Positions 1-64,000 of a stretch of DNA of 64,000 nucleotides are shown here, piece after piece. The position numbers and the translations under genes are program-made. The stretch covers positions 806,001-870,000 of the forward strand of contig JABVCE010000007.1 in assembly GCA_014905635.1 (NCBI GenBank), written 5' to 3'. Numbering within the stretch: the first letter of the stretch is position 1; every line of letters starts with the position of its first letter. The DNA is from Scenedesmus sp. PABB004. Taxonomy: Eukaryota. Under the pieces are notes generated by a model that saw nothing but the letters and a program-made list of their open reading frames with translations, ran no database searches and was not told the DNA's origin.

Positions 1-85
1 CCCCGATCCACAAAACGCTGCGCTCGGTGCGCCCGCTGCTGCGGCGGCTGGCTGGCTGCAGCTGCAGCCGCCGCGCGCGCCGCGC

Positions 86-978
86 TCAGGAGGAGCTGGT
101 GCTGCTGCCGCCGAACGCGGGCTCGCGCGCCGACTCGCTGCCGCCCAGCGCCGACCGGGCCGCGCGGCTGACCAGGCGCTGCGCGTGCCGCATCTTCTCC
201 TCCCACTGCTCAAAGAGGGCCATCTCAACCTCCAGCGGGCTGGGGGCCGCGCCGCCGCCTGGGGCGACCGCGTGCGCCGCCGGCGCCGCCTCCGGATCCG
301 CGCCGCCGCCGGGCTGCGCGCCGCCGGCCGGCGGGGTGGGTGCCGGGCGCCCGCCCTCGCCGCTGCCGGCGCTGTGGATGCTGCCCCCGCTGACGCCGCT
401 GTCGGCGCCACCCAGCGCCCCGCTGCTGGGCGTGGCCTGCGCCGCCGGCGTGCCGTCGAGCAGCGCCTGCAGCGCCAGCGCCGCGGCGGCCTGGCCGCCG
501 CTGGGCTGGGCCGGGCTTGCCGGCGCGGGCGTCGGGCCAGGCGCGGCGGGCAGGGCAGACGCGGAGCCGCCGGCGCCGCCACCGCCGCCGGGCCCGCCCC
601 CGCCCTCACACGCCCCCAGTGCGTCCGCCAGGGCCGCCACCTCCGCCTCGCTCAGGCCCGCCAGCAGCTCCATCGCTGCCTCGTGCGCCGGCGGCGCCGG
701 CGGCACGAGCGCGAGCGCGGGCGCGGGCACAGGCACGAGTGCGGGCGCGGGCGCGAGCGGCAGCAGGGGCTGGGCCGGCAGCGGCGGGGGCACAGCCAGC
801 CCTGCACCGCCGGCCAGGGCCGCCAGCGCGCCAGGCAGGGCTCCCGCGGGCGGCGCGAGCGCGAGTGGCGCCTCCGCTGCCGCCACCGCCGGGCCCAGCA
901 GCAACGCGAACAGGTTGGCGCGCTGCCGCGCCTGCTGCTCCTGCTGCAGGCGCTGCTGCAGGCGCTGCTGCAGCTGCA

Positions 979-1019
<41 letters not shown>

Positions 1020-3654
1020 AGCTGCTGCTGCTGCTGCAGCTGCTGCTGCTGCTGCATGTACTGCAGAAGGAGCGGCAGCGAGCCCCCGCCGGCACCCGGG
1101 GCTGGCGGCAGGTGCGGCGCCGCCACGGCGCCCGCGCCCTGGGGCGCGGCGCCGCTGCCGCCAGACGCCATCAGCCCGGTGAGCGCGCCCAGGCCCGGCC
1201 CGCCGCCGCCGCCCGGCAGCAGCCGCCCAGGCGCGGCGGCGGCCGGCGCCCCGGGCACAAAGATGTTCGCGCACTGGGCCACAAAGTGCAGCGCCCGGTC
1301 GGGCGCGAGGCCGTCCCTGACGAGCTGAGCCACGATGTCGGGCGCGTCGCCCGCGGCCGGCATCAGCGCGGCCGTCATGGCCACAACGGCCGCCGCCTGG
1401 TCGGCCGCCGCCTGGTCGGCCGCCGCCGCGGCCGCCGCCTCGGCCTCAGCCTCGGCCTGCTCCGCCGCCTCGGCCGCCGCCACCGCCTCGGCCGCCGCCG
1501 CCGCCGCCGCCTGGCGCTCCGCCTCGACCGCCGTGATAAAGCGGCCGTGCGCGTCGCGCCGCAGCTCCTGCGCCTTGCTGCGCCCGCGCCCGCGCCCGCG
1601 CCCACGGCGCTGGCCGCCGGGTGCGCCCGCCGCGCGACCGCACTCGCCGGCGCCGGGCTCGCGTCCGAAGCTGGCAAAGCAGGCGGCCTCCTCCTGCTCC
1701 TGGTCAGCGCGCTGCTCCATGTCCCTGGACTGGCCCTCACTCTCAATGCGCTCGCGGCGCATCGCCTGCAGCACCTCGGCGACCTCCGCGTCCGCCTCGG
1801 TGTCCGCCTCGGCGTCCGCCTCGGTGACCGCCTCAGCCGACTCTGTGCCGCCCGCGGCGCGGCCGGGCGGCGGGGCCGCGCCGCCCTGCCGCGGCGAGCC
1901 GTCGGACGCCGCCGCGGCCGCTGGGGCGGCCACCGGCTCCTCGCCGCCGGCGCCGCCCGACGGCTGGGGCTGCTCGGTGGCGCTCGCCGCGCCGGCCGGG
2001 CTCGGCGCCCAGTCCATGGCCGCCTCGCCCACGTCCTCCAGCCGCGCGGCCACCGGCGGCGCCGCCGCCGGCGGCAGCGCGGTCAGGTCAGGCATGGGCG
2101 CGCCCTCGAACACCGCCGCCAGCGCGGCGGCGGCGCGCCCCGTGGCGGTGCTCAGGTCCGGCGTGCGCTGGCGGCGGCGCTGGCGCGGGCTGTCGGCGTC
2201 GCTGTCGCCAGCCAGCAGGTCGCGCCAGCGCCTGATGCGGCGGCCGGCGGGCGGCAACGTTCGGCGCGGCACGCGCGCAGGCGACGCGGGCGCGGCGCCG
2301 GAGCGCGCGCGCCGCCGCGCAGCGCGGCCGCCCACCTGGACTCCGCCGCCTTGCGCTTGGGCCGCGGCGCGGCGGGGCCGCCGGCCGCGGCGGAGGCCGC
2401 GGCGGCCGCGGCGCCCGCGTCGGCCTCGCCGTCGTCGCTGGACGAGTCGCCGCGCGGCGCGCGGCGCGGCGCGGCGCCCGGCGCCCGGACCCTGGCCCTG
2501 GCCCTGGCGGGGGCGGCCGCCGCGGCGCCGCCGGGCGGGCTGGTGGGGCGGCGCTGGCGGGGGTCGCTCAGGTAGGTCTGGATGTCGAAGTTGGTCTTGG
2601 CTGCGGGGCGGCGGGCGGGCGGGCGGGCGTTGCTTGGTGGCGGGCGCGCGTCTGTGGCGGGCGCTCGTCTGTGGCGGGCGCGCCAGCGCACGCGCGCAGG
2701 CGACCAGCGGCGCGGCGGCCGAGGCGCGGGCGCGCACCCGCGGCGCCCTTGAGCTCCACCAGCTTGCGGTCGTAGGCCACGCCGGCCTCCTCGGGCGTGT
2801 CAAAGTAGCTGCGGCGCGCGTGCGGGCGCAGCGGGCGGGCGCAGCGGGCGGGCGGGGCGGGCGGTCGGGGCGGGCGGTCGGGGCGGGCGGTCGGGGGGTG
2901 CCCAGGCACGCCACGGGCGGCGCCAGCGCGCGGGAGGGCGCGCAGGCCCGGGCCGCGGCGCCGGCGCGGCGAAGCTCACCCGTTGAAGATCTGCGGGGCG
3001 CGACGCGGCGCGGGGGTGTCGGTGGCGGCGGCGGCGCGGCGCGGCGCGGCGTGCGCGCGCAGGCAGCGCAGGCGAGCGCGCGGGCGCGAGAGCGGGGCGC
3101 GCGGAGCGGCGACGCACCTTGCGGTTCTGGTAGCCCAGCTGGCTGCGCCAGCGCGACGTCTTGCGGTCCCAGAACACGCCCCTGGGGGCGCGCCGCGGCG
3201 GCGCGTGGGGCGCGCGGGCGCGCCCGCGCAAGCGGGGCGGCGGCGCCGGCCAGCCGCCGCGAGGTGCGACGTGAGCGCGGCGCTCTCACTTGAGCGCGCT
3301 CTTGGCGGGCGGGGCCTTGTGGCCCTTTCTCTTCTTCTTGGCAGGCTTGTCGGCGCCGGCGCCGCCAGCCGCCGCGGCCGCGGCCGCGGCCGCCGCGGGG
3401 TCGCCGCTGTCGCCGCCAGCCGCCGCCGCGGCCGCGGCAGCCGCGGGGTCGCCGCCGTCGCCGGACGCGGGCGCGGGCGCGGGCGGCGCGGCGTCGCCCG
3501 TCGCCAGCGGCGGCGAGCCGCCGTCGGCCGCCGCCTCCGCCAGCGCGGGCGGCGGCGGGGCGGCCGGCGCGGGCCCGTCCCCCGGCGGCGCGGGCGGGAC
3601 GGGCCCGCCGCCGTCCCCGGGCGGCGACGCGGTGCCGCCGCTCGGGGCGCTCAT
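86..3654 (-). CDS. AP2-domain transcription factor (multi-exon) with long low-complexity, poly-Q C-terminus
   Basis: Exons 3654-3290, 3181-3118, 2990-2980, 2808-~2739 and ~2601 onward splice at GT-AG junctions to SALKGVFWDRKTSRWRSQLGYQNRKIFNGYFDTPEEAGVAYDRKLVELKGAAAKTNF, an AP2 domain. Basic NLS-like KKKRK upstream; TGA at 86-88. Confidence 0.85.
931..1055 (-). repeat. (CAG)n poly-glutamine tract in the AP2 gene
   Basis: (ctg)n on the + strand; encodes QQQQQQLQQQQQLQQQ... on the - strand. Confidence 0.9.
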
Positions 3655-4340
3655 GGTGCACGTTCCCAGGCGCTGCGAGGCTTGTTGCCGGCGCGCGCGG
3701 GCGGGCCTGCGGCGCGCGGCGCGGCGCGCGGGCGAGCAGCGGCGGCGGGTGAGCAGCGCGCGCGCGGCGCGGCGCGGCGCGGGGGCGCGTGCGCAGCGCG
3801 GGGCGGCGTCGTCGCGACGGGCGTGATCGGCCGGCGTGAGGGGGAGGAGCGGTGGGCGCCCAGGGCCGCGCGGGCTCGTTCGCCTCGCGAGCAGCTGCGC
3901 GCGCCCCCGCGGCACGCGCGCCACGGGGCGGCCAGCGCGCCCGCGCGCCCGCCCGGAGCCCCGGAAGAAGCCCCCAAGCGCCCTTGCGAGCCCACCTGGC
4001 GGCAGACCCGGGCGTGCGCCCGCCAAGGGGGCCCGCCGGCACTTTCGAGCGGCCGCGCGGGCTGGCCGCGTCGGTGTGATCGCGGCGACGCGCACCCGGG
4101 AGTGTCGCTCCTGGCGGGCCGCGGCGCGGCGCCGACCGCGCGAGCCGAACGCGCGTCACGCCCGGTGACAAGCGGGTCCTCCAACCCCCGCGCACTGCCC
4201 GACCGCGCCCGACCGCCCCGCGGCGCCCCGGCCCGCACAAGACGGCGCGCGGGGCGGCGGCGCCGGCCGGTGCCGCGGCGAACCCCGCTGCTGCTGCTGC
4301 GCGCGCTGCGAGCGCACCGCCCGGCCGGTGCCGCCGTCGC

Positions 4341-5283
4341 TCACTTGGGGTACCTGAACCCCGGCAGCCCCACGTCAGCCTTGCTGCTCACGCGCTGCCG
4401 CGCCGCCCAGGCGGCGAAGCGCGCGATGCCCTCGTGCTGCGGCGCGCGGCGTGCGCTGCGGGGTCGCGGGCCGTGGCGCGCCAGGCGCGGCGGCGCCGGC
4501 CGCGCGGCGCAGCGCGCCGCGCTCACCGCCTGCAGCGCCTGCAGCGTGCTGTAGCTGGCGGCGAGCTCCCGGTTGCTCGGCACGGCGCGGTGAATCGCCG
4601 AGTGGCACGGGCGGCAGACGAGCACGCCGGCGTGCAGCTGCGCCGGCGGCACGCCCTTGGCCTTGAGCTCGCGATGCACGTCCCTTTGACACCGCAGCGG
4701 CGGCGGCGGCGGCGCGCTGCGCGTGGGCGCGCCGCCGGGCGCGGCGCGGCGCGGCCGGCCCCGCGGTCAAACCCCCTCACCGTGGGATGAGGTGGTGCTT
4801 GGTGAGCGGCATGTCGCGGCCGCACAGCGCGCACAGCCCGTCCTCCTCGCCGGCGCGCCGCGCGGTCGCCGCGGCGGCGAGGCCAGCCAGCCCGTCGAGC
4901 AGCTTGCACGCAAACGCGGCGACCTCGTCCGACTCCACGTCCACGAACGAGTCGCACAGCAGCGGCGCGAGCCGGCCCGCGAGCTCCTGCGCCGCCGCTG
5001 TGGGCGGCGGCGCGTCGCCGGCGCCGGCGTCGGTGCCGCCGCAAGCGGCGGGCCCGCGGCCGCGGCGCGACTCGCGGGGCCGCCGCGCAGGCGGCGCCGG
5101 TGCCGTGCCGCCGCCGCCGCTGTCGGCCGCCGCGACGTGGCGGTCAACCAGCGCCGCGACGTCGGGCGCGAGCGCGAGCAGGCCCGCCCCCTCAGCCTCG
5201 TCAGCCGCGGCGTCGCGCTCGGGCCCGCCGGCCGCGAGAGCTCCTGCTGGCGCGGCGGTCAGCTCTGCGACGAGCGATTCCAT
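4341..5283 (-). CDS. HNH-like zinc-binding protein (YisB-like), 3 exons
   Basis: Spliced product contains CALCGRDMPLTKHHLIPRDVH...VCRPCHSAIH...NRELA (CxxC...HH...CxxCH). ATG at 5283, TGA at 4341. Confidence 0.75.
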
Positions 5284-5584
5284 CACGAACTCCCTGCTCC
5301 AGGCGTGCGCGGGCGGCGTCTGCTGGAGGCGGCGTCGCGTGCACGTGGCTGGGAGGCAGCGCCTGCGCGCATCGGCCGGCGGCAGAGCTGCGCCACTGCG
5401 CTGCTGCTGCGCAGCGAGCCGGGCGCAACTGGGCGAGGCCTCCCTGAAACGGAGCGATGGGGACGCTGTGGCGACAGTGGAAGCGCTCCCGGGCCGGGCG
5501 GCAGCCCACCGGCGGCGCAGCAGCCGCGCGGTCTGAGCGTCACGCGAACAACATGACTGATTTGCCACGGCGCCTGCAGCTGGA

Positions 5585-5770
5585 TCACTGCCGCCGCTTG
5601 CCCAGCACGCCGCCGCCGCCGCGGCCGCGGCCGCGCCGCACGATGCGCCGCACGGGCGGCGGGTCGTCGTCGGGCTCGTCGTCGTTGGGCGCCGGCAGCG
5701 GCGCGCCGTGCGGGTCGAGGCCCGGCTCCTGCGTCTGCGTCTGCGTCTGCGTCAGCGTCTGCGTCTGCAC

Positions 5771-5839
<69 letters not shown>

Positions 5840-7470
5840 ACCCTGCGTCTGCGTCTGACCCTGCGTCTGACCCTGCGCCTGCTGCTGCGGCGGCGGCGGC
5901 GGCTCGTGCAGCGGCGGCTGCCCCGCCAGCACGCCCCGAGCGCCGCCAGCAGCGCGTCCTGCTTCGCGTCCAGCGCGCCCTGCTGCGAGCGCAGGCGCTG
6001 CAGCACCGCCTCGTGCCTGCTCAGCGGCCGGCCGCGCGGTCGCCTGCCGCCGCCGCTGCCGCCGGGCGCGAGCGCGCCGCCGCTGCCCGCGGGCGCGAGC
6101 GCGCCGCCGCCGCTGCCGCCCGGGCGCTCGACCGCCGCCGGGCCGCCCGCGGCCTGCGCAAAGGCGCTGCCCGCCTGCCCGGCCGCCGCGTCGCCCGCGT
6201 CGCCGCCGCGCGGCCGCCGCGCTGGCGGCGGCGCGTCGGGGCCTGTGATGGCCAGCGTCCCGCTGCTGGGCAGGCGAGTGAGCACCGCGCCCGCGCCGGC
6301 CGCCGTGCCCCGGCCTCCGCGCCCCAGCCCTCGAGCGCGCAGAGGTCCGCCAGCGCGTCGCCGAGCGCGGCGCGGCGCGCGCCCGCGAGCTCCTGCAGGC
6401 GCTGCGCGCCGCGCTCCGCGGCGGCGGCGCGCGCCGAGAGGGCGCCCATCTGCTCCCAGGCCTGCTCGAGCACGGCTGGCGGCAGCAGCGACGGCGGCGG
6501 CGGCAGCGCGCTCGGGGCACGCGCCGGGCGCCAGGTGTCCGGGCACGCGTGCGCGCGCGGCGGCCGCTCCTGTCACCCACCTGTCGCCTGCTCGCCGCCC
6601 TGCTGCGGCTGCATCGCCCCCTCCGGCGGCAGCCTGCGGCAGCGGGTCGCGCGCCAGGATTGGCGGGGCGGCGGGGCGCCGGCGGCGGCACGCGGCGGCC
6701 CAGGCGCGCGGCGGCCCACCTCAGCTGCACGGGCCGCGCGCCCGCGGGCGCGGCCGCGCCGCTGCCGGGCGGCGGCAGCGGCGCGAGGGAGACCAGGTCG
6801 TAGCTGGCGTCCAGGTGCAGGGCGCTGTCCGCGGCGGCGCCTGCGGCGCGCCGGCGGGCGTGCGGTGCGTGTGCGTCCGGGGCGCGCCGCCAGCGGGCGC
6901 GCTCGCGGCCGCGCCGCTCGAGCACGCACCTGCCCACGCGCACGCGAGCGCGGCGCCGCCCACGCACGCGGCGAGCGCCGCGTCCAGCGCGGCGCAGTCG
7001 ATGTCCACCAGTTGCTGCGCGCGGCGCGCGCCGCGCGGAGCGTGGGCGGCAGGCAACGCGCTCGGCGCCAGGCCCCCGCGGCGCTGCACCCCGCCCGGCC
7101 CCCGGGCCGGCCTCGCCTCGAGGACGGCTCTATGCACGTCGTCGAGCGTGAACGCCGTGCGCCACGCGCGGCAGCTGCCGTCGCCCCGCACGCCGAGCGC
7201 CGCGAGCTCGCTGCGGGGGCGCCGCGGCGGCGAGTCGGCGGCGGCGCGCCGGCGCTGCTGCGCGCGCTGCCGCGCCGCCGCTGCTGCGCGCGGCGCCGCG
7301 GCGCCGCTGCTGGGCGTGCTGCCGCCCCCAGCCGCCGCGCCGCGCACGGCGCCGCACTAGGTGGTGGCGGAGAGCGGCTGCGCGGGCGCCTGCTGCACGG
7401 TCACGAAGAGCGCGGCGCCGCCGCCCTGCGCGGGGGGCAGGCGCGCCGCGCGGAGCCAGCCCGTCGCCAT
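5585..7470 (-). CDS. Hypothetical protein (head + coiled coil + QT repeat + basic tail); possibly XRCC4/XLF-like
   Basis: Exons join to MATGWLRAARLP...LFVTV...TTYELAALGVRGDGSCRAWRTAFTLDDVHRAVLEQLVDIDCAALDAAL, followed by helical segments and a (QT)n/acidic/basic tail ending GKRRQ*. Middle exons are uncertain; apparent frameshift near 5935. Confidence 0.5.
5729..5877. repeat. (CTGCGT)n hexamer microsatellite encoding (QT)n on the - strand
   Basis: About 20 tandem ctgcgt units with a few ctgacc variants. Confidence 0.9.
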
Positions 7471-7684
7471 CGCCGCCGGCGCCGTGCTGCGTGCGGGGAG
7501 TGCCTGCTGCCACTGCTGGCTCGCTCGTGCGCTCAAACTGCGTCGCGGCGCGCTGAGACGCGTCACGGCGCCGCCGCTCGAACGACCGGGGCAGCGCGCA
7601 GCTCTGACGCTCTCGGTGCTGCGTTCCCTTCGCCACGCCGGACCGGAGAGCGCAGGCGTGGAGGCGCGGAGGAGAGCGGCAGCG

Positions 7685-8578
7685 ATGCCCGCCGCAGCGG
7701 CGGCGGCGGAGGCGGAGGCCGCGGCGCTGCAGCGCGCCTGGCGCAAGGTGTCGTCCACCGACAACCTGCAGGTGGGCGCGTGCGTGGCTGGTGGGCGCCG
7801 TGTGGCCCCCCGCGCCGGCGAGAGAACGCGCGCACACGTCGCCGCTGCTTCGCCGCAGGCGCTCGCGGCGGACGGCGACGGCGCGGCGGCCGGGGGCAGC
7901 TGCCGCACGCGGCTCATCGGGTGCGCGGCGCGCGGGCCGCCCGAGCCGCTCCAGTCGCGCGCGCGCGCCCCCAGGCCCCCGCTAACCGCCCGCTGCCCGC
8001 TCCAGGGCCGGCATGCTCGGCGCCGCGGCGCTGCTGCTGGCGGCGCTCGCGGCGGTGCTGGTGCGGGGCGGCGCCCGCCCGCCCGCCCAAGCCGCGGCGG
8101 TCCAGGCGTGGCCGCGGCCCGCGCCGCCGTGCCGTGCGACCGCTCGCCGCCCCTCGCCGCGCACGCAGGCGGCCAAGGCGCTGCCGCCCGCGCAGCTGCC
8201 GCCGGCGCTGCTGGCGCTACAGCGCGACGAGTGCGCAGCGCCGAGCGCCGCGGTGCCGCGCTGGCCGCGCTGGCCGCGCGCGCGGGGCAGGCCGCTGGCC
8301 GCTGGGCGCGGCGTCGCGGCCGCGCCGTCGGGCCCCCGCCCGCGCCCACACTTGCCCGCCATGCCCGCCGCCCGCCGGCCAGCTACTACATTTACGTCGC
8401 GCCGCTCACCCTGCCCATGCTGCTGCTGGCGGTGCGGCGGCGCGCGGCGGCGCGGTGCACGCCGCGCGCGGCACGTGGCGAGCGGGCGCGCAGGCTCAGC
8501 TCAGCCGGCGCGCCGCGTGCGCGGTCGCAGGTGACCGTCAACTGGTTCAGCCTGAAGCTCTTCAAGCACAACTCCTGA
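7685..8578 (+). CDS. PIGY: GPI-GlcNAc transferase subunit Y (PIG-Y family) small membrane protein
   Basis: Six short exons give ...LIGAGMLGAAALLLAALAAVL|AAKALPPAQLPPALLALQRDD|YYIYVAPLTLPMLLLA|VTVNWFSLKLFKHNS*, matching the PIG-Y D.YY..vPLTLP...NW.S.K.FKH pattern. Confidence 0.8.
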   Translation: MPAAAAAAEAEAAALQRAWRKVSSTDNLQVGACVAGGRRVAPRAGERTRAHVAAASPQALAADGDGAAAGGSCRTRLIGCAARGPPEPLQSRARAPRPPLTARCPLQGRHARRRGAAAGGARGGAGAGRRPPARPSRGGPGVAAARAAVPCDRSPPLAAHAGGQGAAARAAAAGAAGATARRVRSAERRGAALAALAARAGQAAGRWARRRGRAVGPPPAPTLARHARRPPASYYIYVAPLTLPMLLLAVRRRAAARCTPRAARGERARRLSSAGAPRARSQVTVNWFSLKLFKHNS

Positions 8579-9225
8579 GCGCGCGGTCGCTGCCCGCCAC
8601 ACCAGCGCCGCCGCCACCCATCGCCCTCCGCCAGCCCCGGGCGCGCCCCCGTGCCGCGGCGCCGAGGCCCCCGGCGCACCTTCACCCCCTCCCGCGCAAC
8701 GCCGAGGTGAGCGCCGGGAGGCGGCAAACGGCCTCGGCCTGGCCGCGCGCCCGCCGCCCCGCTCACCCCGCCGCGCGGCGCGCCCGCCGCCGCAGCTCCG
8801 CACGTGCGCCCACGGTCGGCTGCCGGTGCCGCCGCAGCCCCGCGTCGGCGCGCGTCGCCGCGGGGACGCGTGTCGACGCCGAGAGCGGCACACAGGCGCG
8901 CGTTGCGTCGTCGCCGAGAGCGGACAGGCGCCGGCCGCTACTGCCGCCGCCGCCGCCGCGGTGCGCCGGCGTCTGCGGGCAACGTTTGTCGCTCCCTTCG
9001 CACCGCCCAGGCGCCCGCGCGACGGCGCGGGCGGCCACGAAGCGGCGCAGAATAACGGCGGCGGCGGGGACAGCAAAGCAAGGCCCTGACCTGCAAAAAA
9101 CCAGCCGCACGGTGCCGCCTGGCCGCGCCGCCCGCACGCACACTCGCCGCCGCCCGCCCAGACGCCAGCCGCGCGCCGCACGCGACGCGCCCCACCCCAG
9201 CCGCGGGCGTCGATCCATCAGCAGC

Positions 9226-11783
9226 ATGGCGCGCGCCGCGCTGGCGCTGGCCTGCCTGGCCCTGCTGGGCCTGGCCAGCGCGGAGGTTCTCTTCGAGGAG
9301 AAGTTTGACGGTGAGCGGGCGGCCATGCGCGCGCGGGGGCGGCCCCAACCTTCTTCTGGAAGGCCCGGCGTTCGGTTGGCCCGCCGCGGCGCGCCCGGCC
9401 GGCCACGTCGCGCGATCGCGGGCCGTGCCGGCGTGTGGGCGGCTCCTGGGACGCTCGCGCGCGGCGGCCGCCCGATCTGAGCCCGCGCGCGCCGCCTGGG
9501 CACGCCATCACGCCCGCCGACCAGCCGGCTGGGACAAGCGGTGGCAGAAGAGCAGCTGGAAGGAGAAGGAGGGCAGCGCAGCCGAGTTCAAGCACACAGC
9601 CGGCAAGTGGTACGGCGACGAGGAGGCGGACAAGGGCATCCAGACGTCCACCGACTCCAAGTACTACGCGCTCTACTCAGAGCTCAAGAAGCCCTACACC
9701 AACAAGGACAAGGAGCTGGTCCTCCAGGTGGGCCCGCCGCCGGCGCCGGCGGGGCGCCGCGGCGCGGCCGGGGAGTGCACAGGGCGGGGCGCGCGCGCCG
9801 CGCGCGCCGCGCGCCGCCGCTGCTCACGCCCGCCCGCCGCCCGCGCGCGCGCGCCGCCCCCGTCAGTTCTCGGCCAAGCATGAGCAGGAGCTCGACTGCG
9901 GCGGCGGCTACATCAAGCTGCTGCCCGCGTCGAGGTGCGCGCCGCCGCCGCGCGGCCCCGCCCCCTCTCCCTCCCTCCCTCTCCGTCCCTCCCTCTTCCC
10001 GCCGCCCGCCGCCTGCTCCCTCCCCACCCCCTCCCAACCCCCCGCCGCCCCCCCCCCCCCCCTGCTCCCTCTCCCTCACCCGCGCGCAGCAAGAGCAAGA
10101 TGAAGGACTTTGGCGGCGACACGCCGTACAGCGTGATGTTTGGCCCCGACATCTGCGGCTACTCCACGCGCAAGACGCACGTCATCCTCACCTACAACGG
10201 CAAGAACCACCTGGTGCGCCTGGCCGCGCCCGCGCCACACGTACTGCGCCGCCCCTGGCCGCGCCGGCGCCCGCGGTCGTGCGCGAGGGACGCGTCAGGG
10301 ATGTGCGCTGACGCATGTGTGGGGCCGCGCCGCTGCCGCCGCTGCCTGCGGGGCGCGCGCGCAGGTGAAGAAGGACATCAAGTGCGAGAGCGACCAGCTG
10401 ACGCACGTCTACACGCTGCGCCTCATGCCCAACAACACCTACGAGGTGGGCGCCGCGCCACTCACCCCCCCCCCCCCCCCGCGCCGCCGCCGGCGGCCCC
10501 GCCGCGTGCGCCTCGGCCGCTCGCCTACCGCCGCCGCAGCGCTCACCTGCCCGCGCGGCCGCCCGCGCGCCCGCCCGCCCATGCCCTCGCCCGCCAGGTG
10601 TACATTGACGCCAAGCAGGTTGAGACCGGCTCCCTCTACGACGACTTTGACATGCTCGCGCCCAAGAAGATCAAGGTGCGGCCCGCCCGCGCCCCCGCGC
10701 CTGCTTGTCGCGCGCACGCGCGCGCGCCGCACGCACGCGCCGCGCGCCGGCCGTTCGCGCGCCGTCGGCGGCGGGCGAGGGAGGGAACGGCCGGCGGCAG
10801 CGGCGGCGCGCCCACGCCGCGTCGTCCGCCGCCGTGGCACCGCGTGCGCGGCCGCGCAGGACCCCAAGGCCACCAAGCCCGAGGACTGGGACGAGCGCGA
10901 GAAGATCGCCGACCCCAAGGACAAGAAGCCCAAGGGCTGGGACGACATCCCCGCGACCATCGTCGACCCCGGTGCGCCCGCGGCGCGGCGGGGCAGCCCG
11001 CGGGGCGGCGCACGCGGGCGGCCGGCGCGCGCGGCGGCGCGCGCGGGCGGCGGCGCTCACGCGCCCCCGCGCGCCGCGCGCCGCGCAGAGGCGAAGAAGC
11101 CGGAGGACTGGAGCGACGAGGACGACGGCGAGTGGGAGGCGCCGACGATCCCCAACCCCGAGTACAAGGGCGAGTGGAAGCCCAAGATGTGAGCCGCGCC
11201 CGCCGGCGGCCGCTCGCCCTCCGCTCGCTCGCCCTCCTTCCCCCCTTACACACGCACCTCACACCTCTCACACACCTCACACACCGCCCACCCGCCCGCT
11301 CACACCCATGCCCCCGCTCACACCCACCACCTCCCACCCGCCAGGATTGACAACCCCAAGTACAAGGGCATCTGGGTCGCGCCCGACATCGACAACCCCG
11401 ACTACAAGCACGACGACCTGCTCTACCTGCAGAAGGACATCAAGTACATCGGCTTCGAGCTCTGGCAGGCGCGTGCCGGGGGCCGCCTCGCGCGGCGGGC
11501 GCGGCGGGCGCGGCGCGGCGGGCGCGGCGGCAGGGCACGCGGCGGCGGGGCGCGCGGCGCGGCGCAGAGGCGTCGCGCGGCGGCTGCGTGGCGGAAAGCT
11601 GAACCCTGAGCCCTCGCGCCGCCGTGCCCCGTCCCCGCTGCCCCGCGCGCGCAGGTGAAGAGCGGCTCGATCTTTGACAACATCCTGGTGACCGACGACC
11701 TCGCCGAGGCGCTCAAGTTTGCCGAGGACACCTGGGGCAAGACCAAGGACGGCGAGAAGGCGATGTTCGACGAGGCCAAGAAG

Positions 11784-11846
<63 letters not shown>

Positions 11847-12108
11847 AGGGCCGGGCGCGGCGGCGGGCCTGCCGCGGCGGCGGCGGCGGCAGCTGCGTGC
11901 GCGCGAGCCGGCGCTCACGGGCTGCGCCGCGCGCGCGCGCACGCAGGCCGAGAAGGCGGCGGCGGACGCGAAGAAGGCGGACGACGACGCCAAGGGCGGC
12001 GCGGACGACGACGACGAGTACGAGACCGAGGACGACGACGCCGACAAGAAGGCCGCGCCCAAGGCCGCGCTCGCGGACGACGACGAGGACGACAAGGACG
12101 AGCTCTGA
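9226..12108 (+). CDS. CRT: Calreticulin
   Basis: Signal peptide; [26 protein letters not shown]-domain repeats ([28 protein letters not shown]); [18 protein letters not shown]; acidic tail ending KDEL*. Confidence 0.97.
11784..11845. repeat. (GT)n microsatellite at the 5' end of the last calreticulin intron
   Basis: GTGC followed by about 29 GT units, starting at the donor site. Confidence 0.95.
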
Positions 12109-12431
12109 GCGGCGCGCTGAGCGGCGGGCCGCGGCGGCGCGAGCGTGTGCCGCGGCGGGGGCCGGGGGCGCGCGGCGCGCGGCGTGTCCGGGCGCAACGC
12201 TGCGCAGCGCCGGAACCATGGTCCCGAGGCGGCGCGCGGGGCGGGGCGGCCGCGGCGCCAGCTGCAGCGGCAGCTGCGGCGCGCGGCCGCGGCGGGCGAG
12301 CGGGGCGGGGGCTCTGTGAAGAGGAGGGGTGCGGCACGCGTGATTGCGGGGGTGCGAGCGTGCTGCCCGCGCCGCCGCCGGGCGGCGCTGGTGCGCGGCC
12401 GGCCGCGGCGGCGGGGGCGCGAGGGCGCGGC

Positions 12432-12436
12432 TGTAA
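12432..12436 (+). promoter_or_regulatory. Chlorophyte polyadenylation signal TGTAA (calreticulin 3' UTR)
   Basis: TGTAA about 320 nt after the CRT stop. UGUAA is the established major poly(A) signal in Chlamydomonas-type algae. Confidence 0.65.
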
Positions 12437-12679
12437 ACGCCGCTGCTGCTAGGGCAGGCACCGGCCAGCGCCGCTCGGCGGCGATCACAGAAAAACCGCT
12501 GGGCGGCGGCGGCAGCATCGGCGCACGAGCGGACAGCAGGCTCTCCGGCCACGCCGCGCGCCCCGCGCCCTGCCCCATCGGCAGTCCCGGGCATGCGTGG
12601 GAGGGCGAGCGGGCCTGGGCAGCGCCCGCTGCTGCGCGGTCAAAGTGCGCCAGCGCTGTCCCCGCGCCGCTCGGGCGCG

Positions 12680-15600
12680 ATGCGGGCCGACACCACCGCT
12701 CACGACGGGGAGGACGCTGCCAGCAAGCACGGAAGCAGCTGGCGGGAGGCGCGGCTCAAGGTGCGCGCCGCGCGGCGGGCAGCGGCGGCGCCGCCGCTGC
12801 TCGCGGCTGGCGCGCACGGCGCCCACCGCCGACCTGCCGTGCCCCCCTCTGCTCAGGCAGCGCTGTGGGACCTGCTCGACGATGTCTCCGCTGACGAGTG
12901 CGAGCTCGCCGCGGCGCGCGCGGAGCTTGCGCAGGAGCGGGCGTGCAGCCGCGCGCTCGCTGCCGAGCGCGACGAGGCGGCGGTGGAGCTCGCCGCCGCG
13001 CGCGCGGCGCTAGAGGGAGCGGAGGAGGAGGCGGCGGCGCTGCGCGCTGCGCTGGACGCGGAGCGCGCCGCGCTGGGCGCGGCGGAGCGCGGCCGTGCAG
13101 AGGCGGAGGCAGAATTATCGGAGTGCGCCGAGGCGGCGGCGCGGCGCGGCGCAGCGGCGCTCGGCGCCGCCCGCGCGGAGGCGGCCGACGTGCTCAGGCA
13201 GCAGCAGGTGCTGCTGGAGTCTCTCACGCAGCGCGACCAGCAGGTCGCTGAGCTCAGCCGCGAGCTGACCGCAGCGCGCGGCGCGGCGGCCGCGGCGGCG
13301 CGCGACGCGGCGGCGCTGGAGGGCGTCGCGCGCGCGACCGGCGAGCGCGCGGCGGCGGCGGAGGACGAGCTCGCCGCGGCGCAGCGCCGCATCGTGGCGC
13401 TGCAGGACGAGGTGGCAGGGCTCAAGGACCGGTGCGCGGCGCCGCGCGCTGGCCTTCACGCTGCGCCCCGGCGGGCGGCCTGGCCGGGCCAGCCCGCCAC
13501 GCACGCCCCCCCCCCCCCGAACACACACACACACACGCCGCCGCCCGGCGCAGGCTCCACGCCGAGCTCGCGGGCCTGGGCGAGCTGCGCGCGGCTGCCG
13601 CGTCGGCGGAGCAGCTCCGCGCGGGACTGGTCGTGGGCGAGGCGTCGGCAGCGGGCCGTGCTGCGGCGCGCGAGGAGGGGCAGCGCGCACTGGGCGCGGC
13701 CGGCGCGGCGCTGGCGGAGGCGCAGGCGCGGCTGGCAGTGCTCGAGGCGGCGGGCGGCGCGCGTGACGCGCTGCTGGCTGCCGCAGCGCGGGACGGCGAC
13801 CAGAGCGAGCCGGCAGCGGGCGGCGGCGCCGGTGCGGCGCGGCTGGCGGCGCTTGGGCTGGAGGCGCGGGACGCGCTGGGTGCGGGGCAGCAGCTGCAGG
13901 CGCTGCAGGCGCCGTTGCTCAACGAAGGGCAGGGCGCGCCGGCTGGTCGCGCGCTCGCCGCCACGGCCGCGCACGACGGCGGCGCGCAGGCGCTGGCGGC
14001 GGCGCAGCAGGAGGCGGCCGAGCTGCGGCTGCTGCTGGCGCGCCGCGAGGCAGAGGTGCAGCAGCTGCTGGCGCCGGAGCAGCAGCTGCTGAGCGGTGAG
14101 GCGGCGCGGGGCAGCGGCAGCGCCGGCCAGCGCATGCGGCTGCCGCAGCGCATGTGCCGGCGGGCTGACGGCGGCGGGCGCGGTGCGCCACCGAACGCGC
14201 AGGCACCTCGGAGCTGGTCCCCGCGAACCTCCTCGTGGCGAGCCGGGCAGCCCAGCTCGACGCGACAGTGGATCCACTGGAGGTGGCGGGGCTCCGGCGC
14301 GAGCTGGTCGAGCAGGCGGCCGCACAGCGCGACGCTGCGGCCGCGTACGCCGCACGCGCAGGCGCCCGCATCGGGGCGGCGCTCCTGACCCAGGCGTGGC
14401 TGCGCTGGCGGGCGGCGTCCGCCGCTGGCAGGGTGAGCTGCGCGGCTGGCCAGCCCACGTTCGGGGCCGGGCCAGTGCCAGCGCCGGCTGCTCACACGCC
14501 CCCCCCCCCCCCATCCCCCGCGCAGGCCGCCGCGCTGTCGCAGCAGCTGCAGGGCGCGCAAGCGGCGCTGCAACGCCACGCTGAGCTCCTCGGTGCCGCA
14601 GTTGACCGCGGCGAGGCGGAGGCGCGCCAGCTGTGCGCAGCGGCAGCTCTCACCGCGTGGCAGCGGCAGGCGGCGCGCCAGGTGAGCGCGCTGCGGGGCG
14701 GCGGCGCGTCCTGTGCCGCGCTGGGCTGCTGACGCGCCGCATGCACGGCCGTGCAATGGCGACGCCCGCAGGCCAGTGCGACGTGGGCGTGGCGGGGCCT
14801 GTCCGAGGCGGCTCTCGCGCGGGCAGGGGCCGGCAGCGCCGGCGAGCGCGTGCGCGGCCTCCTCCTGCGCGCGCTGCACCGCCGTCGGTGTGGCGACAGC
14901 GGCGGCGGCAGCGCCTGCGCGGCGGCGCTGGCGGCAAGGCGGTCCCTGGCAGTCGCGACGGGGGCCTGGCGCGCCTGGGCGCGGGTCGAGGCGCGCCGGC
15001 GCCAGGTCGAGCAGGCTGAGCGCCAGCTGGAGGGGCTGAGCAGCAGCCTGCCGGTGTGGGTCGCTCAACTCGGCGACCGCCGCCGCGTGGAGCGCGCCTG
15101 GCTCGGCTGGCGCCTCGCCGCCGTGCGCGCGCGCCGCGCGCCGGCGGCGGCGTCTGCGCGGGCGCGGCTGGCGCAGCCTGCCACGGGGGCAGCGGCCGCG
15201 GCCGGGGCCGCCCTCATCGCCGCCGCAGCAGGCTGCGGCGGCGGCTGGGCAGCGGCTCCGCCGGCACACGGCGGCGACGGCGGCGCGGTGCAGTGCGAGC
15301 CGCCGGCGCTGGGCGCTGCGAGCCGTCACGCAGCGGCGGCAGCGCTCGAGGCGGTGTGGCGCCGGCTTGGCGGCGAGCAGGAGCAGCGGCCGCAGCCCCT
15401 GGAAGCCAGCAACCCCGTCCCCGCCAGCCCGCTCCCCGAGGGCCAGGCCCAGCACCCGCAGAAGCTGAGCCTGCGCGGCCGGGGCCGCGGCGGCGCCGCA
15501 GCGGAGGAGGCCACGGCCAGCAGCTGCGGCGGGGGCGTGCGGGCGCGCGGCTCCGCGGTGCCGTCGCGGCGCCCCGAGGGCGGCTCGCAGGCGCGCCCGC

Positions 15601-16322
15601 GCGGCGCCGCGTTGAGCCGCGCCGTCGAGGCCGCCGCGCCCGCGCCCGGCAGCTTCGCCAGGCGGGATCGCAGCAAGGCGGCCGGGGCTGCGCTCGCGGA
15701 GCTGCGCGCAGGCGTGGCGAGCCTGCGGCGCAGGCCGGGCGCCGCGGCGGCCGGCGGCTCGGCCCAGCCGGCGGCCGGGGCGCTCGGGGCCGCCAAGGTG
15801 GCGACCACGAGCGCCGGCGAAGGCGCCGCCCGCGCTGGCGCTACGCCGCTGCCCTCGACCGTGTACCGCGACCTGGGCACCATCCGCGCCACTCTCACGG
15901 CTGCCCAGGCGGGGGTGGACCGCAGCAGCCGCGCGCTGTTCCCCGCCGGCGCCGGCGCGTCGCGCTCGCCGGGCGCGGACGGCTCGCCGCGGCGCGGCGC
16001 GCGTGCCAGCCAGGCGATGGCCGGCGAGCTGCAGCTGCACCTGCAGCACCTGGCGTCCAGCCTCGCCGCGGCGGCGCGGCCCTGGGAGCTGATCGGGGCG
16101 CGCGACCCGGGCAGCGGGCCCGGCGTGGCCAGCGTGAACGTCGCTGCGCTGCTCGCGGCGCAGCAGCAGCGCAGCGGGCGACCCACGGCGCGCGCGCAGT
16201 CGGGCGGCGCGGCGCCGGCGCCCGCGGCGGTCGACTGCCCGGCCGTGCCGAGCGCGGCAGCGCTGGAGCCGTTGACAGGCACGTCGCCGCAGCCGGGCGT
16301 GGTGCGCTTTGCGCGCACGTGA
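12680..16322 (+). CDS. Large coiled-coil protein with Trp-containing Sfi1-like motifs; function unknown
   Basis: MRADTTAHD...RLK|AALWDLLDD then long E/A/R/L heptads; later motifs LLTQAWLRWRAA, ALTAWQRQA, GAWRAWAR, RAWLGWR; GT-AG introns; TGA at 16320-16322. Confidence 0.65.
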
Positions 16323-16939
16323 GGGCGGCGTGTCGCGGCGCGCGCAGGCGTGGCCAGTTAACGACCCGCGTGTGTCGGCGACGTGAGCCAGGATACCACG
16401 TCACAGTGCACCACCACGCTGGAGCGCTCCCGAGCGCCCCGTCACTCGCGAGTCCATGAGTGGCGGCGCAAGGCCGCCCGCGCCGGCCCCAGCCCCGCCG
16501 CACCCTCCCGCACCGCAGCGCAGGAAACAACCGCGCCCTTTGAAACCAGCTGAAGGCAACCAGCTGAAGAAGGCAGCCAGCTGAAAGCAATGAACGGTCG
16601 GAGGTGGTCAAAAGCTTTCGTGCAACAGTTCTGCCCCGCGCCGACGACGTCGGCGCTGTTGACTGGTATGCCCCGCAATGCTGCACGTCAAGAGCAGCGC
16701 GCGTGGAGGCAGGTGGAACAGCTGGACCAGCAACAGACCGCCAGCACCATCACAGTGAGTCAGGCGGGGCCGGCCCCACGCCGCGCCGCCACAGTTTTTC
16801 CTGCCGACATTGGTCGGCATTTGATCGCGGCGACTGCGCGCGCGTCTGCAGAAAGCCCCTCCCCCCAAGGCAGGCGCGCGCGCCGCCGCCGGGCGCCGGC
16901 CGGCGTGCCCGGCGACCCGCCGCCGCTGCCGCTGCCGCG

Positions 16940-19900
16940 TCACACGAGCGGCTGGCACTCCGGGCAGCCGCTGATGTCCTCCACGCTGTAGGGCGTGTAC
17001 AGGCCCTGCAGCGAGCTCTGGCCCTCGGGCGCGCACATGCGCTTGCGCAGCGCGGCCCACGCCGCGGGCGTCATGCCGCCCGGCGGCGCCGACGCCGCCG
17101 CGGCGCCGCCGCCGGGCGCGGCGCGCTGCGCGCCGGGCGGGCCGAGGAGCGTGGCCTGCATGTTGCCAAACAGCTGGAAGACTGGCTCGCCGGGCGTCGC
17201 CAAGTCCACCAGCTCCAGGCACGCCTCGAGCTTCGGCCCGCTCCCGGGGGTGCCCCAGGTGCCGGTGGACGCCGGCAGCGCCAGGTCGCCCAGCCGCCTG
17301 CCCGACATCTTGGGAAGCTGCGCGCGGCGCGGCGCGGCGCGGCGTGGCCGCGCGTGAGGGGGCTGCGCGCGCGCGCGCACGCACGCGCGCGCCGGCGCGC
17401 GGCCCGCCAGCGCACGCGCACGGCGGCGTGTGCGGCGCGCCTGCGCGGGCAGCGTGGCGGTGAGTGTCGGCGCGGTGCCGTTGGCGATGTCGTCGATGGT
17501 CCCCACGGACAGGCGGAACGTGGCGTCCATAAACGAGGTGTAGAAGATGACCCAGCGATACGCCCCGGCGGTCGCCACCTGCGCGCACACGCGGCACACC
17601 GTTAGCACGGCGCGCGCGGCCCGGCGCCCGCGCCGCCCCCAGCCACAGCCGCGTGCCGCCCGCGCCGGCACGCGCGCGCGCAGCCCGCGCCTGGAGCTTG
17701 AAGCACATGCGGTCGCCGGGGGCGCGGAAGCCCGTCGCGCCGTTGGGCAGCAGCGTCGTGTTGGTCAGCGTGCGCTCGTGCGCGCCCGCGGCGAGGACGT
17801 TGCTCACGTTGCCGCGGTCCAGGCCGAGATAGTAGACGGGCTTGGTGAAGCCGTGCGGCGAGTCGAGCAGCGACGCCCACCAGTCGCGCGCCGCGGCGCG
17901 CAGCCGCGCGACGACCGACTCGGCCTTGGACGCGGGAACCTCGCTGCACGCGGCCTCGACGTGGGAGTAGCCCTCCAACCTGTCCGGCACGCATGTGCGC
18001 GCGCGGCCGGTGGTGGGTGGTGGGCGGTGGGCGGGGGGCGCGGCCGGCGGGCGCGTCGGCGGCCGCGCCCGCGCGCGCCCCCCTCGCCCGCGGGCGCGTC
18101 GCACAGCAGCGCTCATCGGCCCTGGCCCCGGCCCCCGCGCGCCGCACCGGTAGAGTATGTTGCCGCCGCCCATCCACTTGTACGTCCGCCAGCGCACCGC
18201 GATGCAGCGCTCAAAGCCCAGGCCGAGCACCATCGAACGGTCCTTCTTCACCAGCACGCCGCCGACGTCGTAGTCAAACAGCGGCTGCGGCCGCAGCACC
18301 TCCCTGCGCCGCGCAGCGCGCGTCGGTCGCCCGCCCGCGGGCCGGCCGCCCGCCCGCCGCCTGGCCGGCCGGCGGCCCGCCGCGCGCGCCGGCTGGTTAT
18401 CCGCCGCACCTGTCGGGGCCGAGGTCGGGCACCGCGTTGGCATCCCAGCAGTACGGCGAGAGCGAAAAGATCATGCGGTTCTTCTGGTCCCACGTCGCGA
18501 GGCTGTCGCCGCGGTACGACTGCGCCGGCACGCCGTTCTTGCCGCTCAGGAGCAGGTTGGCCACGCTGCGCCCGTCGAGCGTGAGCCCGGACGTCGCCTC
18601 GGGCGGCACGGCCGCGAGCTCCGCGAGCGTGGGGAGCAGGTCGGCGATGCTGACCGGCGTGCTGTCGACGCGGCCCGCCTCGACGCCGGGGCCCTGCACC
18701 GCCAGGAAGTTGCGCACGCCCCCCTCGCCGACAGAGTGCTTGAAGCCGGTCATGCGGCTGGGCATGCGGTACTGCGAGGGAGAGGGGGGGGGGCACGACG
18801 AGGGCAGAAGAAGACAGGGGCGTGGGACCGCAGCGGCGGCGGCAGCAGTGACCGCAGGCGGGCGGGGGCCGCCGGCGCCGCGGCGCCGCGTGCGCGCGCG
18901 CGGGGCACGCACGCGCTTCTTCGCCGGCGTCGCCTCGCTGTAGAGCAGTGCGGCGCCGTTGTCGCCGGCGATGAGGATGTAGGTGTTGTTGGCGTACGGG
19001 CTCGCCGCGATGGCGGCAAACACGGTGCCCTGCGCGGCGGTCGGCGGGCGGGCTGGCGCGGTCGGCGCGGCGCGGCGCGCGCGCGGCGTGCGCGGCGGCA
19101 GGGTGCGGCGGCGCGCACCAGCAGGTCGTCCAGGAACTTGAGCGCCGCCCACGCGTCGAGCGTCTGGGGGGCGATGCCGGCGAAGCGGTCGCCGGTGAAG
19201 AGGTCGGCGTACGCGGGCGGGTAGGTGCGCAGGCCAAGGTAGCGCAGCCCGGTGTTCTTGCTGCGCCACACGCGGCGGCGGTGCCAGCGGCGGCGGCGGC
19301 GGGGTGAGGGAGCCGCGCGGGGCGGGGCGGGGTTGCGCCGGCCGCGCTGTGCCCCTCGCAGCTATGGGACCGCCGCGCGTGCGCCGCACGCACGCACGTG
19401 TGTATCGCGTACGGCGCCCAATAGAGCAGGAAGGGCGGCGCGAGCCGCGGCTCGTCCGTCGCGCCGAGCCGGTCGTCGGGCGGCGGGCCGCCAAACCAAT
19501 AGATGATGCGCTGCACGAGCGACTCGTCCGCGGTCAGCTCCTCAGGCCGCTCGTGCGGGCCCGGCCCCGGTGAGGGCGAGGGCTCGGGCGGGGCCTCGGG
19601 CGCCGGCGAGGCGTCCGGCTGCGGCGAGGCCTCCGGGTCGGGCGACGGCTCCGGCTCCGGCGACAGGTCGGGCTCCGGCGACGGCTCCGGCGACGGGTCG
19701 GGCGACGGCGACGGCGACGGCTCCGCCGCCGGGTCGGGCGACGGCGACGGCGTGCCGTCGGGCGGCGCGCCGTCGCCCTCAGCCAGCAGCCTGCGGCCTG
19801 CGGGAGCCGGTGGCTTTGGCCTGCCGGGCGCTGCCGCTGCCGCGAGCTTGCCGGGCGCGGGCGCCGGCGAGGGCTTGCCGGGCCCCGACGCCGTCTTCGG

Positions 19901-21136
19901 CTTGCCGGCCGCCGCTGCCGACGCGGGCTTGCCGCCCGCGGACGCGGTCTTTGGCTTGCCGCCCGCGGACGCCGTCTTCGGCTTGCCGGCCGCGGACGCC
20001 GTCTTTGGCTTGCTGGGTGCCGACGCGAGCTCCGGGCCCATGACCGGCTCCGGCACCTCCCAGCTCAGGTTGAAGCCCGCGGAACGCCACGGCTCGTACC
20101 CCGGCAGGTCTCGGTTGTGCCACTTGCCGAGGTGGGCTGCCATGTAGCCGCGCGACGCCAGCACGTGCGCGACGGTCACCTCCGCGGGGTTGAGGTGGTC
20201 CCAGCCTGCGCCGCGCCGTGGCGGCGTGAGCGCGAGGCCGGCGCGCGCGCCCGGTGCGCGCGCGCGCGCGCGGCTGCTCACCCCCGTTGGTGCGCATCGT
20301 GCCCGTGCGCGCGGGGTGGCGGCCCGTGAGCAGCGCCGCGCGCGACTGCGCGCACTGCGGGCGGCGCGCGCCGGCGGGCGCGGCGGTGAGCCGCCGCGCG
20401 CGCGCGCGCGCGCGCGCGCCCGCCCTGCCGCCCCCACCTCCGGCGCGACGTAGAAGTTGTCGAAGAACGTCCCGCCCCCGATGAAGCGGTCGAGGTTGGG
20501 CGTCTCCACATACTGGGGGTTTAGCAGCCCGATGTCGTCAAAGCCCTGGCACGGCGCGTCGAGCCGCGGGGAGGTGTGTTGACTTGCCGCCGGCGACGGC
20601 GCCCGCGGGCCGCGCCGTGCCCCCGCGCGGCACGGCGGCGCCGCGGCGGCGGCCGCGGCGGCGGCCGCGGCGCGCGCCCACCTGGTCGTCGGTGAGGATG
20701 ATGATGAAGTTTGGCTGCGCCCCCGGCAGGAGCGGCGGGGTCAGCACGCCCCGCGGCGGCGGCCACACGGCGGGGCGCTTCACCTTGCACTGCCCCTGCA
20801 GCGGGTCCGCGGCGCCTGCGCGGCGCGGGGCGGCGGGCGGCGGCGCTCAGCCCGCCGCCCGCCGGCGGGCGCCAGCGCGGCGCCGCTGCAGCGCGCCCTC
20901 CCTGCGCCTGCGCGGGCCCCGCGGGGCTTTGCGGGAGCGCGTTCCGCGCAGCAGTGATCCAAGATCGTGGTCGTGCTGGCCGCGCCGCCCGATCGGCCGC
21001 GCCCGCGCGGGGCGGCGGGCGAGCAGCGTCGGGGCATCCGCCGCCCGCGGCGCGGCCGCGCACCCGGCTGGCAGGCCGCGAGGACCACGGCAGCGACCAG
21101 CGTCAGTGACACGTGGAGTCGTGTCATGCGTGGCAT
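16940..21136 (-). CDS. Secreted sulfatase (formylglycine-dependent S1 family), paralog 1
   Basis: Signal peptide (MTRLHVSLTLVAAVVLAAC); PNFIIILTDDQ|GFDDIG; TPNLDR; CAQSRAALLTGR; GYMAAHLGKWHN; LLYWAPYAIH; GDNG; GFKHSVGEGGVR; ADLLPTLAELA. Confidence 0.9.
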
Positions 21137-21620
21137 GCCGCCAGCGGCTGCCCACGCGTCGCGCCGGGCCCCAAGGCCGCGGCGGTCGCGATTTCAGCGC
21201 GGGCGGGTCATGCGCACGCGATCGCGCTTTCTAGATTTACCCGATGACTTTTCGGGCGGGCGCGGGAGCCTGGCGTGCGATTCTGCGCCAAAGAAGTGGG
21301 ACCAGCGCCGCCGTCACTGAGCCGCCGCGGCCGGCGGCCTAGTGACCCCCGGCCGTGCGTTAAGCTTCTTCACGCCTAAACACGTAGCTCACGCGCGCGT
21401 GCGGGTCAAAGCGACCGTCAAACACACAGCCCCGCCCGCAACCGCCGCCGCGCCCAACGAGAGCTGCCGCCGCCGCCGCCGCCGTGGCTCACGCGCATGC
21501 CTCTGGCAGACCGGCGCCGCCAATCGTAACCCACCGGCGCGGCAGCAGCGCCCCTCGGGAGCGCTCGCGGCGGCGCTGGCACTGGCGGCAGCAGCGGCCG
21601 CCACGGCCCTGCCGCCAGCC

Positions 21621-24600
21621 ATGGTCCACCGCCGGCGCGGCAGCGGCGCCCCGCGGCGAGCGCTCGCGGCGGCGCTGGCGCTGGCGGCAGCCGCGGCAGC
21701 AGCGGCAGCCGCGCCCAGCGGCGCCCCGGCCGCGCCGACGTGCGCGCCGCCGAGCTTGGCGGCCGTGCTGCCAGGCGCGGCGCCGGCGCCGCTGCCGGCG
21801 GGGGCGGCGCCGAGCTTCATCGTCGTCCTGCTCGACGACCGGGGCTGGGACGACATCGGCCTGCACCACCGCCCGCCCGGCACGCCGCCCGGGGCGCCGC
21901 AGCCGCCGGGCGCGCAGACGCCCGCGCTCGACGCGCTCATCGGTGCTGGGACGTCGTTCCCGTCGACGTACACAGCCCCGCTGTGCGCAAACAGCCGGGC
22001 CGAGCTGCTCACGGGGCGCGACTACGCTCGTACGGGAAACTTGTTCAACGGCTTCGGGTACGACTCCTTTGCCCTCGGCGAGGCGACCGCGGGCGACGTG
22101 ATGCGCGCCGCGGGCTACGCGACGGCCCACTACGGGAAATGGCGCGGCGGCGCCGCGGCGGCGCGGCGGCGGCGTGGCCGCGCGCGGCGAGGGAGCGGGC
22201 GTGCGCTGGCCGGCGGCGCGCGGCCGGCCGGCGCCGCGCGCGCGCCCACCGCGCGGCCGTGCCCGCCCGGCCGCGCAGGCACAACGGGCGGTCGGACGAG
22301 TTTGCTCCCTGGCGGCGCGGCTTTGACGAGTCGTGGCTGCCCGCGCCGTACGTGCATGTCGACAACCTCATGCGGTGCGGCGGCCGGCGCGGCGCGGCGG
22401 CGGCCCGCTCCCGCTCCCGCTCCCGCTCCCGTGCCTCGCCGCGCCGAGCGCGCGTCCGCCGCCGCGCCGCGCGCGTGCCCGCCGCCGCGCCGCGCGCGCG
22501 CCCGACAGGCACAACGGGCAGGTCGTGCAGACGAGCGGGCTGATGGAGCAGGTGCTGGTGGACAAGATGCTGGAGTTCCTCGCGCTGCGCGAGGCGGACG
22601 GGCGGCCGTTCTTCATATACTGGGCGCCCTACGCCATCCACAGGCAGGCCGCGGGGTTTAGGCGCGGCGGGCGGCCGCGGGGTTTAGCGCGGCGGCGGCC
22701 CGCGGGGCGGGGCGGGGCGGGGCGGGGCGAAGCACAGCGGCGCGCGGGCACGCAGGCGAGCGGGCGGCGCCGCCGCGCGCCCACGGCCCGCGCCGCGCCG
22801 CCCGCGCGCAGGCTGCTGCCGCCGCCGCGGAGCGGCTCAAAGCGCAACACCAGCAGCACCGCGCCCGGGGCGGGGGCGCGGCGGCGGCGGCCGCCGCCAC
22901 CCCCGGCCGCGACGACGGCGACGGCACGGGCAACGCGGCGTTTGCGCCGGAGCCGTACCTCTCGCGCGTCCGCGCCGCCAACCCCGGCGCGTGCACGGAC
23001 AACATCCGGGTGCGGCGGCGGCGGGCGGCGCGGGCGCGCCGCTGCCAGGGCTCTGCGCGCCGCGCCGCGCCCGCCGGGGGCCGCCCGGGGCCGCCGTCGG
23101 CCGCCGTGACAGCACCGCGCCGCGCAGATGTGGGCCTTTCTGGCCTACTTTGACGACGTCCTGGGCCGCCTGGTCGCGGCGCTGGACGCGAGCCCGCTGT
23201 CGGCGCGCACCTACCTGATGGTCACCGCCGACAACGGCCCCGGCATCTCGCCCAAGATCGCGCGCTCGGCCGGCCGGAGCTCGGTGCGGACGGCAGCCCC
23301 ACGGCACGCGCGCGCGCGCGCGCGCGCGCCGTCCCCCGTCGCGGCGGCGCGCCCGCCCGCGCTCACGCGCTCGCGCGCTCGCGCGTGTGCCGCGCGCCCG
23401 CGCGCACCGCGCCGCGCCGCGCAGCGCGCCTGCATCGCGGGGCGCATGCCGAGCCGCATGCTGGGCTACAAGAACAGCTACGAGTCTTTCCTGGGCGGCC
23501 GCGGCAGCGAGGGCGCGCTGCGCAACCACCTGGTGCGCGGCGCGCGCGGCAGCCCGGGGAGCGCCGCGCGCGGCGCGCAGCGCGCGCGGCGCCGCCCCGT
23601 CCCGACGCGCCGCCCGCGCCACGCCGCGCCGCGCCGCCGCGCAGGTCGTGCGCGGGCCGGGCGTCGCGGCGGGCGCGGTGCGCGAGGACGCGCTCGCCGC
23701 GCTGTCCGACGTCCTGCCCACCGTCGCGGAGCTCGCGGGCGTGGCGCCGCCCGCGGGCACGCCGCGCTGGAGCGGGCTGAGCCTCGCGAGCCTGCTCGCG
23801 CCGGGGTCGGCCCCGAGCGCGGAGATCGCTGGGCGCTACGTGTTCACCCTGGTCGACTGCCCCAGCCTCGACCGCGTGATGCGCGGCGTGCTGGACCTGG
23901 ACACCGACCGTCGCACGTTCAAGCCGCAGGCGCGGCTGTCGTACGACCCGCCCGGCGGCTTCGGCGCCTGCATCGTCGGCCTGCGCGGGCCGCACAAGTG
24001 GTTTGGCGCGACGGGGCGCGTCTTTGCGTTCGCCAACGGCAGCCACGTCGAGGCGCCGTGCAGCGAGCTGCCGGCCGACGCGGCGGCGCCGCTCGCGGCC
24101 GCGTTTGACGCCGCCGCGCGCGCGTGGTGGGACGGCGTCGTCGCCGAGCCGCACTCCTTCCAGAAGCCGCGCTTCCAGCTCGGCGGCGACCAGGTGGTGA
24201 CCAACATGGAGGCGGCCGCGGCGATGGACATCGGCGGCCCCAACGTGCGCATCAACACGCAGCGCGCGACCGGCTTTGCCGCGCCCGGCGACCGCGTGTG
24301 CTTCAACGCCAACGTGCGCGCGCGCGGCGGGGGGCGGCGGCGGGGGCGCGCCGGGCCGCGTGCGCCGCCGGCGCGCGGGCGAGCGGGCGCGCGGGCGGCG
24401 GGGGGGGGGCCGGGGCGGGGGGGCCGTGGCGGGCCGCTGCGCGCGCGACCCGCTGCGGCCGCCGTCGCCCGCGCGCAGGTGACCGCGGCCGGGCGCTACG
24501 CGGTGGTTGTCCTGTACTTTTCAGACCTGCCCAACGCGCGCGCGCGCGTCGCGCTCGGGGCCTGGTCCGACATCCTGGCCCGCGCCGCGCCCGAGGTGGA

Positions 24601-24905
24601 GTTTGACGTCCGCGCCGTGGTGAGCGCGCCGCGCGGGGATCGGGGCGCAGGCCTCGCGGCGCGCGCGCGCGGAGCGCCGACCCGGCGCGCCGCCGCGCCG
24701 TCGCCGCGCCGCCTCCGCGCGCAGGGCGCGCCCGGCGAGGTCGGCGTCCACGGCCGCACGTCGATGCTGGGCGGCTTCCTGGACCTGCCCGCCTCGCCGC
24801 TGGGCGCCGACCAGGAGGCTTGCTTTACGCTCACGCGCGGCGGCGGCAACGACACCGCCGCCCCCGGCAACGACGCCGGCGCCCCCGGCAACGGCAGCAG
24901 CGGCA

Positions 24906-24957
<52 letters not shown>

Positions 24958-25331
24958 TGGAGCTGGTGAATCTTCGGTTCATCGCTTGCGCCGGCACCGA
25001 CGACGACTGCGCCAACCTGACGGCCAAGTTCCGCGGCCCGCCGGACGGCCTGCCGCTCGGCGCCGCGGCGGGGGGCATCCCCGCGGCGCCGGCGCGCTAC
25101 GCGCGGCTGGTGCCGACGCCGGCGATGCGCGCGTATGAGCGCCGCGCGCGAGCGGCCGCGGCGGCCGACCTCGCGGCGCGCGAGGCCGCGGCCGACGGCG
25201 GCGGCGCGGGGCTGAGCGCGGCGGCGCGCGCGTGGCGCCGCCTCCAGCTGCGCTACCTGTGGCCGGACGGGCAGGTCGTGGGCAAGACGCTGTTTTCCCT
25301 GCGCGTGGAGGACGTGGACGACACGGCCTGA
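21621..25331 (+). CDS. Secreted sulfatase (S1 family), paralog 2
   Basis: PSFIVVLLDDRGWDDIG; TPALDAL; CANSRAELLTGR; GYATAHYGKW|HNG; FIYWAPYAIH; TADNG; GYKNSYE; SDVLPTVAELA. The C-terminal region parallels paralog 1 (TGFAAPGDRVCF vs TGFRAPGDRMCF). Reading frame unresolved near 24900-24960. Confidence 0.9.
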
Positions 25332-25396
25332 AAAACGCGGCCTCCCCCACTCGCGCGCGCGAGCGCGGCGGCGGCGGCGCCAGCCGCCAGCTGTCG

Positions 25397-25515
25397 CGGC
25401 GCGTGGCAGCAGCGCCCCGCGGCGAGCGCTCGCGGCGGCGCTGGCGCTGGCGGCAGCCGCGGCCCTGTCCAGCGGCGCTGGCACCGGCGGCGCCCCTGCC
25501 GCGCCGACGTGCGCC
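25397..25515 (+). repeat. Degenerate copy of the sulfatase-2 signal-peptide-coding segment (other copies at ~21536-21602 and ~21633-21745)
   Basis: gcgccccgcggcgagcgctcgcggcggcgctggcgctggcggcagccgcggc...ccgcgccgacgtgcgc is shared with the 5' coding region. Confidence 0.85.
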
Positions 25516-26340
25516 AGCTGCCGCGGCGCGGCTGCATTGTGAGTAAAGCGCGCGCGCACTGCACGGCGAGTGAGGCACGGGCACCGGCGTCACAAGTGGT
25601 TATTCAGGTGCACTGACTGTCAAGTCGGATGTTTAGGGCCCCCCAGGATTCTTTTTCTTGGACTGCTTGCAACCTTGCAAGTCGCAAGTGGCGGCGACCG
25701 CGCTGTGCAGCCGTTGCGCGCCCTGAGGCGCGTGCTACGCACGAGCCGGCCCGCCGCGAGGCTGGCCGGGGTTGGCTGGGGCTGCTGCAAAGCTCCCCTC
25801 ATAGGGCCAGGCACCTGCACTGCACGGATCCGCACGCAGTGCGCAGGCGAACGCGTGCCTTGAAGCCACCAGCGCGGCTGGCCGCCGCCGCCGGCTTTGT
25901 GGGTAGGCAGGCGTCGGTTTGGTTTGACCGGGGAAGAAGGGGCCCAGCCTGCTCAGCCGGGTCCGGCTGAGCCGTGTGCTCGCCGGACGGCATGAGAGCA
26001 CGAGCGCGCGGCTGTTGGTGCTGAGAGTGACGTTACTCGCGCCCCCCCTGCGCGGCGCCCTGCGCCGCCGACCGACTGCGTGAACTGCCGTCGTAAAGCA
26101 CACACCTGCGCCGCCGACGGCAGTCAGCAGCCGCCTCGTGACCAGAAGTAATGATGATGCACCGCCAGATAGACCAAGCCGCCAGTGCGCATGCGGCCGC
26201 AGCAGCCACACCTGCTGCAGGCCTGGCGCCAGATCTCACAAATCATAACGCCACGACGACAGACACAACCGCGACGCGAGCACACACGATGCAACACACG
26301 CACCGCCAGCATCAGTACCGCCCGCCGCTGGAACGGCCCG

Positions 26341-29300
26341 CTAGCTGCTGCCGCGCTTGGCGGCCGCCGCCGGCGCGCCGGCCCCCGCCGGCGCCGCGGG
26401 GCCCTCCCTCCGCTCGTTCCGGAACAGCGGCTGCCCGATCGCCGCGCGCAGCCGGTTCCAGCTGCGCCCCTTTGTGTCGACGCGGCTGCGCGGCGGCGGC
26501 CCGCGGCGGCGGCGCGTCAGCGCGCGCGCAGACTGGGCGAGCGGCGCGGCGCGGGCCCGCTCGGCGCCGCGCGCCTCACCGCGCCGACTGCGTGACGAGC
26601 GCGCTGGGCAGCAGCGCAAAGTCTGCGGCGCGGCGGCGGTGGCGGCGGCGGCGGAATGAGCGCGGTGGCGCGGGCGAGCAGCGAGCGCACACCCATGGCA
26701 GAGCGCGCGGCCGCGCGGCACTCACGGCCGTTGACCTGCGCGACCATCACGCCTGCGGGCGCGGGGTGGCGGCAGCGGGTGCGGCGGTCGCGGCGGCGGC
26801 GGCCGGTCGTGCCAGCGGTCTCCACCGCGCGGCGCGCCGACCGCGGGCCGCGAGGCGCCACCCGCGCGCAGCCACGCGCCCGCACTTTCCCCCGCGCGGC
26901 CCTGCGCCCTACGCGCCCCCGCAAGCCCCCGCGCGCCGCACCGGTGTAGCCCGCGAAGGCGGCATCCACGGCGTGGAAGCCCAGCACGCGGCAGTAGATG
27001 TGGTCCTGGCTGTTGGACGGCACCGCCTGCGCGCCGACGCGGCACCCGAGTGCGTCGGCGCGGGCGCGGGCCAGCGCGCGCGCGCGCGCTGCCCCCGCCT
27101 CCACGCCGTTGCCGCCGCTGGCGCCGCCGCCGCGCGTGACAGCCCGCCCGCGCGGCGCCGGCAGCAGGGCGCAGCAGGGCGCACGCGCCTGGACCATGTA
27201 GGTGGGGTCGATGTACTTCACGTCCGCCCCCGGGATGGCGCCCTTGATCGCCTTTTTGAGCGCCGCGCCGATGTCGCGCAGCAGCGGGTTGCCGCTCTCG
27301 TCGAGCGGCGGCTCCTCGCCGCCTGGCGCGCGGCGTGGGCACGCGCGCGGCGCAGCGCGGCCGGTGCGCGGCGAGCACGCGCGCGTGGCGCAATGGGGCG
27401 GTGCGCGGCGCCCCCCCCCCCACCTCCCACACACACACCTACCTGGGTACAGCAGGTCCTGCCCCGCGCCCTCCGCCACGCACATCACGCAGTGCCTGCG
27501 CGGTCGCGCGCTTCTCGGCCCGCCGCGCGCCCCTCGGCGATCCGCGCCGCCGCGCCGCGCCGCGCCGCCCCTCGGCCCGCGCCGCACCCCTTGGCCTCGA
27601 TGACGCGCTTGATGTAGGCCAGCACGCCGGCGGGGCCGTCCAGCTCAAACGGGTCCTCGGGGATGAGGCAGATGTCGACCACGCCGCTCGCGAGGCTCGC
27701 CTGCAGCGCGAGGAAGCCGCTGCGCCGCCCAAAGACCTGTTCCAGTGGCGCGCGCGGACGGTGCGCGGGGGGAGTGGGCGAGGGACGGACGGTGCGCGGA
27801 GACGCGGGGCGCGGCGCGGCGTGCACGCCGCGGGGAGGTGCACAGCGGCGCGGCGCGGCGCGGCGAGGCGGCGGCGGCGCGGCGCGGCGGCGCAATGCGC
27901 GCCTTGACCAGGCCAACGCCCTGCCGCGCGCTCGCGGCCTCGACCTTGGCGGCCATGAGCGGCCGCTGCACGACCTCCTGCACCGCGGTCTCGAAGCCAA
28001 ATGTGCGGTCAACGAGCATGACGTCATTGTCGATCGACTTGGGCACGCCGACGATGCAGCACGGGATCTTGCGCCGCGCGCAGCCCTCCGCGAGCTGCGC
28101 GCCGAGCTGGTTGCCGCCCTGCGCGCGCGCGCGGCGCGCGGCGCGGCGCGCGGCGGGGCCGGATGGGGTGGGCGGCCGCGGCGCGGCGCGGCGCGCGCGG
28201 CGCGGCGCGGCGCGGCGTCGCACGCGCCCGGCCGCCGTCGCCCGGCCGCGCCGTCGCCCCTGCCCGCCCCCACCTGGCCGCCGATCACAAACAGCATGTT
28301 GATGCGCCAGAACTCCAGCTTGTCCAGCACCGCCTCGAGCTGCATCGCGGGGCTCGGCTCCGCTGCCGCCTTGCCCGCGGCGGCGGCGCCCGCGGCCGCG
28401 GAGGCGGCGGCGGCGGCGGCCGCCGCCGCCGCCGCCGCGTCGTCGTCGTCGCCGTCGTCGTCGGTCGAGCTGAGCGTCGTGCCGGGGCTGGTGGTGCTGC
28501 CGGTCGCGCCGGGGCTCGGCGCGGCGCTCGCGGCGTCGACCGGCGCGGCGCCGCCGATGCCGTTGTGGCCGTGGTGGTGGTGCCCGTGGTGGTGGTGGTG
28601 GTGGTGCCGGCGGTGCCGGTGGTGGTCGTTGCTGGTGCCGAGCATAGTCCCGCCTGCGGGCGGCCGCGGCGCCCGGCCGTGGTGGTGGGCGCGCAGCGCC
28701 CCGCAGGGCAGGGCGTGGCGGCGCCGGGCCCGCGCCCGCCCCTGCGCCCGCCGCGCCCGCGCCGCCCCCATCGCAACGCCCGCGCCGCGCACCCGTGAGG
28801 TGCACGCCCTCGATCCGGTCCCGCGTGAGCACAACCGGCTTGGCGTCCTTCGCGCTGAAGCCGCGCACGCCGTACCTGGCGCGCCGGCGCGGCGCCGGCG
28901 GCGGCGCCGGCGGCGTCAGCGCTGCGCCGCGCCCCGCGTCGCCGTCCCTCCGCTGTCCCCGTCCCACCGCGCCCCCTGTGCGCCTCCCTGCGCCCCGCCG
29001 CCCCGCCCCGCGGGCCGCGGCGCACTTGATGCCGAGCACGTTCTCCTCTGGCACGCCGTAGTCGCCGAGGCGCTTGACGAGGGCCTGGATCATGTCGTTC
29101 ATGCCGGGGCAGATGCCGCCTGGCCCGGCGGGGCACGGAGGTTCAGGGTTCAGGGGTCAGGGTTCAGGGTTCAGGGTGAGGCGGCGGGCGGGCCAGGAGG
29201 CCAAGGGCGTGCGGCGCGCGCGCGCACCCGTCGTCACGATCGCCGCCGTGACGGTGGCGGGGTCAAAGAAGATCTCGTCCCGCGGCCCCGCGCGCATCGC

Positions 29301-30274
29301 GTACGGCGGCAGCGCCATCGCCATCTGGCCGCGTGCGCGCGCGCGGCGCGGCCGGTGGGCGGCGGGCGGCGGGCGCGCCGGCGGCGCGCGGCGCGCCGCG
29401 CGCGCAGGGCACCGGCCGCGCACCTCAAAGTGCGCGGCGGCGGCCTCCGGCGCCGGCGCCATGTCGACGCTGAACGTGGAGCTGTCAAACATGCTGCCAA
29501 ACACGCCGCTGCTCATCCCCGCGTGGTCCTCGCTGCCCGGCTCGGCGGCCGCGGGGTCGCGCGCGCCGGCGGGCGAGCCGCGGCCGCCGACGGCGGGGCT
29601 CGGCGCGGCGCGGTGCGCGCCGGTGCTGTGCGGCGAGGCAAACTCCATCACGTTCAGTGCCACGCGGTCGGCGTCAGAGACGTACCTGCGAGGTGCGTGT
29701 GTGCCCCGCGGGTGCGGCGGCGCGGCGGCGCGGCGGCCGGGCGTGGGCGGGGCGCCGCGCGCGGCGCGCGGCGGGCGCGCGCGCCCCGTCTGCCGGTCCC
29801 CCGCCGCGCACCGTCCCTCCCAGATGCCGGCCAGCGTGTCGCCGAGCGGCGTCGGCCGCGGCTTGCCCAGCAGCGGGCGCATCGTCGGGCACTTGAGCAC
29901 GTCCGTCAGCGGCGTGTCCAGGTGCGCGGGCGGGACTGCGGCGCCGCGCGGCGCGCGGCGGCGGCGTCGGCAGCTGCGCGCCGCGCCGGCGCGCGATCGC
30001 CGCCGCCGGCGCGCCCCGCGGCTCCTCACGCACTCGCAAACATGATGCGCGCGTCGGGGCGCCAGGCGTTGGAGGTCGGCACGGGCGAGCCGCCCTGCGT
30101 CGCCGCCGCGGCGGCGCTGGCCGCTCCGCCGGCGCCGCCCTCCGCGCCGGTGGGCTGCTGCTGCTGCTGGGCCCGAGCCCAGCAGCACCGCTGGCGGCTG
30201 CTCCTGTGCGTGCCGGCTCCGCGAGCCGCTCGGCAGCGCGGGAGCGGCGGGGCATCCCGCAGAGGCCGGAGCAT
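26341..30274 (-). CDS. PFK: Plant/algal ATP-dependent 6-phosphofructokinase family protein (probably plastid-targeted) with atypical motifs
   Basis: AAIVTTGGICPGMND; LGIKYGVRGF; GGTMLGTS; NMLFVIGG; VGVPKSIDND; TFGFETAV; GVVDICLIPE; CVAEGAGQ; KYIDPTYM; HAVDAAFAGYTG. Transit-peptide-like N-terminus; exact start is uncertain. Confidence 0.92.
29140..29177. repeat. Telomere-like (TTCAGGG)n heptamer array within a PFK intron
   Basis: ggttcagggttcaggggtcagggttcagggttcagggt. Confidence 0.75.
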
Positions 30275-30577
30275 CTGCTGCTGCACCTGCTGCCCCCGCG
30301 GCCCCGCCACACCGCGCGGCCCGTGCCGCATGCCGGGCAGCCGAACGGGAGCTCTGCGTCTCCCTGGCCGCGCTCTGCCGCGTGTCGGGTGCCGGAGGGG
30401 CGCACGCAACTGGGAGGCGAGCTCGGTCGGCCACCAGCGCTCGCGGGACGCAGCCGTGGCGCGCGTCTGGTGCCGGGGCGCACGCGCAGCGCGATCGGCG
30501 GCGGCGGGCCAACGCGGCGGCGTGCGACGCAAACAACCCTTCCACGCCTCCGAAAAGCGCCCGCCTGCGCGCCGCCG

Positions 30578-31772
30578 CTATCGGTCCAGGTACCGCACCT
30601 GCCGCGGCAACAGCGGCAGCAGCGGCAGCGGCGGTGGCGCGGCCGTCGAGCGTCGATGCGCTCGCGCGCTGCGCGCCGCGGCGCGGGTGCCTGCCGGCGC
30701 CGCACCATCTGCACCTCCTTGCGCGTGAGGCCGCACTTCTCGTAGAACGCCACGTTGGCCTCGGCACAGTCCAGGATGACCTGCGCGGCCGCGGCGGTGG
30801 GTCGCGGCAGCTCGGGCGCGCGCGCGCCGCGACCCGGCAGCGGCCCGCCCCGGCGTGGCGGCGGCCGCGGCGGCGGGCGCGGCGCATGCCTTGTAGCAGC
30901 CCGCACGTCGCGCAGCGTCGACCAGCGACTCTATCAGCCTGCGCACGCGCGCGGGCAGGGCGCGGCGGCGTCGGCGGGGCACGGCGGCGTTGGCGCCGCC
31001 GCCGCCCCCGCCCCGCGCGCACGCACCGCTGGCCGAGGCGCCGCCCCCGCGCCGCCGTGTCCACCACCACGTCCTCAATGTGCCCCACCTGGGCGGCGGC
31101 GCCGGCGCGCGGCGGAGCCGTCAGGGCGCCGGCGGCGCGGCGGACGCCCGGCCGGCGCGGGCGCGGGCGTTGCCCGGGCGCGCGCCGCGCGCCTTGCCGC
31201 AGCCGTGGATGAACTTGCGCTCCACGATCAGCGCCGCCGTGCCCAGCAGCGCGCCGCTCGCGGGGTCTGCGCGCCGCGGCGCTGCCCTGTGCTGCGCCAC
31301 CGCGGCGCGCGCACGCGACGGCCGGCCGGCCGCACGCGCCCCCGCGCTGCAGCCGCGCGCGCGGGCCGGGCCGCCGACCCACCTTCGGCCACCGCTATGT
31401 GGTAGTCGGGGCTGTCGTGCAGCTCCCGCCAGCGCGCTGCGGCGGGGCGGGGCGGGGTGAGCGGCAGCAGCAGCACGCGGCGCGGCGGGCGCTGCGGCCG
31501 CCGCGGGGGCTGCAGAGAAGACGCGGCGCACCTTCGAACTGCTCCGCAGTCACGTCTCCCACGGTGGTGAGCTGCGCGAGGAGCTGCAGGAAGCCTGGCA
31601 AAGCGGCGGCAGCGCAGCAGCAGCGCTTGTGATGCCTGGCGGCCCCGCCGCCGCGCGAGGAGGCCACGACGGCCCGGTCGCGCCGCGCACCCTTGTCGAC
31701 GTCTCCCACCTCCAGCTCTCGCAGGACGATCGAGCTGCCGGCTGCTGCTGCGGCGGCGGGCGCTGCTGCCAT
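30578..31772 (-). CDS. GNA1: Glucosamine-6-phosphate N-acetyltransferase
   Basis: LRELEVGDVDK|GFLQLLAQLTTVG...ERKFIHGCGK|VGHIEDVVVD..RGRRLG...GCYK|VILDCAEANVAFYEKCGL...VRYLDR*; 8 exons. Confidence 0.95.
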
Positions 31773-32402
31773 CGCTCGCTCAGCGCTCGTGCCCCCAACG
31801 GTTGCGGCGGTTGGCTTGGGGAGGAGCGCTGGCAGCGGCAGTGTGGGCTGGACGTGCTGGACTGGTCGCCGCCCTGGTTGCTGCGGCGGCACAGCGCCCC
31901 TCCCCACTGAACCCTGGTCGCTGGCTGCGGACCGCACTCGGCGCTGAGCTCCCCAGGGTGGCCCTCGGCGGTTACCACAACGCTGCGCGTGTCACGCACA
32001 CACACAAGCACACTCACACAAGGGCAAGCAGAGCGCGCAAGCTGCCGGTTATTGCATTATTGCCCGCGGCCCACGGCCTCGTGTCTAGTCATGCGCGGCC
32101 CCCAAAACAACAGAATCAGGTGCGCAGCGCCGTCAAGAACGCATGAAATGTGGATGAGGGGATTCATTCAGCAGGGCTGCTGCGCAAGGGCCGCGCCCCC
32201 CGGCCGGAGCCCAGAGCGCTCCAAGCCAGGTGCGGGGTCGAGGGTATCGGCTCGTGGCAGGCAAGGCAAAGAGTCTCGCGCGCAACGCCGCGCAGCGGGG
32301 GTCGGGACAGTGGTGGTCTTATTGGCGCGCGCGCGCGCGCGCGCGCGGCTCAGGGCGCGGCGCGGCGGCGCGTGGCCCTCACGCGGGGCGGGGCGCGGGC
32401 CC

Positions 32403-35400
32403 TCACACGGGCTTGGGGTTGTAGAAGAACGACCGCACGTCCAGCGCCGCCGTGCCCGTGCGCAGCACGCAGTCGCCGGTCGTGAGCGTGAACCCCCAGC
32501 ACGTGGCCGCCTTGTCGCACGCGGCCGCGCAGGGCTCGATCGACCCGTCCGCGCCGGGCGGCGTCGTCGAGAGCACCACGCCCGCGGCCGCCTGGTCCTC
32601 GGGCGAGAGACGGCTGAGGTCGAGCGCCCGGTAGTTGCCTGACGCGGAGCCGGTGATGGCGCCGATGAACTCGCCTATCACGGGGCCGCCGCCGCCGCCG
32701 GGGCCCGAGTTCTCGCCGATCGCGCCGACCGCGCTGACCGCGCCGACGGTGCCGCCCGCGGGGATGAGCTTGACGAACAGCCGCGGCCCCGCCGCGCCCG
32801 GCGGCGCCGCGGGGAGCGTGCCGGTGCGGCACTCGTTGGTCTTGTACGAGAACTGCACGAAGCAGCCTGCGCCCGCGTCGGCGAGGATGCGGCACGCCGC
32901 GAGGCAGTCGACCACGCCCGTGCGCTCGGGCTGCGGCGTGAGCAGGCCCGGCGCGGGCAGCGCAAAGGCCTGGCCGGCGTAGACGCTCAGCTGGTGGTAC
33001 CGCGGGAAGCACAGGCCCGCCGAGGCGCTGCCGCGGCCCCAGCTGACCGCCTCGGCCTCGAGCGGCTCCGCCTGGCCCTTGAGCGCGGTGACGTACACAA
33101 ACTTGGTCACGGGGCAGGGCACGCAGACCTCGCCGTCCCCGGGGTGCCCGGGGCTGTCCCAGGAGCCGTCGTAGCCCTTCTGGTAGGTCCCGTAGTCGCA
33201 GGGCTCGCACACAAACGGCGACGCCGCGCTCGCGCGGCCGAGGCCGGGGAGGCACTCTGCGGCGCGCATCGTGCACGGGCGCGCGGCGTGAGGCGGCGCA
33301 GCGTGGCGGCGCGGCGCGGCGCGCGAGAGGGGTTGAGGGGGGGGGGGCAGGCACGCAGCGTGGCGCCACTTCCGGCTCGCTCACTCTGGCAGGCGGTGCC
33401 GTCGCCGGGCGTGCCCTCCTTGGCGGTCGTCGTGCCGGCGGGGCAGGCCGCGCAGCGCGAGTCGACCGCGCCGCCGGCCGACGTCGTGCCGACCGGGCAG
33501 GGCTGCGGCGTGATGTCGACCGCCTGCGCGGGGCTGAGCGGCTGCGAGAGCAGGTCCTCCAGGGTCTGGCCCTCCACCGGGACCGGCAGCGGCAGGCCGA
33601 GGCCTGACTGGACAACGCAGTCCTCCTTGGCGTCCTGCAGGTCCGGCCGGTCGGGGTCCCACGCCGTCGTGCGGCCCGCGGGGCAGAGCTGGCACGGCTG
33701 GTTGCTGCCCGCTGGCGAGTACGTGCCCTGCGGGCGTGGGCGCGCGCGCGCGGGCCGTCGGGGCGTCGGCGCGCGCGGCCGCGCGGCGCGGCGCGGCCGG
33801 GGCGGCGACCGCAGGCGGCGACAGCAGGCGGCGACCGCAGCGCCCGCGCGGCGCCGCGCCGCGCCCACCTTGGCGCAGGGGATGACGGCGCCGTCGTAGA
33901 GCTCGTACCCGGTGTCGTACTGCTCGCTGTCGTCGCCCTCGTACACGCCGTCGCCGCCGTCGCCGCTGCTGGCGCTCGCCGGCGGGCGCGGCGCGGTCGC
34001 GTTGGCCCACACGACGCCGAAGCCACCCGCGTTGACGCACTCGGCCGCCGACGTCGCGCCCGCGCGCAGCGTGATCGTGTTGGCCTTGCAGGGCTGGCAG
34101 GGCGCGTAGGCGAGGCCGTACGTGCGGTTGGCCGCGCCGAAGCTGTTCTCGGCGCACAGGCGCGCGCGCCACACGGGCGGCTCGGCCTCGCCGACGCGCT
34201 CGAAGCCGTACCCGCCCTCGATGTCTGCGGCGGCGCCGGGGCGGCGTCCGCGGCGGCGGCGTCAGTCGGCTGCCGCGGGCGCACGCGCAGCGCTCCGCGA
34301 CGACGGGCGGGCGGGCGGGCGGGCGGGCGGGGCGGGGCGGGCGGGCGGCGGGGCGCGCACGTGCGCGCGCGCGGGCGCGCGGGGCTCACAGCACGAGTAG
34401 GGCGTCGCGGGGACGAGGCTGCCGTTGCGCGACTGGTCGGCGTCCATCGGCGCGCTGAAGATGCCCTCCCCGCACGGCGTGCACGCGGTCGTGCCGTCGG
34501 CGCCGCGCACGGCCGGGTCGTCCCAGCTCTTCCAGAGCTGCCGGTAGTAGCCGCCGGCCGCGCCGGCGGCGTTGGTCGCATTGATGGGGCACAGCGCGAG
34601 CACGCCGCCCGTACCGTCGGGTGACGCCTGGATGAAGTAGCCCGGCGGCACCACTGCAGCGCGCGGCGGCGGCGGCGGCGGCAGCGGCGGCGACGGGCAG
34701 CGTGAGCCCGGGGGCGCTGCGCGCGGGGGAGCTGCACCGAGCGCGGCGGCGCAGCGAAAGGGCGACTCACGGCAGTTGCTGATGGACCGCGAGCCGACGT
34801 CGGTCGTGGTCGTGTTGTAGGGGCAGGGCCGGCACGTGGACGTCCCCGGCGGCGGCAGCGGGCCGCCCTCCGAGTAGGTGCCCTTGGGGCAGGGCGGCGC
34901 GTCGGGGGCGGCCTCACCCACGGCCTGGCCGACGAGGCTGCCCGCGTCGAGGGCCACGCCCGGCATCGCGACTGCGGCGCGGCGCGGCGCGGCGCGTCAG
35001 GATTTGCGCGCCCTGCGCGCGGCGCGCGGCGGGCCGCCGTGCCGGGCCGGCGCGCGCGCGCGCCGGCGGGCTCCTCACTGTTGCAGTCGCCGAGTCGTGC
35101 GGCGCGCGTGCGGTTGGTCGTCGTGCCCTTGGGGCACGGGAAGCAGGCGGCCGCCACAGGCGAGCTGAGCGGCGCGTAAATGCTCCGGAAAAAGCCCTGG
35201 TCGCAGTCCCTGATCGCGCCCTGGTCGTTGAAGCGGCCCTCGGGCACCACTGCGGGAGCGGCGGGCAGGCGGGCGGGGCGTGGGCCGCGGCGCGCAGGGC
35301 GGGCAGGGCGGCGGCCGGCGGCGCCGCGCCGCCCCCGCGCGGCGGCGGCGCGCGCCACGCACTGCACACGACGTCGCGGCTCGTGCGCAGCGGGCGCGTC

Positions 35401-36350
35401 GCGTTGCCGGGCAGCGTGACGTTGGCGGGCGCGTCGGCGCGCGCGGTGAAGGCCGGGTCCTCGGCCAGGCCGGGCGGGCAGGTGTTGCAAGCAAAGATGC
35501 GGGCATTGCCGGGGCTGAAGGTGCCCGCGGCGCACGGCAGCGCCGACTTGAGGTCCGGGGCGAGGTAAAAGCCGGGCAGCGGCACTGCGGCGCGGGGAGC
35601 GGCGGCGGCGGCAGGACGGCCGTCAGCGGCCGCTGCTGCTCGCCGCTGCTGCTCTCTGCTGCTGCTGCCAACCGCGGCGGCGCCGCCGCAGGTGCGCTGC
35701 AGCTGCCGCCAGTGCCGCCGCTGCCGCCCCGCCCCGCCGGCGCTGGCGCGCACCGCAGTCGATCGCGCGCTTTGCGCCCGCGGTCAGCGTGGTGATGCCC
35801 TTGAGCAGCACGCTGCTGGTGATCCACTTGGGGCGCTCCTCCTGCATGTGGCACGCGAGGCGCTTGCCGCGGTCCGCCTTCACGCCATTCTTCGCCGCCG
35901 TGTTGCCGCCGGGGCAGAAGAACCCCTGCTCGCACGTCACGCAGCGGCATCCCGACGGCCGGCACTGCTCGTACGTGCCGGCCGGGCAGACTGCGGCACG
36001 CGGCGGCGGCAGCGGCAGGAGTCAGCGGCAGCGGCAGCGGCACCGGTCAAACGGCGTGAGCCACGCCGGCGCCGCAGCTCGCGCCCGCGCGCGCGCGCAC
36101 CGCAGTTGAAGCCGGACGCGCTCCGCACGTAGTCGGCGCGGCACTGCGTGCACACGAGGCGCTCGTCCGGCTTGCCGCTGGTGCGCGGCGTGCACTTGTC
36201 GCTGGCGCACGCCGGGATGGAGTTGGGGCAGCTCCGGGGCGCCGGCTTGCTCGCCTGGGCGCTCTGCAGCAGGAGCCGCGGCCCCGCCGCGGCGGCCGCG
36301 CCAGCGGCGAGCGCCAGCAGCAGCGCGCAGAGCGCGCGCCGCCGCGCCAT
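32403..36350 (-). CDS. Secreted cysteine-rich protein with GCC2/GCC3 (ephrin-receptor-like) repeats and C-terminal PAN/apple-like modules; mastigoneme-protein-like
   Basis: Signal peptide; repeated CPxGTYS...CxxCPxGxTT...SxxxC units (CPKGTYSEGG..CRPCPYNTTT; GTYSPAGSNQPCQLCPAGRTT); CAAACDKAATCWGFTLTTGDCVLR near the C-terminus. Confidence 0.8.
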
Positions 36351-36769
36351 GTCCGGCGCGACCCTCGTGGCTAGGGCGCTCTGCTGCGCCCGGTGCCGGC
36401 GGCGCGGGCCAGCTCGAGCTGCGAGCGCGGCGCTGGGGAGTGGCCCGTCGATGCGCTCGCCCGGCTGCGGCCGCAGGGGCGGCTCTCTGGCGCGGTCGCG
36501 GTCGCTCGGCGTGATGCTTGGAGACGCGCGAGCGCGTGGGAGCGGCCGCAGCAGCTGCTGCGGCGCGCAGCGCTGGTCCGCCTTGCCGAGCGACGGCGAT
36601 GTGACAGGCGGTCGCCCTCCAGTCGTGAGTGGACGCACGGCTCGGCGGCGCGTCTGTCGTGTTTCCAGGACCATCCGCCAGCCGTCGCACACGCCAAGCC
36701 GCACCGAGCGGGCCTGGGGCGGCACCGCCGCTGCTCCCGGACGCGCGCTCTGCCCCGCCGCCGCCGCGC

Positions 36770-38459
36770 TCACCACACCCACGGCACCAGCGCGCGCCGG
36801 GCGGGCGGGTAGGTCTTGAACGTGCGCCGGTACCAGGCGTGCGTCGCGCGCGCCGCGAGCGCGAGGTTGACGCCCTGCGCGGCAGCCGTCGGCGCGTGCG
36901 GGGCGGGCCGGCCGGGCGCGGGCCGGCCAGGCGCGGTGCGCGCGCACCACCCAGACGAGCATCAGCAGCGGCGCGGCGGCGCCGCGCGTGGCGAGCGCGA
37001 GGCCGGCGTAGATGACGACCTCGGCGAGGTAGTGCGGGCAGGACACCAGCTCAAACAGACCGCCTGCCGGCGCGCGGCGCGGCGCGGCTTGGCGGCCCGT
37101 GCGCGGGCAGGAGCGGGCCCGGCGGAGGGCGGGCGCGGCCCGACCACCCGCGCGCCGCGCCGCGCCGCGCGCCGCCGCACCGCGGGGGATCCGGTACGCG
37201 CTGCGCTCGCTCGCGGGCCGCCGGCCGCGGCTGAGCGCCGCGAGGCCGCGGTGCGCCGAGAACTGCAGCGCGTTGCCGGCCAGGAAGACCGCGGCGCCCT
37301 GCGGCGCGCGGCGCCGTCGCGGGTCTGCCGCAGCCCCGGGGTGCGGCGCGGCGCGGCGCGGCGCGCCAGCGGCCTGCGCCCCGCCCGTTCGCGCGCGCAC
37401 CGCGAGCGACAGCGCTCCCACGCCGCCCGGCAGCGCCGCGAGCTGGCCGCGCAGCGCGCCCGGCTGCGCCGCCGCCGGCGCGAGCCGCCGCCAGCGCTGC
37501 TGCTCGTACCAGGCCGCCGGCAGCAGCGAGAGCGGCACCACGGCATAGTAGCTGCACAGGCGGGGCGGACGAGGCGGGCGGGCGAGGCGGGGGCGCGCGG
37601 GCGCGCGCGGGCGGCGCGTGGGCGGCGCGCCTGCGCGGCGCCGCCGCGCCCCGCCCAGGCGCCCGCCCGCCCGCCGCACTTCCGGCAGCCCACCTCATGC
37701 CAAACGCGTAGGCGATGCCGTGCATGGACGCGCCCGGGGGGTACCTTAGCAGCAGGCCGGTCTCGGCCGCGCGGCGGACGAGGTGCAGCTGGAACAGCAG
37801 CAGCGCCAGCAGCGCCACCAGCTGCGGCGGCGGCGGCGGGGGCGGCGGGCGCGGGCGCGCGACGCGCCGCGTTTCGGGCGGCGCGGCCCTGGGCGCGCCG
37901 CGCGGCGCGCGGGGCCGGCCCGTGGCGCCGCACCTCGCCGCGCGCGGGCGCGCCGCCGGCCGCGGCGAGGCTGAGGCTGTGCGCCGCGAGCGCGGCCGCG
38001 TTGCAGGCGCAGCCGAGCAGGTAAAAGTGGAGGAACCAGGCCTGCGGCACGGACCAGTCCTGCACGGCGTGCGCGGTGGTGAGCAGGGCCCGGCGGGCGG
38101 CCGCCGCGGCGCGCGGCGCGCGGCACGCGGCGCGCTGCGCGCCTGGCGCAGGCCGCCGCCGCACCCGCAGCGGGCCCAGCGCGACCGGCTTGTCGTGCCA
38201 CAGCTTTCCGCGGCACGCCGACAGCACCACGGCGTCCCTGGCCGTGGCCGCGCGGCAACGGGCGGCGGTGAGCCGCCCGCCCGCGCGGCAGGGGCGCGCG
38301 GCGGGGCGGCGGCGCGCACTTGAACGCGCGCGGGACCGGGAGCGGCAGCAGCGTGACGATGACCGATCCCGCGGCGAGCAGCCAGTAGGCGAGGAGCAGG
38401 GGCGGCAGGCCCCGGCTCGCCAGGGCCTCCAGCGCCGCGAGGCCGCTGGCAGCGGCCAT
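36770..38459 (-). CDS. PPRD: Polyprenol reductase (steroid 5-alpha-reductase/SRD5A3 family)
   Basis: RGKL; SVPQAWFLHFY; HLVRRAAET; SMHGIAYAFGMSYY; YRIPRGGLFELVSCPHYLAEVVIY; NLALAARATHAWYRRTFKTYPPARRALVPWVW*. Confidence 0.92.
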
Positions 38460-38958
38460 CACCGCCGCCCGCCGCCGGGGCGCCGACGCGGGGCGCTGAC
38501 GATCGGTGCGGCTGGCACGCGCGATGAGCAAGGAGCTGGGGTGCCGCAGCGATTCTCGCGGCGCCCCTGGCCGGCGGCAGCGGCGCGCTGCTGCTGCCCA
38601 CGCGTGTGGGCGCTGCGGCGCGCTGCTGCTGGCGACGCGAAGGGCCCCAGCCGACGTGGTCGTGTCTGCGCGCGGAAACGACGAGTGCGCGCCCCGCCGA
38701 CAGCGTGCCGGCCAGACGCCGGCGCTGCGCCCCGGCGCCGGGACGCGGGCGTCGTCGTGCTGCGGCACCCCTCGTCGGCGGCGCCCACGCCACGCGGCTG
38801 CGCGTGCCGTGCGCCGCTCAGACCCTGGTGTCCGCCGCATGCGCGCCAGCAGCCAGACGCGCCAGCCGCCGCGCCGCCGCTGGCAGCGCGCTGCCGCCGC
38901 CCGCGCCCTCGCCTGGACTGCCGCGCCCGCGCGCCGACTGCAGCGCCTTCGTGTGACG

Positions 38959-39359
38959 ATGGCGAACGAGGGCGGCGCGGCGCGCCCGGGGACGGCCGAG
39001 GAGGTGCGCGGGGGCAGCAGCACCGGTCGCGATGCCCCGCCGCCCCCGCCCGCCAGGGCGCGCCAGGCCGGCGGCGCAGCGCTCGGAGCGAATCCCAGCG
39101 ACTTTCTCCAGCGCACGCGCCAGCAGGCGTCCCGCCGCGGCAGCGGGAGGCGCCGGGCCAGGGGGCAGCGCCGCCGTTGCGGCTGGCTGGCGCGACAGGC
39201 GCTCAGGCGGCGCGCGCGCGCGCTGCGTGACTTGCAGGGCATGAACATCGCCAAGGACGGCTGGTACACGGAGCTGGGCAGCATGTGGCCGGGGCAGGGG
39301 CTGTCGCTGCGCGTGAAGGAGGTCCTCCACCGCAGCCGCTCCCAGTTCCAGGCGCGCGG

Positions 39360-39443
<84 letters not shown>

Positions 39444-40164
39444 GGCCAGCGGGCGCCGCCGCCGCGGCCGGCGGGCGCGGCCGCCCGCGGCCGAGGCGCG
39501 CGGCGCGCGCGCGCGGCCGCAGGACGTGTGCGTGTTTGAGAGCGAGGCGTACGGCCGCGTGCTCGTGCTCGACGGCGTCATCCAGGCCACGCAGCGCGAC
39601 GAGTTCTCATACCAGGAGATGCTCACCCACATCCCACTCTGCGCGCTCGAGGCGCGGCGGGCGCGCGCACGCGGCGGCGGGGCGCGCAGGGCGCGGGGCG
39701 GCGGGGCACGGGGCGGCGCACGGAGGCGCGCGGCGCGCGGCGGGGCCCGTGGGAGGAGGGCGGGGCGCCGGCGGCGCCGGGCGCCGCCGACGCGCCGCGC
39801 GCCGCGCGCCCGGCCGGCGTCGCAGGCGCCCGCGAAGCGCGTGCTCGTGGTCGGCGGCGGCGACGGCGGCGTGCTGCGCGAGCTCGCGCGGCACGCGTCG
39901 CTCGAGGTGCGCCGCCGCGCACCACCTTGGGGGCGCCGCCGCTCCTGGGCCGCCGCCGCGGCCCGCAGCACGCGCCGCCGCGCGCCCAGCCAACCCCGCG
40001 CCCTGCTCGCACGCGCGCGCGCTTGCAGGAGATCCACATCGCCGAGATTGACGGCGCGGTGCCCGAGGTCGCGAAGCGCTTCTTCCCGGAGATGGCCGTC
40101 GGCTTCAGCGACCCGCGCGTGGCCGTGCACATCTGCGACGGCATCAAGTGCGCGACGCGGCGCT

Positions 40165-40235
<71 letters not shown>

Positions 40236-41138
40236 TGCCGCTGCCGCCGCCGCCGCCGCCGCCGCGCAGCCGTGGCGACGCAGCCGCCGCGCGCGCGCCC
40301 CCACCTGGCGCCCGCCCGCGTGTGCGCGTGCGCCCGCCGCCTAGGTTTGTGACCGACGCGGCGGAGGGCAGCTACGACGCCATCATCGTCGACTCGTCCG
40401 ACCCCGTGGGCCCGGCGGAGGTGCTCTTCCAGCAGGTGCGGCGGTGGCGGCGGCGGCGCGCTCGTGCGGGCGTGCGGGGGCCGCTCGCGCTCGCCGGCGG
40501 GCCCTGCCCGCCCCGCAGCCGACTCGCCGCCAACCCGCCGCCGCCCGCCGCCCACCGCCGCGCGCGCCCGCAGCCGTTCTTCGAGGCGATGCACCGCGCG
40601 CTGCGCCCGGGCGGCGTGGTGTGCACGCAGGCCGAGTCGCTGTGGCTGCACCTCGACGTCATCCGCTCCCTCGCGGCGATGTGCAAGCAGGTGCGGCCAC
40701 GCCCGCGCCGCGCCGCCGGGCGCCGCACCGCGCGCAGCCAACTCGTTGCCCCCGCGCCGCGCTGCCCGGCGCACCCGCGCCGCGCAGGTGTTTGTGGGCG
40801 GCAGCGTGGGCTACGCCTACACGACCATTCCAACCTACCCCAGCGGGCAGATCGGCATGATGGTCTGCGCCAAGGCCGCGCCGCTCGACGCGGCGACGCC
40901 GCGGCAGCCGCCGCCGGGCCCCGTGCCGGCGCTCGGCATCCCGCCCTGCAGGCGCGCGCCGCGCGGCGGCGGGGCGCGTGCCGCCGCCGCCGCCGCGCGG
41001 CGCGCCCGCGCCCGCGCGAGCGCCGACAGCCGCGCGCGTCGCCGGTCCAGGTACTACACGCCGGCCATCCACCGCGCCGCGTTTGTGCTGCCGCGCTACG
41101 CCGAGGAGGCGCTCGCGGACAGCCTGACGAAGCACTGA
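38959..41138 (+). CDS. SPDS: Spermidine synthase
   Basis: [99 protein letters not shown]. Confidence 0.97.
39361..39441. repeat. (GCC)n intronic microsatellite; a second array lies at ~40165-40265
   Basis: Long near-perfect gcc runs inside two spermidine synthase introns. Confidence 0.9.
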
Positions 41139-41547
41139 CGGCGCGCGCGCGGGGTGGTGCTCCGCTCGCGCGCGACGGGCGGCGCGCGCGGCGCGCGAGT
41201 GGAGCGGCGGCGGCAGGACAGACGCGGCGCGCATTGCGTCGGGGGCCGAGAGTGGGAGCGCGCTGGCGTGCGGTGGGGCGAGCGGCAACGCCGGCGCACG
41301 CTCCGCCGAGCGGCAGCGGCCGGCCGCGCTTCTCCGCCGCGCCGCCGCGAGCGCGCCGCATGGCGTCCGCCGGCCATCGCCGCCGCTCTTCCTCGCTCTT
41401 GCCCGCCGACCTCGCCCGTCGCGCCGCACAGCGCACGCACGCGCCCACCCCCGCGGCAGCAGCAGAGGCCGATCTCGTCTCGCGGCGCGCGCGCCCGGCG
41501 CGCTCTTCCCGAGCCGTTCATGGCGCTGCAATAGAGCATCCGCGAAC

Positions 41548-44500
41548 ATGGCCGGCCCGCTGGGCGCCGCGGCGCCCGGCGGCCTGTTCGCGGGCTGCTC
41601 CACGCGCAGCCCCTGCGCGCCCAGCTGCAGCGGGCGTGCGCTCGAGCGACGGCGGCCGCAGCGTCGCCTGCGGGCGGTGCAGACGGGCATCAGCGCCAAT
41701 GCCAGCAGCCTGGCGCCCGCATCTGTGGCCGTGGAGCCCGCCCCCCGCGCCTCGCCCACGGCCAGCTGGAGCGTGGAGGAGTTGGACGAGAGCGCCTTCC
41801 TGTCCACGCCCGCCAGCATGAGCAGCAGCAAGCCGCTGAAGATCAACCTCGACCTGCGCCTGGTGCGGCGCGCAGCGGCGGCGCGCAGCCGGCAGCGGCG
41901 TCGCGCGGGGGCAGCGGTGGCGCGCGGCGCGCGGGTCCCGGGTCCAGAGCGGCGAGGGGCAGCCGCGGGGCGCCGCGGCGCGCGCCGCATGGCGCCGGGC
42001 GCCGCTGGCCGGCAGGGCGGGCTCGCTGCCGCTGCCGCTGCCGGCCGCGCGGCCAGCCGCCCACCGCCGCTCGCCAACCGCCGCCTGCTCACCGCCGCCG
42101 CCGCCGCCGCCGCCGCGCGCAGTACCGCGCGCGGCTGTCGCGCATGCAGGCGGCGCTCGCGACCGACCCGGCGGCGAAGCGCGCGCTGCTGCGCGAGGCG
42201 GAGGCCTCGCTGCGCACGTGCCTCGCGATGGACGCGGCCGACCCGCGCAGCTACGTGGTGCTGGGCAAGCTGCTGGTGCAGCAGAAGCGCTACGACGAGG
42301 CGCGCAAACTCTACGCCGACGGCACCACCGCCACGGGTGCGCGGCGGCGGCGGCGGCGGCGCACGGAGCAGCGGCGGGCAGCGAGCGGGCGGCCGGCCGG
42401 CCGGCCGCCGCGCGCCGCGGGGCCGCGCCCGCTGAACACCCGCGTCGCCGCGCCGCGTCGCGTCGCGTCGCCGCCACAGGCAACACGTCGCCGTACATCT
42501 GGGCGGCCTGGGGGTACCTGGAGAGCCTCGCCGGCAGCGTGAGCCGCGCGCGCAAGCTCTTTGACGCGGCGGTCGTCGTCGACGCCGCCCACGCCGCGGC
42601 GTGGCACAAGTGGGGCATGCTGGAGATGCGGCAGGGCAACTACCTGCGCGCGCGGTGCGGCGGCGCGCGCGGCGCGGCGCGGCGCGGGCGCGGGCGGCGC
42701 GGGCGCGGGCGGCGCGGGCGGCGCGCGCGGCCGTGTGGCTGAGCCTGCTGGCGGCGCGGCCGCCGCGCAGGGACCTGTGGACCACGGGCATCAGCAAGTG
42801 CCGGCGCAGCAGCAGCCGCAGCAACACCTACCTCTACTGCTCCCTCGCGGTCATGGCCGCGGAGCTGGGCAAGCTCAGCGAGGCGCGCGCGTGGTTCCAG
42901 GTGCGGCCGCGGCCGCAGCGGCGGCGCGGCTCGGCTGCCGTGACGGCGGCGCGCGGGGCGCCGCGCGGGGGCCGCCGGCCGCCGACCGCCGGCCGCCGCG
43001 CCGCGCAGGAGGGCACGCGCCTCGCCGAGGGCCGGTCGAGCTGCGCGCTGTGGCACGCGTGGGCGATGACCGAGGCGCGGCTCGGCGACGCGAGCGCTGT
43101 GCGCTACCTGTTCAAGCGCTCGCTCGAGGCCAACCCGCGCAGCCGCTACACGCACCTCGCGTGGGCGATGTGGGAGCGGTCGCAGGGCAACGCGGCCGCG
43201 TGCCTGCAGCTGCTCGTGCGCGGGCAGGGGCTCAACCCCGCCGACCCCGCGATCTACCAGGTGCGGTCCGGCGGCGCGGCGCCGCACGCACGGCGCGGCG
43301 CGGCGCGGCGCGGCGCGGCGCGGCCCGGCGCGGCGACACAGCGCGGCGCAGTGCCTGCGGGCCGACGCCCCAACGCGCCGCCGCCGCCGCGACCGCGACC
43401 GCCGCGGCCGCCAGGCGCGTGGCATCGTCGAGAAGGAGGCGGGGCGCCTCGGCGAGGCGCGCGCCGCGTTCACGGCGGGCCTGACGGTCGACAAGCGCCA
43501 CCTGCACCTCTGGCAGGCGTGGGGCGTGATGGAGTTCCAGGTGCGCCGCCCGCCGCCCGGCGCCGCGGCAGCGGCGCGCGCGCACGGCGCTGCCGCGCGC
43601 TGCTGCGCGCGCGCCGCGCGCCGACGGCGCGCCGGCCCCCGACCCCGCGCCGCGCCCGCGGCGCAGGCGGGCAACTACGACGAGGCGCGGCGCCTCTTCC
43701 AGGAGGGCGTGTGGGCGGACCCGGGCAACCGGGACGTCGTGTACATCTTCCAGGCCTGGGGCGTGCTCGAGCAGCGCGCGGGCAACGCGCCGCTCGCGCG
43801 CGAGCTCTTCAAGGCGGCGCTGAAGGTCGACCCCAAGAACGAGTCCACCTGGGCGACCTGGATCGCGATGGAGGAGGACCTGGGACGCCTCGAGGCCGCG
43901 AACGAGCTCCGCATCCGGCGCAGCGAGCAGCAGTGGGAGTTTGTCATCCCCGCGAGCTTCTCGACGCGCCCCGACGGCGGCGGCGGCGGCGACGGCGGCG
44001 GCGGCGGGGCCGCGGGCGGCGGCCTGCTCGGGTCGCTGCTCGGCACGCTGAACCGCTTCTTCAGCGCGCGCAGCGCCGCCGGCCCCGCCGAGCGCGGCGC
44101 CGGCGGCGCGGCGGGCGCGGAGCGCGCGGGCGGCGCGGGCGCGGGCGCCGGCGCGCTCGGCGCGGCGCTCAACGGCGGCCCCGGCGCGGAGCAGCAGGCG
44201 GCGCTCATGCGCGAGCTGCTGCCGTCGGACTTCAGGGCCGACCTGACGCTGGAGGATATCATCAGCGAGGCCTCGGCGCTGGAGGTCGGCGGCGCGGCGG
44301 GCGGCGCCGCGAGCAGCAGCGGCGGCAGCAGCGGCGGCGACGCGGGCCGCGGCGCGCCGGGCGGCGGCCGCGCGGCAGCAGGCGCTGCCGAGGCGGGCGG
44401 CGGCGGCGCGGCGGCGGCGGCGGCCGGCGGCCAGGAGCAGCCCGGCGCGCCGGCGCCGGCGCCGGCGCCGGAGGCGGGAGCTGCAGCTGCAGCCGCCGCC

Positions 44501-44662
44501 GGCGGCGGCGACGGCGGGCGGCGCGGCCGCGGCCGGCAGCTGTTCCGCAAGCAGCGGCAGCAGGACCGCACGGACCGGGAGATGGGGCTGCAAGCACGGC
44601 CCGCGCGCCCGCCTGCTGCTGGAAAGCAGCAGCAGCAGGAGCAGCAGCAGCAGCAGCACTAG
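41548..44662 (+). CDS. MBB1: HAT/TPR-repeat chloroplast psbB/psbH mRNA maturation factor (Mbb1/HCF107)
   Basis: Transit peptide; [77 protein letters not shown]; further HAT repeats. Confidence 0.9.
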
Positions 44663-44682
44663 GCGGGCGGCGCGGCGTGTGG

Positions 44683-44687
44683 TTACA
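44683..44687 (-). promoter_or_regulatory. Polyadenylation signal TGTAA for the small secreted ORF
   Basis: ttaca on the + strand, about 80 nt downstream of the stop at 44765. Confidence 0.55.
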
Positions 44688-44764
44688 ACCGGAGAGAGAG
44701 AGCAGCCCGAGCGCGCCGCGCCGAGCAGTCGGGTAAGCGAGCGAGCCCCTCGCTCGCGGGGCCT

Positions 44765-45295
44765 TCACGGCCCCTCGCCCAGCAGCTCACCCGCGCCGTC
44801 TGTCGCGTCGCGGCCGCTGCTGCTGCTGTACGACGGCGCCGACGCCGCCAGCCGCGCGGTGGCGCGCAGCCGCGCGCTCGCCGCGCCGCGCACGCTCGAG
44901 CCCGTGCCGCCGCGCCCGACGGCGCGCCCGCCCTCGCGGTCGCCCGGCGTGCGGCGGCCGCCGGTCACGCCGCCGTCGTTGCGATTTACGTTGCGCGTGA
45001 TCGTGCGCGAGCCGTGCTTGGCACCACTGTCCAGCAGGCGCCGCCGCAGCGCAGCGCCGCCCAGCTCCGCCCCGACAGCGCCTCGCTCGCCGCCGCCGCC
45101 GCTGCCGCGCGCCTGCTCGCGCAGGCGCCTGGCCGTGTGCTCCTCACCGGCGGCGCTGGTGGGGACCAGCTCCGGCGACGCGCCCAGCCGTGGCCGCGCT
45201 GGCTGCTGCAGCACCGCGCGGCCGAGCGGCTGCGCCGCTGCCGCGCGGTCGAGCGGCGCCAGGAGCAGCAGGCAGACCGCCAGCGCCACGCCCAT
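44765..45295 (-). CDS. Small intronless secreted orphan protein or peptide precursor
   Basis: ATG at 45295; signal peptide MGVALAVCLLLLAPLDRAAAAQ; RRL and RRRLL sites; downstream TGTAA. Confidence 0.55.
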   Translation of the reverse strand: MGVALAVCLLLLAPLDRAAAAQPLGRAVLQQPARPRLGASPELVPTSAAGEEHTARRLREQARGSGGGGERGAVGAELGGAALRRRLLDSGAKHGSRTITRNVNRNDGGVTGGRRTPGDREGGRAVGRGGTGSSVRGAASARLRATARLAASAPSYSSSSGRDATDGAGELLGEGP

Positions 45296-45691
45296 CACCG
45301 GCGGCGGCGCCTGCAGGTCGAGCGTGCGGCGGCGGGAGGTCGGCGCAGCGCCCCCGCTGGCGCGGAGCAGGTGCGCGGGCTACCAGCGTCCTGCTCCGAG
45401 CCGGGCGCGGCCTGTGGCGTGCGTGACCGAGCACGGCCCAATCGTCCCGTGCCGGGGCGCACCGTCGAAAGGCCCCAGGCTCCGCCGGCTCGTGTTCAGG
45501 CTCCCTACCTGCAACCCGAACTGTCGAGTGGCTCCGCAGGGCTCGCCGCGGTCTGCTGACGCGACGCTGCTCTGGCCCCGCGCGAGCTCTCCTGAGGGCC
45601 GCTGTGCTTCGCGGCTGCGTGTGTCCAGCTCGGAGACTGCGCGGGGCCAGACATCACGGCGCCGGCTACAAGGTCAGCGGCCGCCCGAGTT

Positions 45692-46960
45692 TCAGAGCGC
45701 CGCCGCCGCGTCGGCGGGCTCGCGCGTGAACACGAACGTTCCCGCAGCGCCCGCGCCCGCGGTGGCGCGGCCGATGAGCATGCTGTCGTCGAGGTAGGTC
45801 AGCAGGTACGGCGCCGCGACGCCACGCCCCTCAGCGACCTGCTGCGCGCTCCGGAAGGGGAAGACCACTTTGAACTTTGTCCGTATCCGTATTCGCGGCA
45901 CGAGGCGCGTGCGCGGGGAGTGAGCGAGAGTGGGAGAGGGGGGGCGGTGCGCGGCGGAGCGGCAACCCCCCACGGCGCGCACCTCGCGGAGCGCCAGCAG
46001 CAGCTGCTGCTGGAGCCAGCCGCGCGGCAGCAGCGCCGGCGCGAGCAGCGCCTCAAGCGCGGGGCTGATGCGCACGCGGCCGAGCTGCGCCTCCTCAAAC
46101 GTGAGCGCGATGCGCCGCCCGCTGCGGACCGTGTACCTGCCGCGGCGCGCCGCGGCGCGCGCGCTGCGTCGGCGGCGGCGCGACCAGGGGCGGCGGCCGC
46201 ACGCCGGCGCGGCGCCCGCGCGCATGCAGCGTGCTGCGCGTGCCGCCGCTCACGACGCGCCGACGGTGAAGGTGAGGCCATTCTCCTCCGTCCCCGGCAG
46301 CGTGAACTGGATGATGTTCTCCACGCGCCCCTCGCCCGGCGGCGAGAAGCGCTGGAACACGCCGCCGACGCGCAGCGGCGCGGGCAGGCCGCGCGGGAGG
46401 TGCGGCGCGTCGCCCAGCCCCACGATCGGCACCTGCGGCGCGGCCGGCGGCCGCCGCCGTGAGGCCGGGCGGGCGCGCCGCGCGCGCTTCGGCGGCGCGC
46501 TGGGCGTTGGAGCGCGCTGGGGGCCCCGCGCGCGCTGGGGGACACGCACCACGTCCGCCGCGGTCGTGTACGCGAGGCGCCACGTGCCGGCGAGCAGCTC
46601 GTACTCGAGGTCGCCGACCGCGCACGCCTCGACCGCCACCTGCGCCTCCTCAATCTGCCCCCGCAGCGCCTTGCCCGCCCGCGCGCCGCGCGCCGTGCCG
46701 GCGACCCACGCCAGCAGCGCAGACTTGGCCGCCGCCGCGTCGGGCGGCGCCGCCGGCGCCGGCAGCGCCGCCGCCGCGCGGCAGCGGCAGCGGCGCACCC
46801 GCGCCCGCGCCCGCGCGGGCGCGTGTGGCTGCGGCGCAGGCGGTGCCGCCGCGCCGCGCCCGCCGGCGCGGCAGGTGCTGGGGCGGGCCAGAGCGGCAGT
46901 CCGCCCGCTGCTGGACGCCACGCCGGCGCTGCGAGCAGCGGCGCTGCAGGCCGCGGCCAT
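45692..46960 (-). CDS. Plastid lipid-associated protein (PAP/fibrillin family)
   Basis: Transit peptide; AKSALLAWVAGTARG; LLAGTWRLAYTTAADV; VFQRF; YLLTYLDDSMLIGRA...GTFVFTR; 4 exons. Confidence 0.9.
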
Positions 46961-47227
46961 TTCGGCGCTTCGCCGCCGCTGCCGCTGGTGGGCTCTGGCT
47001 CGTCGGGCTGCGAGCGGACGGGCGGCTAGCCTGAAGAGCGGGAACGGCCTGGCGCGCGCGTGGGGACGACGGGGAGCGCTGAACAAAGCGGCTGAGCCCT
47101 CCAGAGCGACCGACCGGTCGCCTGCTGCAGGGATGGAGCGCTGCTGCCCCTGTCCTCCCAGACCCGGCCTCCACCTCACGCCAGCAGCGATCCGCACCGA
47201 GCGGCGCTCGGCGGCGGCGCCGCAGCG

Positions 47228-48272
47228 ATGGCGCGCCGCGACCATCGCGCGCTCCTGCTGCTGGCCGCGGCGCATGCCGCGCTGGCGCTGAGCAGCCGGG
47301 AGTGCGAGGAGCTGGGGTGCGCTGGCCGCCTGCAGCGGCCGCTGTTGGCCGCCCGCAGCAGCCGCGTCCGCTGCTGCTGCCGGCCGCTGGCCGCTGCAGC
47401 GAGCGAGCGTGCCGCCGCCGCCGTGCCGGCAGGTTCACGGGCCTGCAGAGCTGCTCCGACTGCGAGTCGATGGCAGAGTTCGTCAAGGACGAGGGTGCGG
47501 CCAGGCGGCGGGCGGCCTCACGCAGGCTGCGAGCGCACCGCCGCGCCGCACCCCGGCGCGCGCGCGTCGACGACGGGCGGCGCTGCCGCCCCGCCACCGC
47601 AGAGCTGACCGCCGACTGCAAGCGCTGCTGCGTGGCGGACGCGGACGATGCGGGCGCCAAGTACGTGAGCGCGCGCCTGGAGGTCTGCCCCTACAGACTC
47701 AAGTGCGGCCAGCGGCGGCGGCGGCGGCAGCGCGGGCCGGCGGCCGGCGCGGCGCGGGCCCGCGGCGGCGATGCGCGCCCCGCCCCGCTCACGCCGCGCC
47801 GCCGGCGCCGCCCCGGCCGTGCGCACCGCCGCAGCGGCCTGCCTCACATCAAGGACTTTATCGACAAGCACGCGGCTCGCTACAAGGGGCAGCTCAAGGC
47901 GCGCCCGCTGCGCGAGCTGTGGCCGCCCGACGGCCGCGCGGCGCGCTGGCTCGCCCCGCCGCCCTCGCTCAGCGCCCGCCCGCCTGCCGCCGCCCCCGCT
48001 CAGGTGATCGAGCGCGTCGGCTCGTACCCGACGCTCACGCTGGTCGGCGCCGGCGGCGAGAGGAAATCGGCCCGCGTCGACAACTGGTGCGCCTGCCGCG
48101 CTCCCGCAGCCAGCCCGCGCCGCCCGCGCGGGTCCGCCGGCGCCCGCCGACGCCCGCCGCCCGGCGCCCGCCGCCCGGCGCCCGCTGCAGGCGCGTGCCG
48201 ACGATCCACGAGTTCCTCGCAAAGCTCGAGCCGGCCGCGCCCAAGGCGGCCAAGAAGAAGAAGAAGCAGTGA
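47228..48272 (+). CDS. SELENOF: Selenoprotein F (Sep15) homolog without selenocysteine
   Basis: Signal peptide; ECEELGFTGLQSCSDC; CKRCC (Cys-rich UGGT-binding region); ARLEVCPYRLNGLPHIKDFI; GSYPTLTL; RVDNW..IHEFL. Confidence 0.88.
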
Positions 48273-48537
48273 GAAGGCGCGCCGCCGCGTGGCCCGCCTT
48301 GTGCGTGGGAGTTGAAACCCGGACCGCGCCGCGCCGCCTCGTGGCCCGCCTTGCGTGTGGGCAGCATGCGCTCCCCACTCCCCCCGGCCAGTGCCTGGTG
48401 ACTAGAACCGCTCGTGAGGCCCGCTCGCAGCACGGAACGGCACCAACAAACGGCGACCACACAGGCGCAGACGCAGCGCGCTCGCCGCCGCCCGCAGCGG
48501 CCCACCTCGCCCACGCCCTGCCGCCGGCGGGCGCGGC

Positions 48538-50543
48538 ATGCTGCCGCTGGCAGCGTGCACCGCGGCCGGCGGACGGGCCGGGCCGCTGCGCGCGGCGGCG
48601 GCGCTGGCAGCAGCGGCGGCGAGTGGTGGCGACAGGGCGCGCAGCGTGCACGTCCTGGCCTGGTGAGCAGCGTGTGCGAGTGCCTGAGCTGCTCGGAACG
48701 CCCTAGAAAAGCCTGCAGGGCGCCGCCGCCGTGCGCTGGCGGGCCGCGCCGCTGGCGCGGACGTGCACAAAATCATGCCGTGGCGCCGCCGCGCAGGGGC
48801 CGCAACGCGGAGCTCCAGTGCGCCGTCGAGGGCGGCCTGCCGATAGTGGCGCGCCCGACGCCGGTGCTGGAGCTGCACGGCCTGCCGGTTCTTGGGCTGG
48901 CGGCCGGCCCGCTCAGCTCGGCGGCGGTCGCGGGCGCGGCGGGCGCGTGGACGTGGGGCGACGGCACCGCGGGCGCGCTGGGCCACGGCAGCGCGGGCCG
49001 CGTGGCGGCGCCGTGCCGCGTCGAGGCGCTCGCGGGCGGCCGCGCGGCGGCGCTGCGCGGCGTGTCGCTGGGGCACTCGCACGCCCTCTTCGTTGACGCC
49101 GCGGGCGCGCTCTGGGCGTGCGGCGAGGGCAAAGAGGGGCAGCTGGGCCTCTCGCAGCCGCTGCAGGAGCTCGCGGCGCAGCACCGGCGGGCCTGGGCCG
49201 AGGCGCAGCTGCCCGGCGGGGCGCGGCGGTCGGGCGCGGAGCGCGCCGCGCAGCTGCTCAGGGCGGCGGCGCCCGAGCCGGCAGGCCACGTCGCGCAGGG
49301 CTGGGGAAGCCTGGGGGGCCCCGGCGGCGGTGGCCAGGCGCGGCAGCAGCTCGCGGCGGCGCTGCAGTCCAGCGGCGGCAGCGCCGCGCGGCGCGGCTGG
49401 CCGTCCGCGAGCGGCCTCGGCGGGGGCCTGTTTGGCGGCGGCAGCGGCACCGACCTCGGCATCAGCCTGGGCGCGTGGGGCGGCGGCGCAGACCTGGAAG
49501 CGCACCTGCACGGCGTGGGCCTGCAGCCAGGCCAGTACGGCACGCCCGCGCGCGTCGGCGGCGGCAGCTGCGCCTCGCTGCTGGGCCTCGGAGCGCGCGG
49601 CGGCGGCGGCGGCGCGTCGGCGGCGGCGGCAGAGGGCGAGGAGGCCGGCCTGGGCGCTGAAGTTGTGGTTGACGCCGCGGCTGGCAAGTTTTTCAGCGTT
49701 GCGGCCACCGCCAAGGGCGAGGTGTGGACATTCGGTGAGTGGGCGTCGCCGGGGCCGGCGCGGGCATCGACGGGCGCCGCCCGGCCCGCAGTGCGCCCGC
49801 CTGGCGCGAGCCCGGAAAAGGGCGCGCCGCCGCACGCGCCCTGAGGCCCAGGGCGCGCCGCCCGCCCGTCCGGCGCAGGCGCCGACTTCAACGGCGCGCT
49901 CGGCGGCGGCGACGCGAGCTGGCTGAGCTCGCCGCGCCGCGTGGCGGCGCCCATCGCCGCCGCGCTGGCCGCCGACGGCGGCGCGGTCGCCGTGGCGGCG
50001 GGGGGCACGTTTGCCGCGGCGCGCACCGCGGCGGGGAGCGTGCTGGTGTGGGGCCGGCTCGGGCCCGCGTCGCGGTCCGCGGCGCCGTTTGCGCGCGTCG
50101 CGCTGCCGCGCGGCGTGGCGGTGCGCGGCATGGCCGCAGGGCAGCAGCACCTCCTCATGACTGACGGCGCCCGCGTGTGGGCCGTGGGGCGCTGGCTGGA
50201 CGCGTCGGGCGACGAGGCCGGCGCCGCGTGCGCGTCGGCGCCGCGCGAGCTGCTCGCGCTGCCCGGCGGCGCGGGCGTGGCGCGCGTCGCGGCCGGCGCG
50301 CACGCGAGCGCCGTGGTCACCGACGACGGCGGCCTGTGGCTCTGGGGCCGCCTGCTCGACGAGCAGCACGGCCACGGCCTGCTCCGCCGCGCCGGCGGCG
50401 CCGCCGCGTCCGCGGGAGCCCCCGCGCCCGTGGACTGGCGCTGGGCGGGCTTCGGCGGCGCCGCGCCGCGCCGCGTCGAGGCGCTCGGCGCGGTGCGCGA
50501 CGTCGCGCTCGGGGGGTGGCACGCGCTGGTGCTGACCGACTGA
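48538..50543 (+). CDS. RCC1-repeat (beta-propeller) protein, possibly organelle-targeted
   Basis: VHVLAW|GRNAELQC; WTWGDGTAGALGHG; VSLGHSHALFVD..LWACGEGKEGQLG; AAAGKFFSVA..GEVWTFG; VAAGAHASAVVTDDGGLWLWG; VALGGWHALVL; 3 exons. Confidence 0.88.
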
Positions 50544-51119
50544 CTAGTCGGTCGCTCCCCCCGCGGCGACGGCCGGCGGACGCCGCGCGTGCAGCACTTG
50601 AACCCGGTGCCGGGTGGCCGCGCATGCGCGCTGCGCAGCCTCGGCAGCAGGCGCTGCGCAAGCGCTCGCGGGGCAGGGGAGCGCCAGCGGGTCTCGAGCT
50701 GCAGCGGGCAGTTCATTTCATGTTGATTTCCGGTGCGTGCGTTTGCTGCCGTGTGCGCGCGGCCACGGCCAACCAGTCAACCATTTGCCCCCCGCGTGCT
50801 GTGCTCCCGCGGCGCAGCGCGCGCCGCCGGCCAGCCGCTAATCAAGAGCCCGTCCGCCGCTAATCAAGAGCCCGGCGCACGAGCGCAGCGCCCATAACCG
50901 ACCAGAGCACCGCCAGCGCCACACAGCTCAATGCCTAGGACGAGTGCCTCCCCACGATGGCCGCGCCGCTGCTGCTGCCACGTGGCAGCATTGTGCACAA
51001 TCCAAAGGTCATGCCATGCCGGCGCCGCTGCCCCACCGCTGACTCTGAAAAAGACAGCGCAAGCCCCGGGCGTCGTACGTCAGGCCTGCGCCGCAGACTC
51101 TATCCCGCACCACCGCCGG

Positions 51120-54100
51120 TCAAGGCGTGTTGGTCTCGGGCGCGAGGAGCCCGGAGGCGCCCCACACCGCCTGCGTGGCCTTGGGGTTGAAGTTGGCGGC
51201 GGCGCGGGCGGCGGCGCGCGGCGGCGCGCGGTGAGCTCGCCCGCGCAGGCGGCCGCCGCCCCGCCCGCCACGCCCTGCCGCCACCCGCTGCCCTGCCCAG
51301 GCCCGTGCCTTGGGGTTGAAGTTGGCGTTGCTGTAGTAGCACTTGCCGGGGCACTGCGGCATGCCCGGCGGCACCGTCGCCGCGGCGATGCCCTCGGGGT
51401 CCTCAATGATGGCGATGCCCTGCGCGTGCGAGCGAGGCGCGGGAGAGGCGCGGGGGAGCGGGGAGGCGCAGGGGGAGGGGAGAGCGTGGGCGGGGCGGGG
51501 GCGTGCGTCGCGCGCGCGCCGCCGGCGGGGCGGGCGGCGGCGGGCAGCCGAGGGGTCGTGGCGGCGGCGGGCGCGCCGCACCTGCCCCATCAGCTCGTGC
51601 GCCGCGATGTGGCAGTGCAGCGGCCACACGCCGGTGTTGTCGGCCACAAACCTGCGCGCGCCGCGGCGCGGCGGGGGCCTCCGCGCGGCGCCTGCCAGCG
51701 TCGCCGGCGGCGGGGCGCGGGCGCGCGGGTGCACACCTGATGGCGACCCACGCGGCGGCGTCCTCGGTCGTGCCGTTGAAGAGCACCGTGACCGTGTCGC
51801 GCAGCACGGGTGTGGCCGAGTAGCTGGGGCCGCCGACGAGCTCGGGCGACCACGCGCCCATGCCCATGCCGACCTGCGCGCGGCGGCGGCGCGACGCGGG
51901 TGGGCAACGAGGCCGGCGCGCGCGCGAAAAGCCGTGCGGCGCCTCTGCACCTGCCATGCGTGATGCCCGTGGGTATGGAAGCTATGCTGTTCGCGTCCGT
52001 TGCGCGCGCTGGTGAGGGGCGAGGTCGTGTTGTACTCGCCGCCGTTGGCGCCGGCGCGGAGGTTTTGGATGACGATCTCGACCACCTCGCCGCGCTTGAC
52101 TGGTGGGAGCGGATTGGGGAGGCAGATTTGGGGCGACAGGGTTGGGGGGACAGGCGGGGCGCAGCTCGGGGCGCGGTTGCGCGTTGCCGGCGGCGCGGCG
52201 CGGCGGGCGGACCAACAGCAGCGCCGGTGGTGGGCGCTGCGCTCGGGGCGGCGCGGAGGGGCCGCGGCGTACAGCGGACCGTCCCCGCGCGCACCGGTGA
52301 GGACGTGGGTGCCGGCGCCGGGCTTGAGCTTGACCACGATGTCGGCGTTGGGGCCCGCGGCATCCACGACCTGGCGGTGCCCGCGGCGGCGCCGTCGGCG
52401 TCGCAAACGGCACGGCGCCCCGCCCAAAGGCCCCCTCCCTCCCGCAAACACACTCATGACACGTGACACGCGCGCGCGCACCTGGACCTTCTTGCCCTCG
52501 CCCGTCCAGGTCGCGGCGTCGCCGCCCATCTTGGTGAAGTAGAGCGCCGGGTCGAGGCCCGTGGCCTTGGCGTCCAGCGCGTTGGCGGCCGCCCAGCCGG
52601 GATCGGCGTAGACCTGCACACCACGGCGGCAGCGGACGAGGCGGCGCGCGCGCGCGTGTTGGGCCGCTCGCCGCCGGCGGGCGCGCCGCATGCTGCGCCT
52701 TTCCCCCCTCCGCACACACTGGTGTGTGAGTGTCTAACGCACCAGGTCGAGCAGCGGCTTGCAGGGCGGCGAGACCGCGTGCGCGATGTTGTCAAACGCC
52801 CAGCGCAGCACGCCGTTGGCCTCGACGAGCGGCTGCGTGCTGTAAAGCAGCACGCGCTTGGTCACGGGCCCGCTCGGCAGCGCAAACGACGGCAGCTGCG
52901 CCTTGGGCGCGAGGAACGCGGCGCTCTTGGGCCGCTTGGCCGCGTCGGCGGCGAGCAGCTCGGGGTGCGGGGCAAAGCCCATCATGACGGAGGTGTTCCA
53001 CTTCAGGTCCACCGCGGGGCCTGCCGGCCGTCGGCGGCGGCGGCGGCGGCGGCAGAAGGTGCCGGCAAACACACAGCGGTGAGTCGGTGCGTCGAGAGGG
53101 CGCGGGGGGAGCCGGCGGCGGCGGCGCGTCGCGCCCGGCGGGCGGGCGCGCGGCGGCGCGCACCCGGCTGCAGCGCGGTCACGGGGTTCGGCGGCGTGGT
53201 GCTGCCCTCGTACTGCAGCACGGCGTACGTCGCGGGCGCGCCCTTGCGGTACTGGCTCGCGACGCTGCGCGCGGCGGCGCGTGAGCGCGCGGCGGCGGCG
53301 CGTGAGCGTGCGGCGGCGGCGCGTGAGCGTGGGGCGGCGCGTGAGCGTGGGGCGGCGCGTGAGCGTGGGGCGGCGCGTGAGCGTGGGGCGGTGGTGGTGG
53401 CGGCGGCAGTCGTGGCGGCGTCTGCGCGGCAGCGTGTGCGCGGCAGCGCCTGTGCGGCAGCGCCTGCGCGGCGGCGCCTGGCGCGCGCCTGATCCAGTAG
53501 CGCCCGACGGGCTGGTTGGCCTTGAGCAGCACGTCGACGCGCTGCCCGGTGTTGACGTCGACGCACTGCGAAAAGGTCTTGGGCGCGACCGGCGCGGCGT
53601 CGAGCGCGACGACCGTGACGTCGTGCTTCTCAAAGCACACCTGCGGCGGCGGCGGCGCCGCGGCGCCGTGGGCGGGGCGGCAGCCGCGGGCTGGGCTGGG
53701 TGGCCGAGCGCGCGGCGCCGCGCCGCCGCCCGGCCGGCCCCGCGCCGTCCGGCGGGCCCCGCCCTCGCCCCGCCCCGGCCGGCAGCACGCTCCCGCTGTC
53801 CCGCCGCGGCAGCGCTCTCTCGCCGCCGCGGTGGCATCGTCATCACGCGCACCGTCATGTACAGCAGCATCGCTGCGTTGATGATCCTGAACCGCCGCGT
53901 CGTGCCGGGCTTCACGCTGAACACCTCGCGCCCGGCGCACGTCACGCCGGCTGTGCGTGCGCGAGCGCGCGCCGCGCCGCGGGGCGGGGCGCGCGTCGGC
54001 GGCAGGCGCGCCAGCGGCGGCGGGCGCGCCGGCAGCGGCGGCGACGGGCTGCCGGCGGGGCGCGCCGCCGCGCCGCACCCGGCTTGTACCCGACGCTGCA

Positions 54101-55531
54101 CGCAGGCTGCTCCGCGGTGGGGCCCAGCTGCCCCGCGACGCAGCCATTGGGCGTGAGCAGGTCCTTGGCCGCCGCCTTGTAACCGTCGGTGCGGAATGGC
54201 AGCGTCTCGTTCTCCTGCGCACCCCGGCGCGGCGCGGGCGCGGCGTGGGCCGCCCGCGGGCGCGAGGCTGCCGCGCCGCAGCGCGAGGCCTGCACGCCGC
54301 AGCGCCACGCAGCGCGCCGCAGCGCCACACAGCGCGCCTTGCGCTTGTACACGTCCTCGCACTGGTGGTAGTTGCCCTTGCCGTTGACCAGGAGCGACTT
54401 GGGCAGCCCGATCCAGCACCACGCGCCGCTGCCGTCGCTCGTGGCGCTCGCGTTGATGACCTTGGTCGGGTCAAACGGCCTGTTGAGCCGCATCGCCATG
54501 CTGTTGCCCGTGCTGTGCCACCAGTCCTGCAGGAAGAGCACGCTGGTGCCGTCGGCGGGCGTCAGCGCGGGCACGCTGTCGGGCGTGCGCACGACGAGGG
54601 GGCCCTGCAGGCCGTCCGCGCGGTTCATCTGTTGCGGCGCGCGAGCGACGGCGCGGCGGCGGCGGCGGCAGCGCGTGAGGGCATGGCTGCGCGCGCGGCG
54701 GCGGAGCGCCCCGAGGCCCGGGCGCCGCGGCGCTGGCTGCAGCATGCCCGCTGCTCAGGCGTTGGCCGTTGACCGCCCACCTGCGCGTGGCCGTGCCAGA
54801 AGTACGTCCCAGGCATCTCGTTGACCTGCGGCGCATGGCGCATGGCGCGCGGCGCGTGACACGAAGCACGGGCTCGGGGCGCTGCCGGCGGGGCGCCGCC
54901 AGCGGGGCGCCAGGGCGCCGGGGCGTCGCCGGGGCGCCGCGGTGCGCCGCGGTGCGCCGGCGCGGGGGGCGCGCCTGGAACTTGTAGGTGAACGACGCGC
55001 CGCGCGCGATGGGGCACTGGCTGACGTAGCGCGTGCCGTCCATCCAGGGGTGGCCGCGCATGCCAAAGCCGTGCCAGTGGATGGTGATGCCGCTGCTGAT
55101 CGAGGGCCAGTCGGCCGGCAGGTTGTTCTTGACCGTCATCTGCGGCGGGCGGCGGCCGGCCGCGGGGGCCGGGCGTCGCGCGCGCCGCGCGCGCCGCCGG
55201 GCGGTGGGCCGGCGCGGGCGCGCGCGGCGTGGCGCGGCGCGGCGCGTGGTGGGCGCACGCACCGCGACCCACTCGCCCTGCACGAGCGTGATCTGCGGCT
55301 GGAACTCCCCATTGACGAGGACGACCTTCCGGCTCACGCAGTCGGGCGCGAGCGTGCCCGCGGTGACGTCCATGGAGAGCTGGCGCGGGCTCGCCTCCGT
55401 GCCGGCGCCCGCGGCCTTCTGGTCCGCCGCGGCGAGGCCCCGGCCGCCGGCGGAGGCGCCGCGCGGGCCGCGAGCGCGCAGGCGAGCGCGAGCGCCGCCG
55501 CCAGCAGCGGTCCGGCACGGGCGGGGGCCAT
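51120..55531 (-). CDS. Secreted three-domain multicopper oxidase (ascorbate oxidase/laccase-like)
   Basis: Signal peptide; TIHWHG..PWMDGT.YVSQCPI; GTYFWHGH; LQDWWH; HSFHTHGH; ADNTGVWPLHCHIAAHELMGQG. Confidence 0.95.
53272..53391 (-). repeat. Intronic minisatellite (six 18-21-nt units, each containing CTCAC)
   Basis: gcggcgcgtgagcgtggg repeated on the + strand. Confidence 0.9.
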
Positions 55532-56117
55532 CCTGGCGGTTCTGGGAGGCGGCGGGAGCGGGCAGCGGGGCGTCAGGGCCGCGCCCGGCGCCGCGGCGGC
55601 GCCGGGTGCCGCGGGGGCGCCGCGCTGCTGCCCCGCGCTCTTCGCTTCGCCGCTGGCGCGATGAGGCCGCGCGGTCTGGTCGCTATCCCCGGACCGCAAG
55701 CACGCGACCAGCGCGCGACCAGCGCACCTGCTTGATGCTCGACGCCACACACACCGGCACGATCGCTCGACAGCTCCGCGGTGCAGAGCCAGGGGCCGGT
55801 TCCACGCGGCGCGGGGCAGCTCGGTCTGCGCGATCGCCGATCGCGGGCGCGGCCCGGGAGCCCGGGGAGCGCAGGCCGCGGTTTTTCGACCGACCACCTC
55901 TCTAGCTGAGGCTGCAGCTGCCCGACATCGCAGTCCTGGGGCCTGGCCCAGCAACAGACGATCCACACCTACCGCCGCGCCGCCGGGCAGCCGCCGCGCC
56001 GCGCCGCCGCCAGCGCGCCCGCCGAGCGAGCGCGGCGCTGCCTGGCTGCGACGGCGATGTGCTGCGCCGCGCCGTGAGCGCGCCTGGGCGCGTCACCGTC
56101 CGCAACGACCGGGCGGG

Positions 56118-59100
56118 ATGGGCAAGCGGCGCTACATCCACTTCAAGGCGCGGCGCCGCTGCTCGCTGCTCGCCCGCGCGCGCCCGCCCGCGGCGTGCCG
56201 CCGCCCGCGGCGGCCCCCCGCCCACGCCTGCCGGCTACAGGTGGATGACGAGCTCCCGGACGCCGCGCGCGCGCTGCTCGCGCCGGGCGGCGGCCCCGCG
56301 CGCGAGCCGCTGTCCGTGCGCTGCGGGCGCTGCGTGCGCTTCACCGGGTTCTGCCTCGTGTGCACGGGCACGGTCTTCCAGGCCGTGGTGCGACGCGCCG
56401 CCGCGGGCGCCAGCAGCGAGGGCAGCGGCGGGGGCGTGTGGGCGAGCCGGCACCGGGGGCGAGCCGGCACCGCGGCGTGGGGTTTTGACCGCCCCGCCGC
56501 GCCGGCGCCGCAGACGCCCTGGGTGCTGGCGGTCATGGAGGTGGCCACGCTGCTGCTGCTCCTGCTCCTGCTGCTGCTGCCGCGCCGCCCGCCGGGGCCC
56601 TGCATCTACAGGCGCGCACGGGCGGCGGCGCTGCGTGCGGCGGCGCCGCTGCGCGGCTGCGCCCGCGCCGCCCCGCGACGGGCCCCGCCCGGCGCGCCGG
56701 TTGACCGCCGCAGCTTTGACACGAGCCTGGAGGACCTGGTGCTGCTCGGCGTGCTGCGCGGCGCCGCGATCTGCGGGACGTACGCCTGGGGCAGCCGGCG
56801 CTACCGCCTGCGGTGCGCCGCGCCGCCCGCCGCACCCCACCCCACCTCACCTCACCTCACCTCACCTCACCTCACCTCACCCCACCTCACCTCACCTCAC
56901 CTCACCTCACCTCACCTCACCTCACCTCACCTCGCCTCGCTTCACCTCACATCACCTCACCTCACCTCACCTCACCCCACCTCGCCTCACGTCACCTCAC
57001 GTCACGTCACCCCACCTCACCCCAACCCAGGCCCTATCTGTACACCTGCTACGCGGTGGGATCGGCGGGCTTTGCGTATGCGCTGGCCAAGGCCTACGTG
57101 TTCACCTACCCCGCCGCCTGGCTGCCCTCCGCGGCGGTGCTGCTCTCATTTGCCGTCTTCAGCTGGCTCCACGTCCTCGCCGCGCGGTGCGGCCCGCGGC
57201 GCACAGCGGCGCGACGCGCGGCGCAGGGTGCGCGCCGCCGCGCCGCGCCGCCAGGCCGCCGAGCGCCGCGCGCCGCCGGCCGCGCCGCGCCGCGCAGGCA
57301 CACCGTGGTGTGGGCGCGGCGGCGCAGCCTGCTCGGCCTCGCGCCGTTCCCCTCGCTGGGCGGCATGTGGTGAGGGCCACCGGCAGCCGCTGGCAGCGCT
57401 GCACCGCGCCGCGCGCGCCCACGCGGCACGCGCCCGCGCGCCCACGCGACCCGCAGGCTCGGCGGCGAGCTCCCGCCCGGCGCGCTGCCCGGCGAGCGCG
57501 CGCCGCCGCCGGCGTGGCTGGGCGACGGCGACGCCGACGTGCCGCCCGAGTCGCTCGCGGACGCGGACAGCCTGTTTGTGGAGGTGGGCGGTCTCGTCGT
57601 GCACTACAAGGAGGCCTGGCCGGAGCAGGCCAGGGCCGCGGCGCCCTGGCCGCCGGGCGGCGCGGCGCCCTGGCCGCCGGGCAACGCGGCGCCGGCGACG
57701 CGCGGCGGCGCCGGCGGCGCCGGCGGCGCTGCGTCGTCGTCGTCGTCGTCCGCGGCGGCGGCGGCGGCGGCGCCCGGCGCGGCGTGGCTGGCGCCGCCGG
57801 CGTCGACCGACGACGCGACCGCGCTGGTGCTGATCCACAGCTTCGGAGGCGGCGTGTTTGCCTGGCGCCACGTGCTGGAGCCGCTCGCGGCGGCAGTGGG
57901 CGCGCGGGTTGTCGCGTTCGACCGCCCCGGCTTTGGTGCGCGCTGGGGGCCGCGGCGGCCCCCAGCAGCGCGCGGCCGCGGCGGCCGGCCGCGCTGCCGG
58001 CCGACGCCCGCCCGCCGACGCCCGCCCGCCCGCCCACCACGCGCGCCGACAGGCCTCACGTCCCGGCCCGAGGTCGCGGGCGCGGGCGGCGGCGCGGACG
58101 CAGTCAATCCCTACTCCATCGAGGCGCAGGCGCACCTCACGCTGCGCGTCTGCGCCGCGCTGGGCCTGCGCCGCGTGCTGCTGGTCGGCCACGCGGACGG
58201 CTGCCTCGTCGCTGTGCACGTCGCGGCGGCGGCCTGCCGCGCGGCGCGCGCGCGCGCGGCGGCGGGCGCGGCCCACGGCGCGCAGCAGGGCGACGGCGGC
58301 GGCGGGTGCGGCTGCGCGGCGGCGGCGGCGGCGGGCGCGGTGCACGGCGCGCGCCGCGGCGCCCGCCGCGCGGGCGCCGACCGCGCGCCGCCTGCCGCGC
58401 AGGCTGGGCTGTATCAACGTGCCGCTCCAGCCGGGGGCCTCGGCGGACTTCAGCTGGATGGGGTCGCTGGGCGAGGTGGGGCGGCCAGCTGCTGCTGCGG
58501 CCGCGCGCCGGCACCTGGCATGGCGAGCGCCCTGACGGCCGCGCCGCTCCGCCTCCGCCACCGCGTGTGCGCAGGACCCCACGCCGCGCGCCATCGCGCG
58601 GGCCACACAGGCGCTGCAGACCGGCGGCAGCCCCTGGTCGTTCACGTCGCCTGCCCCCAGCAGCGCGCAGCTCGGCAGCCTCGGGGACAGCGCAGCGGCG
58701 TCGCCCGACCCGTCGACCGCCGGGGCGGGCTCCGGCTCGGGCGCTGGCTCGGGATCGGGAGCGGCGCCAGCAGCAGCAGGCAGCGGCGGCGGCGCGGCGC
58801 CAGGCGCCGCTGCGGCGCCGAGCGCCGGCACGGCGCCGGCGCGGCCGTCGCCGTTCGTCGCGGAGCAGCAGCGCGGCGGCGCCAGCCGCTTGCTGGCGGA
58901 GGTGCGCGCGGGCGCCGAGGGCGCCGGGTCGGCGGGCGAGCTGGCGCAGCTGGGCGCCAACTCGCCGACCTCCTCGCTGAGCTTCCAGAGCATGCTGCTC
59001 TCCGGCGGCTCACGGCAGCAGCTCGCGAGCGGCTCAGACCCCTTCCTGTTCTGCCCGGAGGGCGACGCGGGCGGCGGCGACGGCGGCGCGGCAGACGGGC

Positions 59101-60104
59101 TGCGCAGCGGCAGCAGCCTCGTGCTGCGCCCGCCACAGCCGCAGCCGCCGATGAGCGCGCGCGGCGGCGCCGCCTGGGCGGCGGCCGGCGGGGCGGGGCT
59201 GCCGCCGCTGCCGGGGCGGCGCGGCAGCGGCAGCGCCGCCGCGCCGGGCGTGGCGGTGGTGGGGCTCGCGCTGCTGCACCCCAACCTGTCGGGCCACCAG
59301 GTCCCCCCTTCATGCGCCTTCTGTCCACCAGCAGCCTGGGGCGCTCGATGCTGCGGCCGCTGCTGCGCAGCGAGGTGCGCCGCGCGCGGCCGCTCGCGCC
59401 GCCGCCGCCGCTGCCGCGGCCGCTCGCGCCGCCGGCGCCGGCGCCGCGGCCCGCGCTCACCACTGCTCGCCGCCGGCCCTGCCCCCGCGCCGCTGCCCCC
59501 GCCGCGGCGCCCAGCTGGGCGAGGTGGCCAACCGCCGCGCCTGGCGGCACCCCGACCGCATCAGCCGCGACCTGCTCGCACACTATCGGCGCCCCCTCCG
59601 CTGCACCAACTGGGACGGCGCGCTGCTCGCCACGAGCCGCGCCGCGGGCGCGCTGAGCCCGCGGCGCGTCGCGGCGCAGTTTGGCGCGCTGCGCGCTCTG
59701 CCCGTGCTGCTGCTCACGGGTGCGGCGGCGCCCGCGGCGCCCGCGCCGGCGCTGCGCGCACGCCCGCCCGCGCGCCGCACGCGTCCCGCCCCCGCCCACG
59801 CTCGCAACCACCCGCCACACACATGCGCGCAGGGGAGCACGACCGCATCGCCACGCCCGCCAAGGCCTCGGCGATCGCCGCGCTGCTGCCCCGCGCGCGG
59901 CGCGGCGTCGTGCCGGCGTGCGGCCACCTCTCGCACGAGGAGGCGCCGCAGCAGCTGGTGGCGCAGCTCGCGCCCTTCTGCAGGGAGCTGCTCGCCGCGG
60001 CGGCAGCGGCGGAGGGAGCGGAGGGAGCTGAGGGAGCGGGGGCGTCGGCGGAGAGCGACGGCGGCGCGGCAGCCGTGCCGCAGGGCGGGGCGGGCATTGT
60101 TTGA
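56118..60104 (+). CDS. Membrane-anchored alpha/beta-hydrolase-fold protein (N-terminal multi-TM domain; GHADG elbow)
   Basis: LADADSLFVEVGGLVVHYK; LVLIHSFGGGVFAWRHV; VVAFDRPGFGLTSRP; NPYS; LVGHADG; LPVLLLTGEHD; CGHLSHEEAP; hydrophobic N-terminal exons; apparent 1-nt frameshift at 59303-59308. Confidence 0.88.
56836..57022 (+). repeat. (CCTCA)n pentamer array filling an intron
   Basis: About 30 partly degenerate cctca units between the GT donor (~56813) and the AG at 57029-57030. Confidence 0.92.
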
Positions 60105-60490
60105 TCGACCTCAACCTCCCAATTGGAAGTTGCATGGCAGGGATTCTTCTCTTGTACACGTGTGTGCGCGCGCTGCGCTGCCTGCATCGCTGCAGGGTCA
60201 ACAGTCAACGGGGGTCGGGCGCCGGCCCTGCGGCGACCGCATGTGCAGGGCAAGGCAATCCGCCGCCGCCACGCTCGCGCCACCGCGGTCGCGCCACCCC
60301 CGGACGAGCGAAAAAGTGCAGCCCCCCCCCCCCCCCCGCGCACACGGCGCGCAGCCGCAGCGTGCTCAGTGCGGCGCCCAAGGGAACGACCCATGCAGTT
60401 CTGAGCTCAGCGAGGCTCGAGCCTCGCCCCTGGCATCGCGGGCTGCGCCAAATGTACACCACAGCGGGCCGCCACGTGGGACCCGCGAGT

Positions 60491-63400
60491 TCAGTGCTGC
60501 GCCCCGTTGCTGCTGCTGCTGCTGCTGCCCGGCCCCAGCGCGCAGGCCGCCACGGCCAGCACCCCGGCGCTGGCCGCGCCGCCTGCGCCTGCTGCGGCGA
60601 CCGTGGGGCAGGCGCCTGGCGCCGCCGCGCCCGCGGCGGCGCCCGCGGCGGCGCAGGGGCCCCGGCCGCACATGGCCCGCACGGCGCGCACGGCGCGCAG
60701 CCCCCCGCGACGCCCTCCGGCGCGACGCTGCCGCCAGAGTCGGCACACGCAGCCAGCGCCTGCACGCCGCCGCCATCGCACAGCGTGCAGCCGCCGGCCG
60801 CCGCCGGCGCGAGGCGCGGGTTTGCCGCCGCGCCCGGCGGCAGCACGCCGGCGCCTTCGAGGCGCTGCAGCGTCGCGTTGCAGCTCTGCGCGCGTGACAG
60901 GGCGCGGCTCAGCTCCGCGTGCTGCCGCCGCGCCAGCGCCGCCGCCTGCTGCGTCTCCAAGTCCAGCAGCACCCTGCGCAGCGCCTCGTACACGCCAAAC
61001 GAGATCGCCGCGCTCGGGAGAAGGCGAAGCATCGCCGCCCCGACGCCGCTGCGCGCGCGCGCGGGCGCCCGCGCGCGCGTCAGGCGGCGGCGGGGGTGGC
61101 GGCGCGCCTGGCGGCGGCGGCGGCCGCGCGGCGGCGGCGGCGGCGCGCGGGCGCGCGCGTGCGCACCGGTACAGCGCGGCCGGGCCGCCGTCCTGCAAAA
61201 TGCTGCGCACCACCTGGCCGACGCTCGGCGCCGCGCCCGCGGCCGCGAGCGCACCGCCGGCGACGCCGCCGCCGCCGCTGCCGCCGCGGCGGCGGGCGGC
61301 GGCGGCGGCGGCACGCCCGCGAGCTGCATGCGCCGCGAGACCGTCTCCAGCGGAAAGACCACCAGCTGCCCGCACCCGCTCGCAAACGCGCCGGCGAGGA
61401 GGCTGAACGGCACGCCCGGCTCGCGGCGGTGCGCGCGGCGGTAGCCGCGCTTGATCAGGTCGTGGAGCCTGCGGCCCGGCAGTGGCGGGCGGACGGTGGT
61501 GCGAGGTGCGTGGGTGGGCGGCGCGGCGCGGCAGCGGCGGTGGCAGCGACAGGAGCAACGGGCGCACGGCCCGGACGCGGCGGCCGCGCCCCGCGCACGA
61601 GCGCCCCGCCGCCGCACCCGTAGGTGATCGCCGCCTCGGGCGCGATGGCAGCCAGGCTGGGGGCCAGGCCGACGAAGAACGCGCCCGGGCCGCCGCGCGC
61701 GGCCATCGTCGCGGCGCACGCGGCGATGCCGCCGGCGCCGGGCCCGCCGAGCGTGAGCCGCGTGCGCAGGACCTCGAGCGGGTACAACAGCGCCCACGAC
61801 GCCCGCGCCCGCGAGCCCCGCGGCGGCAAAGGTCATGGAATAGCTGTCCCCGAGGATGCGCTTGAAGCTGCGGCGGCGGCGCGGGGTCGGCGGCGCGGGG
61901 GTCGGCATGCGTGGCGGCGGCGGCGGCGGCATGCGCGGCATGCGCGTGCGTCGGGCGCCCCGCGCAGCTCCTCCCGCGCGGCGAGGGGCTGACATAAGCC
62001 GCGCGCTCACGTGTCGAACCCGAAAAAGTCAATCGCGCGCGCCGGCGCGGAGCGCAGCACATTGATGACGTTGCCGCGGTACAGCGCCGCCACGCCGCCC
62101 TCCGCGAGCAGCGCTCGCGCGGCGGCCGCGAGGCTCGTGCCGGGCGGCATCGCGCCTGGCGGCACGGCGCGGCGCGGCGCGGGCGTCGGCGTCGGGCGCG
62201 GCGCCGGGCGCGGCGCCGCGGTCGCGGCGCTGCCGCGCGCGCGCCCACCTGCCATCGCCGCCATGCGCAGCGTCTCCAGCGGCGCGGTGGCGGTGCGGCT
62301 CGCGGCGCCCGCGACTGCGCCCGCGAGCAGGTGGCCTGCGGCCGCGGCGGCGGCGGCGGCGGCGGCGCCTCGGCGGACGGCCCCGCTCGCGCGGCGCGGC
62401 GGCCCGCCGCCGCTCGCAGCCGCCGCAGGCGCTGCGCCCCCGCCACAGGCGCAGGCGCCGCACCCCAGGGCGAGCCCCGGTGCTCGGCGCGGCGCTCCAG
62501 CAGCGAGAAGTGGCCGCCCGCGTCGGCGCACTCGGCGCTGCTGCAGCCGCTGAGCCAGTACTCTGTGAGCAGGCTCTGCTGCGGGAGCAGCGCAAAAAAG
62601 TCACGAAACTCGGCAAAGCTCAGCCGCCTGCGCGGCCGCGCGCGCGCGCGGCGGCGGTCGGGGCGGCGCGCGGGGGCAGGCGGGTGGGTAAGGAGCGAGG
62701 GACGAGTGACGCGAGCAGGGAGCGGGCGGGCAGGCGGCGACCGCACCGGTCGGCGTCGATGTGGAGCCGCTCCAGCAGCTGCCCCACCACCTCTGCCCGC
62801 GAGCGGAACACGCAGCGCCCGGGCCCCGAGCACACCGCGACGCGCGCGAGCGAGACGTGCAGGTCCTGCGCCGAGATGCTGCCGTCGCCGTCTGCGGCGC
62901 GGCGGGTGCGCGGTGCGGCGCGTCGACGGCGGCGCGGCGCGGCGCGGCGCTGCCGCCGGTGTGCCGCCCGCCGGCCCCCGTGCACGCGCGCCGGCGGCGC
63001 ACCGAGGTCGAACTGGCGGAACGCCTCCCGCAGCCCCGCCTCGCGCGACGCCACAAACTCGCGGAACGCCGCAAACCCGACCTGCCCGGGCGCGGCGCGG
63101 CACGGGCCGCGCGGCAGCAGCGGCTCAGCGCGGGCGCGCGGCTGCCGCCGTTGCTGTCGCCGTTGTTGCTGCCGCCACCGCCGCTGCCGCTGCCGCCGCC
63201 GCCGCTGTCGCCCCTGCCGCCGCTGAGGCGGCGGGCTCACCTCGCCATCGAGCTCCTCCGACGAGCCGCCGCCGACGGCGCCGCCGCCGCCGCGCGCGGC
63301 CGCGCGGCGCTGCTCCTGCTGCTCCTCCGCGAGCGCGTCAAAGTAGGGCCGCACGTAGCTGCCCGGCAGCGCGTTGGCCTCGGCGTACGCGGCGAGGTCC

Positions 63401-63880
63401 TCGAGGCTGATGGTCCCCTTGGACTGCCGGTCGATCGCGCGGAAGGTCGACCGAATGCGCTCCTCCTGGCCCGCGGCGCCGCCCCAGAAGCTGCGCGGCG
63501 CGGTTCGCGTGTCGGGGGAGGCGGGGTGCCAGCCGTGAGGCGCGGCGCGCACAAGAGAGAGAGAGAGAGACGCGTTCAAAGGCGCGGCCGAGCAGCAGCG
63601 GAACGCGCGAGCGCGGGATGAGTGCGGCGGCGCCGGCGCGCTGTCGCTGCTGCTTCACCGCAGCGGGGCACGCGGCGCGCGCCCACCTGGAGAGGCTGGC
63701 GAGCGGCGCCGGGCGCACGCGGCGGCGCCGCCGCGCGCCGCCGCCCGCGCCGCCGCCGGCCCATGCCGCCGGCGGCGCTAGGCCAAACGCGAGCTCGCGT
63801 GCTGTTGCGTGTGCGGTGGCGGGTGTCCCAGCCAGCAGCAGCGCGGACGGCGGGCTCGCGACGAAGCGCGCTGGCGGCAT
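60491..63880 (-). CDS. EF-hand calcium-regulated mitochondrial carrier (SCaMC/APC, ATP-Mg/Pi carrier-like)
   Basis: EF hands FRAIDRQSKGTISLEDL and FRQFDLDGDGSISAQDL; LSFAEFRDFFALLP; carrier motifs HLLAGAVAGAASRTATAPLETLR, LYRGNVINVLRSAP, YPLEVLRTRL, FPLETVSRRMQ, LRLLPSAAISFGVYE. The stop is at 60491 or 60205 depending on an indel; apparent frameshift at ~61803. Confidence 0.88.
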
Positions 63881-64000
63881 GGGCCGCAGCGAAGGCGCGC
63901 GCGGCGGGTGGGGATGTCGCGCGCGTGCCGACCCTGTCCCGGGAGTGACGTGAGGGTCGCACGCGTTGTCGTCGTCGAGTGAGGGGCGCGGCGCCCGCGC

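What the first reader, a model, noticed from the sequence alone, without database searches (positions are those of the whole stretch)
7116..56612. Unusually frequent GC-AG introns with a weak GCGCG donor
Seen: protein continuity, mostly across conserved motifs, is best explained by GC donors at about 20 introns: 7116(-), 11469 (CRT ELWQ|VKSG), 17440(-), 17690(-), 22142 (GKW|HNG), ~22644/22648, 27188(-), 27902(-), 30889(-), 31192(-), 39352, 39652, 40952, 47899, 51308(-), 53488(-), 54337(-), 54974(-), 56148 and 56612. My rough count is ~150 introns in total, so over 10% are GC-AG. Almost all follow an exonic AG, most read GCGCG, and GT donors are mostly GTGCG. Known: GC-AG introns are usually around 1% and compensate with near-perfect U1 complementarity (AG|GCAAGT), which these lack. 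Inference: 5' splice-site recognition here is relaxed or altered (variant U1/U6 snRNA, or reliance on exonic U5/U1 contacts), perhaps driven by extreme GC pressure.
Basis: partly seen in the sequence, partly recalled or inferred. Interest (0 to 1): 0.8.

Follow-up and report, generated by a model that had tools for sequence, protein, structure and literature searches.

The report
Abundant GC-AG introns in Scenedesmus
In this stretch of an extremely GC-rich green alga, roughly one intron in seven begins with GC instead of the usual GT, a shift already known from other GC-rich algae that gene-prediction programs partly miss.

Summary
The window is nuclear DNA of Scenedesmus sp. PABB004 (genome 78.5% GC). 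All 21 listed coordinates are |GC sites; 20 follow AG and 22142 follows TG. Protein continuity against orthologues, Pfam profiles or solved structures fixes 12 GC donors to the residue: 11469, 17690, 22142, 27188, 27902, 30889, 31192, 39352, 51308, 53488, 54337, 54974. Four more are supported within 1-2 residues or without a unique boundary: 17440, 22644/22648, 39652, 40952. Four rest on sequence alone: 7116, 47899, 56148, 56612. I count at least 87 GT-AG introns, so the GC-AG share in the window is about 11-19%.

GT donors are GTGNG in 74 of 74 ab initio calls. GC donors are GCGCG in 16 of 20. GC donors follow an exonic AG in 15 of 16, against 24 of 87 for GT donors (p = 7e-7). So T-to-C at +2 is tolerated almost only when the exon side pairs well.

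The deposited gene models read through two of these introns in frame (54337, 17440).

The same GC-driven shift is published for Emiliania huxleyi (56-65% GC donors) and pelagophytes (about 14-17%). This is therefore a new member of a known kind, apparently unreported in green algae. No RNA reads and no genome were available, so U1/U6 variants could not be tested.

The parts
11469..11654 (+). GC-AG intron, calreticulin (cag|GCGCGT), 186 nt, phase 0
   Evidence: The flanking exons map to PDB calreticulin residues 263-303 and 304-343, so continuity is exact. The best GT alternative scores -12.1 against +9.3. Read-through hits a stop at codon 47.
17579..17690 (-). GC-AG intron, sulfatase paralogue A (cag|GCGCGG), 112 nt
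   Evidence: It is present in deposited model P0018. 5 of 5 spliced alignments place it here. Orthologues are continuous across CFKLQ|VATAG. No frame-compatible GT exists. Its length is not a multiple of 3. The paralogous intron at 24314 (+) has a GT donor.
17318..17440 (-). Probable GC-AG intron, sulfatase paralogue A (cag|GCGCGC), 123 nt
   Evidence: Deposited model P0018 reads through it as a 41-aa R/A-rich insert that is absent from all 6 homologues. Splicing here restores the exact orthologue length. Aligners placed an intron in this region in 4 of 5 runs, with differing boundaries.
22142..22278 (+). GC-AG intron, sulfatase paralogue B (atg|GCGCGG), 137 nt, phase 2
   Evidence: GKW|HNG is continuous with homologues. 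4 of 6 spliced alignments place it here. Its length is not a multiple of 3. It is the only GC donor not preceded by AG.
22648..22811 (+). GC-AG intron, sulfatase paralogue B; donor at 22648 (cag|GCCGCG) or 22644 (cag|GCAGGC)
   Evidence: The exon frames require an intron. 22648..22811 is frame-compatible in phase 0, while 22644 needs the acceptor at 22732. The only nearby GTs read GTTTAG. The paralogue has a GT donor at the position equivalent to 22644 (19397).
27027..27188 (-). GC-AG intron, phosphofructokinase (cag|GCGCGT), 162 nt
   Evidence: YMVQ|AVPSNSQDHIY is continuous in P0059. 8 of 10 spliced alignments place it here. The GT alternative at 27194 (GTCCAG) would delete two conserved residues.
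27737..27902 (-). GC-AG intron, phosphofructokinase (aag|GCGCGC), 166 nt
   Evidence: GVGLVK|VFGRRSG is continuous in P0059. 9 of 10 spliced alignments place it here. Its length is not a multiple of 3.
30781..30889 (-). GC-AG intron, glucosamine-6-P N-acetyltransferase (aag|GCATGC), 109 nt
   Evidence: GCYK|VILDC: the exon lengths add up exactly to residues 119|120 of Arabidopsis GNA1, 3t90_A. Its length is not a multiple of 3.
31089..31192 (-). GC-AG intron, glucosamine-6-P N-acetyltransferase (aag|GCGCGC), 104 nt
   Evidence: FIHGCGK|VGHIEDVVV corresponds to 3t90_A residues 82|83 and human 2huz_A residues 115|116. Read-through hits a stop at codon 24.
39352..39522 (+). GC-AG intron, spermidine synthase (cag|GCGCGC), 171 nt
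   Evidence: Pfam Spermine_synt_N positions 1-29 end the upstream exon and positions 30-52 start the downstream exon.
39652..39825 (+). GC-AG intron, spermidine synthase (gag|GCGCGG), 174 nt
   Evidence: Pfam Spermine_synth is collinear across the junction with one extra residue. The only 2 frame-compatible GT-AG pairs score -31 or lower.
40952..41050 (+). GC-AG intron, spermidine synthase (cag|GCGCGC), 99 nt, phase 2
   Evidence: The last exon, [14 protein letters not shown], maps to human SRM 2o05 residues 280-302, and the upstream exon reaches about residue 280. This leaves two extra residues in a variable linker. The single GT alternative deletes the conserved C-terminus.
47899..48003 (+). 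Putative GC-AG intron in a small upstream gene (aag|GCGCGC), 105 nt
   Evidence: Sequence only: codon-bias exons flank it, and the score is +7.7 against -11.1 for the single GT alternative. Read-through is in frame and stop-free. Neither exon has a Pfam or PDB hit.
51180..51308 (-). GC-AG intron, multicopper oxidase (aag|GCACGG), 129 nt, flanked by a 21-nt direct repeat
   Evidence: It is in deposited model P0001. 9 of 9 spliced alignments place it here. NANFNPK|ATQAVWG is continuous in orthologues. The 21-nt repeat is unique among the 107 introns examined.
53265..53488 (-). GC-AG intron, multicopper oxidase (cag|GCGCGC), 224 nt, phase 2
   Evidence: It is in deposited model P0001. 9 of 9 spliced alignments place it here. 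RYWI^SVASQYRKGAP is continuous in orthologues, including transcript-derived P0002.
54215..54337 (-). GC-AG intron, multicopper oxidase (aag|GCGCGC), 123 nt (acceptor at 54215, or 54206)
   Evidence: Deposited model P0001 reads through it as a 41-aa insert that is absent from all 12 aligned orthologues. The donor is chosen in 8 of 9 spliced alignments.
54826..54974 (-). GC-AG intron, multicopper oxidase (cag|GCGCGC), 149 nt
   Evidence: It is in deposited model P0001. 9 of 9 spliced alignments place it here. YKFQ|VNEMPGTYFWH is continuous in orthologues.
56148..56240 (+). Putative GC-AG intron after a 10-codon first exon (aag|GCGCGG), 93 nt
   Evidence: Sequence only. It is in frame and stop-free, so retention cannot be excluded.
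56612..56713 (+). Putative GC-AG intron, alpha/beta-hydrolase gene (cag|GCGCGC), 102 nt
   Evidence: Sequence only: the score is +6.5 against -32.8 for the only frame-compatible GT-AG pair. No homologue was tested.
7015..7116 (-). Putative GC-AG intron (gag|GCGAGG), 102 nt
   Evidence: Sequence only. Coding signal on both sides is weak, and the intron is in frame and stop-free.

Best explanation
These are genuine U2-type GC-AG introns of Scenedesmus sp. PABB004. They make up roughly 11-19% of the introns in this window. The most likely cause is the genome's extreme GC-biased mutation pressure. That pressure keeps converting the +2 T of GTGCG donors to C. The change survives selection mainly where the exon ends in AG, so that pairing of -2/-1 and +1, +3 and +5 with an ordinary U1 5' end, plus later U5/U6 contacts, still suffices.

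Shown here: the GC donors are at the positions that protein continuity requires, and they are conditional on an exonic AG.
Inferred: the mutation-selection mechanism, and the use of an unmodified spliceosome.
For: - Organism and composition: P0001 is 100% identical to a window exon and is named as from Scenedesmus sp. PABB004. The genome is 78.5% GC (PMC12571836, passages). The window's 4-kb bins are 77-83% GC.
- 12 GC donors are fixed to the residue by orthologues, Pfam or PDB sequences, and 4 more are supported.
- 8 of these 16 have lengths that are not a multiple of 3, and 2 more hit a stop on read-through, so they cannot be unspliced coding sequence.
- mRNA-derived orthologue P0002 lacks the inserts at 54337 and 53488.
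- Paralogous sulfatase introns at the same position carry GT in one copy (24314) and GC in the other (17690).
- Exonic AG: 15 of 16 GC donors against 24 of 87 GT donors, p = 7e-7. Against the 42 homology-placed GT donors (16 with AG), p = 1e-4.
- Intron interiors have C:T = 6.2. Observed GC:GT is 0.18 overall, 0.94 in an AG context and 0.04 otherwise.
- The same phenomenon, with the same explanation, is published. In E. huxleyi, 56% of 241 curated junctions and 65% of 270 RNA-seq junctions have GC donors, and 9 GC junctions were confirmed by RT-PCR (PMC4028052, passages). Aureococcus has 14-17% and Pelagomonas about 14% (bioRxiv 10.1101/2024.10.30.620910, passage).
Against: - There is no RNA evidence; no sequencing run could be listed.
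- The estimate comes from one 64-kb window.
- Four sites rest on sequence alone, and three of them (7116, 47899, 56148) are in frame and stop-free, so they could be retained or coding.
- In this composition GC..AG pairs are everywhere. My own methods produced false GC introns at 27582, 52007, 54073, 28632 and 28452, so unsupported calls are unreliable.
- E. huxleyi reaches about 60% GC donors at only 65% genomic GC, so GC content alone does not set the level.
- snRNA genes were not examined.
Confidence: 0.72

Rival explanations
1. The spliceosome itself has changed. A variant U1 5' end or U6 ACAGAGA box, or a shift to U5/exon-centred recognition, makes C at +2 nearly equivalent to U, and GC pressure merely fills the space opened.
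For: Both donor classes share GYGCG, which pairs poorly with a canonical U1 at +4 and +6. In an AG context GC and GT donors are about equally common in the homology set (15 against 16). The E. huxleyi authors raise the same question about how far the splicing machinery is conserved (PMC4028052, passage).
Against: T at +2 is still kept in about 85% of donors against a 6:1 C:T background. GC donors need an exonic AG, which is what an ordinary U1 would demand. Nothing here shows any snRNA sequence.
Confidence: 0.15
2. Many of the listed sites are mis-modelled. Either the segment is not an intron at all (in-frame low-complexity coding sequence), or a different donor is used.
For: 12 of the 20 proposed GC introns have lengths that are a multiple of 3, and most are stop-free. 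The deposited models treat 54337 and 17440 as coding. A real His/Ala/Asp-rich linker in phosphofructokinase was wrongly 'spliced' by my aligner. Four sites have no homology test.
Against: 12 sites have residue-exact continuity with orthologues or solved-structure sequences. The 41-aa inserts at 54337 and 17440 are absent from 12 of 12 and 6 of 6 homologues, and they lose codon bias. The share of multiple-of-3 lengths does not differ from GT introns (12/20 against 34/87, p = 0.13).
Confidence: 0.08
3. The GC calls are T-to-C errors in the assembly consensus.
For: No reads could be inspected.
Against: Random errors would not select donors preceded by AG (15/16 against 24/87, p = 7e-7). They would not hit the +2 position 16-20 times in 64 kb while the coding frames stay intact. 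Two GC donors also differ at +3 (GCA), which a single T-to-C error cannot explain.
Confidence: 0.03

Closest known systems
GC-donor-rich introns of Emiliania huxleyi (Feldmesser et al. 2014, BMC Genomics 15:148, PMC4028052; passages read)
   Same: The genome is GC-rich and a large share of introns are GC-AG. The acceptor stays AG. The authors attribute the shift to GC content. Ab initio models under-call GC donors and mispredict junctions.
   Different: E. huxleyi is a haptophyte at 65% GC, where GC donors are the majority (56-65%). Here a chlorophycean green alga at 78.5% GC has only about 11-19%, and these are tied to an exonic AG. The E. huxleyi sites were verified by RNA-seq and RT-PCR; these were not.
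GC-AG introns of pelagophytes Aureococcus anophagefferens and Pelagomonas calceolata (bioRxiv 10.1101/2024.10.30.620910; one passage read)
   Same: The share is similar (about 14-17%) and the authors attribute it to high genomic GC. A lower-GC relative has 0.32%.
   Different: They are stramenopiles with few introns (0.1-0.9 per gene). Here there is about one intron per 450-600 bp of gene. Those figures are predicted genome-wide, whereas mine are from one window but checked against homologues.
Ordinary GC-AG introns of plants and animals (about 1.2% in 121 plant genomes; Pucker & Brockington 2018, PMC6310983; abstract and passages read)
   Same: They are U2-type, have a GC..AG dinucleotide pair, and show a stronger flanking consensus than GT donors.
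   Different: The share here is about ten times higher. Compensation is on the exon side only (AG at -2/-1). The intron side reads GCGCG, not the GCAAGT named in the finding (that motif is recalled, not from a call).

Membership tests
U2-type GC-AG spliceosomal introns | The intron starts with GC and ends with AG at the positions required by the mature coding sequence | tested here: met
   12 sites have residue-exact protein continuity and 4 are within 1-2 residues.
U2-type GC-AG spliceosomal introns | The intron is removed from the mRNA | not testable with these tools
   No sequencing run could be listed for this DNA. The only indirect evidence is continuity with orthologues, including transcript-derived P0002.
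U2-type GC-AG spliceosomal introns | The flanking donor consensus is stronger than in GT introns of the same genome | tested here: met
   This holds on the exon side: AG at -2/-1 in 15/16 against 24/87, p = 7e-7. On the intron side positions +3 to +5 are the same G/C/G as in GT donors, with no AAGT.
U12-type (minor) introns | An extended, rigid donor box (recalled as [AG]TATCCTT) directly at the intron start | tested here: not met
   All 20 donors read GC(G/A/C)(C/A/T/G)(G/C), and none carries a TATCC-like box.
GC-pressure-driven GC-donor-rich genomes (E. huxleyi / pelagophyte type) | High genomic GC together with a GC-AG share far above 1-2% | tested here: met
   The window's bins are 77-83% GC and the genome is 78.5% GC. 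The GC-AG share is 16/(16+87) = 15.5% in the window. The genome-wide share was not tested.
GC-pressure-driven GC-donor-rich genomes (E. huxleyi / pelagophyte type) | The acceptor stays canonical AG | tested here: met
   All 20 proposed GC introns end in AG, 19 of them in CAG.
Spliceosome with altered U1/U6 snRNA | Compensatory change in the U1 5' end or the U6 ACAGAGA box | not testable with these tools
   No genome is held and the window has no Rfam family match.

The most novel reading that the evidence does not exclude
In this alga the +2 position of the donor has become almost neutral whenever the exon ends in AG. GC:GT is about 15-19 against 24 in that context. The reason would be that 5' splice-site choice has moved away from U1 pairing with the intron, towards exon-side and U5/U6 contacts or a modified snRNA. 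That would be the first such re-tuned spliceosome reported in the green lineage. The 21-nt direct repeat around intron 51308 would further hint that some of these GC-AG introns are recent gains rather than decayed GT introns.
Probability: 0.15. Interest if true: 0.7.

Novelty: new member of a known kind. Interest (0 to 1): 0.45.

Why it matters
- It extends the link between high GC content and many GC-AG introns from haptophytes and pelagophytes to a chlorophycean green alga, at the far end of eukaryotic GC content.
- It adds a clean rule: GC donors are tolerated almost only after an exonic AG. That rule quantifies how strongly the +2 T is still selected.
- It has a practical consequence. The deposited gene models of this genome read through at least two such introns in frame, adding 41 spurious residues each. 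Gene finders that penalise GC donors will therefore mis-model a sizeable share of genes in this and similar genomes.
- It also identifies this strain as a natural system for asking how a spliceosome copes with GYGCG donors.

Tried and rejected
- RNA evidence: no RNA or DNA holder was listed for window 47300-57200, so read laying was never used.
- Whole genome: none is held. No genome-wide count, no U1/U6/U5 search and no check of raw reads was possible.
- Rfam on the window: 0 matches.
- Earlier notes on this genome: none.
- One homologue search was wasted. Exon 28250-28570 gave no hit because it is a low-complexity linker.
- My ab initio junction scorer called GC at 27582, 52007 and 54073. 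Homology showed missed exons or an exon extension with GT donors at 27587, 51950 and 54078/53852.
- Spliced alignment with distant homologues produced many one-off GC..AG 'introns': 26 GC singletons in phosphofructokinase and 29 in sulfatase B. It also gave two recurrent false ones, 28632 and 28452, which skip a real linker also present in the closest orthologue. I rejected these because their donors are non-consensus and the segment keeps codon bias.
- Multiple-of-3 lengths among GC introns (12/20) are not different from GT introns (34/87), p = 0.13.
- Introner-like family for intron 51308: only low-complexity matches.
- PDB and Pfam gave nothing for the exons flanking 47899. A resemblance of that small gene to Sep15/SelM-type proteins is recalled only and untested.
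- Print search for GC-AG with Scenedesmus or Chlorophyceae: only 2 and 1 irrelevant papers. Searches with Chlamydomonas found no paper giving a high green-algal share. The library does not cover subscription journals.

Full report
**What the window is**

The 64 kb run at 77-83% G+C in every 4-kb bin. They are densely packed with short exons that stand out by codon bias. Pfam on 148 codon-bias segments gave a gene map:
- calreticulin
- two divergently oriented sulfatase paralogues
- phosphofructokinase
- an ephrin-receptor-like repeat protein
- a steroid reductase
- spermidine synthase
- a TPR protein
- a plastid fibrillin
- an RCC1 protein
- a multicopper oxidase
- an alpha/beta-hydrolase
- an EF-hand mitochondrial carrier

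A small glucosamine-6-phosphate N-acetyltransferase (GNA1) gene was found later.

A homologue search with one oxidase exon returned a 744-aa protein that is 100% identical and labelled 'L-ascorbate oxidase [Scenedesmus sp. PABB004]'. A comparative paper lists that assembly as 39.8 Mb, 78.5% GC, with 7,092 genes (PMC12571836, passages).

No whole genome is held for the window. The window has no Rfam match. No sequencing run could be listed. Everything below therefore rests on DNA and protein comparison, not on RNA.

**The observation, site by site**

All 21 listed coordinates are |GC on the stated strand. Twenty are preceded by AG and 22142 by TG. I tested each by asking whether the two flanking exons abut without gap or overlap on an independent protein.

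- Multicopper oxidase. The deposited model has 14 introns, 3 of them GC-AG (54974, 53488, 51308). In an alignment of 13 proteins, all three junctions are continuous in the orthologues. The model's 41 residues between 54337 and 54215 are absent from all 12 other proteins, including two transcript-derived ones. A spliced aligner of my own penalises GC donors more than GT. It chose 54974, 53488 and 51308 in 9 of 9 orthologues and the 54337 donor in 8 of 9. This gene therefore has 15 introns, 4 of them GC-AG.
- Sulfatase A. 17690 is in the deposited model and in 5 of 5 alignments. The model reads through 17440..17318 as another 41-residue arginine/alanine-rich insert that all 6 homologues lack. 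Splicing at the listed site restores the orthologue length exactly. However, the aligners put the boundaries at different places in the 4 of 5 runs that cut there, so this site is probable, not fixed.
- Sulfatase B. GKW|HNG at 22142 is continuous and was chosen in 4 of 6 alignments. After YWAPYAIH an intron is required. Either 22644 or 22648 can serve and both are GC. The only nearby GTs read GTTTAG, unlike any accepted donor.
- Phosphofructokinase. 27902 was chosen in 9 of 10 alignments and 27188 in 8 of 10, with exact continuity in the closest homologue.
- GNA1. The four exon peptides map to Arabidopsis GNA1 (3t90_A) so that 31192 falls between residues 82 and 83, and 30889 between 119 and 120.
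- Calreticulin. 11469 falls between residues 303 and 304 of the human protein.
- Spermidine synthase. 39352 falls between profile positions 29 and 30. 39652 is collinear with one extra residue. 40952 joins the conserved C-terminal exon with two extra residues in a variable linker.
- Not testable: 7116, 47899, 56148 and 56612. They keep good scores against the best GT alternative. Three of them are in frame and stop-free.

In total, 12 sites are exact, 4 are supported and 4 are untested.

**How many introns**

My junction enumerator examined 132 adjacent exon pairs and classed 74 as clear GT-AG, 17 as GC-AG and 41 as unresolved. Homology then added 13 GT introns and removed 3 of my GC calls: 27582, 52007 and 54073, which were missed exons or an exon extension.

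With at least 87 GT-AG introns, the GC share is as follows:
- 16/(16+87) = 15.5%;
- about 11% if every unresolved pair were a GT intron;
- 19% if all 20 GC sites are real.

**Donor anatomy**

All 74 ab initio GT donors read GTGNG. Among the 87 GT donors, 63 are GTGCG, 13 GTGAG and 9 GTGGG. GC donors read GCGCG in 16 of 20. Among the 12 exact sites, +3 is G in 10 and A in 2, +4 is C in 11, and +5 is G in 12. The intron side is thus the same in both classes and lacks the AAGT that usually accompanies GC donors.

The difference is on the exon side. AG at -2/-1 is found in 15 of 16 homology-placed GC donors against 24 of 87 GT donors (Fisher p = 7e-7). Against the 42 homology-placed GT donors, 16 of which have AG, p = 1e-4. 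Because homology forced the positions, this is not an artefact of how the sites were picked.

**Why this is not an artefact**
- Eight of the 16 supported introns have lengths that are not a multiple of 3, and two more hit a stop on read-through. They cannot be coding inserts.
- Random T-to-C consensus errors would not prefer donors preceded by AG.
- The motif AGGCGCG occurs only 0.56 times per kb per strand.

A caution applies. GC..AG pairs are so common here that aligners readily invent GC introns. Distant homologues gave 26 and 29 one-off GC calls in two genes. Two recurrent false calls skip a real histidine/alanine/aspartate-rich linker that the closest orthologue also has. Only calls with a consensus donor, loss of codon bias and orthologue continuity were accepted.

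**Mechanism**

Intron interiors have C:T = 6.2 on the sense strand. If +2 were neutral, about 86% of donors would be GC. The observed GC:GT ratio is 0.18 overall, 0.94 after an exonic AG and 0.04 otherwise, the last two figures from the homology-placed set.

The simplest reading is a mutation-selection balance. Strong GC-biased mutation, or biased gene conversion, pushes T to C. Selection for U1 pairing at +2 is effective when the exon end pairs poorly and weak when -2/-1 pair. This needs no change in the spliceosome and is inference.

The alternative is a re-tuned U1, U6 or U5 recognition. It cannot be excluded without the snRNA genes.

**Comparison with what is known**

GC-AG averages 1.2% in 121 plant genomes (PMC6310983). 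Two precedents break this rule.
- E. huxleyi (65% GC): GC donors in 56% of 241 curated junctions and 65% of 270 RNA-seq junctions. Nine GC junctions were confirmed by RT-PCR. Ab initio models under-called them, and the authors blame GC content (PMC4028052).
- Pelagophytes: about 14-17% predicted GC-AG, against 0.32% in a lower-GC relative (bioRxiv 10.1101/2024.10.30.620910).

Searches for GC-AG with Scenedesmus, Chlorophyceae or Chlamydomonas found nothing on a high share in green algae. That library lacks most subscription journals.

The finding is therefore a new member of a known kind. It adds the AG-conditional rule and a direct demonstration that the public models of this genome retain such introns.

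**Verdict**

The finding is of moderate interest.

Noticed in passing
51178-51327 (-): The last oxidase intron (51308..51180, GC-AG) is flanked by a perfect 21-nt direct repeat. The exon end plus the first two intron bases equals the intron end plus the first two bases of the next exon. The other 106 introns examined share at most 7 nt in this way. This looks like the scar of intron origin by duplication or insertion. Only the GC..AG register gives an AG acceptor.
   Followed up: partly
54215-54337 (-) and 17318-17440 (-): The deposited protein models P0001 and P0018 read through these two 123-nt GC-AG introns in frame. Each adds 41 arginine/alanine-rich residues that no orthologue has. The public annotation therefore under-calls GC donors.
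   Followed up: yes
16943-21136 (-) and 21660-25325 (+): Two sulfatase paralogues sit head to head and share intron positions. At one shared position the donor is GT in one copy (24314) and GC in the other (17690). A third paralogue on another contig (P0022) has a 35-aa insert before GKFHNG that its homologues lack. It may be another unspliced intron; its donor type is unknown because no DNA was available.
   Followed up: partly
22654-22690 (+): The motif GGGTTTAG occurs twice, 26 nt apart, inside the intron after 22648. It resembles a plant-type telomere repeat unit (recalled). It supplies the only GT dinucleotides near that donor.
   Followed up: no
11784-11846 (+): A (GT)n microsatellite of about 30 units starts directly at the GT donor of the last calreticulin intron.
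   Followed up: no
28274-28653 (-): One phosphofructokinase exon holds a long His-rich, then Ala/Asp-rich, low-complexity linker. It is also present, in shorter form, in the closest orthologue P0059. It fooled spliced alignment into calling two GC..AG introns.
   Followed up: yes
47434-48270 (+): A small four- or five-exon gene with CxxC-like cysteine motifs lies upstream of the RCC1 gene and ends in a lysine run. It has no Pfam or PDB hit at exon level. Any relation to Sep15/SelM-type proteins is recalled only.
   Followed up: partly
30706-31400 (-): A GNA1 (glucosamine-6-phosphate N-acetyltransferase) gene with very short exons (16-25 codons) was missed by the codon-bias scan. Two of its three mapped introns are GC-AG.
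   Followed up: yes

What the first reader, a model, noticed from the sequence alone, without database searches (positions are those of the whole stretch)
51178..51327. Multicopper-oxidase intron whose 3' end duplicates the preceding exon end (candidate intron birth or splice-site rebuild)
Seen: the 21-mer gccttggggttgaagttggcg occurs at 51178-51198 and 51307-51327, 129 nt apart. On the coding strand the same AAG|GC junction acts as a GC donor in one copy (51308) and as the AG acceptor in the other (51180). A CTCAC branch-like motif lies ~50 nt upstream of the acceptor with no intervening AG. The 129-nt segment is in frame and stop-free, so the unspliced product reads ANFNPK...ANFNPK. Known: duplication of an AG|GY proto-splice site and insertion with flanking direct repeats are proposed intron-gain mechanisms that are seldom seen with intact repeats. 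Inference: a recent gain, or replacement of an old acceptor, made possible by tolerance of GC donors.
Basis: partly seen in the sequence, partly recalled or inferred. Interest (0 to 1): 0.75.

Follow-up and report, generated by a model that had tools for sequence, protein, structure and literature searches.

The report
Young intron with duplicated insertion site
A green alga's copper-oxidase gene carries an intron that its sister gene copy and its relatives lack, and the intron is still flanked by a perfect copy of the spot where it sits, which makes it a rare, fresh footprint of how a new intron can appear.

Summary
The 21-nt repeat is real and not chance. A contig from an independent freshwater metagenome, about 4% diverged, carries the second copy plus the intron's 3' end, so it is not a misassembly. 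A duplicate of this gene region elsewhere in the genome (about 8% diverged) has the exon uninterrupted while sharing the four neighbouring introns, and 17 of 17 short last-exon ORFs of relatives read straight through. Best reading: a recent intron gain by insertion of about 108 nt at a staggered cut that duplicated an AAG|GC site (0.55). Rival: an existing intron whose 3' end was overwritten from spliced RNA/cDNA, lost in the duplicate (0.3), because the insert looks like a complete intron lacking only its AG. It is a singleton: 1 of 1,323 predicted introns, no Introner family, no source found. Not shown: splicing itself. AAG acceptors are rare here (8 of 1,337), and an in-frame CAG 9 nt downstream scores better. 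All three outcomes keep the frame. The scan's earlier notes held no such case. New member of a known kind.

The parts
51307..51327 (-). Repeat copy 1: last 19 nt of the upstream exon plus the GC of the donor
   Evidence: donor scores at the 27th percentile of predicted GC donors
51178..51198 (-). Repeat copy 2: last 19 nt of the intron (ending AAG) plus the first 2 nt of the last exon
   Evidence: also in metagenome contig X1 record 2 with one third-position change at 51183
51199..51306 (-). 108-nt insert between the repeats: G-rich 5' half, branch motif, C/G tail; no source found in the genome
51180..51308 (-). Candidate intron, 129 nt, GC...AAG (precise splicing; restores the ancestral protein)
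   Evidence: matches the public model P0005 and the gap against the C18 duplicate; no RNA evidence
51171..51308 (-). Alternative intron, 138 nt, GC...CAG (would drop Ala-Thr-Gln, 3 residues)
   Evidence: chosen by the self-trained gene model; scores 5.8 nats above the AAG path
51231..51235 (-). CTCAC branch-point-like motif
   Evidence: commonest branch-like motif near predicted acceptors (263 of 427 motif hits)
51309..51419 (-). Upstream exon (first part of the ancestral last exon)
51120..51179 (-). Last exon with stop codon; encodes most of a confidently predicted C-terminal helix (residues 724-734 of P0005)
   Evidence: 5 synonymous and 0 non-synonymous listed changes in X1
51120..55373 (-). 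Host gene: three-domain multicopper oxidase, ascorbate-oxidase-like, 15 introns counting this one
43474..52332 (.). Segment duplicated at G000:C18:16353-32561, which supplies the intron-free comparison

Best explanation
A recent spliceosomal intron gain. In the ancestral, uninterrupted last exon the two DNA strands were cut about 15-21 nt apart around an AAG|GC site, about 108 nt of GC-rich sequence was put into the gap, and fill-in duplicated the stretch between the cuts. Copy 1 supplies the GC donor (GC donors are 21% of introns here), the insert supplies donor positions +3 to +5 and a branch motif, and copy 2 supplies the first AG after the branch. Splicing there restores the old mRNA exactly; use of the CAG 9 nt on costs 3 residues; retention loops out 43 residues but leaves the C-terminal helix whole because the repeat re-supplies its start. 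Since every outcome is in frame the allele could survive while its splice sites were weak. Shown: the repeat, absence in the duplicate, presence in a wild relative, singleton status. Inferred: polarity (gain), splicing, and the enzyme. Within this reading I put end-joining capture of a DNA fragment at about 0.38 and LINE-type target-primed insertion of an RNA copy at about 0.17.
For: Duplicate region on C18: 8,317 aligned bases at 7-8% substitutions, and the 129 nt is the only intron-sized clean indel inside an exon among the 6 indels of 25 nt or more; the four other introns in the shared part of the gene are kept. C18 copy was under purifying selection (pN/pS 0.18 over 174 codons), so it is not a processed retrocopy. 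6 of 6 60-aa ORFs and 11 of 11 short ORFs of relatives read the last exon without a break; P0033, P0034, P0036 and P0041 begin with intron-like read-through, so are genomic calls by inference. X1 is sister to the window (22 differences in 543 sites, against 45 and 50 to C18) and has the intron end, which brackets the event between the 8% and 4% splits. Both window copies have the same Phe codon, which differs in C18. Splice signals are weak, as for a young intron (best spliced path only 3.7 nats above retention, 5th-10th percentile of 369 comparable introns). Flanking direct repeats on new introns are described for Daphnia, Drosophila and Aspergillus (PMC3020277, PMC4202315, passages). The genome holds APE-endonuclease/RT LINEs with copies about 99% alike.
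Against: The insert looks like a whole intron minus its AG: its last 12 nt score at the 81st percentile of predicted acceptors, reached by 2.5% of interior and 4.9% of post-branch 12-mers against 17% of real acceptors, and the branch A would sit 36-39 nt from such an end (median 37). No source was found although the event is young. The intron is the 3'-most one, the class most exposed to cDNA-mediated loss (recalled), so loss in C18 is plausible. Outgroup absence rests on ORF calls, not on DNA: two metagenome scans returned nothing. Intron positions differ between this gene and the relatives at other sites too, so distant absence says little about close ancestors. X1 is one contig of depth 4.6 that does not reach copy 1 or the donor.
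Confidence: 0.55

Rival explanations
1. Acceptor scar on an intron that was already there. A break near the 3' end of an ordinary GC-AG intron was repaired from the gene's own spliced transcript or cDNA; copying ran 14-17 nt past the junction into the upstream exon and then rejoined the intron tail at a short CGC match: an aborted intron loss. The C18 copy lost the intron altogether, either from cDNA or by collapse between the two repeats.
For: Insert has the length, branch spacing and acceptor-like tail of a complete intron; short matches exist at both joints; no source is expected for an old intron and none was found; it is the last intron; reverse transcriptases are present. Repair from spliced RNA that deletes whole introns is described in human cells (PMC12065846, passages), and microhomology between splice sites can delete introns (PMC3020277, passages).
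Against: Needs at least three events at one site (earlier gain, scar, loss in C18) where the best reading needs one; no other intron differs between the duplicates; 17 of 17 ORFs of relatives lack the intron, including P0038, the best-scoring relative of the last exon. A local polymerase-theta templated insertion fits poorly: such templates lie within 30-50 bp and tracts rarely exceed 10 bp (PMC7165422, passages), here 110-130 bp and 14-17 nt.
Confidence: 0.3
2. The segment is mostly not spliced: an in-frame 43-codon insertion tolerated in the C-terminal tail, not yet an intron.
For: Open frame; the 9-nt deletion in X1 keeps the frame; the one change in copy 2 in X1 would be synonymous; retention scores 2.1 nats above the AAG path in my model; AAG acceptor at the 0.5th percentile.
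Against: The insert alone is 16.6 nats more intron-like than coding in frame; it has donor, branch motif and an AG-free tail; open frames are the rule for 3n introns here; a 9-nt slip in a GCC-type tail and one third-position change are weak evidence; the CAG path beats retention.
Confidence: 0.1
3. Classical tandem duplication of a 129-nt exon segment whose middle later diverged.
For: Duplicated AG|GY sites are an experimentally supported route to new introns (PMC3443670, passages).
Against: Outside the 21 nt the unit is only 25-29% identical to either flank while the repeat itself is perfect and the event is younger than 8% divergence.
Confidence: 0.03
4. Assembly or polishing artefact, for example spliced reads overwriting the intron end.
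For: Exactly this pattern would result; raw reads of this genome could not be examined.
Against: An independent, 4%-diverged metagenome contig runs from the 3' UTR through copy 2 into the intron tail and branch motif, 631 of 631 letters placed; only 1 of 1,323 predicted introns shows the pattern.
Confidence: 0.02

Closest known systems
New introns from repair of staggered double-strand breaks (Daphnia pulex neointrons; PMC4202315 section 19 and passages; PMC3020277 and PMC3443670 passages)
   Same: Singleton recent intron, insert of unknown source, direct repeat overlapping both splice sites, weak splice signals.
   Different: The repeat is 21 nt (15 at least, if the matches at the joints are discounted); the Daphnia repeats catalogued in that section are 4-17 nt. 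GC donor, GC-rich rather than AT-rich insert, chlorophyte host, insert resembles a complete intron.
Introners that recruit splice sites from their target-site duplication (PMC9860276, PMC12130899, passages)
   Same: Splice sites come wholly or partly from the duplicated target; codons can be lost or kept on splicing.
   Different: No family of copies, no terminal inverted repeat seen, duplication far longer than the 3-9 bp given for DNA-transposon Introners.
Intron gain by tandem genomic duplication of an AGGT/AGGC site (PMC3443670, passages)
   Same: One AG|GY site used as donor in one copy and acceptor in the other.
   Different: Only 21 of 129 nt are duplicated; the rest is unrelated to the exon.
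cDNA- or RNA-templated intron loss (whole intron deletion; PMC12065846, PMC3020277, passages)
   Same: Exon-exon junction sequence standing in genomic DNA at the 3'-most intron; intron-free sister copy.
   Different: Here the intron's 5' part and branch motif remain, so it would be an aborted event; the terms 'partial' and 'incomplete' do not occur in PMC12065846.

Membership tests
Recently gained spliceosomal intron | Absent at the same position in paralogs and outgroups | tested here: met
   C18 duplicate at DNA level; 17 of 17 short ORFs of relatives at protein level; outgroup DNA not obtained
Recently gained spliceosomal intron | Real genomic sequence, not an artefact | tested here: met
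   X1 record 2 covers 50597-51246; copy 1 and the donor are not covered
Recently gained spliceosomal intron | Removed from mRNA | not testable with these tools
   No RNA holder listed; P0005 splices it but also retains another clear intron, 54337-54215
Recently gained spliceosomal intron | Donor, branch and acceptor signals of the host genome | tested here: inconclusive
   Donor 27th percentile of GC donors, branch motif present, AAG acceptor 0.5th percentile, downstream CAG 23rd percentile
Break-repair (staggered DSB) intron gain | Direct repeat at both ends above the background of old introns | tested here: met
   21 nt; junction-aligned repeats reach at most 12 nt in the predicted introns, offset matches 18 and 16 nt in two low-complexity cases
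Break-repair (staggered DSB) intron gain | Identifiable captured fragment | tested here: not met
   Best genome hit 76% (C6 intron), best score among 1,322 predicted introns 80 within a null of 38-107; most Daphnia new introns also lack a source (PMC4202315)
Introner | Family of similar introns at many loci | tested here: not met
   One DNA search and four pattern searches of G000; none of the 25 loci inspected or 12 extends along the insert. The DNA search skips common words, so a diverged copy could be missed
Introner | Short (3-9 bp) target duplication and/or terminal inverted repeats | tested here: not met
   Duplication 21 nt; no end-to-end inverted repeat among the 25 longest listed for the region
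LINE-mediated (target-primed) insertion | Active APE/RT element in the genome | tested here: met
   32 of 33 RVT_1 matches over the cut-off; Exo_endo_phos plus RVT_1 in one frame; copies 98-99% alike
LINE-mediated (target-primed) insertion | Target duplication of matching length and 3' tail or microhomology | tested here: inconclusive
   21 nt is at the upper end of L1 duplications (7-20 nt, recalled); no poly(A); 3-4 nt match between tail and repeat start; host LINE duplications could not be measured because the three copies examined sit in nested arrays
Tandem genomic duplication | Whole intron resembles adjacent exon sequence | tested here: not met
   25-29% identity outside the repeat
Three-domain multicopper oxidase (ascorbate-oxidase-like) | Cu-oxidase_3, Cu-oxidase and Cu-oxidase_2 domains with histidine motifs | tested here: met
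   All three Pfam domains over cut-off; best solved relative ascorbate oxidase 1aoz, E 7e-52; substrate not tested

The most novel reading that the evidence does not exclude
The insert is a copy of an excised, debranched intron RNA that a LINE reverse transcriptase wrote into an exon: priming at the short match just before the RNA's terminal AG, running off exactly at its GC donor, and leaving a 21-nt target duplication that supplied the missing acceptor. That would be intron transposition by target-primed reverse transcription, with no Introner element. It explains in one event the complete-intron anatomy, the L1-sized duplication and the absence in the duplicate; its weak point is that the source intron was not found. 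My search for this combination of terms listed one paper, on Micromonas Introners, seen as listing only.
Probability: 0.17. Interest if true: 0.8.

Novelty: new member of a known kind. Interest (0 to 1): 0.47.

Why it matters
Where new introns come from is still open for genomes without Introner families, because most new introns have lost their footprints. Here the footprint is intact and long, the before state (the duplicate gene) lies in the same genome, a wild relative brackets the date, and three in-frame outcomes show how a weakly spliced newcomer can be tolerated. One RT-PCR and a few related genomes would separate intron birth from aborted intron loss; either would be a clear case in a chlorophyte. 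It remains a single event of a described class, not a new system.

Tried and rejected
No RNA holder listed, so no test of splicing. Two metagenome scans for outgroup DNA, by alignment and by a degenerate motif, gave no loci. First own-genome protein search and two translations were in the wrong frame and were repeated. Source hunt: the C6 intron (G000:C6:75400-75163) shares a 23-nt stretch at the branch motif and a G-rich start but is 76% alike, on a continuum with other hits; three copies of a repeated region on C67 share the first 17 nt and then diverge, which chance can give; both rejected as sources. Direct-repeat scan of 521,502 bases: 31 repeats passed the filters, 26 were non-tandem, 12 were read in detail and none other was an exon-end/intron-end pair. 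Target duplications of the host LINE could not be measured. The 7.5-kb C18 insertion gave no RT or transposase hit in the 5 frames scanned. Parts of the region without X1 cover (including copy 1) say nothing. Literature searches for green-algal cases listed none describing such an intron; these cover only the held open-access library, and supplements were not read. Earlier scan notes: nothing for this genome, one unrelated note by words.

Full report
Observation. The two 21-mers are identical and 129 nt apart, with no third match at up to 2 mismatches and a chance expectation of 0.01. On the minus strand the same AAG|GC junction appears at 51309|51308 and at 51180|51179. A CTCAC lies at 51235-51231 with no AG between it and the AAG. 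The host is a three-domain multicopper oxidase whose best solved relative is ascorbate oxidase; its named relatives are chlorophyte green algae such as Tetradesmus obliquus (about 62% identical). A public protein, P0005, corresponds to this gene and splices 51308-51180, but it also keeps a 123-nt intron that homologs lack and that folds as disorder, so it is not evidence from RNA.

Not an artefact. The one run found, X1 (freshwater metagenome, contigs), gave a 631-nt contig placed end to end on 50597-51246: 3' UTR, last exon, copy 2, intron tail and branch motif, with 26 other letters and a 9-nt deletion in the tail. It is a single contig of depth 4.6 and does not reach copy 1.

Polarity and age. 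Window 43474-52332 is duplicated at G000:C18:16353-32561. Over 8,317 aligned bases substitutions run at 7-8%; of 6 indels of 25 nt or more, only the 129 nt is an intron-sized clean gap in an exon, and the four other introns of the shared gene half are kept. The C18 exon reads straight through and shows pN/pS 0.18. These are the only two copies of this exon in the genome. Over 543 shared sites the window differs from X1 at 22, from C18 at 45, and X1 from C18 at 50, so X1 and the window are sisters and share the intron. Among relatives, 6 of 6 60-residue ORFs and 11 of 11 short ORFs cover the last exon unbroken; four start with intron-like read-through, which marks them as calls on genomic DNA (inference). 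I could not fetch their DNA. Parsimony gives one gain between the 8% and 4% splits; C18 could also be an introgressed relative rather than a duplicate, which leaves the argument unchanged.

How unusual. I trained a simple gene model on 71 blocks of 10 kb (one overlapping), seeded with this gene's other introns, and obtained 1,323 distinct predicted introns; these are predictions, and the acceptor matrix is self-trained. GC donors are 279 of 1,337, CAG acceptors 1,299 and AAG 8. Junction-aligned repeats reach at most 12 nt; allowing an offset, this intron scores 21 and the next two, both low-complexity, 18 and 16. An independent repeat scan of 521,502 bases found no second case. The open frame is uninformative: 369 of 462 introns of length 3n are stop-free.

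Which acceptor. The model picks the CAG ending at 51171, not the AAG: path scores are -336.9 (CAG), -340.6 (retained) and -342.7 (AAG). For the AAG: AG is six-fold depleted in the 15 nt before acceptors, 327 of 364 introns with a branch motif end at the first AG after it, the spacing of this motif is the same in 21 of 22 homologs matched by pattern (the miss, P0034, has a substituted residue at the same spacing), the three residues lie in a confident helix, 724-734, and X1's change in the Ala codon is synonymous. Competition of a near CAG with an upstream AAG is known (recalled). Mixed use is likely. All outcomes are in frame: unchanged, minus 3 or plus 43 residues, and in the last the repeat re-supplies the start of the helix.

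The insert. No source was found by DNA search, four pattern searches or alignment to 1,322 predicted introns (best 80, null 38-107). Its composition is within the intron range but at the low end (8th-9th percentile on two measures); 18% of random 108-nt windows are as intron-like and 1% have a donor-like start plus a branch motif, so capture followed by selection is possible. But its end is acceptor-like (81st percentile) at the median branch distance, so it reads as a whole intron lacking only AG. There are short matches at both joints (GC at the donor, CGC at the tail), so the true duplication is 15-21 nt.

Mechanism. Best: insertion at a staggered cut with target duplication (0.55), by end-joining capture as proposed for Daphnia and Drosophila (PMC4202315 section 19 and passages; PMC3020277 and PMC3443670 passages) or by LINE-type target-primed copying of an RNA; the genome has near-identical APE/RT elements. 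Main rival: an aborted, RNA- or cDNA-templated loss that overwrote the acceptor of an existing intron, with complete loss in C18 (0.3; compare PMC12065846, passages). Local polymerase-theta templating fits less well (PMC7165422, passages). Retention (0.1), tandem duplication (0.03) and artefact (0.02) follow. It is not an Introner (no family; duplication longer than the 3-9 bp in PMC9860276, passages; PMC12130899, passages). PMC12124190 was seen in passages only and added nothing. Supplements were not read and may list longer repeats among published new introns.

Verdict. A real, young, singleton intron of a described class with an unusually long intact footprint and its before state in the same genome. 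Searches listed no description of such a case in a chlorophyte within the held library. Novelty: new member of a known kind. Interest 0.47; 0.8 if the RNA route were shown.

Noticed in passing
window 55531-55373 (-): A signal-peptide-like ORF starts at 55531 but is out of frame with the oxidase ORF at 55373 (158 nt apart); a one-base assembly error or a real frameshift.
   Followed up: no
window 51951-52000 (-) and L016:4212-4260: The exon with the third copper motif differs at 20 of 149 nt between the window and C18, against 3-6% in other exons; the changes cluster at the histidine motif, where both copies use T-ending codons unusual for this genome, and the window's motif departs from the family consensus. 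Possibly a separate conversion or repair tract.
   Followed up: partly
G000:C18:31533-32561 (L016): The C18 oxidase is only the 3' half, joined directly below a glutamine-rich coding stretch of another gene; no second 5' half was found, yet pN/pS is 0.18, so truncation is probably recent.
   Followed up: partly
G000:C18:22628-30157 (L118): A 7.5-kb insertion interrupts the C18 copy of the neighbouring RCC1-repeat gene; it has no clear target duplication and holds an ephrin-receptor-like cysteine-rich frame.
   Followed up: partly
window 54337-54215 (-): A 123-nt GC-AG intron is left unspliced in the public model P0005; homologs lack the 41 residues and the fold is disordered there.
   Followed up: yes
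window 51582-51584 (-), residue 688 of P0005: The position that is the axial methionine of the type 1 copper in plant ascorbate oxidase (numbering recalled) is glutamine here and in most algal homologs aligned.
   Followed up: no
window 51120-51198, run X1: All 6 listed substitutions in this 79-nt stretch are third-position and synonymous, a much higher density than in the adjacent 3' UTR (17 in about 520 nt); unexplained.
   Followed up: partly
whole sample of G000: About 21% of predicted introns have GC donors, mostly preceded by AG, far above the roughly 1% usual in animals and land plants (recalled).
   Followed up: partly
L104, L105, L106 (G000:C67 about 1.02-1.06 Mb): A region of at least several hundred bases is present three times within 40 kb, in both orientations.
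   Followed up: no
L129-L134 (G000:C1, C3, C31): APE/RT LINE copies 98-99% alike lie in nested arrays beside a 172-bp tandem satellite.
   Followed up: partly
window 53271-53390 (-): The intron 53488-53265 holds a tandem array of an 18-21 nt unit, each copy carrying a CTCAC branch-like motif.
   Followed up: no
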